Shown here one piece after another: positions 1-64,000 of a DNA stretch of 64,000 nt. The notes beneath the pieces are model-generated. The model had not been told where the DNA came from, did no database searches, and worked only from the letters and a program-made list of their open reading frames with translations. The first letter of the stretch is position 1; each line of letters starts with the position of its first letter. The DNA is from Armatimonadota bacterium (GTDB taxonomy: Bacteria > Armatimonadota > SYMT01), in contig JAWLHY010000001.1 in NCBI GenBank assembly GCA_041690135.1, positions 512,001-576,000 on the forward strand, written 5' to 3'. A program made the translations under genes and the position numbers.

Positions 1-258
1 CACCTCGCCGCCGTAGAGTTCCCACGCGGCCAGCGGGCTCAGCTCTAGAAACGGACTTCCGGGATCCAGCAGGCGTTCGATGCGGTCGCGCACCAGGAGC
101 TTGCCCCGGTCCGTGTGCTTCCGGCGAGCCGCCTCGCCGCCGCCTTCCCGGACCGTGCGCAGGCGCTCCCGGAGAGTTTCCACCTGGGCCGCCATCGCCT
201 CTTGGTTGGCGCGGGCAACATCGTCCTGGGGGCGGTGGTGGGTAGGCAAGATTTCCAT
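1..258 (-). CDS. methylcrotonoyl-CoA carboxylase beta / carboxyl transferase subunit, N-terminal part (runs off window)
   Basis: Manual translation from ATG 258: MEILPT...GGGEAARRKHTDRGKLLVRDRIERLLDPGSPFLELSPLAAWELYG, the typical MccB/LiuB N-terminus. Confidence 0.85.
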   Translation of the reverse strand, partial: MEILPTHHRPQDDVARANQEAMAAQVETLRERLRTVREGGGEAARRKHTDRGKLLVRDRIERLLDPGSPFLELSPLAAWELYGGEV

Positions 259-342
259 GCAGGTGTGCTCGTGTGACGCTCTATCAAGGGGATTATACCG
301 GGACTGCGGGGTTCATAGACCTGGGATCGGCAGGCACTTCGG

Positions 343-1119
343 TCACTTCTGCCTCGGCCACTCCTTGAGGAACGGAGCAATCCCCTCCACGAACGCCTCC
401 GGGTGACTCAGGTGCGCGGCGTGCGCGCCGGGGACGGTCACCGTCCGGGCGTGCGGAAGAGCCGCGGCCGTCGCTCGCACCCGCGCCTCCGTTACCACCG
501 TATCCCGTTCTCCGCGGAGGACCAGCACCGGCTGTTGGATGCCGGGCAGCAACACCTCCGCCGGACACTTCAATTGCTCCGCCAGGATGCGCAGGAGGCG
601 CTGCGGTCCGCAGCGGAAGTAGTCCGGCAGGATCGCCCCGAACACCAGAAGCGGCTCGCGGGGCGCGTCCACGGCGGCGGCGAACAGTTGGGCCGTCAGG
701 GAGTCGAGGTGCGGCAGTCCGGAGGGCGCCGCCAACACCAGCCGTTCGACCTGGGTGCGCCGGAAGGCAGTGGTGAGCACCGATATCTCGCACCCGACGG
801 ACTGTCCCACCAGCGAGCACTGGTGGATTCCCACCGCGTCCAGCCAGTGCGCCAGGTGCCGCGCGAGCCGCGGCAGTTCCGGAGGCCAGTCCGGGTTCTG
901 GCTTTGCCCAAAGCCGGGGAAATCGAGCGCGTGGACCCGGAACGGACCCGCCGCCGCAAGCAGTCGCTGCGCCGGCAGCCAGTAGCGACTGGAAACCCCG
1001 GCCCCGTGGACCAACACCACGTCGGGGCCTTCCCCTACCACGCGGGAGAAGGTACGCAGGCCGTCCACGACATGGATCCGCTCTTCTTCACCCGGCACCC
1101 TCGCCAGCGTGCTTCCCAT
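343..1119 (-). CDS. alpha/beta fold hydrolase
   Basis: VVLVHGAG, DFPGFGQS, GQSVG nucleophile elbow, GERD, terminal His; start MGSTL chosen. Confidence 0.9.
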   Translation of the reverse strand: MGSTLARVPGEEERIHVVDGLRTFSRVVGEGPDVVLVHGAGVSSRYWLPAQRLLAAAGPFRVHALDFPGFGQSQNPDWPPELPRLARHLAHWLDAVGIHQCSLVGQSVGCEISVLTTAFRRTQVERLVLAAPSGLPHLDSLTAQLFAAAVDAPREPLLVFGAILPDYFRCGPQRLLRILAEQLKCPAEVLLPGIQQPVLVLRGERDTVVTEARVRATAAALPHARTVTVPGAHAAHLSHPEAFVEGIAPFLKEWPRQK

Positions 1120-1497
1120 ACTCTCGTGATACCCCTTTGCTCGGCCGCATTCGCCCCAGATCCAAGCCCAGCCGTTGAAGGAGTGCCCGTGCCAAGGGAT
1201 ATCGCCGGTACTCCCTCCGGGCACTCTACTCCGCCGTCGGCGTCCGCTCCAAGGAACCCCCAAACGCTGAAACGAATGAACACACCGGAACCCTGTCTCC
1301 GCGGCAGCAAATTGGCGACTAAAAGTCGCAAGCTGAAAAGACGCGAAGTCGGCCTGCGCCGACTGGTGCAGTTCCGGCCATTCGCCAAACCATACAACAT
1401 ACCGCCGAGTGCACGTGCCACGTCTCTGCGCGGAGGCCGGCGTCGTGCCGCCTCGTTCGTCAGTATTACGAGCAATTACGCATTACACACTACGCCC

Positions 1498-2598
1498 ATG
1501 ATCGACCTCAACCTCGACATTCTGCCTCATCGCCCACCGAGCGCCGACTACGGGATCGGCGCCATAGGGGCCGGCTTTATCGTGCGCGACTGCCACCTCC
1601 TGGCGTACCAGAACGCGGGATTCCGGCGCGTGGCCATCGCTTCCCGCACCCGGTCCTCCGCCGAAGAGGCTGCTCGCCTTCGGGGCGTGGAGCGGGTCTA
1701 CGACACCTGGCAGGAGATGGTCCGCGATCCCGAAGTGGAGATCGTCGACCTGGGGGTCCCGCCCGATGAACAGCCCGCCATCATCCGGTGGCTGGCGGAG
1801 CACCGGCCGCCCCAGTTGAAGGGAATCCTGGCCCAGAAGCCGCTGGCGATGGACTACTCCCAGGCCGCCGAACTGGTGCGCGCCTGCCGCGAGGCCGGGA
1901 TCAAGCTTGGCGTCAACCAGAACATGCGGTACGACCAGTCGATCCGCGCGCTCAAGTCGGTGCTGGACCGCGGCTACCTGGGAGAGCCGGTCCTCGGCAC
2001 CCTGGAGATGCGCGCCATTCCGCACTGGATGCCGTGGCAGGAGCGGATGGGGTGGATCACCCTGCGGATCATGTCGATCCATCACCTGGATACCTTCCGC
2101 TACCTCTTCGGTGACCCGGAGCGCATCTTCTGCAGCGTGCGCCAGGACCCGCGGACCCGCTTTCCCCACCGGGACGGCATCTGTCTCTACATCCTGGAGT
2201 ATGCGAATGGCCTCCGCTGCTCGGGTTGGGACGACGTCTGGGCGGGCCCTGCCAAAGAAGGGGGAGAGACGGATATCTACATCAAATGGAGGGTGGAGGG
2301 AACGGAGGGGATGGCCGATGGAACCATCGGCTGGCCGCGGTACCCGGAGCCGACCCCCAGCACCCTACGGTTCAGCACGCTCCGCGAGCCGGGCCGCTGG
2401 TTCGAGCCGCGCTGGCCGCAGGTATGGTTTCCCGACGCTTTCGAGGGCCCTATGGCCCAGTTGATGGCGGCCATTTACCACGATACGGAGCCGGAGATCG
2501 GCGGCGAGGACAACCTCCGCACCATGGCGCTGGTCGACGCGGCCTATCGCAGCGTGGAAGAGCGCCGTTCGGTTGCAGTGGCAGAGATCCTGGAGTAG
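1498..2598 (+). CDS. Gfo/Idh/MocA family oxidoreductase
   Basis: IGAIGAGFI Rossmann motif, QKPLA, HHLD; ATG 1498. Confidence 0.9.
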   Translation: MIDLNLDILPHRPPSADYGIGAIGAGFIVRDCHLLAYQNAGFRRVAIASRTRSSAEEAARLRGVERVYDTWQEMVRDPEVEIVDLGVPPDEQPAIIRWLAEHRPPQLKGILAQKPLAMDYSQAAELVRACREAGIKLGVNQNMRYDQSIRALKSVLDRGYLGEPVLGTLEMRAIPHWMPWQERMGWITLRIMSIHHLDTFRYLFGDPERIFCSVRQDPRTRFPHRDGICLYILEYANGLRCSGWDDVWAGPAKEGGETDIYIKWRVEGTEGMADGTIGWPRYPEPTPSTLRFSTLREPGRWFEPRWPQVWFPDAFEGPMAQLMAAIYHDTEPEIGGEDNLRTMALVDAAYRSVEERRSVAVAEILE

Positions 2599-2619
2599 GA
2601 TGGGAGAAGCCATCCAACA

Positions 2620-3702
2620 TTGAGCCAACTTCAGATGAAAGTCCGCAGCGTCTACATTCGGGATTTCCGCAGTTTCCGGGGAGAGAACACGATTTCGTTC
2701 GTCGATCCTCTCACGGATAACCCGTTCCCGCTCTCCGTGCTTTCCGGTGTGAACGGCTCCGGTAAGACAACCGTGCTCGACGGGATAGCGGCTGCCTGGA
2801 AGCTGGCGCAGTGCCCGGATGACACGGACCCGTTTGTAAAGTCGCTGCTTGCGACGGGTTTGATCTGCGTAGAGTTTGAAGGGCATATAGATGGCGTTGA
2901 GGGGAAGCAGCGTGCATTCGTAGCCCTGGGTAGCGAAGCCCTGATTCCGGAAGACCACGAAGCCCGTTGGCCTGACCTCTTTGCGATTCTGGCAGGGCCA
3001 CAAGGCGACCGCCGGAAAGTCGCCTTCGGAACTCCTCGTCAGGTCGGCGATCGGGCTCCTGTCTGGTTCAAGGACCTACTCAACAGCACCCGAGCGGGAG
3101 GGCTACTCTACTTCCCTGGCGAGCGACGCTTGAGCCCGGGTAAGGGCGGTCCCATCGAGGCTCCGCCGGAGATCTCTCGCTTCGATGCGCGAGTCGGAGA
3201 CCTGGATGGCTGGCAAGGCAGTCTGGAGCAGTACTGGGTCTGGCTCAATTATCTGGACCTGGAAGAGGGGAAGTTGCCGGGCGAGCGGCTCTCGCCTTTC
3301 ATCGAGCGTCTAAGCTCGCTCCTGGGTCGAGGTCGACAGCTCTACGTTCGCAAAGGTCGGATTTACGTTGCTTCCGGCCGTGCGGACCAGCCCGATGCCC
3401 GGATGGACGAACTTCCGTCCGGTGAGAAGCAGATCCTTCTCATGGTTGGTGAATTGATCCGCAGGATGCGGCCAGGGATGGCTTGTCTCATAGACGAGCC
3501 AGAGGCGAGCTTGCATTCGGCGCTCCAGCATGCGCTGATCTTCCAGTTACGAAAGTGCGCTTTGGAGAGCGATATTCAGTTCATACTTGCCACGCACTCC
3601 CTGGAGATCGTTCAAGCACTACCCACCTCCGTGGTTTTCCTCGACCATCTGATCCGGACGACCTCGCCCTATCCTTCCATCCACCACGAGGCGGCAGCCT
3701 GA
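2620..3702 (+). CDS. ABC-type AAA ATPase (AAA_15/AAA_21, AriA-like)
   Basis: IRDFRSF start, Walker A GVNGSGKT, signature LPSGEKQ, Walker B LIDEPE, ATHS. Confidence 0.85.
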   Translation: MSQLQMKVRSVYIRDFRSFRGENTISFVDPLTDNPFPLSVLSGVNGSGKTTVLDGIAAAWKLAQCPDDTDPFVKSLLATGLICVEFEGHIDGVEGKQRAFVALGSEALIPEDHEARWPDLFAILAGPQGDRRKVAFGTPRQVGDRAPVWFKDLLNSTRAGGLLYFPGERRLSPGKGGPIEAPPEISRFDARVGDLDGWQGSLEQYWVWLNYLDLEEGKLPGERLSPFIERLSSLLGRGRQLYVRKGRIYVASGRADQPDARMDELPSGEKQILLMVGELIRRMRPGMACLIDEPEASLHSALQHALIFQLRKCALESDIQFILATHSLEIVQALPTSVVFLDHLIRTTSPYPSIHHEAAA

Positions 3703-3705
3703 ACG

Positions 3706-4548
3706 ATGCCGTTTGCCTCTCCCGACAAAGCGACACTCCTTCAGCAGGTGGGGTCGGCGGTTGCCGTGTTGGTGGAAGGGGAGGAGGTGGGTGGAGACGC
3801 CTGGATCTACGGCGATAAGTGGTTCGGGGCGCGGTCTCTTGAAGTGAGATTCCTACCCCAAGGTCGCTGGGGTGGCGTCGTGGAGGCCGTAGCTCGACTG
3901 CGGAGAGAGCCGCCGCCACATCCCGTCTTTGGGATCATTGATCGGGACTGCACTCCGGACGGCGAGCTGGCGGATCTGGAGCCTCAGGGCATTTTCCGGG
4001 TTCCGCGCTATTCCGTGGAAAACTACCTGCTCGATCCACACTGTTGGTGGCAGGTGTTCCGGATCATGACGGATCACCGTGGCGGACTTCCACCAACCTG
4101 GGCAAGTGCCACGGAAGTAGCTGCAAAGATCGAACGGTGCTACCAGGAATGTGTAGACCTCGCAGCATTCAATCGCGTGGTGGGGCTCACGAAGCGCTCG
4201 AACCCGGATTACCCTGATACTCCGATCTACATGCGAAACCCGCGAGATTCTCGCGATCCAGAGGGAGTGCTGGCAAGCTGGCAACACCGATGTGGTCAAC
4301 CATCCTGCCTCTCGACCGAGTTTCAGCTGGAGAAGCAACGCCTTCGCGCCGCAGCCAATCCGGAACTCGACCGCTGCATCGATGGCAAGCTAGTGATAGA
4401 GGCACTACTACGACGCTTCAACAACGAGGTCAACCCACAGCCCCAGGCCTCTCGAGGGCCCTACCTGAGCTACTACCTCGACAAGTGCCCCCATCCACCC
4501 GAAGAAGTCTGCGCACTGCTTGACCGAATTCTTGCAGAAGTGCAGTAA
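3706..4548 (+). CDS. DUF4435 TOPRIM-like protein (AriB-like)
   Basis: VLVEGEE, IIDRD, YSVENYLLD motifs; 3 bp downstream of ATPase. Confidence 0.7.
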   Translation: MPFASPDKATLLQQVGSAVAVLVEGEEVGGDAWIYGDKWFGARSLEVRFLPQGRWGGVVEAVARLRREPPPHPVFGIIDRDCTPDGELADLEPQGIFRVPRYSVENYLLDPHCWWQVFRIMTDHRGGLPPTWASATEVAAKIERCYQECVDLAAFNRVVGLTKRSNPDYPDTPIYMRNPRDSRDPEGVLASWQHRCGQPSCLSTEFQLEKQRLRAAANPELDRCIDGKLVIEALLRRFNNEVNPQPQASRGPYLSYYLDKCPHPPEEVCALLDRILAEVQ

Positions 4549-4667
4549 GCGAGCCTCCCAGAGACCTGTAACGACCGGGCCCATCCGAACGCCTAATAGA
4601 GGTAACAAGAGGCGGCACGGACAGTTGGGGATTAGATCGAACCCCCGATTGTGGTGGGATTGACACG

Positions 4668-6068
4668 ATGCTGGAGATACAGGGTCCGGGAGTACGGTTG
4701 TGTGACGGGGTGTCGCGCCGCACCCTGATTCAGGCGGGCGGGATCTCCTCACTGGGCCTCTCGCTGCCGCAGCTCTTCGCGGCCCGGGCGGAAGCGGCGC
4801 CGAATTCCGATCCGACGGCCGTGCCGGCCTCCCGCCCGCGCGCGGATCGGGATCTCAACTGCATCATGATCTGGCTGTGGGGTGCCCCCTCCCACCTCGA
4901 CACCTGGGACATGAAGCCGGACCAGAGCGAGGAGATTCGCGGGATGTGGCGGCCGATCTCCAGCGGCATCCCCGGAATGGAGGTGTGTGAGCACCTGCCG
5001 CGCTTCGCGAAGCAGATGCGGCGTATCGTCCAGGTCCGGACCATGCACAACGATGCGCCGGACCACCCCGAGGGCGCCTCAATTGCCCTTTCCGGGTTCA
5101 AGTTCGTTCCGGGCAAGCCGGACAAGGAAGGCCCCCACCTCGGGTCGGTGATCGCCAGATTTGCCCGCCCGGCTTCCTCGCTTCCCCAGTACGTGGTACT
5201 CGGGCGAGAGTTGTGGGACAACGGCGCCCGCGTTCCGGGCCAGTACGGCGGCTTCCTCGGGGGCGCCTACGCCCCATTCCGGATCGAAGACCCACGGGCC
5301 GGCGTGGAAAACTTCCCCTCGCTGAAACTGCCCGAGGGGATCACCCCCAGCCGGTTCGGCCGGCGCGACCTGATGCGCCGGATGCTGGACGACTTCCATC
5401 GCCGGGTCGAGACCCGCGACACCCGCTCCTTCGATGGCAGCGTCGAACAGGCCCTGGGTCTGCTGACCTCGCCCGATGCGAAGAAGGCATTCGACCTGAC
5501 GGAGGAGCCGCCGAAGCTTCGCGCCCGCTACGGGGAAACGTTCTTCGGCCAGAGTTGCCTGGCCGCGCGGCGGCTGGTGGAGGCGGGCGTCCGGTACGTG
5601 CAGGTGAACTGGAGCCGGCACCCCGGCGCCGACGGGCTGGAGGGGTGGGACGTCCACGGCGAGTTCGGCGGCTTTCTCACTGACTACCCCAAGAAGCAAT
5701 TCCCGAACTTCGACCAGACCGCCTCCACATTCCTGGACGACATGGCGGACCGGGGCTTGCTGGAGAACACGCTGGTGATCTTCGGCACGGAGTTCGGTCG
5801 AAGCCCCAAGATCAACAAGTGGGGCGGACGGGACCACTGGTCGTCCTGCTACACGGTGATGTTCGCGGGGGCCGGAATCGAAGGCGGCCGCTTCATCGGC
5901 GACAGCGATGCCCAGGGCGCCTACCCCGCCACGGAAGCTTACGGTCCCCGGAATATGCTGATGAGCGTCTACCAGCACCTCGGCCTCGACACGGCCAAAA
6001 CCCTCCGCGAGGCGGGCATCGTTGATCAGGATGCCCCCATCCGCGGCCTCTTCGGCAACCAGGGCTGA
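4668..6068 (+). CDS. DUF1501 domain protein
   Basis: SRRTLIQAG Tat-like start, GAPSHLDTWDMKP, GQSCLAARRLVEAGV, EFGRSP, GRDHW. Confidence 0.9.
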   Translation: MLEIQGPGVRLCDGVSRRTLIQAGGISSLGLSLPQLFAARAEAAPNSDPTAVPASRPRADRDLNCIMIWLWGAPSHLDTWDMKPDQSEEIRGMWRPISSGIPGMEVCEHLPRFAKQMRRIVQVRTMHNDAPDHPEGASIALSGFKFVPGKPDKEGPHLGSVIARFARPASSLPQYVVLGRELWDNGARVPGQYGGFLGGAYAPFRIEDPRAGVENFPSLKLPEGITPSRFGRRDLMRRMLDDFHRRVETRDTRSFDGSVEQALGLLTSPDAKKAFDLTEEPPKLRARYGETFFGQSCLAARRLVEAGVRYVQVNWSRHPGADGLEGWDVHGEFGGFLTDYPKKQFPNFDQTASTFLDDMADRGLLENTLVIFGTEFGRSPKINKWGGRDHWSSCYTVMFAGAGIEGGRFIGDSDAQGAYPATEAYGPRNMLMSVYQHLGLDTAKTLREAGIVDQDAPIRGLFGNQG

Positions 6069-6132
6069 CCCACGGCGTGAAGGCGCCCATTGAAATCTCC
6101 GGTTGCTCGTCCGATGAATAAGGAAAGTGTCT

Positions 6133-6168
6133 GCGCCGCCCTCGTTTATAGGGGCGGCGTTCGCCTTT
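6133..6168 (+). terminator. probable intrinsic terminator
   Basis: gcgccgccct...ggggcggcgt hairpin followed by T-containing tail after DUF1501. Confidence 0.4.
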
Positions 6169-6196
6169 CATCCGGTTAGAGCCCCGAGAGGAAACC

Positions 6197-7114
6197 ATGA
6201 AAAGGTTCGTTAGTCGCCGAGTTGTCCTGTTGTGGTCCGCCTGCGTGGCGGCATCGCTGATGGTGGTCCATGCAGCCCCGGCCGCCCCGGAGTTGCCTGC
6301 GGTTCCGCTGGTCATCTCCGCCGACGAGGGAGTCGCGGCGGTCAGCCTCGCTCCCGCGAGCGTTTCCGCAAGCGGTCTGGAGAACACCCGGCGGCCGACC
6401 CGTCGCGACGAAGCGCGCACGGCCCCGAAGCTCCAGAGCTTTGTGTCTCAACTGCTCGGGGAGAACACCGGCACTTTCTCTTCCGGACGCCGTACCCAGC
6501 GACGGGTCCGGGAGGCGAACCGCTTCGTGAGCCAGCTTTTCCGCAAAGTGCTCAACAGCCAGATCAACCCACGGCGGCGACGCGCCCCGGCGGCGGGTGG
6601 CAACCTGTCGGTTCTGGCGGTGGCTTCCGTCGTGACCGCGGCCGGCCTCACCCTGGAAGAAGACGTGTCTCTCGACTTCACGCTCAACACCCAGGGCTAT
6701 CACGCCGATCTGACCCAGCAGTACCAGCGGACCACGGAGGCGGGCGCCAGCCTCCAGGTGGACTACACCCCACTGCCGGCCCAGGATGCCGTGGATGGTT
6801 CCCTCGTCGCCGCGTTCATCCGGGAAAGCACCACCCCCACCACGGGCGTTCTGGTCTTGATCGCCTTAGATAGCGGGCTGCCGGCGCTCCTGGAGACCTA
6901 CGGGGTCGCCAACGAGACGGTCAGCGAGAGGGCGATTACCCTCCCGTATGACCTGTCCCTGACCGGTTCCGCGAACGGCACGCTCACCGCCCCGTCCCCC
7001 TCATTCGACGATGTCTACTACGCGAAAGCGGATGTGCTGGGCATCGCGGTCCCACCGACGCTCGCGGAGCAGGTGGAAGCCCTGGTCGGCCGCCTCGGCG
7101 AAGGCGTAGAGTAG
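6197..7114 (+). CDS. hypothetical secreted protein
   Basis: RBS GAGG before ATG, N-terminal signal peptide-like segment. Confidence 0.65.
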   Translation: MKRFVSRRVVLLWSACVAASLMVVHAAPAAPELPAVPLVISADEGVAAVSLAPASVSASGLENTRRPTRRDEARTAPKLQSFVSQLLGENTGTFSSGRRTQRRVREANRFVSQLFRKVLNSQINPRRRRAPAAGGNLSVLAVASVVTAAGLTLEEDVSLDFTLNTQGYHADLTQQYQRTTEAGASLQVDYTPLPAQDAVDGSLVAAFIRESTTPTTGVLVLIALDSGLPALLETYGVANETVSERAITLPYDLSLTGSANGTLTAPSPSFDDVYYAKADVLGIAVPPTLAEQVEALVGRLGEGVE

Positions 7115-7210
7115 GCAAACCCCCGCTTGCCGGGAAGGGAAATCCTGCCGGCACGCCCAACGAAGAGGGCGTATTCGTCCGCTGGGCGCGCCGACAGGAG
7201 TATCCCGACC

Positions 7211-8383
7211 GTGACCGAGATCAACAGCGACTGGAATCCCCCGCAGCGTATTCTGATGGGCCCCGGCCCAAGCAACGTCCACCCTCGCGTACTCCAGGCG
7301 ATGGCGCAGTGGACCGTCGGGCACCTCGACCCGGCGTTCCTGGCGCTGATGGACGAGACGATGGCCCTGCAGCGGCAGGTGATGCGTACGCAAAACCCCG
7401 TCACCTTCCCCGTGTCCGGTACCGGCAGCGCCGGGATGGAAGCCACCTTCGTCAACCTCCTGGAGCCGGGCGACCGGGTCGTTGTGGGGGTCAACGGCGT
7501 GTTCGGCGAGCGGATGTGCGATGTCGCCTCCCGCTGCGGCGCCGAAGTGCGGCGAGTGGAGTCGCCCTGGGGCCGGATTCTCGACGCGGCCGAAATGGCC
7601 GCCGCCATCCGGGAGACTTCTCCGAAACTCGTGGCCGTGGTCCACGCCGAAACCTCTACCGGCGTCCGCCAGCCCCTGGAGGAGATCGAGCAGGCCACCC
7701 ATGCGGCGGGCGGCCTCTTGCTGGTCGACTGCGTCACCTCCCTGGGGGGCGTGGACCTGCGGATCGACGAGTGGAAGATCGACGTGGCGTACAGCGGCAC
7801 GCAGAAGTGCCTCTCCTGCCCGCCGGGCCTCTCGCCCGTCACCTTCGGCGAGCGAGCCCTGGAAGCGTTCGACGCGCGTAAGAGCAAGGTCCAGAGCTGG
7901 TACCTCGATATCGGCATGATCCGCCGCTACTGGGGCGGCGAGCGTCTCTACCACCACACCGCGCCCATCAACGCGATGTACGGCCTGCGGGAAGCACTGC
8001 GCCTGATCGTGGAAGAGGGCCTGGAGAACCGCATCGAGCGTCACTCCCGCAACGCGCGCGCCCTCCACGCCGGCATCGAGGCGATGGGGCTGCAGCTCTT
8101 CGCGCAAGAGGGATATCGACTGCCGACGCTGACCACCGTCTCCGTGCCCGAGGGGTGCGACGAGGCGGCGGTGCGGGCCGCCCTGCTCCAGGAGTTCAAC
8201 CTGGAAGTGGGTGGGGGGCTCGGGCCAATCAAGGGGAAGGTGTGGCGCGTCGGCCTGATGGGGGAAACCAGCAGCCCGCGCAACGTCTTCTACTTCCTCT
8301 CCTGCCTGGAGCGCCTCCTGAAGCGCCAGGGCATCGCCGTCGATAGTGGTCTCGCCGCCGCCCAGGCAGCCCTGGGAGAATAG
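7211..8383 (+). CDS. alanine--glyoxylate aminotransferase family (PLP class V)
   Basis: ILMGPGPSNVHPRV, VHAETSTGV, SGTQKCLSCPPGL, YHHT; GTG start with AGGAG RBS. Confidence 0.92.
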   Translation: MTEINSDWNPPQRILMGPGPSNVHPRVLQAMAQWTVGHLDPAFLALMDETMALQRQVMRTQNPVTFPVSGTGSAGMEATFVNLLEPGDRVVVGVNGVFGERMCDVASRCGAEVRRVESPWGRILDAAEMAAAIRETSPKLVAVVHAETSTGVRQPLEEIEQATHAAGGLLLVDCVTSLGGVDLRIDEWKIDVAYSGTQKCLSCPPGLSPVTFGERALEAFDARKSKVQSWYLDIGMIRRYWGGERLYHHTAPINAMYGLREALRLIVEEGLENRIERHSRNARALHAGIEAMGLQLFAQEGYRLPTLTTVSVPEGCDEAAVRAALLQEFNLEVGGGLGPIKGKVWRVGLMGETSSPRNVFYFLSCLERLLKRQGIAVDSGLAAAQAALGE

Positions 8384-8832
8384 GCGTACCACCTTCGACC
8401 TATCCGCCAACTCGCAGTCTCCAGGGGAAACTTCCGTCTCGTTCCCCTGGAGATTGTGGAGCGGCGGTAAACCAGAACCTCTCTTCACCAGCCGGTCCTC
8501 AGGTCGCCCGACATCCCACCGGAGTGAAGGCGAACGGCAACATCTAGAGCGACTCCAGCGAAGTGCAGCCGCTCAACTTCGTTGAATGCCGCCCCGTTTA
8601 CTCCCACGCTTCCAGGGGAACTCCAGGGAAGACTTGGGGATGATAGGGCCGCATGCCGCCGGCGGGGGCGAGGAGTCCGACACCCTGGATGACACGGGAG
8701 CCGCGGCCCGGAACCGGGGGACGGCTTCTAGCCATCCAAGACGGTTCGCTGACGATCGCCATGGCGTCAACGGGACGTTGCTATAGGGGTCTGGGAGTCG
8801 GTAAGGACAGAAATCGGGGAACGGAGGTCAGG

Positions 8833-9075
8833 ATGATGCAACTGGACGCAGTCAGTGATCGCTTGCGGGGTGCCCTGCGCGAGGCGCCGGAACTCAATGG
8901 AGAGCGCCACGCCCGGGCCTGGGGACAGGGTGAGCAGTACCTCGCCACCGCAGCGGACGGCTCCGTGCGGATCTGCCGTGCGGCGCCGCCGCCGGTGGGG
9001 GTGGTCGAGGAAGAGATCGACTCCGAACCCACCGGCCTGGAATGGCAGCCGATGGGAGAGGCGGACATCGCCTGA
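8833..9075 (+). CDS. small hypothetical protein
   Basis: GGAGG RBS, ORF with coding-like GC3. Confidence 0.5.
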   Translation: MMQLDAVSDRLRGALREAPELNGERHARAWGQGEQYLATAADGSVRICRAAPPPVGVVEEEIDSEPTGLEWQPMGEADIA

Positions 9076-9290
9076 CCCTTCAAAGGTGAAGAGCGCGCGG
9101 CCCGGGTAGGTGCGGATGTCGTCTTCACTGGCATCCGCACCTGCCCGGGCCGCGCGCCCATGGTCGACGGGCCGTGCGCCCCTACGCGATGCTTGGGAGC
9201 GTCGTGATCGGAGTCTTCGATCGGACAGAGCTGTTTCGCAGCCCCTTGTTTCGCGCATCGCCCATCCGGCCGCCGTTTACTTTACTTCCC

Positions 9291-10466
9291 TCACGACGGA
9301 TACGCGTCGGCAACGGACAGGTTTTGCTGGATGAGATGCTCGGCGTTGCCCATCATCTCTTCGATGATCTCGGCAACCGGCTTGATGTCGTGGATCCGCT
9401 TGATGCTTTCCGCGCCGGCCGGGAGGCCCATCTCCTCAAAGTCGCCGGTTGTCTCCGGGCTCGGTACGACGGCACTGAACTTCGGCATGGGGTAGGGGAT
9501 CCGGGCCGTGAAGGGGAACAGCACGGTCTCGCCGATCGTGGCCGGCGGGGGAGGGGGTACCGGTACTTCGGCCTCTCGCCCGGCCCATTCGTCGACCACC
9601 CGGGTCCGCAGCACCCGGTAGGGTACATTCGGGTACTCCGGTCCGAACAGGGTGGTGACCACGGTGTCGTTTCCGTTCGCCTCCACGATCCGCTGCTTAT
9701 ACTTCTCATGCGCGTAGGCTTCGGTGGAAGCGACCAGTCGCGTTCCGACCCACACCCCCTCGGCCCCGTTTGCCAGGGCCTTGACGACCCCGGCCCCGTC
9801 CGCGATCCCGCCGGAGGCGAGCACCATCAGCGGTGAAACCGCCCGGCGTACCTGGTGGAGCAGCGGGATCGTGGGGGTGCGGCTCTTGTTGTGCCCTCCC
9901 GCCTGGCTGCCCTGGGCAATGATGGCGTCCACGCCCAGGTTCGCGGCGCCTACTGCCTGTTCTACCGAGGCGGCCTGCATCCACACCCGCACGCCGCAGC
10001 GCTTCAGTCGCTGCACCCAGTGGGCGGGCGGTACGTTGAAGTGGAAAACTACCAGCGGTACTTGCTTCGCGATGCACACCTCGATGTGCTCATCCACCGT
10101 CGCCGGCCCGAAGGCCGTGATATCTACCAGCAAGTCCACGCCGAATGGCCGGTCCGTCAGCGTCCGGGTCTGGTCGATCAGCAGTCTTAGGCTATCCGGG
10201 GGCTCGATCGCATTCCCCAGCACTCCCATTCCGCCCGCGTTCGACACGGCCGCCACCAGCGGCGGCATTCCCACAAAGCCCATTCCCGCCCCGACGAACG
10301 GGTAGCGGATGCCGTACTCCCGCGTCAGCCGGGTAGTAAGGATCGGTTTCTTCAAGGGACCCGAATCCGCGGACGCCCGATCACCCAGCAGCGGAAGCGC
10401 TGCCAGTCCGGCCGCGTTCTGGCCCAGGAGCTGCAGTAGTCGTCTTCGATCCAGCTTGTCTATCAT
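9291..10466 (-). CDS. nitronate monooxygenase family flavoprotein with Tat-like signal
   Basis: LVAAVSNAGGMG, QGSQAGGH, ASGGIADG, VWVGTR; N-terminal DRRRLL + hydrophobic + ASA. Confidence 0.88.
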   Translation of the reverse strand: MIDKLDRRRLLQLLGQNAAGLAALPLLGDRASADSGPLKKPILTTRLTREYGIRYPFVGAGMGFVGMPPLVAAVSNAGGMGVLGNAIEPPDSLRLLIDQTRTLTDRPFGVDLLVDITAFGPATVDEHIEVCIAKQVPLVVFHFNVPPAHWVQRLKRCGVRVWMQAASVEQAVGAANLGVDAIIAQGSQAGGHNKSRTPTIPLLHQVRRAVSPLMVLASGGIADGAGVVKALANGAEGVWVGTRLVASTEAYAHEKYKQRIVEANGNDTVVTTLFGPEYPNVPYRVLRTRVVDEWAGREAEVPVPPPPPATIGETVLFPFTARIPYPMPKFSAVVPSPETTGDFEEMGLPAGAESIKRIHDIKPVAEIIEEMMGNAEHLIQQNLSVADAYPS

Positions 10467-10620
10467 CGTTGTGTCTCCGGCACGAGCTGTCTCATTTGCT
10501 CGCGAACTGAGTGTCCTGAGGCGGCGTGTCCGGAAGCGTGTCTCAAGCGGGAGGGATGTCGTGTCCGAGAGGCGCAATGACCGGTCGCAAACAATAAATG
10601 GGGGCAGGGAGGGAGACCGC

Positions 10621-13539
10621 ATGCTGTTCGAGCCGCCATCCGGGCAGCGGAGCCATCCGCATGGGGCTCCGCTGCAGATCCGGCTCCTGGGCCCGTTCGC
10701 CGTGCAGGTGAACGGTCAACCCCTCCCGCGGCTGAATTCGCGCAAGGGTCACTGGCTGCTGGCACTGCTGGTCCTGCGCAAGGGCCGAGAGGTGGAACGC
10801 TCCTGGGTCGCGGGCACGCTCTGGCCGGAGAGTGAGGAGACGCTTGCCCGCTACAACCTGCGCCGCGAGCTGAGTCACCTGCGTCGCGCCCTCGGATCGG
10901 AGGCCCAGCGCCTCGGCACCACCGGAACTCACACGCTACGACTGGAGTTATCCGGCGCGGAAGTCGACGTGATCGACTTCGACGCCGCTGTCGCGCAGGG
11001 AGATCCGCCCGCGCTGCGCCAGGCCGTGTCGTTGTACGGTGGGCTGCTGCTGGAAGGCTGCACCGAAGATTGGGTGCTGCCGGAGCGCGAGTCGTGTCTC
11101 CAGGCGTATTTGCACGCGTTGGAAACCCTTGCGGCGCATGAGCTCGCCCAGGGGAAGCCGGGGGACGCCGTCCCGTATCTCCGGCGCGCCATCGCCGCCG
11201 ATCCGCTCCGCGAGAGCGCCCATCGCATGCTGATGGAAGCGCTGGCGGCTGGCGGGGAGCGGGCGGCGGCTACCCGGACGTACCGGGACCTGCGTCTTCT
11301 GCTCCACCGGGAGGTGAATGCCGCCCCGGCGCCGGAGACCGACGAGCTGTTCCACCGGATCCGCACGCATACAGACGGCGCCGCCCAGCCCTATCACCGC
11401 ATGGATGGGCCAGTTACTCCCGGTTCGTCCCCCGGGTCGAAGCCTTCCCGTCGCCTTCCGGCGATCCTGACGCGTCTGGTGGGGCGGCAGCGTGAGCTGC
11501 GCGAGATCCGCGATCTGCTCACGACCGCGCGCTTGCTGACCCTGACGGGGGCGGGCGGCGTGGGAAAGTCTCGGCTGGCGATCCACCTCGCCGGGGAAGT
11601 CGAGGCGCGGGGAACGGAGCGGGTCTGGTTCTGCGAGCTGGCGGGCCTCTCCCATTCGGAATTGGTGGTGGAGACGGTTGCCGGGTGCATCGGCGTGCGC
11701 GAGGAGCCGGGTCGGCCCTTGCTGGGCCTGTTGGCGGAGGTCCTGGGCGGCGAACCGGCCCTTCTTATCATCGATAATTGCGAGCATCTCCTGGATGCGT
11801 GCGCATCCCTGGCCTCGGAGCTGTTGAGCGCCTGCCCGCAGTTGCGGATCCTGGCCACCAGCCGACAGTCGCTCGGCGTTCCGGGCGAAGTGGCCTGGCG
11901 GGTTCCCACGCTTTCGGTCACCCCTACCGATAGTCCAGGAGTGGGACCTCCAGCCGCAGAAGCACTGCGGTCCCTGCTGCTGTCTTCCGAAGCAAACCAG
12001 CTCTTCATTGAACGGGCGCGAGAGGTGGAGCCGGGCTTTCAACCCACGCCCACGGAGTTGGCCACCATTGCGCAGCTCTGCCGCCGCCTGGACGGCATCC
12101 CTCTCGCGATCGAGCTGGCGGCCCCTCGTGTGCGGGCCATGTCCGTGGAGCAACTCGCGACGCGCCTCGATGACCGGTTCCGGCTGCTGACGGGGGGCAG
12201 CCGGGTCGCGCTCCCACAGCACCAGACCCTGCGGGCCACGATGGATTGGAGTTACCACCTGCTCAGCCCGGAGGAACAGCAAATGCTCAGCCGGTTGAGC
12301 GTGTTTGCGGGCGGCTGGACCCTGGAGGCGGCCGAGACCGTCTGCGCGGGTGAGGGGATCGACCGGGCAGACGTGCTCGATCTGCTCACCAGCCTTGTGG
12401 ACCGGTCGCTCGTGGTGTTCGAGCGACGCGACAGCGGAGGGCGCTACCGTCTTCTGGAAACGGTGCGCGAGTACGGTCGGGAGCAACTTCCGGGCGACGC
12501 ATGGGAGGCGCTGCGGTCCGCGCATCTCCGTTACCACGTCCGGCTCGCCGAGGGAGCCGAGCCCTATCTCTTCGGCGGTATCAGCGATCGCAACTGGGTG
12601 CTGCGGATCCGGGATGAGATCGATAACCTGCGCGCCGCATTGGACTTCTGCGCCGGGCGTGTGGGTTGGGAAGAAGCGGAGCTGCGGCTGTTGATGGGGA
12701 TCCATTGGTACTGGTTCGCCGCGGGGAGCCTGAAGGAGGGCCGGGACCGCATCCTTTCGGCGCTGGCCCGCGGAACCGCGGTCGATCCCATCGTACGAGC
12801 GCGCGCCCTTTACGGGCTCGGGCTTACCGCGTTTTGGCAGGGCGACTACGCTGCGATCCGTCCCCCACTGGAGGAGAGTCTTCCGGTGCTCCGGGAGGCC
12901 GGTAACCCTGGGTGGACGTCCTGCGCCCTCAGCCTCCTCGGGGCTGCCCTGACCCTCGACCACGAGTTTGAGCGGGGCCGGCGCCTCCTGGATGAAGCGG
13001 CGGAGATCGCGCGGAAGTCCGGAAGTGGGGTTCTGCTCGCCTTCATCCTGTGGTGGCACGGCTTCACGGCCCAACTCCGCGGGGACTACGCCGCCGCTCT
13101 CCATTCTTATGAAGAAGGGCTGGAGGCCGGTCGCACCGCCGGCTCCGCTCCGGCAGTCGCGCACCATAGCTCGCGCCTCGGTTCACTTCTCGCGGAGCGG
13201 GGGGACTTCTCGGCCGCGCGGGAGTATCTGGGCGAAGCGCTCGCCTGCTTCCAGAGCCTGGACGACCGTTGGGGAATGGTGCGGGCCCTGGAGGGCCTGG
13301 GCCGTGTTGCGCTCGCGGAAGGGCGCTGCGAGCCCGCGGCAAAGCTCCTGGGCGCGGTGGAGACGCTGCGGGAGGCCATCGGCGCCTGGATTCCCGTAAA
13401 CGAGCGGCCGGATCATGACCGGGCCGTCGCCGCGCTGCGCGCCGCGCTGGGAGAGGCGGCCTTCGGTCGTCTCTGGGATGAAGGTCGCCGGATGTCTCTG
13501 GAAGCGGCCGCGGAGTTCGTGGGGCGAACCTCCCTCTAA
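10621..13539 (+). CDS. SARP/BTAD - NB-ARC - TPR transcriptional regulator (AfsR-like)
   Basis: IRLLGPF wHTH, BTAD DPLRESAHR, Walker A GAGGVGKS, DNCEH, LDGIPLAIELAA, TPR tail. Confidence 0.92.
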   Translation: MLFEPPSGQRSHPHGAPLQIRLLGPFAVQVNGQPLPRLNSRKGHWLLALLVLRKGREVERSWVAGTLWPESEETLARYNLRRELSHLRRALGSEAQRLGTTGTHTLRLELSGAEVDVIDFDAAVAQGDPPALRQAVSLYGGLLLEGCTEDWVLPERESCLQAYLHALETLAAHELAQGKPGDAVPYLRRAIAADPLRESAHRMLMEALAAGGERAAATRTYRDLRLLLHREVNAAPAPETDELFHRIRTHTDGAAQPYHRMDGPVTPGSSPGSKPSRRLPAILTRLVGRQRELREIRDLLTTARLLTLTGAGGVGKSRLAIHLAGEVEARGTERVWFCELAGLSHSELVVETVAGCIGVREEPGRPLLGLLAEVLGGEPALLIIDNCEHLLDACASLASELLSACPQLRILATSRQSLGVPGEVAWRVPTLSVTPTDSPGVGPPAAEALRSLLLSSEANQLFIERAREVEPGFQPTPTELATIAQLCRRLDGIPLAIELAAPRVRAMSVEQLATRLDDRFRLLTGGSRVALPQHQTLRATMDWSYHLLSPEEQQMLSRLSVFAGGWTLEAAETVCAGEGIDRADVLDLLTSLVDRSLVVFERRDSGGRYRLLETVREYGREQLPGDAWEALRSAHLRYHVRLAEGAEPYLFGGISDRNWVLRIRDEIDNLRAALDFCAGRVGWEEAELRLLMGIHWYWFAAGSLKEGRDRILSALARGTAVDPIVRARALYGLGLTAFWQGDYAAIRPPLEESLPVLREAGNPGWTSCALSLLGAALTLDHEFERGRRLLDEAAEIARKSGSGVLLAFILWWHGFTAQLRGDYAAALHSYEEGLEAGRTAGSAPAVAHHSSRLGSLLAERGDFSAAREYLGEALACFQSLDDRWGMVRALEGLGRVALAEGRCEPAAKLLGAVETLREAIGAWIPVNERPDHDRAVAALRAALGEAAFGRLWDEGRRMSLEAAAEFVGRTSL

Positions 13540-13779
13540 GGGAGGTGGGGAAGTGTCTGAACAGTTTTCGACCCCGCGCCACGGGTCTGTTTCTCCACAC
13601 ACGTCAGTGAGGCTTGCCGGAGTGATCCGTACGGACCTCCATTGGGTGTACCGCACCTGCTCTATTACTTCCACACACCCCTGAAAGTGAAGAAACAGCT
13701 CCGGCTTGCGTGCTTTGAGCTATTGGCTCGGCGAAGCGCCCACACCACCGCCAACTCCGCGCTGAGGCACGCGTCGGCG

Positions 13780-13878
13780 GACATCGCGGGGGAAGTGTGT
13801 GGCGGCGGCTTGCTGGGGCTTATCGAATTGCTTGCGATCAACAAGGCAAGCATGGCCGATGGGCAGAGAAGGTCCTGA
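13780..13878 (+). repeat. diverged 99-bp direct repeat copy A (3' end of small ORF)
   Basis: Encodes DIAGEVCGGGLLGLIELLAINKA*, aligned with 17107-17205. Confidence 0.8.
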
Positions 13879-14124
13879 CAGCGTTTTCACCGCGACCTCT
13901 ACCGGATAGGCTAATACGGCGGGTGCCGGGCACGGCGCCGGGGGTTTTCTGGGAGCGCCAGAGGAACCGGCGGGTGCCGGCTTAAGGTATGTGCGTAGGG
14001 TAGTAGGGCACGCGCGTTCCCCCGCCCGAGTGTCCCCGCTTCCTGGTAGGGTCGCTCCCCGGCGGGTATGGCGAGTGGCCCGTGATTCTTCCTCCCCTTT
14101 CCCCTCCCTTTTCGGAGTTTGCTG

Positions 14125-14580
14125 ATGATCCGGTTGAAAGTGAATGGAGCCGAGCGGACCTTCGACGGCGATCCGCAGATGCCGCTGCTCTGGTACCTGC
14201 GGGACGAGCTGGACCTGACCGGCACCAAGCTGGGCTGCGGGATCTCGCAGTGCGGCGCGTGTACAGTGCACATCGACGGCGAGGCACGCCGGAGCTGCGT
14301 GCTGCCCATGAGCGCCGTGGCGGGTAAGGCGATCACCACGATCGAGGGGCTGAGCCCCAGCGGAACGCACCCGGTCCAGGAAGCCTGGAAGGCCTGCGCC
14401 GTGCCGCAGTGCGGGTACTGCCAGAGCGGGCAAATTATGCAGGCGGTGGCCCTCCTGAAGGAGAAGCCGAAGCCAACCGACGCCGATATCGACGAGGCGA
14501 TGCGGGGCAACATCTGCCGCTGCGGGACGTACCAGCGGATCCGCCAGGCGATCAAGCAGGCTGCGGGGGTGAAGAAGTGA
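14125..14580 (+). CDS. iorA: (2Fe-2S) subunit, isoquinoline 1-oxidoreductase alpha-like
   Basis: [28 protein letters not shown]. Confidence 0.9.
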
Positions 14581-16829
14581 GCCGCGTCCAACTGATCAAC
14601 CGCCGCGATTTCCTGGGCGGGCTCCTCTCCGCCAGCGCCTTTCTCGTGGGGTCCACCCTGATCACCGACGAGGCCCTCGCCGCGCCGGCCGCGGGTGGGG
14701 GAGCCTGGAGCCCGAGCGTGTACCTGGGCATCCAGCCTGACGGCACCGTGGTCGTGGTCGCGCACCGCTCCGAGATGGGAACGGGCATCCGCACCGGCCT
14801 GCCGATGATCCTGGCGGACGAGCTGGAAGCGGACTGGAAGCGAGTGAAGATCGACCAGGCCATCGGTGACGAGAAGTACGGGAGCCAGAACACGGACGGC
14901 TCCTGCTCCATCGTCGACTTCTACACCGCCTTCCGCGAGGCGGGCGCGACGGCCCGGCTGATGCTGGAGCGCGCCGCCGCCGCGAAGTGGAACGCCAGCC
15001 CCTCGGACTGCAAGGCGAAGAATCACCAGGTGGTCCATACTCCCACCGGACGAACCCTGGGCTACGGTGAGCTGGCCGCCCTGGCCGCGCAGCAGCCCGT
15101 GCCGCGCAAGGAAGAGCTGAAGCTCAAGTCGCCCGGGGAGTTCCGCTACGTGGGCAAGGGCGTGCCGATTACGGACCTGGACGACATGTGTAACGGCAAG
15201 GCCGTCTTCGGGATCGACGCGAAGATGCCGGGCATGGTCTACGCCTCCGTGGAGCGGCCGCCGGTTTACGGCGGGAAGCTGAAGTCGTGCGACGACTCCG
15301 CGGCCCGCAAGGTGCGCGGCGTTAAGGACGTGGTGATCCTCGACGGGCCGAAGCAGCTCCCGATCCTGTTCCAGCCCCTGGGCGGGGTGGCGGTGATCGC
15401 CGAGAACTCCTGGGCGGCCATCCAGGGCCGGAAAAAGCTGAAGTTGGAGTGGGACCTGGGTGAGAACGCCACGCACGACTCCGAGGCCTTCAAGAAGGAG
15501 TTGATCGCGACCGCCCGGAAGCCGGGCAAGGTGGTCCGCAAGGTCGGGGATGTCGACGCCGAGTTCGCCAAGGGCGGCAAGGTGATCGAGGCGGACTATT
15601 ACACGCCGATGCTTGCCCACGCCCCGATGGAGCCTCCCGCCGCCGTGGTGGAGTACAAGGACGGCAAGGTTGTGGCCCTGGCAGCGACCCAGAATCCGCA
15701 GGCCGTGCAGGAGACGGTGGCCAACGCGGTGGGCATCGATAAGAAGGACGTGATCTGCCACGTGACGCTGCTGGGCGGCGGCTTCGGCCGGAAGTCCAAA
15801 CCGGACTACATCGCCGAGGCGGCGGTCCTCTCCAAGAAGCTGGGCAAGCCGGTGAAGATCGTCTGGAGCCGCGAGGACGACATCCAGCACGACTACTATC
15901 ACACCGTGGCCGCGATGCATATGAAGGCCGTGACGGACGCCAAGGGTCGCCCGACCGCGCTGCTGCAGCGGAGCGTCTTCCCGACCATCGCCTCTACCTT
16001 CGATCCGGCCGCCCGCTACGGCGCGGACTTCGAGATGGCGCATGGCTGGGTGGACATGCCGTTCGACATCCCGAACATCCGGGCGGAAAACGGCGCCGCG
16101 AAGAACCAGTTCCGCGTCGGCTGGCTGCGCTCCGTGGGGAACATCTACCACGCCTTCGCGATCCAGTCGTTCATGGACGAGCTGGCCGCGGCGGCGGGAC
16201 GCGACCGAATCGAGTACTTCCTGGAGGTGCTGGGCGAGCCGCGAAAGATCGACTACGCGGCTGAGGGCACGCAGAACTCCAACTACGGTCGCTCCCACCA
16301 GGACCACCCGGTCGACACCGGCCGGCTGCGGCGGGTGGTGGAGGCCGTGGCGCAGCATTCCGGCTGGAAGCAGAAGAAGGCAAGGAAGGGCCGCGCCCTG
16401 GGTTTCGCCGCCCACCGCAGCTTCCTCAGCTACGTGGCGGCCGTCGCGGACGTGGAAGTGGACCGGGCAGGGAAGATCCGGATCCACCGCGTGGACGTGG
16501 CCGTGGACGCGGGCCAGGTGATCCACCCGGACCGTGTGAAAGCGCAGTTCGAGGGGGCGGCGACCTTCGCGGCGAGCATCGCCCTGTTCGGCGAGATCAC
16601 CATCAAGGACGGGCGGATCCAGCAGTCCAACCTGCACAACTACCCGGTCGCCCGCATTGACCAGGCGCCCATCGTGACTCACGTTCACCTCCTGCCGAGC
16701 GATCACAGCCCGGGCGGGGTGGGGGAGCCGGGCGTGCCGCCGATCGTCGCCGCCATCACCAACGCGGTGTTCGCGGCAACCGGCAAGCGGGTGCGGCATC
16801 TGCCCATCAGCAAGACGAAGCTGGTCTAA
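14577..16829 (+). CDS. iorB: molybdopterin-binding subunit, isoquinoline 1-oxidoreductase beta-like
   Basis: RRDFL Tat motif, [32 protein letters not shown]; GTGA overlap with iorA. Confidence 0.9.
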
Positions 16830-16870
16830 ACAAGACCGCAGAGCCGGAGGCGCCCTAACACAGAACGGAG

Positions 16871-16913
16871 ACGAGGCAGCGGGCTCGGGGTTTCCCGGGC
16901 CCGCTGCCTCGTA
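16871..16913 (+). terminator. GC-rich hairpin after iorB
   Basis: acgaggcagcgggc...gcccgctgcctcgt perfect 14-bp stem. Confidence 0.55.
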
Positions 16914-16998
16914 CGCTTTCCCAGAGGGAGGCCGTACCTGCGCAGTTACTCGCTCCCCCCTGACCACGGGATTGGGGTCGCGCGATAAAGGGATCGAG

Positions 16999-17205
16999 AT
17001 GAGCGAGCGAGAAGCGCGGAGCCTCCAAAGCGAATACGTCCAGTGGCGCCGGCAGCAGGGTTTTGAGCCAGGCACCGGCCAACGGGCGCTGATCCAGCGT
17101 CTACAGGACATCGCGGCGGAAGAGTGCGGCGGCGGCCTGTTGGGGCTTGTCGAAGTCATGGCAATCAATAAAGCCATCATGGCCGAGGAACAGAACAGGA
17201 CCTGA
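16999..17205 (+). CDS. small hypothetical protein (contains repeat copy B)
   Basis: MSEREARS...CGGGLLGLVEVMAINKA; paralogous 3' end at 13780-13878 supports coding. Confidence 0.55.
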   Translation: MSEREARSLQSEYVQWRRQQGFEPGTGQRALIQRLQDIAAEECGGGLLGLVEVMAINKAIMAEEQNRT

Positions 17206-17239
17206 TGATCCCCAGCCGCGGTTCCCGTCGAAAACCGCA

Positions 17240-17425
17240 CCTGAACGAGCGCCCGGATACGCACTACGGTACTCCGCACGACTATCGGTGTGCAAAAGCT
17301 GCCGCGGCGTGGGCGATCCGATCGGCTTCTCGTTGGAGCAGTTCGACGCGATTGGGCGCTACCGTGAGGTCGAAGAGGGCCGACTGATCGACGCGAACGG
17401 CGGGCTCCCAGACGGCATCCGGTTT
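17240..17425 (+). pseudogene. decayed fragments of DUF1592-family gene
   Basis: LNERPDTHYGTPH ~ LNERLAKHYGIPH (23356) and CKSC..DPIGFSLEQFDAIGR..EVEEGR..DANGGLPDG ~ 23656-23791. Confidence 0.85.
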
Positions 17426-17471
17426 GCCCATTCGAGCGAGGGTGCCGGTGGGGCCAAAACACCGCCAGGTG

Positions 17472-17768
17472 TCAGGCCGGCGGAGATTCTGGGGCGAATA
17501 CCTCACAACTTCCGTCTTCGCCCCGGAACCAGTACAACCGGTTACACGCTGGGCAGTTGTAGATCTGGGTGTAAATGGCACACGCCACCTCATCCAGTTC
17601 CTGAACGATCTCACGGTTCTGTGCGTAATCGTCGGACAGCCGTTCAGCTTCGGCTTCAGCGCGGACGAACCACTCCCGGTCAGCATCCTGAATGGCGATC
17701 CAGAGGTCCGGCTCTGGCGACGGGGTGGTGTCCATCACATGGCCGCACCGGCAAACGAGCTTGCCCAC
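17472..17768 (-). CDS. cassette: small Zn-ribbon-like protein
   Basis: MGKLVCRCGH...YNCPACNRL; GGAGG RBS. Confidence 0.7.
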   Translation of the reverse strand: MGKLVCRCGHVMDTTPSPEPDLWIAIQDADREWFVRAEAEAERLSDDYAQNREIVQELDEVACAIYTQIYNCPACNRLYWFRGEDGSCEVFAPESPPA

Positions 17769-17801
17769 TCCAACCTCCAGTCAGGGCTCCGCCAAAGGAG
17801 G

Positions 17802-17848
17802 GCGGCTAAGGCCCGGTTCACCCGACGAGCACCCGCCAGGCCCCGTGA
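17802..17848 (-). repeat. degenerate attC
   Basis: gcggctaaggcccggttcacccg resembles one arm of the consensus; other arm decayed. Confidence 0.4.
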
Positions 17849-18343
17849 TCATGGGATATCTCTTGCCTCGAATTCCGTTGATGAAGTCGGCCTCTTGAGT
17901 CGTCGGAGACCGGTAGTGACAAGAAGGGCAGCCCAAATCAATGGTAGGAAGTATGGGACCAGGGTTTGGGACCCGAGTGCTCGCGTCCGGTCCAGCAATA
18001 GCGCGCCGAGCAGACAGCCGCCGATCACACTGACCCAACCTCCGGTTCTTCCCTTCCCCTGCAGGATCAGGACGCTGGCGAGCCCCGTTACAGAGCCCAG
18101 GGCAGCGCCTGCTGGGACCGTTGCTAACAGGGTCCAGCCGTATTGCCCCGTCGCGACTGTCCAACGGAAGAATAGCCAGTCGAACATGTAGGTCAGTAAG
18201 GAGAGGCCGAAGCCACCGGCAATGCTGCCGAGGGCGACACCCCCGACAATTCCCAAACCTTGCAACAGGTATCGTAGCCACCGCCCCCGGAGTGGGAAGA
18301 GCCATTCGATACGTTCGAGAGAAAGGGCCTTTCGTTTCATCAC
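17849..18343 (-). CDS. cassette: multi-TM membrane protein
   Basis: About four hydrophobic segments; bounded by attC sites. Confidence 0.7.
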   Translation of the reverse strand: MMKRKALSLERIEWLFPLRGRWLRYLLQGLGIVGGVALGSIAGGFGLSLLTYMFDWLFFRWTVATGQYGWTLLATVPAGAALGSVTGLASVLILQGKGRTGGWVSVIGGCLLGALLLDRTRALGSQTLVPYFLPLIWAALLVTTGLRRLKRPTSSTEFEARDIP

Positions 18344-18370
18344 TGGCTTCTCTCTGGTCCGCTATGCGGA

Positions 18371-18425
18371 GCCGAACGCCAGGCTCACCCCGTCTGTAAG
18401 GATCGGGGACAGCGACTGCTAGGCC
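18371..18425 (-). repeat. attC
   Basis: gccgaacgccaggctcaccccg...cggggacagcgactgctaggcc. Confidence 0.75.
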
Positions 18426-18949
18426 GTGTCAGTAATATGCATTGCGCCCCTGCTACGGAGATATTCCGCAATCTCCGGGTACTGATGCGTGCAGTCCAGC
18501 GGGGTGTTCCGATAACCCGTCTCGGGATCTTCTTCGATGGCATTAACGTCAGCACCCGCTTCGACCAGGATCTTCACGGCTTCCATCTGACCCCATGAGC
18601 AGGCGTATCCAAGTGCTACTTCGCCCGCGTCGTTGCGCTTCTCTGTATCCGCTCCGTATCGCAGGAGCAACCGCAGTCGCTCCAACTCACCTTCACAGGC
18701 GGCCTTCTGAAGTAGGGTCTGGCAAGCGGGTTCCGAGATGGCATCCGGGCTCAAGCCCGCTTGCAGTGCAGGTTCCAGAAGATCGGGAGCATGTCGGTCC
18801 AGGATCTCTATCCAGGTGCCGGCTTGACCTGGAAAGCGATGTAGCTCGGGGTATGCGGTGATGAGACGGATCACCGTGCTGCGGTCCTGCTTTCGTGCAG
18901 CCCGATAGAACCCCCAATAGCCTCTTTTGATTTCTAGCGAATCGGTCAT
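18419..18949 (-). CDS. cassette: ankyrin repeat protein
   Basis: LLQKAACEG...LLRYGAD, ALGYACSWG...LVEAGADVN; stop lies inside attC R''. Confidence 0.85.
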   Translation of the reverse strand: MTDSLEIKRGYWGFYRAARKQDRSTVIRLITAYPELHRFPGQAGTWIEILDRHAPDLLEPALQAGLSPDAISEPACQTLLQKAACEGELERLRLLLRYGADTEKRNDAGEVALGYACSWGQMEAVKILVEAGADVNAIEEDPETGYRNTPLDCTHQYPEIAEYLRSRGAMHITDTA

Positions 18950-18977
18950 GAGGTCAAGGTCGGTAAACTCTTGCGCG

Positions 18978-19071
18978 GCCTAGCGTCTAGCTCACCCACG
19001 CAGCCCCTGCATTACCTGTCGCCTGTGCTGCTGCCGGCGCGGGGCGCCGTCGGTAGCGGCGGATGTTGGGC
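18978..19071 (-). repeat. attC (long class)
   Basis: gcctagcgtctagctcaccc ... gcggcggatgttgggc. Confidence 0.55.
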
Positions 19072-19665
19072 CGCGCTCCGACGCAGCAGCGCTACGATCT
19101 TGGCATCCCCCGCACGCGCTGCTACCTGAAACACCGTCTCCCCATACTCATTCTTGGCGAATGGGTCTGCCCCTCGGGCTAGAAGTAGCTGCGCAATCTG
19201 ATAGTGCTCAGCGGAGTACTCGGTATCCTCAAGCTCCAAGCGCACCGCTTCGTGGAGCGCCGTACCCCCCTGCTTGCGGCGGGCATTGACATCCGCACCT
19301 TTGGCCAACAGAAGGGACACGACAGCGACTCGACCTTCGTCCGCTGCACAGTGAAGAGCAGTGAAGTCATCAAGCCCTTTGGCGTTGACGAGCGCGCCGC
19401 CCTCGATCAAGACTTCGGCTGTATCGAGATCGACGGCATAGAAAAGCGGTGGGTTCTCGGAAGCGTTCTTGGCATTTGGATTCATACCACTGGCAATCAG
19501 CCGCTTTACCTCTGCCACATCACCCTGTCTCGCGGCGAAATGCAGCGGCGTCCAGCCAGCGTCTGGATCCCACACGCCATCCAACGACTGCGGAGGAGCA
19601 CAGCCCGCGAGCCCCACTACCAGGAAGCCGGCAGCCAGGTGGGTTACATGTAAGTGGAACCACAT
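19012..19665 (-). CDS. cassette: ankyrin repeat lipoprotein
   Basis: Lipobox LAGC, repeated TPLH/TALH motifs. Confidence 0.85.
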   Translation of the reverse strand: MWFHLHVTHLAAGFLVVGLAGCAPPQSLDGVWDPDAGWTPLHFAARQGDVAEVKRLIASGMNPNAKNASENPPLFYAVDLDTAEVLIEGGALVNAKGLDDFTALHCAADEGRVAVVSLLLAKGADVNARRKQGGTALHEAVRLELEDTEYSAEHYQIAQLLLARGADPFAKNEYGETVFQVAARAGDAKIVALLRRSAAQHPPLPTAPRAGSSTGDR

Positions 19666-19706
19666 ACCTTGCTCCAATACGGATGGCTTGCGACGCCGAT
19701 GTTGCG

Positions 19707-19760
19707 GCGCAACGCCAAGCTCACCCGTCCATACGGATCGGGTGCAGCGACCTGTTAGAC
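19707..19760 (-). repeat. attC
   Basis: gcgcaacgccaagctcacccgtccatacggatcgggtgcagcgacctgttagac. Confidence 0.9.
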
Positions 19761-20579
19761 CGCGCCCCAACCCAGCGGTTCCGCCTTCCGACAACCGGGA
19801 GTTCGCCGGTGCACCTGCTTTTGAAAGCCAGGTGAACTTCCCTTCAGTCTTCGCAGCATCCTCTTAGCGCCCATCGCGGCAGCATGATTGGGCGACTTAC
19901 CTACATCCTGTAGCACCTGAATCAGCCGTGTACCGTACTCGAAGCGAAAGCTGGAATCCGCGGCTTGGAGGACTTGCTGCGCGGGCTCCTCAGCGTACCT
20001 GGCCAGCACTGCATCTCGAAACCTGGGAAGGAGCCCAAGGCTCACAATCTGGCATGCCATTTCCCGAGCGGTGGGCTCTCGACTTTGGAGATACGAAACA
20101 ATACACTGCTTCTCCCGGGGCACTGGGTGGCCATCTATATGCCAAATCAGGGCTCGCAAGGGTGCTTCGAAACTCTCTCGCGGCCCACCATACTGCGACT
20201 CAGCATCTTTCAGATGCTGTTCCGAGAGCGTCAATAGCTCGCCACGAGCTGGAGCATAGGGTCGAAGGTTGCCAAGGATCCAAATCGCCAGGTCCCTGTG
20301 ACGCTCGGTGAGCCGCTGCGTACGGATATGGTCTGAGAACTCTGCGAACAGTTGTGCAAACTCTGCCCTCGGAACCGGTTTCTCTCGCGAATCGGCCATT
20401 CGCCCCGCCACATATTCGATGCGTGCCTGTGCCTCTTTCATCGAAGCCGTGCGGCTTTGCTCGGGCCGAATTGCCCAGGGCTTCGCTAGGGCAGCGCTCT
20501 TCACGGATGGTTGACTGCACCCCAGCAACATCAACGGAACAAGACCGATTAAACACATCCGAATGGCTTTCAGAAGCAC
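19755..20579 (-). CDS. cassette: lipoprotein, HEAT-like helical
   Basis: Lipobox LLGC; stop TAA in GTCTAAC of attC. Confidence 0.65.
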   Translation of the reverse strand: MLLKAIRMCLIGLVPLMLLGCSQPSVKSAALAKPWAIRPEQSRTASMKEAQARIEYVAGRMADSREKPVPRAEFAQLFAEFSDHIRTQRLTERHRDLAIWILGNLRPYAPARGELLTLSEQHLKDAESQYGGPRESFEAPLRALIWHIDGHPVPREKQCIVSYLQSREPTAREMACQIVSLGLLPRFRDAVLARYAEEPAQQVLQAADSSFRFEYGTRLIQVLQDVGKSPNHAAAMGAKRMLRRLKGSSPGFQKQVHRRTPGCRKAEPLGWGAV

Positions 20580-20719
20580 GCATGCCTCCCGGCTCTAGCA
20601 TCAGACAGAGGGATTGACGTATGCTACGATCAAAGTCCGACTACCAGGCTATGCTGATATCACTTTCCTCAGTACGCTGCGGATTCAATACACCAGCGGG
20701 CCCGTGCCCCTCAAGCGCG

Positions 20720-20772
20720 GTCTAACGTCAACCTCACCCGTCCGTGCGGATCGGGTGCAGCGCCTGTCAGGC
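20720..20772 (-). repeat. attC (first site of array 1)
   Basis: gtctaacgtcaacctcacccgtccgtgcggatcgggtgcagcgcctgtcaggc. Confidence 0.85.
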
Positions 20773-20824
20773 TGCAAATTACACCACTCCAGGTGGAAGG
20801 CAGCCCACGCCAACTGTCCGCTTG

Positions 20825-20853
20825 ATTATACAGCGGCATTGCGATGCCGCCAA
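20825..20853 (-). promoter_or_regulatory. Pc-like sigma70 promoter of array 1
   Basis: Minus strand TTGGCG-N17-TATAAT facing cassettes; conserved at 34444-34472. Confidence 0.75.
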
Positions 20854-20884
20854 CAGCAGCGCCACCTGCGGGCGGACGGTGTCT

Positions 20885-21013
20885 GTGGAACCATTCCTGA
20901 AAAGGCGCCAGTGGGCAGGTACCCTCGCAGTGGGTACCCGCTTCCAGCATCTCAATTACCGGACGGAGCAGTCCCACCTCCCGGTCATCCGCCGCTTCAA
21001 CGACTTCCACAGG
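20885..21013 (+). pseudogene. intI: integron integrase N-terminal remnant
   Basis: RFQHLNYRTEQSHLPVIRRFNDFH matches IntI N-terminal pattern ([24 protein letters not shown] in IntI1); divergent from cassettes; ends at TIR element. Confidence 0.7.
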
Positions 21014-21197
21014 CAAGGCGGTTCCGTTTCCCTGAATGCGCATCGTTCTGTCGCCCCTTCGGGGCTTTTCTGTGCGGGGGTCAGGTCCGGATGCTTGCCC
21101 CCCCCCCGCGCGGGCACCCGTCTCTCTCCGCCCCTTCCCTACGGACGCATGCGCCGGGGCTGCGAAACTGGTTCTTGCCGGAAACTGAACCGCCCTG
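21014..21197. mobile_element. MITE-like element with 17-bp TIRs and internal REP-like palindromes, copy 1
   Basis: caaggcggttccgtttc ... gaaactgaaccgccctg; internal gccccttcggggc; homologous to 34713-34867. Confidence 0.7.
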
Positions 21198-21520
21198 GTT
21201 CCACGGGGCGTGCGTACCCGCGTGACCGTCCGCCAACGGCGGCAGCGCGTGCCGGAGGGGTTTCCACCCCTTGCGCACCGCGACAGTCAGGCCCTGGAGT
21301 TCCGCCAGCGTGAACGCACCGTACGGGGTGGGTGAGAGGGTCGTGGACGGACTCCCTCTGTCCCCCTTTGCGGCCCTTTGCGCCCCTTAGCGTCTTCGCG
21401 GTGCTCTGCCGGTGCAGGAAAAACGCACCTGGCGGAGTAGCTTAGGTACGGGGGCTCCTGCTTCCCGCCCATCATTCCGTGGCAACGGCAGGCCGAGCCA
21501 CTCCCGGACATCGAGTGAGC

Positions 21521-24019
21521 ATGCTGTTTCTTCGTAGCCTCCGCTTCAGCGACCCGCGCACGGCGTGGCTTTGCCGGTCGATGCCGCTCGTGCTGGTGGC
21601 CGGCGGACTGATCGGAGCGGCCCGCGCGAGCGGCGGGGCCACCGAACGTGCGCCCTCCCGGCCCGCTCCCGCCCGCAAGGCGCCGCGAAGGAACACGCCC
21701 GCGCCGGCTGCCCCGCGCCCGGCGCAGCCCGGTTTGGACCCCGCTGTGCTGGCGCGGTTCACCGGGCAGTACTGTCTCGGCTGCCACCGTAAGCCCAACA
21801 GCGCCGCGGGACTGGAGCTCGGCCTCCTGATTGGGCAGCCGGTCGCCCGGCATCCGGAGGCGTGGGAGAAAGTGGTCCGGAAGCTCCGCGCGCGTCAGAT
21901 GCCTCCGGTCGATCACCAGCGTCCGGACGAGCGCACCTATGAAACGGTGGCCGCGGGGCTGGAAGCCGCGCTGGACCGGGCCGCAGCGGCTCGTCCCGAC
22001 CCGGGCCGCACCGAAACGTTCCGGCGGTTGAACGCCACCGAATACCAGAATGCCATCCGCGATCTCCTGGCGCTGGAGATCGATGCCGCGGCGCTGCTGC
22101 CGCCCGAGCCGTCCAGCAACCGTTTCGATAACGTGACGGTCAGCGACCTCTCGCCCACGCTGCTGGACCGCTACCTCTCCGCGGCCCAGAAGATCAGCCG
22201 CATGGCGGTGGGACTGCCGGCGCGCTCCCCGGGCGGCGACACGATTCGGCTTCCGGCGGACCGCACACAGGAGGAGCACGTGCCCGGACTGCCGCTCGGC
22301 ACCCGCGGCGGGGCGCTCATTCCGTACACGTTCCCGGTAACGGGCGAGTACGAGATCTCCGTCCGGCTCAGTCGCGACCGCAACGAAGAGGTCGAAGGGT
22401 TGAAGGAGACGCACGAGCTGGAGCTGCTGCTGGATCGCGAGCGGATCGGGCTGTTCACCGTCCGTCCCCCGCAAGGCAGCGAGGGTCACGCGCAGGTCGA
22501 CCGGCATCTCAAGCAGCGACTCACGGTAACCGCCGGCCCGCACCGGCTGGGGGTGACCTTCTTGAAGAAGCCGTCTGCGCTGCTCGAAACCAAACGCCAG
22601 CCCTATCAGGCGCACTTCAACCTGCACCGGCACCCGCGCCTCTCACCGGCGGTCTATCAGGTCTCGATCACCGGGCCGTTCGGAAAGAACGTGCCCGGCG
22701 ATACGCCCAGTCGCCGCCGGATCTTCTCGGAAGCTGGGAAACCGGCGACCAGGAAGGCGATCGGCAAACCCGCCGAAGAGGAGCAGGCCCGGCAGATCCT
22801 CTCCCGCCTGATGCGGCGCGCGTACCGGCGACCCGTTACCCCGGAGGACCTGCAGACCCCGATGCGGTTCTTCCGCGAGGCACGCGCCGGAGGTCCATTC
22901 GAAGGCGCGATTGAAAGCGCGCTCAGTGCGATCCTCGTCTCCCCGAACTTTCTGTTCCATATCGAGCGCGATCCGCCGGAGGTGGCGCCGAGGACCGCCT
23001 ATCGCATCAGCGACGTGGAGCTGGCTTCCCGGCTGTCGTTCTTCCTCTGGAGCAGCCTGCCGGACGACACGCTGCTCGATCTGGCGGAACGGAAGCAGCT
23101 CAGCCGACCGGAGGTGCTGAACGCCCAGGTGCGCCGGATGCTGGCCGATCCACGTGCGAGCGCACTCGCCACGAACTTCGCCGCGCAGTGGCTGCACCTG
23201 CGGAACCTGGATTCGGCGACCCCGGACCTGCGGGCGTTTCCCGACTTCGACGATAACCTGCGGCAGGCGTTTCGCCGAGAGACGGAGCTCTTTTTCGAGA
23301 GCATCCTGCGCGAGGACCGCAGTGTGCTCGAACTGCTGACCGCGGACTACACCTACCTCAACGAGCGCCTGGCGAAGCACTACGGCATTCCGCATATCTA
23401 CGGCAGCCGCTTCCGCCGTGTCCCGCTGGCGGGGGAGCGCAAACGCGGCGGGCTGCTGCGACACGGAAGCATCCTGACGGTTACGTCCTACGCCACCCGC
23501 ACCTCGCCGGTGCTGCGCGGCAAGTGGGTCCTCGAAAACCTGCTCGGCATGCCGCCGCCCCCGCCGCCCGCGAACGTGCCGGCGCTGAAAGACAATACCG
23601 TGGCGGCCAATCTCACGGTACGCGAGCGGCTTGCGGCCCATCGCGCGAACCCCGCGTGCAAGAGCTGCCACGACGTGATCGATCCGATTGGCTTCTCGCT
23701 GGAGCAGTTCGATGCGATCGGACGCTGGCGCGAGGTTGAAGAGGGTCGCCCGATCGATGCGAGCGGCGGTCTTCCGGACGGCAGCCGGTTCGAAGGAGTG
23801 GCCGGGCTGGAACAGGCGCTGCGGAAGCGGCCCGAGCTGATCGCGCGTGCGCTCGCGGAGAACCTTCTGATGTACGGAGTGGGGCGCGTCGTCGACGAAC
23901 GGGACGCGCCCGCGATCCGGGAGGTCGTTCGCCACGCGAAGAAGGACGATTACCGGTTCTCGTCAGTGGTCATGGGGATCGTGAACAGCGTGCCGTTCTG
24001 CATGCGGAGAACGCCCTAA
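21521..24019 (+). CDS. DUF1587/1592/1595/1588/1585 multidomain protein with CxxCH motifs
   Basis: CLGCH, RRLNATEYQNAIRDLL, ELASRLSFFLWSS, TSPVLRGKW, CKSCH. Confidence 0.92.
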   Translation: MLFLRSLRFSDPRTAWLCRSMPLVLVAGGLIGAARASGGATERAPSRPAPARKAPRRNTPAPAAPRPAQPGLDPAVLARFTGQYCLGCHRKPNSAAGLELGLLIGQPVARHPEAWEKVVRKLRARQMPPVDHQRPDERTYETVAAGLEAALDRAAAARPDPGRTETFRRLNATEYQNAIRDLLALEIDAAALLPPEPSSNRFDNVTVSDLSPTLLDRYLSAAQKISRMAVGLPARSPGGDTIRLPADRTQEEHVPGLPLGTRGGALIPYTFPVTGEYEISVRLSRDRNEEVEGLKETHELELLLDRERIGLFTVRPPQGSEGHAQVDRHLKQRLTVTAGPHRLGVTFLKKPSALLETKRQPYQAHFNLHRHPRLSPAVYQVSITGPFGKNVPGDTPSRRRIFSEAGKPATRKAIGKPAEEEQARQILSRLMRRAYRRPVTPEDLQTPMRFFREARAGGPFEGAIESALSAILVSPNFLFHIERDPPEVAPRTAYRISDVELASRLSFFLWSSLPDDTLLDLAERKQLSRPEVLNAQVRRMLADPRASALATNFAAQWLHLRNLDSATPDLRAFPDFDDNLRQAFRRETELFFESILREDRSVLELLTADYTYLNERLAKHYGIPHIYGSRFRRVPLAGERKRGGLLRHGSILTVTSYATRTSPVLRGKWVLENLLGMPPPPPPANVPALKDNTVAANLTVRERLAAHRANPACKSCHDVIDPIGFSLEQFDAIGRWREVEEGRPIDASGGLPDGSRFEGVAGLEQALRKRPELIARALAENLLMYGVGRVVDERDAPAIREVVRHAKKDDYRFSSVVMGIVNSVPFCMRRTP

Positions 24020-24044
24020 CCAGGCACTGCCAGGCGCGCAGGCG

Positions 24045-24097
24045 GCGTTACGCCAGGCTCAGCCGTCCATACGGATCGGGCGCAGAGAATGTTAGAA
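24045..24097 (-). repeat. attC (distal, degenerate)
   Basis: gcgttacgccaggctcagccgtccatacggatcgggcgcagagaatgttagaa. Confidence 0.7.
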
Positions 24098-24102
24098 TCC
24101 GT

Positions 24103-24810
24103 TCAGCGCCTGCCTTCTATCCTCGCGAGATACATGGTAACCTCACGCACCACTTCCCCGGGGTTCGATGGGTCGTAGACTCCTGGGCTGATGGCGTCCG
24201 GGTCACCCGCTGACCACAGCCGAGACACTACCCGGTCCGAACTGGCTGCCCTTGGGGAGTAGGTGCGTATCCAAAGGCTCCCGTAGCCGGGGACAACCCA
24301 GGTCTCATACAGCCTCTTTGCCGTTGCGAAGAGCCGGTCCAGGTCCTGGCCGGTATTCAGGACGATGAAGGTACTTCCATACAACTCGGTCTCCCGGAGT
24401 TGCTCAACCTGAAGAAAGTCAGCCCGAAGCTGCTGCTCCTGAATGCCACGGAGGAGCGCCTCGCATAGCATCTGATCTTCCACCGCCACGATATTGCGGC
24501 TTCGCCCCATCTTCTCCAGATAATCCTGCCAGGCGTCCGGTGGCGGCGGCCACCGCTTCAGGTACGCATCCCGCTCCGTATCACGCTGCTGCCGCCAGAA
24601 GGGGAGGTACACATCACGCAGCCAAGCCTTGTAGATCCCCTGTCTGGACGGCCAGGGTTCCGCAACGGGCGACCAAGGTTTTATCTCGGGAAAGGTAACC
24701 CAAGGCGGGTGAGCTTCGGCCCCCTCCTGGTAGGCTCGGAGCTGTAGGGCGTACCATTCTTCCCATTCGGAAGGGCGTCCTCTCCAGGGCCATTGAAACG
24801 AGAATCGCAT
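24103..24810 (-). CDS. cassette: Trp/Pro-rich hypothetical protein
   Basis: PPW..FP..RQG..W..FW motif; GGAG RBS; flanked by attC. Confidence 0.7.
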   Translation of the reverse strand: MRFSFQWPWRGRPSEWEEWYALQLRAYQEGAEAHPPWVTFPEIKPWSPVAEPWPSRQGIYKAWLRDVYLPFWRQQRDTERDAYLKRWPPPPDAWQDYLEKMGRSRNIVAVEDQMLCEALLRGIQEQQLRADFLQVEQLRETELYGSTFIVLNTGQDLDRLFATAKRLYETWVVPGYGSLWIRTYSPRAASSDRVVSRLWSAGDPDAISPGVYDPSNPGEVVREVTMYLARIEGRR

Positions 24811-24838
24811 GGCGAACTCCAGGAGGGCATTCGAAGCG

Positions 24839-24891
24839 GTCTAACGCCAAGCCCACCCGTCCGTACGGATCGGGTGCAGCAACTGTTAGGC
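24839..24891 (-). repeat. attC
   Basis: gtctaacgccaagcccacccgtccgtacggatcgggtgcagcaactgttaggc. Confidence 0.92.
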
Positions 24892-24964
24892 TGCCCCGTT
24901 CAGCAGTATGGGTTGAGACATCCGCCTCGTTCTGGGTCGCCGTGCCTCGTGGTAGAATAAGGCC

Positions 24965-25204
24965 ATGACTACCTTCACAGTCCAGGAGATCCAGCTCGAT
25001 CCACGCAATTTCCTGCGTCGCCTCAAAGCGGGAGAGGCATTGGTAGTGGTTGAAGGGGAGCGCGTCCTGGCGCAGGTCCAGCCACTCGCGCCCGCAAGGA
25101 GTGCTTTGCGTCCTTACGGCCTTTGCGCCGGGCAGTTCACCGTCCCGCCGGAGTTTAATCAGGCACTCCCCTCCGGTATCCTGCAGGAACTCGAAGGGAG
25201 TTGA
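24965..25204 (+). CDS. cassette (inverted): Phd/YefM-like antitoxin
   Basis: MTTFTVQEI..FLRRLKAGEALVV..RPYGLCAGQFTVPPEFNQAL; own extended -10 (TGgTAGAAT). Confidence 0.75.
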   Translation: MTTFTVQEIQLDPRNFLRRLKAGEALVVVEGERVLAQVQPLAPARSALRPYGLCAGQFTVPPEFNQALPSGILQELEGS

Positions 25205-25230
25205 GACTGCTGCTGCAGGACCTGTTAGAC
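25201..25230 (+). pseudogene. truncated VapC-like toxin start fused to a half attC
   Basis: TTGA overlap, MRLLL, then gcaggacctgttagac (attC arm). Confidence 0.55.
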
Positions 25231-25680
25231 CGCACCCCGGACTTGTCGCCAACCTTCGTGAGTGGGATACCGGCCCACTTCCCGCAGCGTGTCCCGTTCC
25301 AGTAAGCGCTCGCCCGCATTGATTCCAAAGATCCGCACCGTGGCCTCGCCAATTTCCGTGAGCGGAATGATGGTGATGCCATCCACACCCAGGCGGAAAT
25401 GCTCACTCCATTGGTCGGTTCGCGGGTTGAAGAAACGTACCAACCGGTCGGATCCAGGCACCACCGAGGCGATATCACTGCCCTTATTTCGGTTGTAGAA
25501 GAGACAAGCTAGCGCGAGATTTGCCGCTGATGTCGGTCCGCCATGCTTCTCGCTAATGATGTGGTCCACCTCGCAGCCAAAGAAGGTGTCTTCCTCGTGG
25601 ATCAAGCAGTATTCGCACAACCGCTCGGCCCGTGCGAAGGCGAGGCGCCGGAGCTCCGCGCTGATGTAGGAGGTGCTCAC
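25225..25680 (-). CDS. cassette: HNH endonuclease
   Basis: CEYC..EVDHII..HGG..NLALAC..NRNKGS, FNPR..W.EHF. Confidence 0.9.
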   Translation of the reverse strand: MSTSYISAELRRLAFARAERLCEYCLIHEEDTFFGCEVDHIISEKHGGPTSAANLALACLFYNRNKGSDIASVVPGSDRLVRFFNPRTDQWSEHFRLGVDGITIIPLTEIGEATVRIFGINAGERLLERDTLREVGRYPTHEGWRQVRGAV

Positions 25681-25685
25681 GAGAT

Positions 25686-25928
25686 CTACTCAGCAGTCAA
25701 GTGCCGCCGCGCCCGAGCCTTTGCCAACCGCATGAGGTGTTCCAGGTGAAGAGCGCTCTGCAACTCCGAGCTCTCTTCCGGCGCCAATCCTGTGGTCTTC
25801 TCTCGGGCCAACAGCTCCGCCACCCGACTACGTGCCGCTTCCGAAGGACGATAATCGGCGATCTCGCGTGGACTCGTTCCTGCACCTAGAAACTCAATGG
25901 TCTCTTCATAGGCTCGTGTTACTGCCAT
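25686..25928 (-). CDS. small helical partner upstream of HNH
   Basis: GAGG RBS, TATACT -10 upstream, 5 bp from HNH. Confidence 0.75.
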   Translation of the reverse strand: MAVTRAYEETIEFLGAGTSPREIADYRPSEAARSRVAELLAREKTTGLAPEESSELQSALHLEHLMRLAKARARRHLTAE

Positions 25929-26002
25929 GGCTGGTCCTCCACGCCCAGTATACCGAAATCTGCACCGATGACGGGTCGCCGCAAGCGCAGGGCCTCCGCT
26001 TG

Positions 26003-26077
26003 GCCGTTGAACACCGCCAACTCGGTGTAGCCTTTTGACTTCTGGATCGCGTCCGGGACCGCAACGTCTTCTGCCAT
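26003..26077 (-). pseudogene. truncated paralogue of Clp-N cassette
   Basis: MAEDVAVPDAIQKSKGYTELA vs MPEDVAVPETIQKSKGFTELA at 27564. Confidence 0.8.
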
Positions 26078-26105
26078 CGTCCTTCCTCTACCCACTGCCG
26101 GAGCA

Positions 26106-26193
26106 GCCTGACCCCACGCTCACCCGCCGGCGGGCTCTGCCTTCCTCATCACGGAGTCGCCCGTCACGCCTTTGGGTGCGGCGACTGGGACGC
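26106..26193 (-). repeat. attC (long, degenerate)
   Basis: gcctgaccccacgctcacccg ... gggtgcggcgactg. Confidence 0.6.
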
Positions 26194-26224
26194 TGGACAG
26201 GTGCACCGGCTGCTAAGCTGGTAT

Positions 26225-26689
26225 TCAGTTGCTCCCGAACTTCCACCAGGGCCGACGGCCACTCACTTCCTTGACCTCTGCGGGTTCAGCATCGGTCTCG
26301 TAGAGCCGTAGTTTGAGCTGGTCGGATGCCCACGCCATTTCTGCGTCCAGATCCAGGAAGACGCGGTCGCGCCGCTCGCCGTCGAGACCTGACGCGACCC
26401 ATGAGAACACCCCGCGCAACTGCTGGGTGCCCTCATCAGACGATACCTGCAGTTCAAAGGACGTTGCCAGACCGGCACGGGTGACGATGATCTTATCCGG
26501 AGCTTCTTTGGATCTGCGTCCGCCGGTGAGAAAGTCCGGCTCTGGAGCCAGGCGCAGCCAATCGAGACGAGCGGAGGGCGTCTGCGCGCGGAGTAAGCCC
26601 TCGATCTCCCGTCTCACTGCCTGGCTCGGATCATCTCCCAACCAACCCAGCCAGTGATCCCTGGTTGTGAGTGCTGTGAAATCGTCCAT
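26225..26689 (-). CDS. cassette: hypothetical protein
   Basis: 154-aa ORF ending RRPWWKF, between attC sites. Confidence 0.7.
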   Translation of the reverse strand: MDDFTALTTRDHWLGWLGDDPSQAVRREIEGLLRAQTPSARLDWLRLAPEPDFLTGGRRSKEAPDKIIVTRAGLATSFELQVSSDEGTQQLRGVFSWVASGLDGERRDRVFLDLDAEMAWASDQLKLRLYETDAEPAEVKEVSGRRPWWKFGSN

Positions 26690-26723
26690 TGCAAAGGCCA
26701 GCTCCCGGCTAATGCCAGCTCCC

Positions 26724-26776
26724 GGCTAATGCCAGCCTCACCCGTCCCTTAGGATCGGGTATTGCGCCTGTCAGGC
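26724..26776 (-). repeat. attC with 17-bp tandem duplication at its end
   Basis: (gccagctcccggctaat)x2 then gccagcctcacccg...atcgggtattgcgcctgtcaggc. Confidence 0.7.
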
Positions 26777-26801
26777 CGTGATCACCAGTCCGCGCACCAA
26801 C

Positions 26802-27002
26802 CTAATGACCATTCACCCCATATAGAACCGAGCGAACAGTGATGTAACACCCGAGCCAGAACGCCAGTTTGAGAAGCACACTCGGAGGATTCGTCAGTGT
26901 CGAACCGATCAACACCATTGTGATCCCCAGACAAAACCAGACGCCTGTCGGTAGGTATCTCAACCACCGGCCCTTCAATGGCCAACTGTCTCTGAGGTTC
27001 AT
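26802..27002 (-). CDS. cassette: small 2-TM protein
   Basis: MNLRDSWPLKGRWLRYL + two hydrophobic segments. Confidence 0.55.
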   Translation of the reverse strand: MNLRDSWPLKGRWLRYLPTGVWFCLGITMVLIGSTLTNPPSVLLKLAFWLGCYITVRSVLYGVNGH

Positions 27003-27020
27003 GATGGTTCTCTCGCTGCG

Positions 27021-27073
27021 GCCGAACGCCAGGCTCACCTTTTCCTACGGATCGGGTGCAGCACCTGTTAGGA
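27021..27073 (-). repeat. attC
   Basis: gccgaacgccaggctcacc...cggatcgggtgcagcacctgttagga. Confidence 0.8.
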
Positions 27074-27081
27074 CACCTCGT

Positions 27082-27564
27082 TTACGCCAGTGGATTCTCT
27101 GCGATGATGCTGCGCACCAGGTCAGGTTGGACGCCGTGTTCGCGCAGCACTTCGGAAGCCAGGCTCTCTTGTAGGAGAAGGCCAAGCAGCAGATACGGGG
27201 TGCTGACGTAGGGACAGTCAAATCGGCGAGCTTCGTCGCGGGCAAATGCCAGCGCCTGTTCTGCGGCTGGCGTCAGCTTCTCCTGCTTGATTAACTCCAG
27301 ATCCCACGGTCCCGACCCGCGCTCGGCTCGCGCCAGGACTGCTTCTCGGATCGTCTCCGGTGTGACTCCGAGGCGTGCCAGGAGGTCCAGAGCCAGCACG
27401 TTCTCCCGAGGCTCCAACAACGCCAGCAAGATGTGCTCCGGTCCGATGGCCTGCTGTCGCAGTCGTATGGCCTTCCCCGGCGCATTGAGCACCGCGGCCA
27501 TTGCCAACTCGGTGAAGCCTTTCGACTTCTGGATCGTCTCCGGGACCGCAACGTCTTCTGGCAT
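27082..27564 (-). CDS. cassette: stand-alone Clp N-terminal (double Clp-N) domain protein
   Basis: IGPEHILLALL, LTPAAEQALAFARDEARRF, VSTPYLLLGLL. Confidence 0.85.
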   Translation of the reverse strand: MPEDVAVPETIQKSKGFTELAMAAVLNAPGKAIRLRQQAIGPEHILLALLEPRENVLALDLLARLGVTPETIREAVLARAERGSGPWDLELIKQEKLTPAAEQALAFARDEARRFDCPYVSTPYLLLGLLLQESLASEVLREHGVQPDLVRSIIAENPLA

Positions 27565-27580
27565 TGTCCTTTGTCCACCC

Positions 27581-27730
27581 ACTGTGGTTTTAAGCCCACG
27601 TCCTCTTGCGCGCCGCAATTCAGGATCCCGTCCAGATGAACCCAGGCCGGGCATCGGCTTGTAGTAGCGTGGCTTTAGCCCGGGTCCCCTCGCGATCAGC
27701 AATTCAGGATCCCGTCCAGGTGAACCCAAG
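27581..27730. repeat. two-unit direct repeat (84-bp spacing), REP-like
   Basis: gcaattcaggatcccgtccag(a/g)tgaaccca at 27615 and 27699; gtagcgtggctttagccc. Confidence 0.7.
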
Positions 27731-27772
27731 TCGACGTTATGAAGAACCAGGAAGCGCTTGTCCTATTCGGAG

Positions 27773-28414
27773 TCACTCACGCTTGGCGACTTCGATCCTG
27801 ATAAACTCCGGAAGATACGACGGCGTACAGTTCTTGGCCACGTGCTCGTCCTTGTAGAGCCCCAGTGCTTCCCCCAGCTGGATGCACCGGGATCGGAATT
27901 CAGGCTCGTGAACCCCAATCTGGCCGGCGCAGAAGTTCATGGCCCATTGAACTTCGGGCTCGGCATGAGCCATATCGCTTTCCAGGGAATCCAGCAGGTC
28001 TGCACTGTTTCCGGGAGGTGCTTGTCCGACCCAGCGCAGGCGCGCCTGGTGATACCAGAACCAGCGCCGCAGAATGGGGGAAGGGTTCTCTTCCCACGTC
28101 GCGATCAGGGAGACCAGTTTCTTATCTTTGGTGAGCTGGTTTGCCAGCAGCCAGTCGGCCAGTTGGGTGCGCTCTTGCGGGTCATGCTGGAGCATATCCG
28201 CAGCCAGCCGATCGATGACGCTTTCTGCGAGGAGCTTCTTGTCGAAGATGAGGGTCGCCAGAAGGCGAGGGGTGTATTCCCCCGTGGACCAGAGCTCCAT
28301 TGCCAGATCGTGGTCTTTCTTGATCTCGGCGCCACGCTTTTTGAGGTCGCCCAGCTTCGGGTTGCCCTGGGTGATCTCGGCGACAAGCTCTTTTGCTCTT
28401 GCCGATAAAGGCAT
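27773..28414 (-). CDS. DNA alkylation repair enzyme family (AlkD-like HEAT)
   Basis: KLGDLKK..EIKKDHDLAMELWSTG, VQWAMNF..IG, CTPSYLPEFI. Confidence 0.8.
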   Translation of the reverse strand: MPLSARAKELVAEITQGNPKLGDLKKRGAEIKKDHDLAMELWSTGEYTPRLLATLIFDKKLLAESVIDRLAADMLQHDPQERTQLADWLLANQLTKDKKLVSLIATWEENPSPILRRWFWYHQARLRWVGQAPPGNSADLLDSLESDMAHAEPEVQWAMNFCAGQIGVHEPEFRSRCIQLGEALGLYKDEHVAKNCTPSYLPEFIRIEVAKRE

Positions 28415-28438
28415 TTAGTCTCTCTCCCTCTACGAACT

Positions 28439-29119
28439 TCAGAGTACGAAGTCGCCCTCGTCCAGGTCGTAGGACTGTACCACCCTCGCCCCCTCCAGCA
28501 CCCCGGGGCCGCCGATCAACTCGGTCAACCCTCCGGCCGCCAGCACGCGATCTTTGTGCATCAGGACGCCCAGGCCGTGGTCCCGGTCCCACCCGGTCTG
28601 GAACTCGAACGAGCTGAACCCGCACTCGTCCAGACCACTGTCCGCCAGACCGATGCCCACGAGTTTGAACAGGTGGTCGACCGCCGCCAACTCCTCCATC
28701 GCCACCTGGCGCTCAACCACCTTCCAGTACTTCTGGTACTCCCTGACGTGCGGCAAGTCCTCATCGCGGAACTGCGCCAGCCGCTTCCTGTGCCAGGCGA
28801 ACAGCTTGCGGCGGAGAGCCGCCTCGATCGCGGCGGGGTGGGCGAGGATGAAGTCCCACGCGCGCTCCTGGAAGGCGCCAAACCCGGTTGGGCTGGCCGC
28901 GTACAGCGCGACCTCGATGTCGGAACTCGCGTCGCGGGCCGACGGGCAGCCCGGGTCGCCGCTCGGCCCGCGGGATTTACTGACCCTCAGCTTCGGATAC
29001 TCGGGGTACGGTGGGGCGACCGCCACCACCGCGTCTCGCAGCAGCGGCTTGGCCGTGCGCCAGAGCCGCCGACCGTCGAACTCAGGGTCGGGCTGGAAAG
29101 GGTCGAGAAACGTGTTCAT
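28439..29119 (-). CDS. cassette: hypothetical protein (DUF6985-like C-terminus)
   Basis: FEFQTGWDRDHGLGVLMHKDRV motif. Confidence 0.65.
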   Translation of the reverse strand: MNTFLDPFQPDPEFDGRRLWRTAKPLLRDAVVAVAPPYPEYPKLRVSKSRGPSGDPGCPSARDASSDIEVALYAASPTGFGAFQERAWDFILAHPAAIEAALRRKLFAWHRKRLAQFRDEDLPHVREYQKYWKVVERQVAMEELAAVDHLFKLVGIGLADSGLDECGFSSFEFQTGWDRDHGLGVLMHKDRVLAAGGLTELIGGPGVLEGARVVQSYDLDEGDFVL

Positions 29120-29142
29120 AAAACCGCGGCCCTTCCTCTGCC

Positions 29143-29230
29143 GCCGAACGCCCAGCTCACCCGCCGCGTGACCAGCCTCAGTTCAGCGGTAACCGCCGTC
29201 CGTGCGGATCGGGCGCAGCGACTGTTAGGC
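29143..29230 (-). repeat. attC (long class)
   Basis: gccgaacgcccagctcacccg ... atcgggcgcagcgactgttaggc. Confidence 0.88.
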
Positions 29231-29255
29231 CGACATCCCGCCACAACCAGCGGGC

Positions 29256-29537
29256 CTATGACGCCGCCGCGTCCACCCAGATTTCGGTGCCAATGGGCAC
29301 ATCGTCCTTGTTGAGCGAGCGAAAGCAGCAAGCCCACCTCCGCTCCTTAGGCGGCGGGATACTAAAGTCGTACTGGATCGACAATTGAGCCACCAGTGAA
29401 GTGCCGTCCGGCCTGTGCAGTTCCGCGGCCACCAGCGCCTCTCCAGGAAACTCATTCAAGAGTGGCCCGGGAACTACGACGAGGCCGCGGCCGGCTATAT
29501 GGAATCGATCCTCGACCGTGAGTAGCACTCGCTTCAT
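29256..29537 (-). CDS. cassette: small beta-barrel protein resembling EF-Tu domain II
   Basis: LLTVEDRFHIAGRGLVVVPG ... KDDVPIG. Confidence 0.6.
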   Translation of the reverse strand: MKRVLLTVEDRFHIAGRGLVVVPGPLLNEFPGEALVAAELHRPDGTSLVAQLSIQYDFSIPPPKERRWACCFRSLNKDDVPIGTEIWVDAAAS

Positions 29538-29557
29538 CGCTACCTGACCGAACTGCA

Positions 29558-29643
29558 GCCTAGCCGCAAGCTCACCCGCACCGCGACTCGCCCCTGCCCA
29601 ACGGTAGCCGCCGTCACGCCGTCGGGTGCGGTGACTGTTAGAT
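29558..29643 (-). repeat. attC (long class)
   Basis: gcctagccgcaagctcacccg ... tcgggtgcggtgactgttagat. Confidence 0.8.
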
Positions 29644-29805
29644 CGCTATTCGGTTCCCAGCGCACCCACTTGCCACAGCTCTACCAACGACCGAAGAGGC
29701 AGGCCACGTAACCGGGTTCCAACCACCACCGTCCGGGTCTCTAACTTGAAAGCTACCCTGCGGGGCCCAATTCCTTCACGGCATCCAGTTTGTCTGGTAT
29801 CGAGG

Positions 29806-30135
29806 TTATTGACCTTCCGCATACGCGGCGATACAGCCACCGCACATCCACTCGCCGTCATCGTAAATGCCGGAACCACAGTCCGTAGTCTGGTGGCATC
29901 TCGAGCAGGTAGGACCGCTAACCCGCCGCGGTTCGTAAACCGGCTTGTGTGGAGGCTCCGGACGCAAGTCACGATAGGGGCCGCGCGTTTGTATACTTTG
30001 CCGGGGATCGGGCACAACGGCAAAGCTCCCGCAACGCGGACACCACCGCCCACCCCTGTGTTCAATGGTCTGCGTTCTCCGACACTTCGGGCAAGTTACG
30101 GATTCACCTGGTTGCTGCTGGTTGCTGAATTGCAT
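29806..30135 (-). CDS. cassette: double Zn-ribbon protein
   Basis: Four CxxC pairs (CPKC, CPRC, CSRC, CGGC); start uncertain. Confidence 0.55.
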   Translation of the reverse strand: MQFSNQQQPGESVTCPKCRRTQTIEHRGGRWCPRCGSFAVVPDPRQSIQTRGPYRDLRPEPPHKPVYEPRRVSGPTCSRCHQTTDCGSGIYDDGEWMCGGCIAAYAEGQ

Positions 30136-30167
30136 TGGCGCATGGTCTCCTCAACGCTAAGGGTGCG

Positions 30168-30220
30168 GCCTAATGCCGAGCTCTCCCGTCTATTCGGATC
30201 GGGTGCAGCGACTATTAGGC
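30168..30220 (-). repeat. attC with TAAT/ATTA core
   Basis: gcctaatgccgagctctcccg...cgggtgcagcgactattaggc. Confidence 0.85.
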
Positions 30221-30223
30221 CGC

Positions 30224-30658
30224 TTACTTGCTTTCGTGCGCGCCGCCGGACCAAATCTCTTGTTTCAACTCTTCCAGGGTTGTGATGGAAAGCAGCCCGC
30301 ACTCCTCTGACGGACCAGGTTGACCCTGGTTACAGGAGCGTAAGTGCTTCCACCAGGCTCGCAGCAGCAAAAGCGCCGCCCTCTCCACCGTAACTCCGGC
30401 GGCTGGGCACCAAGCTACGGGCACAGCGGCTTCCCAATGCCCCATGAAGCCCCAACTACCTCCACGATCATCCTGCTGCCAGAGAATCCACCGGTCTCTG
30501 TTCTTGGAAAGCAAATATTTCACAGGCCAACCTGGCCCATAGGTCCAGTATCCTTCCCCAACCAGCTTTGCGGTTCGCGGCAGCTGGCTCGGGCAGTCTT
30601 GCGTCAGCCACGCACCTGGCGGTTGATGGATGACTATGGTGGGGGTCCCAAGGCTCAT
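30224..30658 (-). CDS. cassette: hypothetical protein
   Basis: 144-aa ORF filling space between two attC. Confidence 0.6.
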   Translation of the reverse strand: MSLGTPTIVIHQPPGAWLTQDCPSQLPRTAKLVGEGYWTYGPGWPVKYLLSKNRDRWILWQQDDRGGSWGFMGHWEAAVPVAWCPAAGVTVERAALLLLRAWWKHLRSCNQGQPGPSEECGLLSITTLEELKQEIWSGGAHESK

Positions 30659-30707
30659 CGTTGATCCGTCACTTCGTCTGTCGGAATCAATACCACCAAG
30701 CGTTGCG

Positions 30708-30761
30708 GCCTAACGCCAAGCTCACCCGACCGTACGGATCGGCTGCAGCGGTTGGTGAGGC
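30708..30761 (-). repeat. attC
   Basis: gcctaacgccaagctcacccgaccgtacggatcggctgcagcggttggtgaggc. Confidence 0.85.
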
Positions 30762-30842
30762 CTCACGACACTGAAGTTCATTGCGATGAAGAAAATGGAA
30801 GGGGGAGAGTGTCATCGGTCGCAGGGGGTACGGCCCTGCCCG

Positions 30843-31184
30843 TCAACTCTCGGAGTCATACCCGAACTCGCGGAGTTCCTGCGAGCAGCGGCAAGCGTTG
30901 GCGATCTTCGCGGCCCATTGGCCGGCGGCTTCGCGCGACGGGAGTTCCAGGACACAGAAGCCGCCGTCGAACTCCTTCGTCTGGGGATACGTTTCGTTTG
31001 TGACCGTGCCGTCTGCGGCGACCATGAGGGGTGCGACCTCCGCGTTGATGCCACCACCGAACACGTACACGCCGGCAGTCTTCGCCTCGCGTATGACCGG
31101 GTGTGCCGCTTCGCCCACGGCGGCAAAGTCCTCGGCAGGGACGTCCATCGCCCTTCCCGGAAAGGAGATCAGGTACTTCGCCAT
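30843..31184 (-). CDS. cassette: YciI/DGPF-like protein
   Basis: GVYVFGGG, TYPQTKEFDGGF.VL..PSREAA.QWA. Confidence 0.8.
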   Translation of the reverse strand: MAKYLISFPGRAMDVPAEDFAAVGEAAHPVIREAKTAGVYVFGGGINAEVAPLMVAADGTVTNETYPQTKEFDGGFCVLELPSREAAGQWAAKIANACRCSQELREFGYDSES

Positions 31185-31222
31185 CCTTCGGTCCTTCGGT
31201 TGAGGTCGGTGCTGTTTGCGAG

Positions 31223-31275
31223 GCCCAACGTCAGGTTCACCTGTCCGTACGGATCCGGTGCCGCGACTGTTATGC
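31223..31275 (-). repeat. attC
   Basis: gcccaacgtcaggttcacctgtccgtacggatccggtgccgcgactgttatgc. Confidence 0.8.
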
Positions 31276-31298
31276 CGCACTCCGCACTGGGAAAGAGC

Positions 31299-31790
31299 TC
31301 AGTCAGCACCCTGCGTTTCAGGGTCGGCACCGCTTTCAGTGAGCTGACCGGCTCTGCGATTCAGGGTCGGATTGAGGACGCCTTTCATCTCCTCTTCGAG
31401 TTTGCGCAGGTCCTCACGAGTGACAGCGACTTGAACGGCAGAAAAGCAAACATTCGCCCTCGCCCACGCCCGTGTAGCGTTGTTGAAGGCAAGGGTACGT
31501 TCCTTCCCTCGCGCCTCGGGGTCGATCGCGGGGATGGTCATTCCGCTTCCGTACTCATCCCAGACGTAGAGGCTGAATTGGTCGCCTCCGCGTCCTCCAC
31601 CGAAGTGCGTGCCTACTCTCCCGCCGAGCGATACGTATGCGATACCAACGTATAGACACTCGTCCTGAAGACCACGACACTCGCGCCACCAAGCTGCGTA
31701 GATCCCGGCACCGACCGGAATCTCGCGCAACTGGTCGTAGGAGTAGCGGCTTCCGTCGCGAAGTTCTCTCGCAATCTCATCTGCTGTCAT
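31299..31790 (-). CDS. cassette: GIY-YIG nuclease
   Basis: GIYAAW, LYVGIA, conserved R and E, LNPTLN. Confidence 0.8.
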   Translation of the reverse strand: MTADEIARELRDGSRYSYDQLREIPVGAGIYAAWWRECRGLQDECLYVGIAYVSLGGRVGTHFGGGRGGDQFSLYVWDEYGSGMTIPAIDPEARGKERTLAFNNATRAWARANVCFSAVQVAVTREDLRKLEEEMKGVLNPTLNRRAGQLTESGADPETQGAD

Positions 31791-31829
31791 GCTGTCGCCC
31801 CGTTGTGGCCACTCGTGCGCTGCCGAGCG

Positions 31830-31926
31830 GCCTAACGCCAATCTCACCCGCCTCGACCCACACCACTGCTTCCGCTAACGGCCGTACGTGACGCTGGGGC
31901 GGCGTCGGGTGCAGCGACTGTCAGGC
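31830..31926 (-). repeat. attC (long class)
   Basis: gcctaacgccaatctcacccgcc ... ggcgtcgggtgcagcgactgtcaggc. Confidence 0.88.
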
Positions 31927-32680
31927 CGTCCGCAGCATCGCCAGTTGCTCGCGGCCGGTCATTGGTCGTCAGTGTCCATCGGATTAGCAGTAACCCCAGG
32001 CGGTTAAGATACATTCCACCGAACCCGCCGCGCGCGTCGGATGACGAGTAGCCCAGCAGTCTCTTCTCGCGAAGACGGTGCACCCATTCCTCTACGGTTG
32101 CCCAGTCATAAGCGATTCGAGTGCCTGCCTCGTGCGGATGGTTGTAGTCAAACTCACCCACAACTAGTTGCGGGAATGGCCGCGACACCAGGCTTACGTT
32201 CGGCCATGGGTGATCCGAAGTTTCCGGACGATTTGCTTCCGGGCATCGACCGAGCGCCGCCATGACCGCCAATCCGGGCGCGTCAATCTCTTCCAATAAG
32301 GTACGAGCCAGGCTGGCGTCCTCCCATTCGCTGCTCCCTGTGCCAAGCGGAGCGGTGTTGAGGAGTAGATCGCGGAAACGCAGACGCACATCCTCGTTCG
32401 TAGCGCGCCCTACCCGCGGCAAGACGGATTCGAGCAAGGACGCGTACTCTTCCGAGCTAACGTTGGGCGTCTGCTTGCCCGCCTCCAGGGCCTCGGCTAC
32501 TTCGGTGAGAGTTTGCTCAATCCGCCTGAACCGCAGCTCGACTGCGGGTCCGTAGATGAACTGCTCAATGGCCGGCCCAATGTAGGGCACAGACTTAAGC
32601 ACACCCTGGAGCACATTTGCCGCCTGATCCTGGCGGGACAGGCGTTCCAAACCTTCCGGGGCCTTCGTTAAATTAGTCAT
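31844..32680 (-). CDS. cassette: hypothetical, Abi-alpha/DUF4393-like architecture
   Basis: KSVPYIGPAI N-terminus, helical middle, C-terminal wHTH-like RLREKRLL..LNRLG; reads into attC. Confidence 0.55.
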   Translation of the reverse strand: MTNLTKAPEGLERLSRQDQAANVLQGVLKSVPYIGPAIEQFIYGPAVELRFRRIEQTLTEVAEALEAGKQTPNVSSEEYASLLESVLPRVGRATNEDVRLRFRDLLLNTAPLGTGSSEWEDASLARTLLEEIDAPGLAVMAALGRCPEANRPETSDHPWPNVSLVSRPFPQLVVGEFDYNHPHEAGTRIAYDWATVEEWVHRLREKRLLGYSSSDARGGFGGMYLNRLGLLLIRWTLTTNDRPRATGDAADGLTVAAPDAAPASRTAVSGSSGVGRGG

Positions 32681-32718
32681 TTTATAACAATGAATTTCAG
32701 CAGATGTATCGCAACGTG

Positions 32719-32805
32719 GCCTAACGCCAAGCTCACGCGCCGCACTAGCTGCATTGGTTCAGCGGTAGCACCAGTCTGCACGGTCGGGTACATCGACTGT
32801 CAGAC
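32719..32805 (-). repeat. attC (long class)
   Basis: gcctaacgccaagctcacgcg ... tcgggtacatcgactgtcagac. Confidence 0.8.
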
Positions 32806-32862
32806 CACTCCTGGGGTTTAGAGTTGGCCGGTACTCGGAAGTACCATCTTCTTGACCGTATC

Positions 32863-33999
32863 TCACGCCATCAGGCCTTGAAACAGACTGCGAACCCAGG
32901 TTCCGTCGCCCCAATCAACATGGTAAACAATGACATTAAGTGAGTCGCACAAGCGAGTCCGAGCTTCTGCTTCTGCTGAGCGAAATGAGAGAAGTAGGTG
33001 AGTGAGCGCAGTCGGTCGCGTAATACCACCAAATCCCGACCCAACTAATGGCATATAGAGGTCACCTCGAACGGGGCCAGCGGCAAGATTCTGCCATGCT
33101 TTTCGCAAGGCTAGCGCGAGGGACTCTTCGCTGAGACTAGCTATATATCGGCCGCCACTTCTACTGAGATACGTCAATGACAAGAGCACAATAGGCCCTT
33201 GCTCTGTCTCCATATGCACTAATGAGCCGGGTTCGTAAGGCACCTGACGTCCTGGTTTTTCAAGCGATACTTGGCTCTGCGCTACTGAAAGATCACATCT
33301 GCTAATCTCATCATCAAGGTCCTTATCGAACCTGGCAAGCTGCTCGCTATTACCCAGCAGAGCAATGCGCTTACCCAAAGTAGAACGGGGATCTACAATG
33401 CCACCTTCAAAGGTAGTGTCCAGATAAACATTCGCTGGAAATAGAATGGTGTTTGAATTGCTAACGTAGTTAGTGATATCACCCTTTATGACTCTAATTT
33501 CTGAATTGCGCAGTTTGCAAGAGAATTGCTCAGGATTGCGACGACCTAATAATGAGATCTGATCTCCTATCTGTGTAGCCGCCGGTCCTAATGCCGCAAG
33601 CAAGTTGCCATCTGAGCGATCGGCCGGATACATTGCCGCGGTAACTCCAGCCAAGTCACTCGGGAGTTTGAAATCTCTTGCGTCGCAGGCGAGGATGAAC
33701 GTACGGTTCCTGCCCAACGAGCCCATGAACAAGCCTAACTCGAAGAGAACGTTGTCCCGGGGTGTGTTGTGCTCTACACCACGAATAAGGGCAGTATCAT
33801 CAGGCGTGAGGACCAAGACCGCAAAATCATACTTGGTGGCAACATCCACGAGCGTTTCGAGTGTGCCACCACTCAGTAGTCCGAAGACCCCTTGACTCCA
33901 GATAGTTACCTCTGCACAAGCCGCCAAATGTATTTGGAGCTTTTTGGCAACAGCAAGACCCTCGGTTGAAGAACCTACGAAAACTGAAGGTTTGGACAT
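32863..33999 (-). CDS. cassette: CAP12/Pycsar-type TIR domain fused to ThsA-type Macro domain
   Basis: VFVGSS.E, YDFAVLVLTPDD, PRDNVLFELGLFMG (TIR); IKGDI, PAN.YLDT, MPLVGSGFGG (Macro); visibly AT-richer. Confidence 0.8.
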   Translation of the reverse strand: MSKPSVFVGSSTEGLAVAKKLQIHLAACAEVTIWSQGVFGLLSGGTLETLVDVATKYDFAVLVLTPDDTALIRGVEHNTPRDNVLFELGLFMGSLGRNRTFILACDARDFKLPSDLAGVTAAMYPADRSDGNLLAALGPAATQIGDQISLLGRRNPEQFSCKLRNSEIRVIKGDITNYVSNSNTILFPANVYLDTTFEGGIVDPRSTLGKRIALLGNSEQLARFDKDLDDEISRCDLSVAQSQVSLEKPGRQVPYEPGSLVHMETEQGPIVLLSLTYLSRSGGRYIASLSEESLALALRKAWQNLAAGPVRGDLYMPLVGSGFGGITRPTALTHLLLSFRSAEAEARTRLCDSLNVIVYHVDWGDGTWVRSLFQGLMA

Positions 34000-34057
34000 C
34001 ATTCTCCTAGCCGGACATGTCGTCAAATCAGCTTCAGGTTGAGCGACCATTCATGCG

Positions 34058-34143
34058 GCCTAACACCAAGCTCACCCGCCGATTAACTCGCATTTGTTCA
34101 ACGTACCAGCCGTGTACGCTGTCGGGTTCAGCGACTTTCAGGC
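34058..34143 (-). repeat. attC (first site of array 2)
   Basis: gcctaacaccaagctcacccg ... tcgggttcagcgactttcaggc. Confidence 0.8.
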
Positions 34144-34443
34144 CCTGACTTGGGCTCAGCATTACCTTCCGGCACGCGGGCGTCGGGTTCGTGGCGCCCA
34201 CTGCCGCCAGTTCGGAGGACTTCCGCACGGCTGATTGGCGCGAACCACTCCGCCGTTTCTCCGTAAGACCCGTATTTCAATGCGGGGTCGGGCCGGGCCT
34301 GCGACCGCGCCCCCGTTAAAGGCACCTTCACCCGTGCTGCCGGTACCAATGGGCTCACCCATCTGTATGGATCCGACGCAGCTCCTGTTTAGGTCGCGAA
34401 TGGCCGCCGAAGTGGAAGCCAGCCCACACCGGCCGCCTGCTCG

Positions 34444-34472
34444 ATTATACAGCAGCATTGCGACCCTGCCAA
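34444..34472 (-). promoter_or_regulatory. Pc-like sigma70 promoter of array 2
   Basis: Minus strand TTGGCA-N17-TATAAT, in a block homologous to 20801-20865. Confidence 0.78.
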
Positions 34473-34712
34473 CAGCAGCACCACCGGAAACGGTATCCGG
34501 ACCCCTGTGAATCTCACCACCGGGATCTCATCGGTCCGACAAAGTTTCGCGCACCCCCGCGCCTTCATCGCGTCCCCCCTAAATAGCGCCATCGCAGCTT
34601 CCCATCGGCGCTTCTCCCGCCCCGCCGTGGCGGCTTCTGTCCTCCATTTCCCTTCCATGAGTGGCCCACGGGACTTCCCCCGCCGACTCTCTGTCGTAAT
34701 TCGATCCGCACA

Positions 34713-34867
34713 CAGGTCGGTTCAGTTTCCCTGAATGCGCATCGCTCTGTCGCCCCTCCGGGGCTGTTCTGTGCGGGGACAGGTCCGGGGGCTTGCGCCC
34801 CCGGCTACTCTCTCTCCGCCCCTCCGGGGCTACGAAACTGGTTCTTGCCGAAAACTGAACCGCCCTG
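34713..34867. mobile_element. MITE-like TIR/REP element, copy 2
   Basis: caggtcggttcagtttc ... aaactgaaccgccctg; two gcccctccggggct palindromes. Confidence 0.7.
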
Positions 34868-35142
34868 AATCCGCACCGACACCTCGTCGGGAACCTGCTT
34901 TCCAAGAACCTGTCCCGGTCTGGCGTCTGGCCCCTCTCCGTTCCCTCTCCGTGCTAACTCCGTGTCTCAGTGGTGAAAACGCCGCGGTGCCGGAAACGTG
35001 AGCAGGACCGTGTGACGAGACTGCCGAATTCCTTGTTGGAGCCGTCGTGCCGTCGGTTGAGGCACCGGTTCACCTCCACGTCCTGAACCGCGGAGGACGG
35101 GGAGAGCGCAGTCCGCTGGAATCCGAACAGGGGGTACGGCCG

Positions 35143-36492
35143 ATGTTCATCACCAAGCGAGCCTTACCGCGCCGGACGGTCCTGCGCGGCGCCGGGGCGA
35201 CCTTGCTCCTGCCGCTGCTGGACGCCATGATCCCCGCGGCGACCGCCCAGGCGGACACGCCGGCCGCTCCTGCGCGCCTGCGCCGGCTGGGGTTCGTGTT
35301 CATGCCGATGGGCTCGGACATCACCCGGTGGACGCCTCCCGGGGGACTCACCCTCGACCAACTCTCACCCAGCCTGGAACCGCTGGAGCCCGTCAAGGAG
35401 CACGTCACCGTCGTCAGCAACCTGGAGCTGCTCAACGCCTACCCGGGCACGCACTCTTCGTCCAATTCCGCCTTCCTCAGCGCGGCCCGAGCCAAGCACA
35501 CCGAGAGCTCCGACTACTACCTCGGCACCACGGTTGACCAGATCGCGGCCCGGCAGATCGGCCGGGAGACGCCGCTGCCGTCGCTGGAGTTGGCGATCGA
35601 TCTGCTCTCGACCGTCGGCCAGTGCGACAACGGCTTTGCCTGCGTCTACCAGAACTGCCTGTCGTGGTCCTCGCCCACCACGCCGCTTCCCGCGGAGGCT
35701 CATCCGCGCCTCGTGTTCGAGCGCCTGTTCGGCGAGGGAGGGGGACCCGCCGAGCGGCGCGCGGCGCTGCGGAAGCGCGCGAGTCTTCTCGATGCCGTCA
35801 CCGGCGAGTTCGACCGTTTGCAGCGTCAGCTCGGACCCGCGGACCGCGCCCGGGTGAGCGGCTACCTGGAGAGCCTGCGCGAAGTCGAGCGGCGCATCCA
35901 GAAGGCCGAGGCCGGCGCGAAGGAGAACGCGCTGCCGGACCTGGACCGGCCGGTGGGCGTGCCCGCCGCCTATGCGGACCACGTCCGCCTGATGTTCGAT
36001 CTCCAGGTGCTGGCAATGCAGGCCGGCGTCACCCGGGTGATCACCTTCCAGATGGCGCGGGAAACCAGCAACCGCACGTACCCGGAGATCGGCGTGCCGG
36101 ACCCGCACCACCCGCTGACGCACCACGGCAACGACCCGGACAAGGTCGCCCGCATGGCGAAGATCAACCGGTTTCACGTGTCGCTCTTCGCCTACTTCCT
36201 CGAGCGGCTGAAGGCGACGCGAGAGGGGAGCGGCTCGCTGTTGGACCATTCCCTCCTCCTCTACGGCAGCGGGATGGGCAACCCGAACGTCCACGACCAC
36301 ACCAACCTGCCGATCCTCGTCGCCGGCGGCGCCGCGGGCCGGATGAAGGGCGGGCGGCACCTCCGGTACGCGCAGCCCACTCCGCTGGCGAACCTGCACC
36401 TCACGCTCCTCGACCGGGTGGGCGTCCGCCTCGACCGGTTCGGCGATAGCACCGGCAAAATGGATGAGCTGTTCGAACCGCTGTCGATATAG
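35143..36492 (+). CDS. DUF1552 (HXXSHH-type) protein
   Basis: RRTVLRGAG, TVDQIAA, HHPLTHH, GSLLDHS, H.HTNLP. Confidence 0.9.
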   Translation: MFITKRALPRRTVLRGAGATLLLPLLDAMIPAATAQADTPAAPARLRRLGFVFMPMGSDITRWTPPGGLTLDQLSPSLEPLEPVKEHVTVVSNLELLNAYPGTHSSSNSAFLSAARAKHTESSDYYLGTTVDQIAARQIGRETPLPSLELAIDLLSTVGQCDNGFACVYQNCLSWSSPTTPLPAEAHPRLVFERLFGEGGGPAERRAALRKRASLLDAVTGEFDRLQRQLGPADRARVSGYLESLREVERRIQKAEAGAKENALPDLDRPVGVPAAYADHVRLMFDLQVLAMQAGVTRVITFQMARETSNRTYPEIGVPDPHHPLTHHGNDPDKVARMAKINRFHVSLFAYFLERLKATREGSGSLLDHSLLLYGSGMGNPNVHDHTNLPILVAGGAAGRMKGGRHLRYAQPTPLANLHLTLLDRVGVRLDRFGDSTGKMDELFEPLSI

Positions 36493-36940
36493 AGGTTGCG
36501 GGTTGAAGCCCCCCTCGGGGGCCAGGGGTTGAAGGTTGAAAGTTGGACCCCTGGGGTCGGAAGGGGTACGGTTTTGCCGCGACCGCTCCCGGGCGGGAAG
36601 GCTGGAAGGTCGGGAACCCGGGCTGTGATGCAGGGTGGTGGAGTAGGGGGCAAGAGGGGGTCTTGGAACTACCGCCGCAGTTCCCTGTGCCGAGTGGATG
36701 GGTGAGGTAGTTCCAGTCGGCGAAGGTTTACGCCCCGCGGGGGTGCCGACTTAGTGCCTTTTCGGCTTGCGACTTTTGGTCGCCTGGCTGTAAGTGCGCC
36801 TGTAGTTCTAAACAGCACCGCAGAAAACCCGACCCCTCTGAGATGCTCGCGATCTTCTTTCCTTTCCTGTTTCCTTCCGCGTGCTTCCGTGTGTTCCGCG
36901 GGCAAAATGGTTCCTCAATTCCGCTGTTTTGTTTAGTCCT

Positions 36941-38383
36941 ATGCGTATCCTGCTGCTGCTTCTGCTCTTATCCATGCCGGCGGCCGCGACCCCGCCTGCG
37001 TCGCCGCTGGCCGATGCGGTGGAGAAGCGAGACCACGCGCGAGTCCAGTCCCTGATGGAGAAGCGGGCCGATGTCAACGCGGCGCAGGTCGACGGCATGA
37101 CCGCCCTGCACTGGGCGGTCCACCACGAGGACCTGGCGACGGCCAGGCGACTTGTGACGGCGGGTGCCGACGTGAAGGCGGCCAACCGCTACGGAGTGCG
37201 ACCCCTTTCCCTGGCCTGCACGGCCGGTAACACCGAGTTGGTCGAGCTGCTGCTTAAGGCCGGCGTGGACCCGAACACCCAATTACCGGGTGGGGAGACC
37301 GCGCTGATGACGGCGGCCCGCACCGGCCGCGTGGGACCGGTGCGGGCGCTGCTGGCCCGCAAAGCGGACGTGAACGCGAAGGAGCGCGGCGGGCAGACCG
37401 CCCTGATGTGGGCGGCGGCGGAAGGCCATTCCGAGGTTGTGCAGCTGTTGATGGAGGCCGGAGCGGACTTCCGCAAGCCCCTGCCTTCGGGCTTCACTCC
37501 CCTCCATTTCGCCGCGCGGGAGGGTCGCCGGGAAGTGGTGCGGGTGCTGCTGAAAGCCGGCGCCGACGTGAACGAGGCCATGCAGCCCCAGAGGTCGGGA
37601 GGCAAGAACCCGCGGAAGGGGACCAGCCCGCTCCTCCTCGCCGTGGAAAACGGTCACTTCGAGCTGGCGGTGGATCTGCTCCAATCCGGCGCCGACCCAA
37701 ACGACCAGCGCTCCGGGTACACCCCGCTGCACGCCATCACCTGGGTCCGGCGGCCCAACAGCGGCGACGGCCCGGATGGCGACCCGCCCCCGGTGGGGTC
37801 CGGCAGCATGAGCAGCCTGCAGTTCGTCCGGGAGGTGGTGGCTCGCGGCGCCGACGTGAACGTGCGCCTCCAGGGCGGGGCCTCCGGCCGGGCGCGGCTG
37901 AACGAGAAGGGGGCTACCCCGTTCCTCTTCGCCTCCCACACCGCCGACCTACCGCTGATGCGCCTGCTGGTGGAGCTGGGCGCCGACCCGAAGATCCCCA
38001 ACGCCGATCGCTGCCCGCCCCTGCTGGCCGCCGCCGGCATCGGCATTATGGCGCCGGGGGAAGAAGCCGCTACCCACGAGGAAGTCGTCGAGGCCGTGAA
38101 GTACCTCCTGGAGCTCGGCGCCGACATCAACGCGGTGGACGACAACGGCGAAACCGCGATGCACGGCGCGGCCTACCGCAATGCTCCCAAGGTCGCCGCC
38201 TTCCTGGCCGATCCCGGAGGCCGCCCGGGCGTGGACATCCGGATCTGGAACCGCGCGAACAAGTACGGCTGGACCCCGCTTCGGATCGCGGAGGGGTACC
38301 GGGTCGGCAACTTCAAACCCGCCCCCGAAACCCTCGCGGAGATCCGTCGCATCATGCTCGCGAACGGCGTCCCGCCGCCGTAG
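36941..38383 (+). CDS. secreted ankyrin repeat protein
   Basis: Signal peptide, many TALH/TALM/TPLH repeats. Confidence 0.9.
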   Translation: MRILLLLLLLSMPAAATPPASPLADAVEKRDHARVQSLMEKRADVNAAQVDGMTALHWAVHHEDLATARRLVTAGADVKAANRYGVRPLSLACTAGNTELVELLLKAGVDPNTQLPGGETALMTAARTGRVGPVRALLARKADVNAKERGGQTALMWAAAEGHSEVVQLLMEAGADFRKPLPSGFTPLHFAAREGRREVVRVLLKAGADVNEAMQPQRSGGKNPRKGTSPLLLAVENGHFELAVDLLQSGADPNDQRSGYTPLHAITWVRRPNSGDGPDGDPPPVGSGSMSSLQFVREVVARGADVNVRLQGGASGRARLNEKGATPFLFASHTADLPLMRLLVELGADPKIPNADRCPPLLAAAGIGIMAPGEEAATHEEVVEAVKYLLELGADINAVDDNGETAMHGAAYRNAPKVAAFLADPGGRPGVDIRIWNRANKYGWTPLRIAEGYRVGNFKPAPETLAEIRRIMLANGVPPP

Positions 38384-38585
38384 CGTGCGCCCGCGGAAAC
38401 GACCCGGGAAGAGTAAGTAGACCAGAAGAAGGCCCCGGAGAAGAGGCCCGCATCGCCGTGATTGGCCCCATGCTGTCCCGCGGCTTCAGCCCACTCGACG
38501 CATATCCGCCAGGCAAAGCAGGCTGATTCCCAGGTCTTCGTGCGCCGGGCGAAAGCGGTCTAGGGGCCGTGCTCCTCTCAATTTT

Positions 38586-38665
38586 CCTTTGCAGCCCTTT
38601 GCAGCCCTTTGCGGCCCTTTGCGGCCCTTTGCGGCCCTTTGCGGCTCTCTGCGCCTCTGCGGTGA
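38586..38665. repeat. 10-bp tandem repeat (cctttgc[a/g]gc)x6 + ctctgcgcctctgcggtga
   Basis: Directly visible; related short copy at 21364-21402. Confidence 0.9.
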
Positions 38666-38720
38666 GTTCGGTGAGAGTCGCGAAGGACCCGCCTGCCGCG
38701 CTGCGGAACGGTGAAGCGAC

Positions 38721-40247
38721 ATGACTCGTCCTAACCCGCCCCGCATCAACCGCCGCGACGTCCTCGCGAGCGGCGTCACCCTGGCCGCCGGCACCGCGGC
38801 CCGCGCCGCCCGCCCCGAGGGGGTGCGCCGCGAGAACGCCCGCGAGGGCACTACGGACTGGCAGCTCACGCGCGTCCGCATCAACCAGGGGAAGTGGCGC
38901 ACCTCGCTGATCGAGGGATACTGCTCGCAGCAGTCGTACCGGGCCGGGGACACGCTGCGGATCTGCGTGAGCACGGACCCCGCGCGCCGGTTCCACCTGG
39001 ACCTCTACCGGATGGGTTACTACGGCGGGAGCGGCGCGCGCCGGGTGCGGCGGTGGGAGGCGCTGGCGGGGAAAACGCAGCCCGTGCCGCCGATGGGCCC
39101 GCTTCCGGGCCGGCTGCGGGAGTGCCGCTGGGAGCCTTCGGTGGAGGTAACCATCCCGGAAGATTGGCCGAGCGGCGTCTACCTGGGGAAGCTCACCACC
39201 GTCCCGGAGAGCCGGAGCGAGCCGTACTGGCAGAGCTACGTGATCTTCGTGGTCCGTGACGACCGGCCGGCGGACGTCCTCTTCCAGGTGAGCGACAACA
39301 CCTGGCAGGCCTATAACCAGTGGCCGGTGGCCGAGTCCCTCTACACCCACCCGGACGGGGCCCATGCCGCCGGCGTGGCGGTCTCCTTCGACCGTCCCTA
39401 TGGCATGTACACCCAGATCTTCCAACCGGCGCTCTCCATCGGCTCGGGGGAGTTCCTGCTCTGGGAGTACCCCCTCTGCTACTGGCTGGAGCAGCACGGC
39501 TACGACGTCACCTACGCCTCCAACAGCGACTGCATGGACCCCGCCTTCCTCACGCGGGCGAAGGTGTTCCTCAGCGTCGGCCACGACGAGTACTGGGACC
39601 CCCGCCAGTACGCGGCCGCGGAAGCGGCGATCGAGGCGGGGGTGAGTTACCTCTGGCTCTGCGGCAATTCCGTGTTCGTCACCTCGCCCTTCTCGACCAG
39701 CCACGACGGCCGCCCGCAGCGGATCATCACCCGGACCGGAACCTTCGGCGCCCTGCGCGAAGAGGAGCTCGCCGCCTACCCCAAGCTCTTCCCCGGCATC
39801 GTCCAGCGCGGCCCGGACGAGCGGCGCATCATCGGCGCGCGCAGCGTCGTTCCGTTCAACGGCGGGGGCGACTGGACGTGCGTGAAGCCGGAGCACTGGA
39901 TCTTCGCGGGCACCCGCATGCGCCGCGGGGAGAGCATTCCGGGCCTGGTCGGCTGGGAGCACCACGGCGACCCGGATCCGGACCGCGCTGGCCTGGAGGT
40001 GGTGGCGGAGGGTTCCGTGTGGGCAGGCGGCACACAGGAAGGGCGCTACGCCGCCACGGTCTTTCCCGGCCCGGCCGGCAACGTGGTCTTCAACGCGGCC
40101 ACCATCTTCTGGAGCCAGGGCCTGGCATCACCGCCAGGACACATCCTCCCGTGGAGCCACTGGAGCCGTCCCCACGGGCCGGACCCGCGGGTGCAGCGGA
40201 TCACCCGGAACGTCCTGCGCCGAGCCCTCCAACCCGCGCGAAAGTAA
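38721..40247 (+). CDS. N,N-dimethylformamidase beta-subunit family (DUF6605-like) protein, Tat signal
   Basis: RRDVL, ENAREGT.DW, YRMGYYGG.GAR, TWQAYN.W, SVGHDEYW. Confidence 0.82.
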   Translation: MTRPNPPRINRRDVLASGVTLAAGTAARAARPEGVRRENAREGTTDWQLTRVRINQGKWRTSLIEGYCSQQSYRAGDTLRICVSTDPARRFHLDLYRMGYYGGSGARRVRRWEALAGKTQPVPPMGPLPGRLRECRWEPSVEVTIPEDWPSGVYLGKLTTVPESRSEPYWQSYVIFVVRDDRPADVLFQVSDNTWQAYNQWPVAESLYTHPDGAHAAGVAVSFDRPYGMYTQIFQPALSIGSGEFLLWEYPLCYWLEQHGYDVTYASNSDCMDPAFLTRAKVFLSVGHDEYWDPRQYAAAEAAIEAGVSYLWLCGNSVFVTSPFSTSHDGRPQRIITRTGTFGALREEELAAYPKLFPGIVQRGPDERRIIGARSVVPFNGGGDWTCVKPEHWIFAGTRMRRGESIPGLVGWEHHGDPDPDRAGLEVVAEGSVWAGGTQEGRYAATVFPGPAGNVVFNAATIFWSQGLASPPGHILPWSHWSRPHGPDPRVQRITRNVLRRALQPARK

Positions 40248-40270
40248 GAGCCTCCAGGTGTAATCGGGAG

Positions 40271-41497
40271 TCAGCGCCTTTGCTCCGCCGCTTCTGTCAA
40301 GAGCCCCCACAGTGTCTCACGGTGCCGGGGGAGACCGAACGCCTCGCAGATGTCCATATGCTGGTCGCACAGCGGATTCATGCGTTCCCAGAGAGGGTTG
40401 CTGCCGATGGCCTGCAGCGCGCGAAGCTGGTTCGCCGTCAGCTTCAACGGGTCCAGGTACTCCGCTCGCAGGCCGAGAGGCTGCGCACGATCGGGAACCC
40501 ACTTCACGCGCTTCGGCTTCCGAAATACGAGGGACAGCAGCGCCACCCACACGTGCGGCCGAGAGCCCGTATCGTTCGATGCGGCGGCCCGGCACATGGC
40601 CGACACCAGAGGCCCGCTCGGTTTCGGCCGAATCGCGGCGAGCAGATCGGCTGCGTGGGCGACGGGCCCGGAGATGTGCCACCCTTCCAGGCCGTCGAGG
40701 GGGCCGTCCCCCATACGGCCCTCCACCGCCTCCAGTAACAGGGCCAGCGCGTCATCCGGTAACCGGTCAGCGAGCACTACCCCCAGCGACAGGGCGGCCG
40801 CCAGCCGGACCGGGACTGGCTGCGCGGGAACCAGAGATTTTTTGAGCACGGGAACATCCGAGAGATCCTGCAGGGAGCGGCCCAGCAGGCCCAGGCAAAG
40901 GATCGCATTCGCGCGTTCACCGGGCGAAGTCACTTCACCGGCGACCGTCCGCACGAGCCGCGCGGAATCAAGGGCCTCGCCGGGAAACCAAGCCAGGGCC
41001 CGCACCGCCGAGCGCCGCACGGTCTCGCCCTCGTCGCGGGCGAGTTGCCGGAAGACTTCTACCCCGCGCGCCACTGCCTCGTAGGCATCCCTTTCCCACA
41101 GCGCGATGAGGCCCGCGTCCGGCTCCTCGTCCGGAGGCGGCGGGGCTGCCCGCGCTGCGTCCAGATCGGCCTTCCGGGCGAGCTTCTCCACGGCCCGGAA
41201 CTCCTTCTGGGGATCGAAGCCGCGCGCGAGGTGCTTCTCCGGATAGCCGACCGCCAGTTGGACGAGTAGCCCGATAATCGCGCTCCGCAACGTGGTGCCT
41301 GGCGACTGGAGCGCCTCGAAAAGCAGCGGCACCGCCGGCGCGCTCGCGGGGTAGCGGTATCCGTCATGGCAGAGAGTCGCCTCCAGGCGGCTGAGTGCTT
41401 CCTGCTGCGCGGGTGCCTCGGGGGCGGTTAGCGCGCGAATGTCCTCCGGAACGTGCTCGGCAGTGCCGTACGCATCCGTCAACCGGCTCCAGTTCAC
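40271..41497 (-). CDS. HEAT repeat protein
   Basis: VNWSRLTDAYG.A..VP, HDGYRYPASAPAVP; HEAT repeats. Confidence 0.75.
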   Translation of the reverse strand: MNWSRLTDAYGTAEHVPEDIRALTAPEAPAQQEALSRLEATLCHDGYRYPASAPAVPLLFEALQSPGTTLRSAIIGLLVQLAVGYPEKHLARGFDPQKEFRAVEKLARKADLDAARAAPPPPDEEPDAGLIALWERDAYEAVARGVEVFRQLARDEGETVRRSAVRALAWFPGEALDSARLVRTVAGEVTSPGERANAILCLGLLGRSLQDLSDVPVLKKSLVPAQPVPVRLAAALSLGVVLADRLPDDALALLLEAVEGRMGDGPLDGLEGWHISGPVAHAADLLAAIRPKPSGPLVSAMCRAAASNDTGSRPHVWVALLSLVFRKPKRVKWVPDRAQPLGLRAEYLDPLKLTANQLRALQAIGSNPLWERMNPLCDQHMDICEAFGLPRHRETLWGLLTEAAEQRR

Positions 41498-41622
41498 CGG
41501 ATCCAATCCCTTCTCCCCTTCAGCGCATCGCCGGGTCCGCTGATGAGAACCCCCCCCGTTTCCGGAAGGTTGTCCCCCAATCCTCTCTGCGGCATTGGGT
41601 GTGCATCCGGGACCTCTCGTTG

Positions 41623-41734
41623 CCGCCGGCATATTCTTTCCTGGACCCACGGCAGCCGTCCCCACGGACCGGACCCGTGGGTGCAGCGGATCACCCGAAT
41701 CGTGCTGCACCGGGCCCTCCAGCCGGCACGAAAC
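41623..41734 (+). repeat. diverged copy of the 3' end of the 38721-40247 gene
   Basis: HILSWTHGSRPHGPDPWVQRITRIVLHRALQPAR vs HILPWSHWSRPHGPDPRVQRITRNVLRRALQPAR. Confidence 0.88.
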
Positions 41735-41959
41735 CGCTGAACAAGACCACGGAACGGGAACGGGTTCTGCCCGCAAACTTGCCCGTATGGGAACACACGG
41801 AAAGCGCGGAAGAAGGGGACCCTTCCCTCTCGGGGGAAAGTTCCTCTTACCGGAGGCGGAAGCCCGTCTCCTCCGCATATTTGCGACGAAGCCGGATCGC
41901 GATCCAGCTATGTCCGTGAGGATTGGTGATCGTATCCGGGCAGTTTAAGGAGGCAAGAG

Positions 41960-43438
41960 ATGACTCGGAAGCGGGTAATCGTCGCGGGCGGGCTGCTGGT
42001 CGGCTTGCTGGGTGCGCACACCATGGGGTTGGCCGGAGCACAGGGCGCGGGCGGCGACCCGTCCGGGGGGCTCCGGGCCGGAGCGGCGGCGGTGGACATC
42101 ACCCCCAGGCTCTTCCCGGTGAACATGCCGGGCGGCTTCAACCGGAACCTGGCGCACGCCGCGCACGATCCGTTCCACGCCCGCGCCCTGGTGCTGGCGG
42201 AGGGGAAGACGACGGTCGCAATGGTGGTTGTGGACAACCTCGGGATCCCGCAGGAGGTGCTCGACGAGGCGAAGGCGGCCGCGTCGCAGCAGTGCGGGAT
42301 CCCCACCGAGCGGATGCTCATCTCCGCCACGCACACCCACTCCGGACCGCCCGCCAACGTGAAGTCCGGACCGGAGCCGGAGGTGGCTTACCGGAAGCAG
42401 CTCATCTCCGGGATCTCGGAAGCGATTACGCGCGCGCACGCGGCCCTGCGTCCGGCCGCCGTGGGGGCCGCCGCGCAGCCGCTGGGGGAGGAGGTCTTCA
42501 ACCGCCGGTGGTTCCTGAAGCCCGGCAAGATGCCGCTGAACCCCTTCGGCAAGCTCGACCGCGTGAAAATGAACCCCGGCACCGATCCAGACGTGCTCGA
42601 CCATCCCGCCGGCCCCACCGATCCGGACATCACTGTCCTCTCCGTGCAGGAGGCGAAAACGCGCCGGCCACTCGCGCTGTTCGCGAACTACTCCCTCCAC
42701 TACGTGGGCGGGTCGCCCGCGGGGAAGGTCTCCGCGGACTACTTCGGCGAGTTCGCGCGCCTCATGCCGTCGCGCCTCCGGGCCGGCGACGGGTTCGTCG
42801 CGATGATGTCCAACGGCACGTCGGGTGATATCAACAACATCCCGTTCCTCGTCACCCGTCCGCCGCGGGAGCCGTTCGAGCAGATCCGCATCGTGGCGCA
42901 GAAGGCCGCCGATACCGCATGGTTCGCACACCGCAAGATCGCGGCGCACCGGGCGGACGCCCCCCTCGGCATGGTGCAGCGCCAGGTGACGTTCAAAGCG
43001 CGCCGCCCCACCGCGGAGCAGCTCGCCGCCGCCCGCGCCGTGCTCGCCATTAAGGACGAAGAAGAGCTCAAGAAGCTGCCGCGCCTCGCGGACGCCTACG
43101 CGCGCCGCACCCTCGCGCTGGCGGAGGGGCCAGAGACGATCACCGCCCCGCTCCAGGCCCTGCGCATCGGCGACCTGGCCGTCTGCGCGATCCCGTTCGA
43201 GACCTTTGCGGAGATCGGCCTGGAGCTAAAGCGGCGGAGCCCCTTCCCCCGGACCATGGTGATCGGGATTGCGAACGGCTACAACGGCTACCTGCCCACG
43301 CCCGAGCAGCACCAGCTGGGCGGCTACGAGACCTGGCTGGGCACCAACCGGGTGCAGGAAGACGCCTCTGTGCTGATCACCAAGAACCTCACGGAGATGC
43401 TCGCCGAGCTCAACGGGTTGGACAACGGCGGACGGTAG
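41960..43438 (+). CDS. neutral/alkaline ceramidase-like secreted protein
   Basis: AGAAAVDITP, HDPFHARALVL, SATHTHSGP, NYSLH, NGYLPT, GGYE. Confidence 0.8.
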   Translation: MTRKRVIVAGGLLVGLLGAHTMGLAGAQGAGGDPSGGLRAGAAAVDITPRLFPVNMPGGFNRNLAHAAHDPFHARALVLAEGKTTVAMVVVDNLGIPQEVLDEAKAAASQQCGIPTERMLISATHTHSGPPANVKSGPEPEVAYRKQLISGISEAITRAHAALRPAAVGAAAQPLGEEVFNRRWFLKPGKMPLNPFGKLDRVKMNPGTDPDVLDHPAGPTDPDITVLSVQEAKTRRPLALFANYSLHYVGGSPAGKVSADYFGEFARLMPSRLRAGDGFVAMMSNGTSGDINNIPFLVTRPPREPFEQIRIVAQKAADTAWFAHRKIAAHRADAPLGMVQRQVTFKARRPTAEQLAAARAVLAIKDEEELKKLPRLADAYARRTLALAEGPETITAPLQALRIGDLAVCAIPFETFAEIGLELKRRSPFPRTMVIGIANGYNGYLPTPEQHQLGGYETWLGTNRVQEDASVLITKNLTEMLAELNGLDNGGR

Positions 43439-43476
43439 GACGCCGCTGCGCTTGCACCTCGCTATCCTTGCAAACG

Positions 43477-43516
43477 AAGGCACCCTTCCGGATGGGGAGG
43501 GTGCCTTTACTTCTTT
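43477..43516 (+). terminator. intrinsic terminator
   Basis: aaggcaccctt...gagggtgcctt stem + tacttcttt. Confidence 0.65.
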
Positions 43517-43661
43517 GCGGTCATTTGCACACTCTGCCGGGTGCCCGTGTAGGCGGTGCGGTGTGCCAGCTGCTCGGCGGCGCGGAGTCCAGACAGCGCC
43601 GCAGGGCGGTCGGTGACGCGTGCCCTTGAGAGGTCCTCACGCTCCTATCCAACCGGCCCTG

Positions 43662-43892
43662 CTAATCCTCGGCCAGCAGAGAGCGGATCCAGCAGCATAG
43701 GGCCAGGATCGCGAGCGAGATCACAAGGCCCCACACGAAAAGGTGGGGCGTGTTCATCAACAGCCAGAGCACACCGACCACGTCGAACGAAAGCCGGGGG
43801 CGCCACCGCAGGAACGGGAGCGCGCACGCGCCGAGGGCGCTGGAGACCGTGAACACCCAGGCCGCCGTCCTCCACATCCGTCGGGCCGTCAT
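43662..43892 (-). CDS. small membrane protein
   Basis: GAGGA RBS, hydrophobic segments. Confidence 0.45.
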   Translation of the reverse strand: MTARRMWRTAAWVFTVSSALGACALPFLRWRPRLSFDVVGVLWLLMNTPHLFVWGLVISLAILALCCWIRSLLAED

Positions 43893-44203
43893 GGCTTCCT
43901 CTCTTCCCGGAACGCGAGTATTCCCTCCACTGATGCATCGGAATTCGGTCGTCCATTCTGGAGGGGCGTTCCGCCTTCCCTCGGAGGGGAGGTGGGACTC
44001 CCTGGGCAACGCGGAGAACCAACCCGCGCGCTCCCTGGAGTGGCGGAGTTGTCGAACGTGGGGGACCTCGCCCCGCCCGTTCTGGAAGTTTCAGCTCGGG
44101 TGGGGAGGGTAACTTTGCGACACAGATTCCGCGCGGTGACCTTCACCTGGGCGTCCGGCTGTGAGCCCGGCCGCAACTTGGGTCACCCGGATGGAGGTCC
44201 GCT

Positions 44204-45871
44204 ATGCGACTCGTATTTGCGCTTATCCTGGCATGGGTGGGGGTGATGGGACCAGCGCATGCCCATCCTGGAGCAGCCCACCCATCCGCCGGGTCGGTCT
44301 CAGCCGAGCTGGGCCAGGTGCGGTTCCCGGTTTCGTGCAGCCCGGCGGCCCAGCAGCAGTTCAACCGCGCCGTGGCCATGCTGCACTCCTTCTGGTACGA
44401 CCAGGCGGAACGCACCTTCGCGGCCGCGGCCCGGCTCGACCCGCGCTGCGCGATGCCGTACTGGGGCATCGCCATGACGCACTATCATCCGCTCTGGGAG
44501 CAGCCGGACCGGGAAAGCCTGCGGAAAGGCTCCGAGGCCATCCGGAAGGCGGAGTCGCTCGGGGCGAAAACCCCGCGCGAGCGGGCGTACATCGAAGCGC
44601 TCGCCGCGTTCTACCGGGACTGGGAGAAGACCGATCATCGCACCCGCGCCCTCGCCTACGAAAGCGCCATGGAGCAGCTCCACCGCCGGCACCCTCAGGA
44701 CCGGGAAGGCGAGATCTTCTACGCCCTGGCCCTTCTGGGCAGCGCATCCCCGGCGGACAAGAGCTACGCCCGGCAGAAGAAAGCCGGCGCGATGCTGGAG
44801 AAGCGCTTCGCGGAGCTCCCGAACCATCCTGGCATCGCCCACTACCTGATTCATGCCTACGACTATCCCGCGCTGGCGGAGCGGGCCTTGCCGGCGGCGC
44901 GGCGCTACGCGGAGATCGCCCCCGCGGTTCCGCACGCGCGCCACATGCCCTCCCACATCTTCACCCGGCTGGGGTTGTGGGAGGAGGCGATCTCCGCCGA
45001 TCTCGCCTCGGCCGCCGCGGCTCGGGAGCACGCGCGTAAATATCATCCGGAGGCCGCCAACTTCGAAGAGCTTCACGCAATGGATTACCTGGTCTACGCG
45101 CACCTGCAGCTCGGGCAGGACCGGCAGGCGGGCCGCATCTTGGAGGAACTGCGACGCATGCGCAAAGTGGAACCCGCCGGGAGCTTCGTGGCGGCCTATG
45201 CCTTCGCGGCAATCCCTGTGCGGTATGCGCTGGAGCGGCGCCAGTGGTCCGAGGCGGCCTCCCTCCCGCTGCACCCGGAGAGTTTCGAGTGGAGCCGCTA
45301 TCCCTGGGCGGAGGCGATCCTGCACTACGGCCGCGCGCTCGGCGCCGCGCGGAGTGGGGATCCCAGCGCCGCCCGGCACGCACTCGGGAGGCTCGAGGAG
45401 CTTCACCGGCAGACCGCCGACACCGGGCCAGACTACTGGGCCGATCAGGTGGAGATCCAGCGCCTTTCCGCCGCCGCCTGGCTGGACTTCGCGGAAGGGC
45501 GGAAGGAGCAGGCCCTGGAGCGGATGCGCGCTGCGGCCCGGCTGGACGACGCCACGGAGAAGCACCCGGTCACTCCGGGATCGGTGATCCCTACGCGCGA
45601 GCTCCTGGGCGAGATGCTGCTTTTGCTCGGCAACCCGGCGGAGGCGGTAGCAGAGTTCGAGGCGTCGCTGCGGGGCACGCCGAACCGGTTCAATGGGCTT
45701 TACGGAGCCGCCCGGGCCGCGGACCTGGCCGGCGAGGGAGGCAAGGCCGAGCGCTACTACGCGCAACTCCGGAACCTCCGGGGGATCGCCCCGCCGGTGG
45801 ACATGCCGCGCAGTCCGACCCCGGCGAAAGCGGCCAGCGCTGCGCGCCGATCCCCGAAAGCCGGGAGATAG
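44204..45871 (+). CDS. secreted TPR protein
   Basis: Signal peptide, FPVSC..FNRAVAMLHSFWY, HPGIAHYLIH, HARHMPSHIF. Confidence 0.85.
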   Translation: MRLVFALILAWVGVMGPAHAHPGAAHPSAGSVSAELGQVRFPVSCSPAAQQQFNRAVAMLHSFWYDQAERTFAAAARLDPRCAMPYWGIAMTHYHPLWEQPDRESLRKGSEAIRKAESLGAKTPRERAYIEALAAFYRDWEKTDHRTRALAYESAMEQLHRRHPQDREGEIFYALALLGSASPADKSYARQKKAGAMLEKRFAELPNHPGIAHYLIHAYDYPALAERALPAARRYAEIAPAVPHARHMPSHIFTRLGLWEEAISADLASAAAAREHARKYHPEAANFEELHAMDYLVYAHLQLGQDRQAGRILEELRRMRKVEPAGSFVAAYAFAAIPVRYALERRQWSEAASLPLHPESFEWSRYPWAEAILHYGRALGAARSGDPSAARHALGRLEELHRQTADTGPDYWADQVEIQRLSAAAWLDFAEGRKEQALERMRAAARLDDATEKHPVTPGSVIPTRELLGEMLLLLGNPAEAVAEFEASLRGTPNRFNGLYGAARAADLAGEGGKAERYYAQLRNLRGIAPPVDMPRSPTPAKAASAARRSPKAGR

Positions 45872-46160
45872 GATCCAGCGGGAGCGGGTGCGCCCAGTCG
45901 GGTGCGGCTGGCCGAGTGCGACGAGGGGCGCGACGAGGCTGGAGCCTGCGTAGATCAACCGCGCGAAGCGCCGGATGACCCCGTGGTGGGTCGTGGGGCG
46001 TGCCCGAAGTCCCCGGGATATGGGGGGCGCCAGCCCTTGCCTGTAGGCTCTTCCAACGCCGGTCGGCCCCTGCTTGAGCACCGGACAAGCATCCTGGCGG
46101 TAGGCCGCCCGCGCTTCGCGCAGGGAACCTAGCAAAACCTCCGTGACGCCCTTCGCAGCC

Positions 46161-47792
46161 TCACCGCGGGAAACCGCGCCCGCGGCGACCGATCTCGTAG
46201 ACCGTGCCGTGATTCAGCGACACGACGAACAGGTTGCCGTTGGGTCCCGTCTCGATATCCGTCAGGATCCCGAACCCCGTGCCGATGAGAAACCGCTCGC
46301 TCTCGTGCGGGTCTTGCTTCTCGCGGTTATCCGCAACCCGGTCTCGCAGGCGCCGGCCAGGCAATTGCAGCCGGCTCCGATTGCGGGTCAGGTCGAAGTG
46401 GAAGAGGGGCCCGCCCAAAGGCTCGGCCCTGGCGAGCCCCATAAACAGGTCCCCGGCAAACTGCCGCCCCAGGGCCCGGCTGTTCAGGAACCCGATGGCC
46501 GCCGGAGCCAGGGCAAACTTCCAGCTGAATTCCGGTTCGCTGTAATCGGATCCCGGCAGGACGAACAGACGAGAGAGGGCCTCCTGCGACGTGTCCGCGA
46601 TCCGGTTCGGCGGCCAGCGCCGCTGCTGCAGCCCGAAAAACTCCTCGCTGGTCTCGATGGTCTTGTACTGGCTTAGCCGCTCAGGCGGACCCATGATCTG
46701 GATCCAGCCGGAGTTGAAGCCGGGCGCCACCCGGTTCAGTTCGTCGAAGCTGTCGCCGCCGTTCTCCGCCATCCACAGATCGCCGGAGACCGGATCGACG
46801 GCCATTCCGAAGCTGTTGCGAAGGCCGTAGGCGAAAATCTTCTGGATATTGGCGCCCACTTCTCCGCCGATAGCGGCACCGACGGCGAAGAACGGGTTGT
46901 CTCTCGGGGTGGTGCCGTCGGGGTTCAGGCGCAGGATCACGCTGGTGAGGTGGGCGTCGTCCGGGAACGGCCCGCCGAACTGGTCGTCCGGGACGGTGGG
47001 CCCGAGCCCCGTTTCCGTCGGCCCGGAGGGCAGGTTCTGAAGCTGTCCACGCCGGCCCACGTCCCCGATGATGAGGTAGAGCTTGCCGTCCGCGCCGAAC
47101 GTAATCACGCCGCCATTATGGTCGCCGACCGGGTCCTGCCCGGCATCCCCCTGGTTCGGCGGCACCGGGCCGCCGTCGTTCTGGAAGGCACGCAGCTTGA
47201 TCAGGTTGCGGTCGAAGGTCAGATTCGTGCCATTCCACACGAAGCGGTCCACGCGGTTCCCTAGCAGGGGGACGGCCAGGACGTTGCTCGTATCGCCGCC
47301 AAGCTCCGGCGGGTCCGGACCCTCCACTACGGACGGGAAGAACGGGTCGGAAGGAACGGGCGCCCGGCAGGTCCAGTACAGGTACACGAACCCGTTGGCA
47401 GCGAACTGGGGATCGAGCGCAATCCCGAGCAATCCCCGCTCAAAGGCATGGTTCACCGCGAGGTCGAGTGGCGTGGAGCGGATCACTCCGTCCACCACGT
47501 GCTGCACTCGGCCCGTATTCTTCTCCAGCACGAACATCTCGTTCTGCGCGGGAAACGCGATGCTGGTCGGCGCCACCACCCCGCTGACAGCGGTCCGCAC
47601 CGCGAGCCCTCGCCGCATCCGCGGCCCCTCGACCCCGGCCTGGACGGAGCCCGTCCGCTGCCCCTGGAGAGCGGCGAAAAGACCGAGGATAAGCGTGCCG
47701 GCGACCAGGCGGCACTGCCTGCCGTCGCCCGTGCGGACCGTCGGGCGGCGGCCCGTTCCCTGCATCGGGGGGGTGGGGGGGACGTGTTGCAC
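46161..47792 (-). CDS. PQQ-dependent sugar (glucose/sorbosone) dehydrogenase family
   Basis: ERGLLGIALDP, HNGG..FGADGKLY, YGLRNSFG, DELN. Confidence 0.85.
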   Translation of the reverse strand: MQHVPPTPPMQGTGRRPTVRTGDGRQCRLVAGTLILGLFAALQGQRTGSVQAGVEGPRMRRGLAVRTAVSGVVAPTSIAFPAQNEMFVLEKNTGRVQHVVDGVIRSTPLDLAVNHAFERGLLGIALDPQFAANGFVYLYWTCRAPVPSDPFFPSVVEGPDPPELGGDTSNVLAVPLLGNRVDRFVWNGTNLTFDRNLIKLRAFQNDGGPVPPNQGDAGQDPVGDHNGGVITFGADGKLYLIIGDVGRRGQLQNLPSGPTETGLGPTVPDDQFGGPFPDDAHLTSVILRLNPDGTTPRDNPFFAVGAAIGGEVGANIQKIFAYGLRNSFGMAVDPVSGDLWMAENGGDSFDELNRVAPGFNSGWIQIMGPPERLSQYKTIETSEEFFGLQQRRWPPNRIADTSQEALSRLFVLPGSDYSEPEFSWKFALAPAAIGFLNSRALGRQFAGDLFMGLARAEPLGGPLFHFDLTRNRSRLQLPGRRLRDRVADNREKQDPHESERFLIGTGFGILTDIETGPNGNLFVVSLNHGTVYEIGRRGRGFPR

Positions 47793-48359
47793 GGCGGTAA
47801 TCTCCTACGGTCCGACCAGGCTTTGGTGGGCCGCTCGTGGAGACCGGGAACGCGGAGGTGAGAACGAAGCCGGATCTCCCCTGGGCAAGCTCTCTTGCGC
47901 CGCGATGAACCCGGATGGAAGAGCTACTCCCCCTTTCCCTGGGCTGCGGCAAATCACACCCTACCTGCGGCCGATACGTGGCCGGATTGCGCCGGGATGA
48001 GGCCAGAGGTGCTGCGGCGATCCGGGGTACCTGTACATACCGGCGACGCCACACGTGGCTCCGCTTTCGAGTGAGCGCCCGCAGCGATTTTGCAGGCCGT
48101 GTCCCGCGCGGTCTCGAGAAACGGATCTCCGAACCAGGGATTGGTCGTGGGGAAAGGGCACACCAGGATACCTCCTTGGTGGGGCTGGGTGCGGGCTGCC
48201 TCTGAACCGCCGCCTGATAGGTCAGCACGAGAGGTTGCGGCGCTGTGGACGCAGGATGCCGATTGCGGTGATCGCCCAAAGAGCACCCGTCTCGACGTAC
48301 TTGCTCGCCCGTGCTGGATGGGCTCGAAGCTGCTCTTCGCCAAAGTCCTGTTGGACAAG

Positions 48360-48432
48360 AGCGCAGGATGGGAGTCGAACCCACTGATAACGGTGTTGCA
48401 GACCGTCCCCTTGACCGTCTGGGTCCCTGCGC
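48360..48432 (-). tRNA. tRNA-Cys(GCA)
   Basis: GCGCAGG acceptor stem, anticodon loop CTGCAAC, GGTTCGACTCC, U discriminator. Confidence 0.92.
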
Positions 48433-48591
48433 GCATCTCGGCGCGAGGGTCCCGCGCCGGACTAGTGGATGGGGCTACAACAACAGATCATGGGTTCAAC
48501 AGGGTGAGGGTCGAGCGGCGGACAGCCGCCGGGGATAACAGGTTCCCATTTGCGTCCATTCGCCGAATTCGCGGATGGACAGGTCGGGAAA

Positions 48592-48678
48592 CGGAGAGGG
48601 CGGGATTCGAACCCGCGGTAGAGTTGCCCCTACACCTGTTTTCGAGACAGGCTCCTTCAACCACTCGGACACCTCTCC
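48592..48678 (-). tRNA. tRNA-Ser(CGA)
   Basis: GGAGAGG acceptor, anticodon loop CTCGAAA, long variable arm, GGTTCGAATCC. Confidence 0.95.
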
Positions 48679-48731
48679 CCGTATCTATTAGCCTCCCTCA
48701 CAGGTTTTGTGCCTGGCTAGGGAGCCTGTCT

Positions 48732-48760
48732 ATCCTACAGCTTCTCTTCGATGGGGTCAA
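48732..48760 (-). promoter_or_regulatory. sigma70 promoter for tRNA-Ser
   Basis: Minus strand TTGACC-N17-TAGGAT. Confidence 0.65.
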
Positions 48761-48771
48761 GGAGAGAAGTC

Positions 48772-49818
48772 ATGAGGTCGCAAAGGAGCCTGTCTAAGGG
48801 GACCACTGGGAGCCTGTCGCGGGCGTGTGACAGGAGCGGGTCGGGGCGGTCGAAGGCGGTCAGTCCATCGATTGCCTCGGTACTGAAGACCTGGATTTCG
48901 GACAATCAGGCCCAGGGGTTCAGCGCAAAGACGATCAAGGAGCGCCAGTGGTTCATTGAGCGCTTCGTCTGGTGGCTGGAGAACGAAGCGGGTGAGGAGC
49001 CGACGCTGGACAGCCTGAACGCCGTGAACGTGCGGGCCTTCCTCACCTATGTGCGCGAGCCGCATCCGACCGGACGGTGGGGCTGTGAGAAGTCCTACGC
49101 CCGCAGGGAAACGAAGCCGCTCACGGTCTTCGCCTACTTCCGGGAGCTTCGGGCTTTCTCCAACTTCTGCATTGCAGAGGGGTTCCTGGAGGACAGCCCC
49201 CTGAAGAATGTAAAGCGGCCCAAGGTGGTACAGGAGCAGGTCCGTCCTTTCACTCAGGAGCAGATTCAGGCGCTTCTGGCGGCATGCGGCGAGACCACGG
49301 CTCCCGAGCGCAATCGGGCCATCATCCTGATGCTGTTGGACACGGGGCTGCGGGTCTCGGAACTCTGCTCTCTCCGCAGGGCCGACGTAAAGGCGAACAC
49401 GACCGAGATCACCGTCATTGGGAAAGGCGGGAAGGAGCGAAGCGTCTACCTCGGCAAGACGGCGCGGCGGGCGTTACGGCTCTACCTCGTCAAGACAGGC
49501 CGGGTGGAAGACGACCAGCCGCTCTTCCTGGCGGAGGGTGGCTACGGGCGCGAAGGCTTGACCCCCCAGGGCATCCGTTTTCTCATGAAGGACCTGCAAG
49601 GCAAATCGGGGGTTGAAGGGGTAAGGGTTAGCCCGCACACCCTCCGCCACTCCTTCGCGATCTCCTTCCTGCGGGCAGGGGGCAACCTGTTCGAGCTTCA
49701 GCGATTGATGGGACACTCCGACTTGGCGGTACTGCGGAAGTATGTCGCCCTCTCCCAGTCGGACCTGGCGAAGGCCCACCGCCAGGCATCGCCCGCCGAC
49801 ACGTTGAAGCTTCGGTAG
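48772..49818 (+). CDS. tyrosine recombinase/integrase
   Basis: DTGLRVSEL, GKGGKER, HTLRHSF, LMGH, KYV; no obvious IntI-specific insertion. Confidence 0.93.
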   Translation: MRSQRSLSKGTTGSLSRACDRSGSGRSKAVSPSIASVLKTWISDNQAQGFSAKTIKERQWFIERFVWWLENEAGEEPTLDSLNAVNVRAFLTYVREPHPTGRWGCEKSYARRETKPLTVFAYFRELRAFSNFCIAEGFLEDSPLKNVKRPKVVQEQVRPFTQEQIQALLAACGETTAPERNRAIILMLLDTGLRVSELCSLRRADVKANTTEITVIGKGGKERSVYLGKTARRALRLYLVKTGRVEDDQPLFLAEGGYGREGLTPQGIRFLMKDLQGKSGVEGVRVSPHTLRHSFAISFLRAGGNLFELQRLMGHSDLAVLRKYVALSQSDLAKAHRQASPADTLKLR

Positions 49819-49861
49819 CGGCGCAGCACCAGCAAACAGGCGCAGGCACGGGGGCCGCCGA

Positions 49862-50320
49862 TCAGGTGTCCCCTGTGCCGCCCGCTGACTGACGTTTGAG
49901 CGTTCTCTTCTTCAGACGCGCCTGCGCCTCTCTTTGTCGGCAGCACGCCTTACAGACACGCCTGCCGTCCTTCCGGATGCGAGTGTTTGCGTCATCAAAC
50001 GGATGGTCGCGCTTACATCTCTGTTTGCGTGCGTTGATCGCGCTTGGCCCCTCACTTCGGAGAGTGTTCACCCGCTGGGTAACCGGCTCTAGGTGGGCGG
50101 GGTTTACGCACAGGCGGTTACGGCACGTATGATCCAGTTGGAGACTGGCCTTCAAATAGCCACCGATGGCATCCTCGTAGACCACCCTATGCGCGGAAAG
50201 AAAGGCATGCCCATGCATCACCAGGCCGTATCCATCTCGCTGGCGCTTCCCCGTCCAAATCCAGCAGCCGGTCTCACTCTCCTGGATGGGGTATCGTCTC
50301 TGCGCTTCTGCTAGTATCAT
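49862..50320 (-). CDS. phage-type HNH endonuclease
   Basis: GCWIWTG, AHRVVYE, LDHTCRNRLCVNPAHLEPVT..VN. Confidence 0.88.
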   Translation of the reverse strand: MILAEAQRRYPIQESETGCWIWTGKRQRDGYGLVMHGHAFLSAHRVVYEDAIGGYLKASLQLDHTCRNRLCVNPAHLEPVTQRVNTLRSEGPSAINARKQRCKRDHPFDDANTRIRKDGRRVCKACCRQREAQARLKKRTLKRQSAGGTGDT

Positions 50321-50564
50321 GCTGCACCTCTCACGGTTTCTCAGGTTCACCACTGTCGGTCGCGTGAGCATCCCTCGTCTCCGCACCTTCTACTCTTGAT
50401 GTGGTGCGCAAGGTGGAGAATCCGCACAGCACTGGGTTGGCGATGGGCAGGTTTTTCGTGGAAGTGCTGATCTTGCCTCACCTGGCAAGCCGCTCTGGAA
50501 CGACAAACCGTTACACCCTAAGTTAAAACCCCTCCTCACCAGAGTAGCGTCGCATCGGCCCAGA

Positions 50565-52736
50565 CTACTCCTCGGCCTCCTCATCCTGCATCACGTAGAC
50601 CCTTCTTCGCTCTTCAAGCAGACGGCCAAACGGCATCTTCTTAAGCTCCCTCCCAGCCCGGTACTGATCCGGCTCACTGTTCCACGCAGCCCCTGCCTTC
50701 CGGTAGAGCAGCAGGTAGAGACACCCATCCCCCTGCGTGATCCGCTCGACCACCTCCTTGACTCGCATATGGTTGGTTTTCTTCCCCTCAGGCCAGCGAT
50801 CATTAATGGACTCCGCAAGGTCGCGGAAGCTCACCTCCGCAGTTCCGGTCGGAGAGTCCCGCAGCGCAATCAGGAGCAGAAGCACCGTGTGAAGAGTGAC
50901 CTCGGGACTCCACCTGGCCTTGGGCTGAAGACGGCGTAGCTCTTGAACCGTCTGCCCGGCAATGGCGACCACTTCGCCCGTGATCTCCCCCGTGATCTTC
51001 TGGCGGGGACGTGGCGTCCCTCGTCGGTAGGGCATGAAGTCCTTGTACCAGAAGGTGTCCCAGTAGGAATGAATGGACGCGATGCGGGCCTCTCGATCCG
51101 CCTCACTTCTGGCGTCCGTTCGGATGGCAAGCTCCACCAGCTTCTCAACGGCTCCCTCCTTGCCAAACAGGATCACAGCGGCCAAGATGCCGCCCTTCCC
51201 CTCCATGCTGATCCACTCGTGGAAACCACCTGGTTGGAAGCCTTCCGTCCAAAGTCGCCTCGCTCGTGCTGGGGTCCAATCGGCGAGGGACCTTCGTCGC
51301 TCATCTCCCAGTTCAAACTCTGGCGTCGCCTCTGCTTCATCCTCTGCTTCGGCCTCGGGAAGCCGTGAGGCGACTTCTTCGTTGTGGAAGTCCGGGCTGT
51401 CCTGATCCTCATCCGTAGCCTCGCTGGCTATCGCCACAGCCGCAGGTGTAGCATATCGGGCCAGTCGAGCCGCACGGGCGATATTCTTGTCCCTCACCCA
51501 GCCCAGAACTTCAAGGGAGCGTCGTACGAGGGCGTTGTCGGGCAGGGCGGCACAGATGGCGGCGACCTGCTCCCGCTTGAGCACCGCACCGATACTCCAG
51601 TCAACATGCTCAACATGCTCAACATACTCGGCGATCTCCGCCGCTGCCTGGTCGAATTGCTGCACGTCCCACTGCTCGGGGAAGGCACCTGGGCCAAAAC
51701 GGAAGCCGTCCACCATCATCCGCGCCTGCTCATTCACAGGGAACAGGCGCTCGTTGTCAATATCGATCCACAGGCCAAGGCTCTCCGTGTAGGAATGCCT
51801 GCCGCCAGGGAAGCGCATCACTGGCACGTGGAGATTGTTGGCGTCAATCTTGAGCGTCTTGTTGAAAGGTCGCTCTTCCAAGGCGGCGAGATAGCTCTCC
51901 AGGAGAAAGCTTGCTACCGAGGGGAAAACAGGGACTGGGTATGGGAGCACTGCCTGGAAGCCGCGTTTGCCTGTCCGAAAGGCATGGTACGGCAACCCCA
52001 TCGATGCAGCTATCCGACGCTCCGACCATAGCTCTGCGATTATTGGAAGTGGGTTGTGTCTCTTCCACGGCGCATCCTGGTCTACATCGATCCGTAGGCA
52101 GGCAACCTTGTAGAACCTCGGAACACTGGCTCCGCTGTGCGGGTCGCTTTCCCACTTCTTGCGTGGCAGGTCGGTGGTCCCGACCGCGTTCGTCCATCCG
52201 GCAAAGTGCTTTACAAGATCCAGCAGAGCAAGTGCCCGTCCCGGGCGGAATCGGTCAATCTCCACCTCCCGCTTCTCGGTGGATACGTCATCGTCCCCCG
52301 TTATCTCCACGGGCACAAACACCGTCTTCTTCCGGGTTCCACAGCGAATCAGCTTACCTTTCTCTTCCAACGGCCACTTGCCGGAATCCGCCTGCTTGCC
52401 CCAAAGCTCCCGTTGCGGTATCAACTCAAGGACTCGCTCAGCCAGGGCAGTGGTCTTTGGAAGGTAATGCCGCACGAAGCGCACAGTGAGCTTTTCCCTG
52501 GTCATCCTCGCGGCCTCGCACGCCGCAAATGCTTCCGGCTCCAGGTAGAACGCGAACGGGCGGGAGTGAACGTCGAACAGGTCGGTTCGGAACTGGCGCT
52601 GCCACTCTTCTTCTTCCGCTTCGGAGCGATAAGGCTCGGGGACCTCAAGCGGAGGGCGTACCTCCGCTTGAGCCACCAACGGGATGCTGAATATGTCCCA
52701 GGAGGGATCGATGTCCCACCAATCTTCCATAGTCAT
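50565..52736 (-). CDS. putative AEP primase-like replication protein with C-terminal HTH
   Basis: IDVD, RTGKRGFQAV, MRFPGG motifs; C-terminal VSFRDLAE helix. Confidence 0.6.
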   Translation of the reverse strand: MTMEDWWDIDPSWDIFSIPLVAQAEVRPPLEVPEPYRSEAEEEEWQRQFRTDLFDVHSRPFAFYLEPEAFAACEAARMTREKLTVRFVRHYLPKTTALAERVLELIPQRELWGKQADSGKWPLEEKGKLIRCGTRKKTVFVPVEITGDDDVSTEKREVEIDRFRPGRALALLDLVKHFAGWTNAVGTTDLPRKKWESDPHSGASVPRFYKVACLRIDVDQDAPWKRHNPLPIIAELWSERRIAASMGLPYHAFRTGKRGFQAVLPYPVPVFPSVASFLLESYLAALEERPFNKTLKIDANNLHVPVMRFPGGRHSYTESLGLWIDIDNERLFPVNEQARMMVDGFRFGPGAFPEQWDVQQFDQAAAEIAEYVEHVEHVDWSIGAVLKREQVAAICAALPDNALVRRSLEVLGWVRDKNIARAARLARYATPAAVAIASEATDEDQDSPDFHNEEVASRLPEAEAEDEAEATPEFELGDERRRSLADWTPARARRLWTEGFQPGGFHEWISMEGKGGILAAVILFGKEGAVEKLVELAIRTDARSEADREARIASIHSYWDTFWYKDFMPYRRGTPRPRQKITGEITGEVVAIAGQTVQELRRLQPKARWSPEVTLHTVLLLLIALRDSPTGTAEVSFRDLAESINDRWPEGKKTNHMRVKEVVERITQGDGCLYLLLYRKAGAAWNSEPDQYRAGRELKKMPFGRLLEERRRVYVMQDEEAEE

Positions 52737-52741
52737 TACCT

Positions 52742-52784
52742 AAAAGAACGGCCCACCGAGGTGGTAGGCTCGGTGGGCCGTTCT
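52742..52784 (-). terminator. intrinsic terminator directly upstream of rep
   Basis: 16-bp perfect stem agaacggcccaccgag/ctcggtgggccgttct with T-run on minus strand. Confidence 0.7.
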
Positions 52785-53027
52785 GTCGCTGGCCGTGCTC
52801 CACGCGAAAGCCTGACGCGCACCCTGCTACCACTCCACGGCCCTCTCTCATCGGCTGGCGGCCCGACGATTTGAGATACGTGCATTACAGCGGCTAGCAG
52901 TCGCCGTAATCATCCGTGCGTCCTCTGAAGTGAAGCCGCCACTTCAGGACCTTGCCGGGACTGCTACAACTTCTTCACGCAGGATGCGCGTTTGCGGTCG
53001 CAAACGCGCATCCCTGGACTCCAAGCA

Positions 53028-53297
53028 TCAGCCCCGCTCCCACTCATCCAGCGGAAGACATCGGCCATCTTCACCTACGCGGAAGTCTCGCCCGAGATGC
53101 GCCACGACATCGAAACGGGTCGTGGCGCGGGCATAACGCACGTTTTGGACCGTGTAGGTCTCGATGGCCGCCTGCCGCTCCTTCTTCGTCTTGTAGGCGC
53201 GGAAGTGATAGTTATGAGGCCGTGGACGCTTGGGGTCGGCCCAGTCGCTCGGGTCCGACCAGTCATGGACGTGGATCGCATAGAAGAACATCAGCAT
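53028..53297 (-). CDS. small hypothetical protein
   Basis: AAGGAGG RBS. Confidence 0.6.
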   Translation of the reverse strand: MLMFFYAIHVHDWSDPSDWADPKRPRPHNYHFRAYKTKKERQAAIETYTVQNVRYARATTRFDVVAHLGRDFRVGEDGRCLPLDEWERG

Positions 53298-53679
53298 TCC
53301 TCCTTTCTTCGTGCCGGGACGGGTGTCGCGACTGTGATGCTGCCCCAGTCGCGGCGAATCATCATGTGTTCACCTTCCGCTGACATCTGATCTGCCAAGG
53401 TGAAGGTGTGGAGGGGAGTCGCATTCAGGCTGAACGTTTTCTCACCGCCACCTTCACGCACTGCTTCCTGGATGACGCGCATCGCTCGACTCCGCCATAC
53501 ACTCTTCGTGGGGCCTGTCGGCCCAGGTCTTCTGCCCACGGTTGCTCTCCTTGTCGTCGCTAAGTGGAGCGCTGTCTGTACCGCGCTCACTCGCAATAGC
53601 AGCGGCAAGCAGCAAGTTGAGTAAAAGCCCCGCGAGTTGGGCCGCAGAATCTGACTACGGCCCGAACCGCGTGCCTGCA

Positions 53680-54054
53680 TCAGTCCCCTGAGTTCTCGCC
53701 GTGAAGATCGAGGCCCAGCATCTCTAGCTGGGCCTTGGCCTGGGGCGAGAACGCCAACGCTGCAATGACAGGCGTGTCACCGAAGCCGAGTCGCTCGCCC
53801 GCATCCGAGTCGAGCATCACGAAGTCCGCGCCGAGCTGCTCCTTGATAAGCTCCTCCAGGTCCTCTCGCGTGACTCCGAGGACGCCGACTCCCCGCAGCC
53901 AGATGTGAACCGGGACGCTATCCGGATTCCACTCCGTTATGTACGCCCCGCCATCATCGGGTATGCACTGAAGCACCTCGTGAGGGATGCTCTCCCAGCC
54001 GAAGAGCGAGGCGCGTCTGTTCAGCCGGGCTATCTGTTTCTTGGTCACCCACAT
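53680..54054 (-). CDS. hypothetical protein
   Basis: AGGAG RBS, 124 aa. Confidence 0.6.
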   Translation of the reverse strand: MWVTKKQIARLNRRASLFGWESIPHEVLQCIPDDGGAYITEWNPDSVPVHIWLRGVGVLGVTREDLEELIKEQLGADFVMLDSDAGERLGFGDTPVIAALAFSPQAKAQLEMLGLDLHGENSGD

Positions 54055-54416
54055 GCGGTTAGTCTCCTATTGGTCGGTGAGGGGCTGTTCCCTCACGGCC
54101 AATAGCAGGGCGCTGCAGAAAATTGAGAAAAAATTCTCCGACCACACTAAGAGTTACGAGCCGCAATACCCGGATTGATCGCTCTAGTAGTTTCCAGCCC
54201 ACATTCGTTGGATCGCCCGCCGCTACGTTGATGCGACGGGAGAAGTCGAGATGCCGCGTGCTCACCTCTGCGTGAGCAACTCCCGATGTGCCCTGAAGGA
54301 AGTCGAGAAGGCGCAACCTGAGGGCAGAAGCGACCCACGGGGAACCGCAAACAAACGTTTGATTTTTTCCTCAATTTCCTTACTTGCTTCGCTATGGGTA
54401 GTGGAGGTCACTACCG

Positions 54417-54683
54417 ATGGCAGCACCAGACTACGGACAGGGCTTTGCTAAGGAACTGAACCCACGCGACGCCGAGCGCGAGGCGGAACACTGGGAGGCG
54501 CTTGACCGCGCCGAGGACTACACCCGCTACATCGAGGAGCAGGCGCACCTTGCGGCGCTGGAGATGGAAGGAGAGCTTGATCCCGATGCGGGCACCGACC
54601 CCACACCCGATAGCACCCGCCCGGATGGCCTCTACCAGGCTCCGCGTACCGTGGCTCCCTGGTGCTGGGGGCGGGGACGATGA
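54417..54683 (+). CDS. small acidic hypothetical protein
   Basis: GGAGG RBS; ATGA-coupled to next gene. Confidence 0.6.
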   Translation: MAAPDYGQGFAKELNPRDAEREAEHWEALDRAEDYTRYIEEQAHLAALEMEGELDPDAGTDPTPDSTRPDGLYQAPRTVAPWCWGRGR

Positions 54684-55279
54684 GTGCCAAACTGCTCTGG
54701 TGCCCCCAGGCGGTTATGGGAGACGAGGATCGGCTCCAGCGGGCCATCGTCGCGCTGGAGGAAGAGGCCGCTTTGCTCCGTGCGAAGCCTCGCCGCTCCC
54801 TGGCGCTCCAAGAGCGGATCGACGGCCTCGAAGCCACCATTGCCGAGTTCTATGCCCTGCTCGGTGAGCGCCACATCTCCGCCATTGAGTGGGGCACCAG
54901 TAGCCGCGTGGACCTGGCGGGGCTGGCAGCGCGGGTGTCCGCACTCGCCGAGGTGGAGTTTCTCCTGTGGCTCTCGTGCCGCACGGAACGTGAGGTGTTG
55001 GGGCATGCTGGTCTTGAGCGGGGTGTCCTGCACCACTACCTCTCCCGCACTCTGAATATCCCCCTCTCCGCCGTGATCCCCGAGCGGGAGTACGTACTCC
55101 TTGATGACGGTCGTCGCACCCTGCGGGTAGAGCTACCCTGTTGGGCGGTTGCCGTCAACGAACTCACCTCGCGGGGCATCTGCGGGCGTGCTGGCGTGCG
55201 CGTGACGGCACGGGGACTGCGCTGGCTCCTGCGGCTCCCTCGGGCAGGAGCACTCTCGGAGGTGCGCGGTGATGCGTAG
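54680..55279 (+). CDS. hypothetical protein (N-terminal coiled coil)
   Basis: Coupled within operon. Confidence 0.6.
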   Translation: MSAKLLWCPQAVMGDEDRLQRAIVALEEEAALLRAKPRRSLALQERIDGLEATIAEFYALLGERHISAIEWGTSSRVDLAGLAARVSALAEVEFLLWLSCRTEREVLGHAGLERGVLHHYLSRTLNIPLSAVIPEREYVLLDDGRRTLRVELPCWAVAVNELTSRGICGRAGVRVTARGLRWLLRLPRAGALSEVRGDA

Positions 55280-56060
55280 CTCCGAGCAGATCGAGCGTTG
55301 CGAAATCAACGGCGAGCGCTACTACAAGGTCACTCGTGCCGACCAAGAGCCGCTGGTGCTTCCATCGGTGACGACGGTCCTCGGCGTCATAGACAAGGGA
55401 CTCGCGCCCTGGGCGGCGCGGGTGGCGGTGGAGCACCTCGCCAAGAACCTACCAGTCGGCCAGGTCCTCACACCTGCGGTGCTGCGCAAAGAAGCCGCAA
55501 TCGCCCGCACTCGCTATCTTGGGATCGCTGAGGAAGCGGCCCTGGCAGGTACCCAGGCGCACGAGGCAGTCGAGCACTTCCTCTGCACGGGCAAAGTCCC
55601 CCAACTTCCGAATGCCCTGCCGGGAGTTGCCTCTTGCGTCGAGCGGTTCGCAGAGTGGTGGGCATCGCAGAAACTGACGGTGTTAGCGACGGAGTTACCC
55701 ATCTACTGGGTGGATGCCGATGGAAAGGGATTTGCGGGAACTCTCGACATCCTAGCGGAATCCGAGGACGGCACCACCGTGGTACTCGATCTCAAATCGA
55801 GCAAGACCACCGCATCTCTCGACTCTTGGCGCATGCAGGCAGCGTGCTACGCCGTGGGTGTTTCCTACCGCCTCTCCGTTCCACGGCCAAACCGGATCGT
55901 GATCGTCAATGTTCCGCGATCAGGCACAGGGGTCAAGACCTTCACGCTATCCGAACAGGAGATAGACACGCACTTCCGCCTATTCCTGCACGTGCTTCAA
56001 CTGCATTATTCGTTGCGTAGCCGCGATGGACGAGAACCGTCCAGAATTGCAGCACGATGA
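55272..56060 (+). CDS. PD-(D/E)XK phage exonuclease-like protein
   Basis: PSVTTVL, GTQAH, E.PIY, FAGTLD, DLKS, Q...YA. Confidence 0.85.
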   Translation: MRSSEQIERCEINGERYYKVTRADQEPLVLPSVTTVLGVIDKGLAPWAARVAVEHLAKNLPVGQVLTPAVLRKEAAIARTRYLGIAEEAALAGTQAHEAVEHFLCTGKVPQLPNALPGVASCVERFAEWWASQKLTVLATELPIYWVDADGKGFAGTLDILAESEDGTTVVLDLKSSKTTASLDSWRMQAACYAVGVSYRLSVPRPNRIVIVNVPRSGTGVKTFTLSEQEIDTHFRLFLHVLQLHYSLRSRDGREPSRIAAR

Positions 56061-56139
56061 TGCAGGTTGGGCCTGCTGTAACCCAGAAGGCCACAATATC
56101 GGCCAATTCTGGCCGGGTATTGCAAACCGAGGAAGATCA

Positions 56140-56367
56140 ATGGAAGCAGATGGCATATTTGCCCAACGAATGGAAAACGCTCAACCAGGGCGACTACTGG
56201 TGGGGCACTGCGATGACGCGAGCATCGTCATCGGATTGGTTGGGGACGCGAGGACCCTGATTCGTCTGGAGATTGAGGAAGCGTCCCGACTCTCACGCGA
56301 TCTGGGGAAGCTCATCCGCTCCCTGAAGCGTTCGCAACGCCGCCAGGTGCAGGGAGGCGAGCGATGA
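56140..56367 (+). CDS. small hypothetical protein
   Basis: ATGA-coupled to 56364; start uncertain. Confidence 0.4.
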   Translation: MEADGIFAQRMENAQPGRLLVGHCDDASIVIGLVGDARTLIRLEIEEASRLSRDLGKLIRSLKRSQRRQVQGGER

Positions 56368-56711
56368 GCTATCAGGTGAAGAATTACCGTTTACGTCGTG
56401 ACGCGGATCGCTGGGATGCGGAGGTGGTGGCACGATTTGATTGTGCCATCCAGATTGGCGAGGAGCCGTTCACCGACGATCTTGTCCTGCGCGAGATGGA
56501 GCTTACCGAGCGCAATCCGGGAATCTTTCGGGTTGCGTCTCCCGCCACGGAAGGAGGTCCTGACGCCTTCTCCCTGCCCAGTCACTGGGAAGCAGCCATC
56601 CGGGAGATGGCGGTAGCGAAACACCAGCGGACGCGACTGTTCATACCGGGTGCCATTCCGGGAGGCGCTGCGGGCTGCTCTGCCCCCTGCTGGGCCGAGA
56701 ACGGCGAATGA
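56364..56711 (+). CDS. SpoVG-like putative nucleic-acid-binding protein
   Basis: VVARFD..LVLREMEL..GIFRVASP pattern; GGAGG RBS. Confidence 0.5.
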   Translation: MSYQVKNYRLRRDADRWDAEVVARFDCAIQIGEEPFTDDLVLREMELTERNPGIFRVASPATEGGPDAFSLPSHWEAAIREMAVAKHQRTRLFIPGAIPGGAAGCSAPCWAENGE

Positions 56712-57088
56712 TGGTTGGGTTGCGCCTGCTGGCGTTCAGGTGCGTCACGCTTACTTCTGGTGACGAGACGGATGGTGAGGCGGGGGGTGTTGTGGCCCGC
56801 TTCACCGCCGAGTTTGACGTGGACGGCGCTGGAGTTTGGGTCCTACCAGGTTGGACACTGGTTCGGATCGGACCCGAGCGTTACAGCCTGGGTGCTCCCG
56901 AAGTTTGTGGGCCGGATCAGCAACGGGAGCCGGTTGTCGTGCCCGGTTCGTGGGAGATGCGTCTGCTGGCACGGGCCATCTGGCGTTACAAGGCGGAGAT
57001 GGACCCCCAGGCGGTCGAGCACCTCTCAGCCGCTCTCCGCGCCGATCTCGGCCTAGCGCCGTCCCGCAGTACACAGGCGAGGTGCTGA
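56708..57088 (+). CDS. second SpoVG-like protein
   Basis: VVARFT..VLPGWTLV..YSLGAP; paralogous pattern, ATGA-coupled. Confidence 0.5.
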   Translation: MMVGLRLLAFRCVTLTSGDETDGEAGGVVARFTAEFDVDGAGVWVLPGWTLVRIGPERYSLGAPEVCGPDQQREPVVVPGSWEMRLLARAIWRYKAEMDPQAVEHLSAALRADLGLAPSRSTQARC

Positions 57089-57605
57089 TTGAGTTCCGCT
57101 GCCTGGAAGAACCTTTTCAAGGACTTCCGCCCCTGCACACCCGAAGAAGACGCGACGCTGGCGGAACTCTACTCCGTGCCTGCCGAGAGAACGTCCGCTT
57201 ATTATAGCGAGGTTGAAGCCTGCTGTCTGCCAGGCAGGCATCCGCGAGGAGTTGGGCGATCTGCCCTATCTCGTGCGGGAGAGCCTGGCGTCCTTAGCCG
57301 AGTGCATTTCCGAAAATGATGAGCCTACCGAGATCCTTGCGCATTTCGCGGAATCACTGCGCCTACCTGGCAGGCGTAGCTTGCTCCTTTCGCCGCTCTA
57401 TGTAGCTTCGCAGGAGTGGAGCAGACCACACAAGAGCTTCACCGCCACCCCGCCAATGCCAACACGGCTAAAGGTGTAGCATCCACAGAAGAGGGGGATG
57501 GGAGTTATCCACACCCCCTCTTTGCCATTTAAGATTGAGCAGGATAGTACAGATCCGCTGGCGAACATTCCCTGCGCGAGGGCTGCAGTAACGCAGGAGT
57601 GTTGT

Positions 57606-59144
57606 ATGTTCGAGCCGGTTGATGACTTGATCGGAGCGGTGCTGCTTGGAGACGCGAGAGCAGCAGAACGGGCTTTGAGGAGAGGGGAGAACCCAAACGT
57701 TCCCCACGAGGAGGGAGGTTTGACGCTTCTCTCCATAGCGGCAGGAGAAGGCTACCGCGACGTTGCGCAAGTCCTGCTACGGTTCGGCGCAATGGTAGAC
57801 TTGCCAGATGACGAGGGGCGAACACCACTATACTTTGCGGTCATTCAGTGCAAAGATCGTGTCGCACGCCTTCTCCTGCGAGCAGGTGCGAATCCCAACC
57901 AGACGTTTCCATGCGGCACCACACCCTTGACCTCCGCTGCTTCATCGGGTGCCCTCTTGATGGTTCGAGCATTGGTCGAGGGGGGCGCAGACGTTAACTT
58001 CTGCGACCTCAATAGGGATAGCCCGCTGGATATCGCATTATGGCACATGAATGACTCTGTTGTGCGGTACCTAGAGAGCATGGGCGGAACAAGAAGTGGC
58101 AGTTCCCCCATCACAGACCTGCGCTCAGCAATAGGTAGCACATCGAAATTAATCGAGAGTCTACAGACGGCTAGCGCACGTTGGGCAAACCTTCAAGAGA
58201 ACGGCGTACTGCCCGAGCCGGGACGAAACTATGATCAACCTGCCATCCCAGAGGATGCCACAGATCCAAGCCCCAAGGAAAACTCGGCACGACGAGCCTC
58301 GCGGAAAGGACGCAAGAGCGCCGCACCCGTCGAACTAACACTTCCCCAAGTGGGGGAGGAACTCAAGAGTCTTATCGGTTTGGATGAGGTAAAGAGCCAC
58401 GTCGGGCAGTTCGTGAACTATCTGCGGTTTCAGCAGATGCGGCAGCAGCAGGGCCTCGCCGTTCCGGAAACTACGCTCCACATGGTGTTCACGGGGAATC
58501 CGGGAACCGGCAAGACGACTATCGCCCGTTTGCTCGCGAAGACGTATCGCTGCCTTGGCGTGCTGAAGAAGGGGCATCTCGTAGAAACCGACCGTTCCGG
58601 CCTCGTGGCAGGCTACGTAGGGCAGACGGCGCTCAAGGTGCGTGAGGTGGTGGAGTCGGCTTTGGGAGGCGTGCTCTTCATCGACGAAGCCTACAGCCTC
58701 GCACAAGAAGGCGGCAACGACTACGGGCGTGAGGCCGTGGACACCCTGCTCAAGATGATGGAGGACCACCGTGATGACCTCGTGGTGATCGTCGCGGGCT
58801 ATACGGAGCCCATGCAGCGCTTCGTCCGCAGCAATCCTGGCTTGCAGTCCCGCTTCAACAAGTTCCTGCACTTCCCCGACTACTCTCCCCAAGAACTCAC
58901 GGCCATCTTCGAGCGGTTCGCGGCCAAGAGCGACTACCGCCTGCGCGAAACCACTAGGGTGACGGTCCAGGAAATGTTCGAGCAACTTTACGCTCAGCGG
59001 GACGAGACCTTCGGTAATGCCCGGTTGGCCCGCAACCTCTTCGAGACCACCGTAACGCGGCACGCCAACCATGTCATGGGGATGGCCTCGCCACAGCCGG
59101 ATGACTTCGTGTCCCTCAACCCCCAGGATGTGATGCAGAGGTAG
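57606..59144 (+). CDS. ankyrin repeats fused to CbxX/SpoVK-type AAA+ ATPase
   Basis: TPLY/TPLT repeats; LIGLDEVK, HMVFTGNPGTGKTT, LVAGYVGQTA, LFIDEAY, NPGLQSRF, FGNAR. Confidence 0.88.
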   Translation: MFEPVDDLIGAVLLGDARAAERALRRGENPNVPHEEGGLTLLSIAAGEGYRDVAQVLLRFGAMVDLPDDEGRTPLYFAVIQCKDRVARLLLRAGANPNQTFPCGTTPLTSAASSGALLMVRALVEGGADVNFCDLNRDSPLDIALWHMNDSVVRYLESMGGTRSGSSPITDLRSAIGSTSKLIESLQTASARWANLQENGVLPEPGRNYDQPAIPEDATDPSPKENSARRASRKGRKSAAPVELTLPQVGEELKSLIGLDEVKSHVGQFVNYLRFQQMRQQQGLAVPETTLHMVFTGNPGTGKTTIARLLAKTYRCLGVLKKGHLVETDRSGLVAGYVGQTALKVREVVESALGGVLFIDEAYSLAQEGGNDYGREAVDTLLKMMEDHRDDLVVIVAGYTEPMQRFVRSNPGLQSRFNKFLHFPDYSPQELTAIFERFAAKSDYRLRETTRVTVQEMFEQLYAQRDETFGNARLARNLFETTVTRHANHVMGMASPQPDDFVSLNPQDVMQR

Positions 59145-59168
59145 AGACGACAAGTTCTAGACTGAAGG

Positions 59169-59201
59169 TGAGGGGCTGGGGAGACTTCCTCCCCAGCCCT
59201 T
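59169..59201. terminator. hairpin between convergent genes
   Basis: gggctgggga...tccccagccc stem. Confidence 0.55.
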
Positions 59202-59373
59202 ACTGCTGCTCGGTGTCGGAAAGTGGCAGGGACGGAGCCTTCGAAGTCATGTTTGCCGGAATCCTGCACCCGCGAGATCCTTCTCCCCGTCACAGTAGGA
59301 GCCGAAGTGAATAAGAAGTCCAACTGGCCCAAGAAACGCCGAGTGCGGTCCGAAGCGGATGACAAACACCAAC

Positions 59374-59780
59374 TCATCCGGGAGACCTTCGACCGCTTAC
59401 TCGCAGAAGATCCACCTGCTGCACGTTGAAGACCGTGTAGTGCCGCAGGATCGGCACGCGGCGGCTTCGGGCCTGCTGTGCATCCTCTGCTTCCTGCTGG
59501 CGAGGGTCGAGGAAGCGCCAGAACACCACGGGGCACCCACGCTCGCCCTTGCGGACGGAACCGCCGAGTGGTTGAAGGTGAGGAAGCGGGGGTCGGAGTA
59601 GCCCAGGGACCCGAGAAGCCACAGATTGATGCCCCGATAGACTTTCCCACTAATGGCGTTGTGCGGAGCCAGTCCTTCGGCAACCCAGGGTTTGTGCCAG
59701 GGAGCCACGCTGCCGCTCTCAATGGCGGCGATGATCCGGTCGGTGATGGTGCGGTCAAGGTCGATCCTGCTGCCACTCAT
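59374..59780 (-). pseudogene. ardC: ArdC antirestriction N-terminal domain, frameshifted and truncated
   Basis: ITDRIIAAIE.G..PW.KPW, YRGINLWLL, then in another frame VVFW..RHYTVFNVQQ. Confidence 0.85.
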
Positions 59781-59933
59781 CTGCTAGTGCCTACCTACTC
59801 TCAATGGGGGCAAGGACGCAGATCGAACAAGACTCGCCATTAGCGCGGACAGAAGCGCTGCAACTGACGCGAAGAAGGTGGGCGTTAGTGAGGCATCACC
59901 TCACTAACGCCCACACGGGTGCTGACCTCTCGG

Positions 59934-60227
59934 CTAGGAGAGATCATCCGGGAAGGGTTCTCCATGCCAGAAGAACCACACGGACTCCACGATTTCCTGA
60001 AGTGCAGGCTCGTCCAGCGCCTCCAGTTTCGCGACCAGCGCAGGTCCGTCCACTCCCCACTTGACTGCAAGCCCTTCCTCAATGGCGAGGGCATCCTGAA
60101 TCTCTAGGGGGAGTTGATGGCACTCGGTCATAATGAGACCATTCAGGGCGTCAGCGATGAGGAACCGTTCGTTCTCATCGAGAAGTGCGCTCAGCGCATC
60201 CGAGAGTTCAACCCTCTCTTGCGTCAC
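59934..60227 (-). CDS. small acidic hypothetical protein
   Basis: 97-aa ORF, LIADALNG..KWGVD. Confidence 0.55.
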   Translation of the reverse strand: MTQERVELSDALSALLDENERFLIADALNGLIMTECHQLPLEIQDALAIEEGLAVKWGVDGPALVAKLEALDEPALQEIVESVWFFWHGEPFPDDLS

Positions 60228-60775
60228 GTCTACCTATCCTTTCTATCGATGGGCGGGGTGCTAGAACCCCCAGCACCCTCGTGGTTGACAGTGACGATAG
60301 GATGTCAAGGTACGAAATTGAGGAAAAATGCCGCAGCCGCCCAGCGAACGGGATCAAGAAGGTCGCCCGCGCCGATGCCATAGATCACAATCCGGATCAC
60401 CATCGCGTCCCCGTCGTTATTCGCCCCGAGACTGGCGGAGGGGTGCCTGGCGAGTCTAATTTTCTGATACCGACTCTATGGCATGTAGTACTGTAGGACT
60501 CCTATGGAGACAGTACTACAGCCGTAGGGATGTTAAGAAGGCCGCCAGGCAAGCAAGCGGCAGGTCCTTCCCTTTGTCTCGCCTGTCAGTCGGAAGGGGG
60601 CGGGGGACTCCTGCGGGTCCCTCCTGGAGGTCCTTCCTCGTAGGAACAAGAACCGAGATGGGAACCCGCGATAGCTGTGAAAGCAATGCCGCCTTAGCCT
60701 GCGGTACGAGCAAGTGCCGCGAAGCACCACGTAGTGGTTGAGCAGCCGAAGCAGCGAACGCCCAACGGAGGCGCG

Positions 60776-61132
60776 ATGCAGTCGAATGAGTCATTTGCCC
60801 ACTGCCCTACGGCAGAATACTGGGAGAAGGAAGTTCCGAGTAGCAACCCGGATAAGCCGCCCTACACCGTGCGCTATTCGAGGCATCATCACAACAACCC
60901 GGACGTGTCGCATGCCTACTCCTGCACCTGCCCGAGCTTCCATAAGTGGCGCACATGCCGCCACATCCGCGAGTTGGAGGAACTCACCGTGGAGCAGGGT
61001 GGACATTGCGGTTGGCTGCAGTTCATCGAAGGCGGCGAGCCGGTTGAGAAGGACGCGCAGAAGTGTTGCCCCGAGTGCGGGGCTGGCCCGGTCGAATTCA
61101 TGAATTGGTTAACTCACAACCCTTCGAAATGA
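60776..61132 (+). CDS. SWIM zinc-finger protein
   Basis: YTV..SCTCPSF....TCRHI plus CPECG; GGAGG RBS. Confidence 0.75.
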   Translation: MQSNESFAHCPTAEYWEKEVPSSNPDKPPYTVRYSRHHHNNPDVSHAYSCTCPSFHKWRTCRHIRELEELTVEQGGHCGWLQFIEGGEPVEKDAQKCCPECGAGPVEFMNWLTHNPSK

Positions 61133-61239
61133 CCTTCGATCAACTCCGAGACTTCCTGCTCCAGCGGATGAGCATGAGCCACATCTACCAACCGCTCGTC
61201 ATCCGGACGCTGGTGGAAAGCGGTGAAAACCCAAGGTGA
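61129..61239 (+). pseudogene. truncated N-terminus of an HIT/HNH-associated family protein
   Basis: MTFDQLRDFLLQRMSMSHIYQPLVIRTLVESG then early stop; ATGA-coupled. Confidence 0.5.
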
Positions 61240-61254
61240 GCATGGGGTTGCTCG

Positions 61255-63273
61255 TCAATAGGGGCTCACCCTTCGCACTGCCAGCAGGCGCTCAGAGGGT
61301 GAGCCCGACGAGGTACAGTGCTCAGCCGCCCGTGAGAGCAGGAGCCGCCCCCCGTCGAGTCCAGGCTCCTCTGGCCGATCGTACTCCGACCACTGCTTCA
61401 GGCTGCCCTGCACGAAGTCGAGGTGCATCCTCCCAAGTTGTGACTGCCACGCGCTGATCGGAGAGCGCCTCTGTGATCCCAGCCACCCGAGACTGGCCTG
61501 GAGATGACGAACGCTGTGCCTCCTGTCTCCGTCTTGAAGGGAGTTCAGAAGTCCAAGTTCCCGAAGAAGCAGTTCTTCTGGATGGCAGGTGCTCTCGCCT
61601 CGCACTGCGGCAGGTTGCTGTCGGAGTACTTGAAGCACTCCCGCCGTGAACGACCCTGGCTGGATACACCCAGCAAGCAGACCATCGTTGACTGCCCGCA
61701 CTTTCCAGAACAGGGAGAATACCCCGCTTCCGTCCTGGCCCTCTTCCTTGGCCTGAAGCACTTCCCCGTAGCGTCCGACACGGAGGAGCGCCTGGGTTAC
61801 GTACGCAAGAAACCTCTCTCTGTCCTTTGGGTGCGAGCACCTGCGGGCGAGGGAAGTACTCGTGTCGATCAATTCTGACGCCATTTCACCATCGTTTAGC
61901 CCGAGGTTCAGTATCGCGGTCCAGATGACGGTGCCCTTTGCACGGAGCCAGAGCCGTGACCTCTCGAAACCATCATCCCCCGACAGGCCCTGGTCCGACT
62001 GGAGTAATTCCCATACCGTTCGGTAGGTTTCCACCACTGCTTCATAGGCCCGAGCAAGTCCAAGTGCTTCCTCGAATGCCAATCGGTTGACCGACGCTCC
62101 AACCTTGCCCGCCTGGTACTCCAGAACACGGTGGAACTGCTCAGGGTCGCTACCCAACCTGCCAACCATACGGTCCTGCGCCTTGATCAAGCGGGATGCT
62201 TCAGAGCAGTCGGCCAAGTGGTTGGCCGTCAAAAGCATGTAGTTCCGCAGGCGGAATTGCAGCGGACGGGCTGGCTCCCCACCAACCTCTTCCAAAGCAC
62301 TTTCCATCCTCCCGAGTGCCGTGTAGCGAACCGCAGGGGCGAGATCGTCAGACCGCTCCAACATCTCGATCAACGTCTCGACACCTGCGCGGGGTGCAGA
62401 TGTCCCCTTCGCGGACACCAAGCGGCCAAACAAGCGGCGAAGCGAGTCAGCTTGTTCTTGGCGCAAGGCCGCAGGGCCGCAATCGGCGACAGACCAGCGG
62501 AAGATGGCTCCAACGAGATCGCCGTCTCGTTCGGCGATTCGTGCCCGACGCTCCATGAACCCGCCGAAGGATCGGAAGACCCTGAGCTTCCCATCAGCTT
62601 GCAGGTCCGCGAGCAGGCGTGCCTCATCGCTGTGACGCCCGTTGTAGACCAGGTTCGCCGTGTAGTCTGCTACCACCGTCCCCCAATTGCTCGACGCCTG
62701 AACCAGGTGTGTTCGCACCCCACTTGCCGCCACCAAGTTCACCAGCCCCCTGGAAGCCAATCCCACCTCAGCAGCAGCCGCAAGTCCAGTGAGGACATTC
62801 TCCTCAATATCAGCGCGGGTGGTCGTGATCCGTCCTTGCTCATCGCGCCTAGTGGCAATCACGAGATCGACCCCTGTGATCTCTACCTCACCCGAGTAGG
62901 TGCTCTCCGCCAGCGCGAGGAGGTCCAGAAGCATCTGCCTGTAAGTGTGCTCCCTATCACTCAATCCCACCTTGTCACTATTGATCACCGCTACGGCGCG
63001 ACGGCCAGCCGCACCATCCAATACCTGTAGGAGCAGGCGGCGACAGGCCCCAACCGCGAAGTCGTGACCACACATCGCACGCATTTCCGTGAGGTGACGA
63101 GCCGTCCGAGCATCAACGCTAATCTCGGTAGGGAAGTTGCAGAGGCGTGACTCCAGTTGCCGCGAAGCGGTGGTCCAGTCACACAGGCAGAGCAGCCCTG
63201 CCACTACCCACTCCCCGCGTGAACTTGAGAAGTCGCCCGACTCGTCAATGAAGATGCTAATCCGCAAGTTCAC
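61255..63273 (-). CDS. DUF3800-like (RNase H fold) domain + long helical C-terminus
   Basis: IFIDESGDF, VVAG, HLTE, VVADY.AN motifs. Confidence 0.7.
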   Translation of the reverse strand: MNLRISIFIDESGDFSSSRGEWVVAGLLCLCDWTTASRQLESRLCNFPTEISVDARTARHLTEMRAMCGHDFAVGACRRLLLQVLDGAAGRRAVAVINSDKVGLSDREHTYRQMLLDLLALAESTYSGEVEITGVDLVIATRRDEQGRITTTRADIEENVLTGLAAAAEVGLASRGLVNLVAASGVRTHLVQASSNWGTVVADYTANLVYNGRHSDEARLLADLQADGKLRVFRSFGGFMERRARIAERDGDLVGAIFRWSVADCGPAALRQEQADSLRRLFGRLVSAKGTSAPRAGVETLIEMLERSDDLAPAVRYTALGRMESALEEVGGEPARPLQFRLRNYMLLTANHLADCSEASRLIKAQDRMVGRLGSDPEQFHRVLEYQAGKVGASVNRLAFEEALGLARAYEAVVETYRTVWELLQSDQGLSGDDGFERSRLWLRAKGTVIWTAILNLGLNDGEMASELIDTSTSLARRCSHPKDRERFLAYVTQALLRVGRYGEVLQAKEEGQDGSGVFSLFWKVRAVNDGLLAGCIQPGSFTAGVLQVLRQQPAAVRGESTCHPEELLLRELGLLNSLQDGDRRHSVRHLQASLGWLGSQRRSPISAWQSQLGRMHLDFVQGSLKQWSEYDRPEEPGLDGGRLLLSRAAEHCTSSGSPSERLLAVRRVSPY

Positions 63274-64000
63274 ACCTCAAACGAGGACGCACTTTCTGGC
63301 TGCTGAGTATCGAAGTAGGCACCGCAGCCTGGACAGATGATGTGGAAGTAGTCCAGCAGGTCCAAGTCATGGTAAGTCCAAAATGGGCCATGCTTGAACA
63401 GCTTCCTATTGCAGTCATAACAATAGCTATAAACGAAGAAGTGGGAGCACCGCTGGCACGTACACCAGTACTTCACTCCGCGCTTAGTTAGGCGAGGCTC
63501 CAGTACGATCTCTCCCGCGCCACCACCGCAGAGTTGGCAGAAGAGGCCATGATCTGGAAGCGCATCCAAACGGCTGCCGACAACACCACTAACTTCCCGC
63601 CTTACCGCTGGCTGTTCCATCGAGTACTCAAACAGCACACCAAGGAGCCGCTTCAATGGCGCAACATGGGACTCCTCGGTCTCCGCAGGAACAGTAGGGC
63701 GAAGCACCACTGCGCCTCGTGTATGATCGGGGAACTCCTCAGTTTCCCAGGGAAAGACTCGACTGCCACCATACAGACTGATGCTCGCCCAAGGCTGCGC
63801 CGTGCGGCGGTGCCGCACGGCGGTCAGGCTCGGATGCACAGCGTAGATCAGATGGCTGATCTCTGGCTTCCGATACTTCCGCTCAAGCTCCTGGAGGTCG
63901 TCAGCGAGACGCAACCCAGCTTCGGGACCATATGGCTTACACTTGGCGTCCAAGACGAGCGTAGCGAGTGCTTTGCTCCCGCTGGAGGAGCCGAACACCT
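63270..64000 (-). CDS. C-terminal part of PD-(D/E)XK nuclease with multiple Zn-ribbons (partial)
   Basis: LVLDAKCK, ..HP; CQLC, CQRC, CYDC, CPGC; GTGA overlap with downstream gene. Confidence 0.65.
   Translation of the reverse strand, partial: VFGSSSGSKALATLVLDAKCKPYGPEAGLRLADDLQELERKYRKPEISHLIYAVHPSLTAVRHRRTAQPWASISLYGGSRVFPWETEEFPDHTRGAVVLRPTVPAETEESHVAPLKRLLGVLFEYSMEQPAVRREVSGVVGSRLDALPDHGLFCQLCGGGAGEIVLEPRLTKRGVKYWCTCQRCSHFFVYSYCYDCNRKLFKHGPFWTYHDLDLLDYFHIICPGCGAYFDTQQPESASSFEV

Follow-up and report, generated by a model that had tools for sequence, protein, structure and literature searches.

A side-by-side pair of dead chromosomal integrons in an Armatimonadota bacterium, probably the product of an ancient local duplication

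The 64,000-nt window analysed here, from an Armatimonadota genome, contains two arrays of attC sites, with three sites in unit 1 and 13 plus one degenerate site in unit 2 (11.1 kb). A single orientation is common to all attC sites, and the cassette genes are encoded on the minus strand. At the head of each array stands a homologous block whose near-consensus promoter is aimed into it, and at its distal end the array is bounded by DUF1592 sequence, a pseudogene fragment of approximately 190 nt in unit 1 and an intact gene in unit 2; DNA self-comparison of the region gave the same order of elements in both. The DUF1592 sequences, attC arrays, promoter blocks and terminal-inverted-repeat (TIR) elements reported in a preliminary description of this DNA were all recovered in place, and both units are, as it held, integron cassette arrays with homologous promoter-bearing platforms. 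Misassembly, a concern raised there, is an unlikely source of the twin units because they share at most 90% likeness, over short stretches only.

The 16 attC sites, 59-103 nt long, share the boxes GCGGCCTAAC...GCTCACCCG / CGGGTGCAGCGACTGTTAGGC around a variable middle, and have R and L boxes, an unpaired spacer of 5/4 nt and, on the plus strand, a 3′ arm with two bulged bases. The covariance-model matches on which the integron reading depended were obtained with a model (R1) trained on 10 short attC sites of the region itself, which scored 62-82.5 bits on the plus strand vs at most 20.7 bits on the minus strand, a strong strand preference. Pairing of half-site HMM matches across the 9.1-Mb genome yielded 17 pairs, 16 in the region and one on contig C18, and the attC family is limited to the region and a few sites elsewhere in the genome. 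Among 41 genomes searched (40 besides G000), the model matched sites in three others, two of which encode IntI above the NCBIfam cut-off, and arrays next to genuine intI genes in G010 and G038 carry the same L-box motif with matching relative orientation. Since compensatory changes occur in only one of 22 pairs, fewer than in shuffles, and folding z-scores of true sites are modest (-2.1 to +0.5), the hairpin rests on conserved boxes and not on covariation; no Rfam family matches the repeats. Likeness among short sites is equal between arrays (mean 75.7%, 21 pairs) and within them (75.1%, 3 pairs, and 71.5%, 21 pairs), so the sites of both arrays come from one pool. A species-specific palindromic (REP-like) family scattered between small genes would agree with the lack of compensatory changes and of an Rfam family, but is highly improbable because the repeats are confined to the locus (16 of 17 half-site pairs) and not genome-wide, all point one way, each after a minus-strand ORF, have their variable middle between conserved AAC/GTT-cored boxes, and adjoin true intI in other genomes and intI remnants at the array heads here.

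Array 1 begins with a complete attC-like hairpin (20717..20775, minus strand, R1 77.9 bits), and its other minus-strand attC sites lie at 19704..19763 (80.5 bits) and 18368..18427 (64.6 bits on the plus, or folding bottom, strand). The cassette at 18377-19712 carries ankyrin-repeat ORFs (Pfam Ank); the last one (17425..18376, minus strand), downstream of attC 18368-18427, holds two unnamed ORFs (18305-17781 and 18343-17849), has no Pfam match and lacks a terminal attC, with R1 finding no site at 17425-18367. Array 2 (24042..34146, minus strand) has attC sites at 24042-24100, 24836-24894, 26103-26196, 26721-26779, 27018-27076, 29140-29233, 29555-29646, 30165-30223, 30705-30763, 31220-31278, 31827-31929, 32716-32808 and 34055-34146, and according to Pfam and PADLOC its cassettes include HNH, Clp_N, DNA-alkylation-repair-like, DUF6985, YCII and TIR-Macro proteins. 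At its head, a degenerate platform hairpin (34336..34398, minus strand), which scores only 12 bits with R1 and aligns with 20717-20775, is followed by an ORF-less 281-nt cassette (34064-34344).

The platform blocks (20793..20866 and 34412..34485, both minus strand) are 82% alike and are the only copies in the genome (E 4e-14), a significant alignment that bears out the homology proposed earlier. Their Pc-like promoters read TTGGCG-17-TATAAT in unit 1 (-35 at 20853-20848, -10 at 20830-20825) and TTGGCA-17-TATAAT in unit 2 (-35 at 34472-34467, -10 at 34449-34444), with a chance expectation of 0.1-0.2 such sites per region in shuffles of each region. Likeness extends at 74% over 20733-20866 vs 34354-34485, with the unit-1 hairpin homologous to the degenerate site of unit 2, and the former occupies the place expected for attI, about 17 nt from the promoter block. 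Each minus-strand array would be read from a sigma-70-type Pc adjoined by a hairpin (attC-like) docking site, and on the far side of Pc, on the plus strand, each unit would carry a wrecked divergent integron-integrase gene and a MITE. The complete hairpin of unit 1 and the intI start are a mere 110 nt or so apart, unlike in four real integrons of the phylum, where the nearest site is 592-823 nt from intI, a comparison that draws on the only four of 25 loci with a match in the expected orientation.

The intI remnant of unit 1 (20936..21019, plus strand, about codons 18-45, LNYRTEQSHLPVIRRFNDFH) is divergent from the array. It matched an IntI of the same phylum at 61% over 23 aa (tblastn, E 2.6e-4) and was the top match in the window, bar an Xer-like gene, to a profile of 22 IntI of the phylum (E 0.002); its match to Pfam PF13495 (E 0.031) is below the family cut-off. 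Unit 2 has two remnants in different frames (34994..35121, plus strand), one at 34994-35065 (about codons 165-188, KREQDRVTRLPNSLLEP, IntI profile E 0.39) and the other at 35068-35121 (about codons 305-322, VHLHVLNRGGRGERSPLE, E 3.6). Both are individually non-significant, ranking second and fifth among pieces of the window with the Xer-like gene excluded, and they are direct neighbours, with strand and place both as expected. The intI start would fall 17-19 nt past each promoter block. With such short remnants persisting in both units, the platforms were not integrase-less by origin. Intact intI is absent from the 9.1-Mb genome, where none of nine matches reaches the TIGR02249 cut-off (best 53.9 bits), and a third remnant on contig C2 shows that another integron once existed there. 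The pieces are complementary, with the N-terminal part only in unit 1 and the central and C-terminal parts only in unit 2, a distribution that one intI broken up by a rearrangement could produce as well. The duplication junction itself was not found; there is no IntI similarity at 21208-21408, and no N-terminal intI motif was found between the unit-2 promoter (Pc2) and its MITE.

The TIR element is a MITE with approximately 48 BLAST matches across the genome. Like other MITEs, it has terminal inverted repeats (CAGGGCGGTTCAGTTT...), target-site duplications of about 10 bp and no coding capacity, and many genome copies retain only an 88-nt core. Copy 1 (21014..21197, 184 nt) is flanked by CTTCCACAGG / GTTCCACGGG at 21004-21013 and 21198-21207, and copy 2 (34713..34867, 155 nt) by GATCCGCACA / AATCCGCACC at 34703-34712 and 34868-34877. 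The flanks of each copy match at 8 of 10 positions and the target sites of the two copies at 5 of 10; because these 10-bp duplications differ, the copies represent separate insertions. Sequences beyond the two MITEs are not homologous (298 of 300 and 110 of 300 shuffles reach the observed score). The earlier positions of the TIR elements were exact, but the elements are separate insertions of a genome-wide MITE and were not duplicated with the platform. The two copies are mutually closest (90% aligned-column identity vs at most 82% to nine other copies compared), which could be read as shared descent.

The intact DUF1592-family gene (21479..24019, plus strand, likely ATG at 21521) encodes the Pfam domains PSD3, PSD5, PSD4, PSCyt3 and PSD2, and its protein shares 78% aa identity with the orthologue in the nearest relative (G006). 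The pseudogene pieces bounding unit 1 (17239..17424, plus strand; Pfam PSCyt3/DUF1588, E 3.5e-7) match this neighbouring gene best genome-wide (E 5.6e-33), at 82.5% for 17239-17278 vs 23355-23394 and 83% for 17290-17424 vs 23656-23790; about 260 internal nt are missing, as are both ends. At 175 sites, unique changes number 20 in the fragment, 15 in G006 and 8 in the intact gene, a comparison of three sequences only, by which the fragment cannot be placed relative to the G006 split. Beyond unit 2 lies a DUF1552 gene (35143..36492, plus strand; Pfam HXXSHH, 2.7e-93) with 88% aa identity to its G006 orthologue and a best relative titled Armatimonas sp. DUF1552 is the usual immediate partner of DUF1592: the DUF1592 C-terminus lies -20 to +150 nt from DUF1552 in 64 of 71 related loci (80 fetched, nine dropped for too little upstream DNA). 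In G006, whose locus is colinear with window positions 21740-24012, 35143-36492 and 36976-38383, the stop of DUF1592 and the start of DUF1552 overlap (ATGA), with an Ank gene next. Unit 2 interrupts this pair, and the nearest genus has no integron insertion. Because the two genes are normally translationally coupled, the integron would have come in between them after this lineage and the nearest sequenced genus had parted.

An ancient local duplication is the most likely source of the neighbouring arrays, and the best fit is probably a segmental duplication with its junction inside intI, followed by decay to two dead integrons. A tandem duplication would have copied a segment from upstream of DUF1592 to a point within intI. 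The upstream copy would have kept a truncated intI while its redundant DUF1592 decayed to the fragment of about 190 nt; the downstream copy would have kept a complete intI that could serve both platforms for a time. Later, two sister MITEs may have inserted separately and deletions may have destroyed the second intI. The proposed duplication of platform and flank is supported by the parallel DUF1592-array-Pc order, but the TIR elements fall outside the duplicated unit. As an intI-internal junction would leave unit 2 a complete intI, integrase supplied in trans, as invoked earlier, is not required.

DNA and protein comparisons of array 1 vs array 2 agree with the preliminary description that no intact cassette is common to both units, the only match being translated attC. 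Its further claim that both copies kept acquiring cassettes is only possible, because two complementary deletions would yield the same picture equally well; the chances of some integrase activity after the duplication appear about even. A fuller version, in which an integrase, possibly acting in trans, outlasted the duplication and replaced all content with different cassettes on each platform, is a possible but unlikely history. It is consistent with the lack of mutual cassette homology, the single attC pool, the whole intI that an intI-internal junction would leave in unit 2, and the former integron implied by the C2 remnant. GC3 of cassette ORFs is 0.47-0.89 vs 0.84-0.91 in flanking resident genes, and the second cassette of array 2, its first with an ORF, is the most foreign (GC 0.50). 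A 2878-nt contig from metagenome run X1 offers no more than a lead: it matches the cassette at 18389-19629 at 94%, with flanks that are not on the neighbouring cassettes of the window. However, no insertion is dated relative to the duplication, unit 2 has a degenerate docking site (12 bits), and there is no intact integrase at present. Two relatives from soil/root metagenomes carry cassettes of both arrays at 92-96%, approximately the identity of their DUF1592 and DUF1552 genes, which suggests long vertical residence and not recent turnover.

Slightly less probable is that the copies were identical after duplication, each with an ancestral array of about 16 cassettes, and that without later gain unit 1 lost its distal cassettes and the DUF1592 3′ end while unit 2 lost the promoter-proximal cassettes. 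Two deletions suffice, and reciprocal loss is expected for redundant copies; unit 1 has no terminal attC, its DUF1592 copy is short of the last 229 nt and has further deletions, and unit 2 has the ORF-less 281-nt stub beside its degenerate docking site. Yet both losses must be exactly complementary, the stub (34147-34335) holds no remnant of array-1 cassettes, and the heterogeneous cassette composition is left unexplained, though it needs no explanation.

A history without local duplication is doubtful, whether two related integrons came separately, unit 1 perhaps bringing part of the DUF1592 gene of a relative, or a rearrangement split a single integron and copied its promoter block. The complementary intI remnants agree with it, as does the lack of homology in the stretch from promoter block to MITE and in that past the MITE, and the DUF1592 fragment is about equally far from its neighbour and the other-genus orthologue. 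Another X1 contig, again no more than a lead, joins DUF1552, 35051-34961, a unit-1-like block (20864-20717) and 34313-34266 into a single compact platform that mixes traits of both units; these joints, however, were made at 85% likeness, a level at which chimeras and joints driven by repeats often arise. That DUF1592 sequence lies distal to each array, alike in orientation and order, would have to be a coincidence, the promoter block occurs nowhere else in the genome, and splitting one integron still demands a copied block.

Sedentary chromosomal integrons such as the Vibrio superintegron have homogeneous attC sites and a one-directional array, read from Pc, of cassettes mostly of unknown function. 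The units described here resemble it in attC homogeneity within an array, mostly unknown-function cassettes and one direction from Pc, but they are much smaller (3 and 13 cassettes), lack an intact IntI, have a full hairpin at the attI place, and no toxin-antitoxin cassettes were detected in them. Xanthomonas chromosomal integrons sit downstream of ilvD, a fixed chromosomal position beside a housekeeping-type gene; in most cases a frameshift, stop or deletion has inactivated their intI, their arrays are frozen in each lineage, and the genome has further CALINs at other places (Gillings et al., summarised in PMC12444791). The present units resemble these integrons, but they belong to another phylum, split a coupled gene pair and have the platform twice.

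CALINs, clusters of attC sites lacking an integron integrase, were defined with IntegronFinder, and their listed origins are intI loss and rearrangements, and in 15 of 279 cases a pseudogene of intI could still be recognised nearby (Cury et al., 2016, PMC4889954). Both units have two or more attC sites sharing one orientation and no intact intI nearby, and the procedure as described there would call them plain CALINs because their remnants are far below its threshold of >50% of the profile. Unlike the CALINs as characterised there, they form a tandem pair, each with its own promoter block and intI scrap, with DUF1592 sequence marking both distal ends. As the genome is without any integron integrase, the arrays are frozen CALINs, whose cassette genes would at most still be transcribed from Pc. 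The region is of a familiar type, the CALIN with intI pseudogenes next to it: because both arrays have lost the integrase gene, it is a worn-out example of a well-known system and not a new kind.

The interval from 17.2 to 35.2 kb of the window, across which G+C content drops from about 0.68 to about 0.60, contains a family of imperfect palindromes in 16 copies, all of which read GCGGCCTAAC-GCCAA-GCTCACCCG ... CGGGTG-C-AGC-GACT-GTTAGGCCGC on the plus strand. Ten copies measure 59-60 nt and the other six 92-103 nt, with the length difference confined to the middle. All 16 are organised like integron attC sites, with R''/L''...L'/R' boxes, AAC/GTT cores in the R box, an unpaired spacer, extrahelical (bulged) bases in the L box and a variable centre that provides the terminal structure. 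The predicted single-stranded DNA fold of the site at 24836-24894 contains each of these features, including a 10-bp R stem, a 5/4-nt spacer, a bulged T and a variable terminal structure; canonical attC sites carry their extrahelical bases on the L'' arm of the bottom strand. The well-supported ORFs of the arrays are all located on the minus strand, each followed by an attC site. Two results count against the attC identification: folding z-scores of the sites are modest, and no compensatory changes were seen among them. At gathering thresholds, Rfam identified two tRNAs only, with no match for the attC sites or for the terminal-inverted-repeat element discussed below.

RNAalifold recovered the inner stem alone from the short sites, and a covariance model (R1) was hence built from the ten short sites of this locus with its structure set by hand. 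When the window was scanned, R1 scored these ten sites at 62-82.5 bits on the plus strand versus at most 20.7 bits on the minus strand, matched the long sites in part at 11.5-33.5 bits, and reached 21.4 bits at its top match outside the arrays. Pairing of half-site HMM matches over the whole host genome (a 9.1-Mb assembly of 25 contigs) gave 17 sites, 16 of them at the locus and one on contig C18. R1 matches were present in four of 41 genomes (the host and 40 relatives). The three other positive genomes belong to a single family within the host's phylum; G010 and G038, two of the three, encode the integron integrase IntI (428 and 419 bits, respectively; cut-off 265). Sites in these two genomes share L-box letters (CCAAGCTCACCCGCC...GGTCGGGTGCAGCG) with those of the locus and adjoin intI (G038:C351 and G010:C103) in the same arrangement as in the window, with the model strand toward intI and intI divergent from the cassettes. 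Solitary attC sites of this family occur at two other places in the host genome, C9:164302-164359 (minus strand, 45.1 bits) and C18:96611-96705 (minus strand, 26.1-34.9 bits), each directly 3' of a small ORF (123-127 aa) as single cassettes outside arrays.

The sites are distributed over two arrays, one of three sites in 2.4 kb and the other of 13 sites in 10.1 kb, spaced at most 2.1 kb apart; both fall within the definition of a CALIN (at least two clustered attC sites without intI inside the cluster distance). Neither array has an intact IntI beside it. The preliminary description had envisaged an integrase acting possibly in trans, and the search for an intact intI in the host genome returned none, as zero of nine TIGR02249 matches exceeded 265 bits (best 53.9 bits). 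Together they form two decayed chromosomal integrons (CALINs with intI scraps), an ordinary and known class of element (Cury et al. 2016, PMC4889954; the Xanthomonas integrons in PMC12444791). What is unusual here is their position, their tandem layout, and a hairpin site where an attI is expected.

A remnant of intI was identified in unit 1, the upstream integron, at 20936-21019 on the plus strand, where about 28 codons read TRFQHLNYRTEQSHLPVIRRFNDFH. It aligns with residues 22-44 of the G010 IntI (61%, E 2.6e-4) and matches a profile of 22 IntI sequences from the phylum (E 0.002 among all six-frame pieces of the window) and Pfam PF13495 (E 0.031, under the family cut-off). Two shorter plus-strand scraps in unit 2, KREQDRVTRLPNSLLEP at 34994-35065 (about 24 codons; IntI profile positions 165-188, E 0.39) and VHLHVLNRGGRGERSPLE at 35068-35121 (about 18 codons; positions 305-322, E 3.6), are weak alone, yet they are adjacent, share the expected strand and stop 21 nt short of the DUF1552 start at 35143. 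An IntI-like stretch at 19264-19407 (plus strand, E 0.26 to 0.65) is antisense to a strong ankyrin ORF and was rejected as chance. The tyrosine recombinase at 48751-49818 is Xer-like rather than IntI (TIGR02224 165 bits vs TIGR02249 62.7 bits); it follows tRNA genes at 48360-48432 and 48592-48678 (minus strand), and DNA of lower G+C content continues to 64000. The region from 48360 looks like an integrated island.

Among 401 sampled genomes from the phylum, 24 have IntI above the cut-off; the count for the host's family is zero of six. The host genome also carries a third decayed integron at C2:763767-769277, where a C-terminal IntI remnant of 46 residues (C2:764477-764620; TIGR02249 56.5 bits, E 2.8e-15; 71% identity to the G010 IntI over 48 aa) is surrounded by weak attC-like sites and small minus-strand ORFs (glyoxalase-like, GNAT-like, isochorismatase-like and ankyrin).

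Directly beyond the last site of each array lies a platform block (20793-20866 and 34412-34485). The homology of these promoter blocks, asserted in the preliminary description, was borne out, as they are 82% alike and form the only such pair in the host genome. Each contains a predicted minus-strand promoter pointing into its array, with 10/12 and 11/12 consensus matches and a 17-nt spacer, against a chance expectation of 0.1-0.2. Located between the intI remnants and the arrays and reading into the cassettes, these are putative cassette promoters (Pc1 and Pc2). No DNA similarity was detected between the blocks and the intI-attI regions of G010 and G038, in which attC motifs alone were matched. 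The exact pattern of the promoter core occurred in zero records among the genome contigs searched; a match in one metagenome contig (L077), which has nothing else in common with the window, was regarded as chance. The hairpin beside the block is homologous between the units, with a perfect copy in unit 1 (R1 77.9 bits) and a degenerate one in unit 2 (12 bits). The complete attC-like hairpin of unit 1 (20717-20775) is the sole candidate at the attI position and lies about 110 nt away from where intI is inferred to begin; in four integrons of the phylum, the nearest attC-like site is 592-823 nt from intI.

The chromosomal setting of unit 2 was examined in G006, the closest genome compared (same family, other genus), where the DUF1592 orthologue (78% aa) ends in an ATGA with which the DUF1552 orthologue (88% aa) begins, and an ankyrin gene comes next. 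These three genes are colinear with 21740-24012, 35143-36492 and 36976-38383 of the window. Of the best 80 loci encoding relatives of DUF1552, the 71 with 800 nt or more of upstream sequence were counted; a DUF1592-type C-terminus lies -20 to +150 nt from the DUF1552 start in 64 of these 71, the gap is 163-196 nt in three, and a DUF1592-type gene was not found in four. Because the pair adjoins in G006 and in 64/71 loci, the 11,123 nt between DUF1592 and DUF1552 in the window represent an insertion. Its left edge begins with GCCCTAAC (24012-24019), an attC R-box-like core in which the intact DUF1592 gene now has its stop codon, and the last two codons of this gene differ from those of the G006 orthologue.

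The parallel order of DUF1592, array and promoter given in the preliminary description is confirmed. In full, unit 1 consists of DUF1592 fragment, minus-strand attC array, hairpin site, Pc and intI scrap, and unit 2 of DUF1592 gene, minus-strand attC array, hairpin site, Pc, intI scraps and then DUF1552. The two DUF1592 pieces to the left of array 1 (175 aligned nt, 83%) have the neighbouring gene as their best match in the host genome. Paired decayed chromosomal integrons derived from an old segmental duplication are the most likely explanation. Had an internal segment simply been duplicated in tandem, the intact gene would come first, contrary to the observed order. The order does fit a duplicated segment that began upstream of DUF1592 and ended within intI; the first unit would have received a truncated intI and the second retained the whole gene, and the redundant first DUF1592 copy would then have decayed. 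The junction would be expected within 21208-21500, an inferred position because no IntI similarity was found at 21208-21408, nor was any found between Pc2 and the second terminal-inverted-repeat element; metagenome contigs of relatives match upstream of the DUF1592 gene only from about 21409. At the 175 sites, compared as ungapped blocks, unique changes number 20 in the fragment, 15 in G006 and eight in the intact gene, which is compatible with a duplication that postdates the divergence from G006 and with more rapid decay of the pseudogene, three sequences being too few to root a tree. The left flank is not reconstructable since the sequence upstream of DUF1592 in G006 has no counterpart in the host genome at E 1e-15. 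A direct repeat of about 120 nt (13759-13878 and 17086-17205, 78% identity) flanks a 2Fe-2S / molybdopterin-binding oxidoreductase gene pair at 14119-16829; its second copy ends just before the DUF1592 fragment, and the left flank of unit 1 has therefore itself been rearranged.

The homologous terminal-inverted-repeat element, previously taken as part of the duplicated unit, is real and present at both sites, and is a MITE: short, non-coding, bounded by terminal repeats CAGGGCGGTTCAGTTT, with target duplications of 8-10 bp visible in several aligned copies, and numerous (42 matches in one search; 48 by BLAST in a second, counting the query itself). It provides no evidence for a duplicated unit. 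The flanks of copy 1 (21014-21197; CTTCCACAGG / GTTCCACGGG) and of copy 2 (34713-34867; GATCCGCACA / AATCCGCACC) agree within each copy and not between copies, and the DNA beyond them is not homologous, so the two copies result from separate insertion events. Copy 1 interrupts intI at codons ~44-46 (F-H-G). The two copies are mutual nearest relatives, 90% identical in aligned columns versus at most 82% to nine other compared copies, which suggests a local hop or a common source; this identity weakens a division into two subfamilies based on two 18-19-nt indels. Genome-wide, the family measures ~155-185 nt (e.g., C1:209397-209550, C5:228369-228521 and C9:158934-159104), and many copies are reduced to an 88-nt GC-rich hairpin core.

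No cassette is common to the two arrays at the DNA or protein level, in agreement with the preliminary description, and the short attC sites are as alike between arrays as within them. Both units may have gone on acquiring cassettes after the duplication, as the preliminary description proposes, since on this model unit 2 still possessed a complete intI for integrase-driven turnover. The same outcome would follow from two complementary deletions, with unit 1 having lost its distal end and unit 2 its proximal part, and this reading draws on the missing distal end of unit 1 and on an ORF-less stub at the head of unit 2. GC3 of the cassettes is 0.47-0.89 versus 0.84-0.91 in resident genes. Relatives at 92-96% identity, neither of them the same strain, were found in two metagenome runs, X1 and X2 (shares of 0.07 and 0.05), whose contigs span cassettes from the two arrays (18389-19629 and 24837-25215 in X1; 19798-20367, 27743-28141 and 28644-29160 in X2). 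Divergence of the cassettes in these relatives is about that of DUF1592 and DUF1552, which argues for a long residence of the cassettes. The TIR-Macro cassette region (32272-33599) and most of 17664-18327 are uncovered, which is a gap in coverage and not absence. Two X1 contigs placed at 85% likeness serve as leads only: one carries a whole-cassette match with flanks other than the neighbours in the window, and another has DUF1552 joined to a unit-1-like promoter block.

PADLOC names only the TIR-Macro, HNH and ankyrin cassettes. The TIR-Macro gene (32863-34050, minus strand, 395 aa) belongs to the second cassette of array 2, the first with an ORF, and encodes an N-terminal CAP12/Pycsar-type TIR domain (Pfam 9.8e-27) and a ThsA-type Macro domain (1.2e-14), with a PADLOC TIR effector match of 9.7e-44. 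Its G+C content (0.50) is the lowest of the region. It is a candidate single-gene anti-phage cassette. The cassette at 27027-29148 (2122 nt) contains three ORFs (Clp_N, DNA-alkylation-repair-like and DUF6985) with no attC detected between them, and represents either lost sites or a multi-gene cassette. The 5' end of its Clp_N gene is duplicated in another cassette (26016-26097 vs 27503-27584, 89% identity), and a tandem 84-nt repeat (27590-27649 vs 27674-27733, 82% identity) lies just upstream of the gene.

Knowledge of how integrons work is unchanged by this case. It appears unlikely that a single integrase served two Pc/docking platforms 13 kb apart after a tandem duplication whose junction fell within intI, with the arrays diverging fully, and that the docking site of this lineage is a complete attC-type hairpin rather than a double-stranded attI; if true, insertion at the platform would proceed via attC x attC-like recombination. 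The locus exemplifies an integron lodged between two translationally coupled genes, in a family otherwise without integron integrase in the six genomes searched, and, most likely, one integron turned into two arrays by segmental duplication. It thereby offers a documented case for the origin of CALINs, in which the loss of intI can be read stepwise from truncation through MITE insertion to internal deletions.
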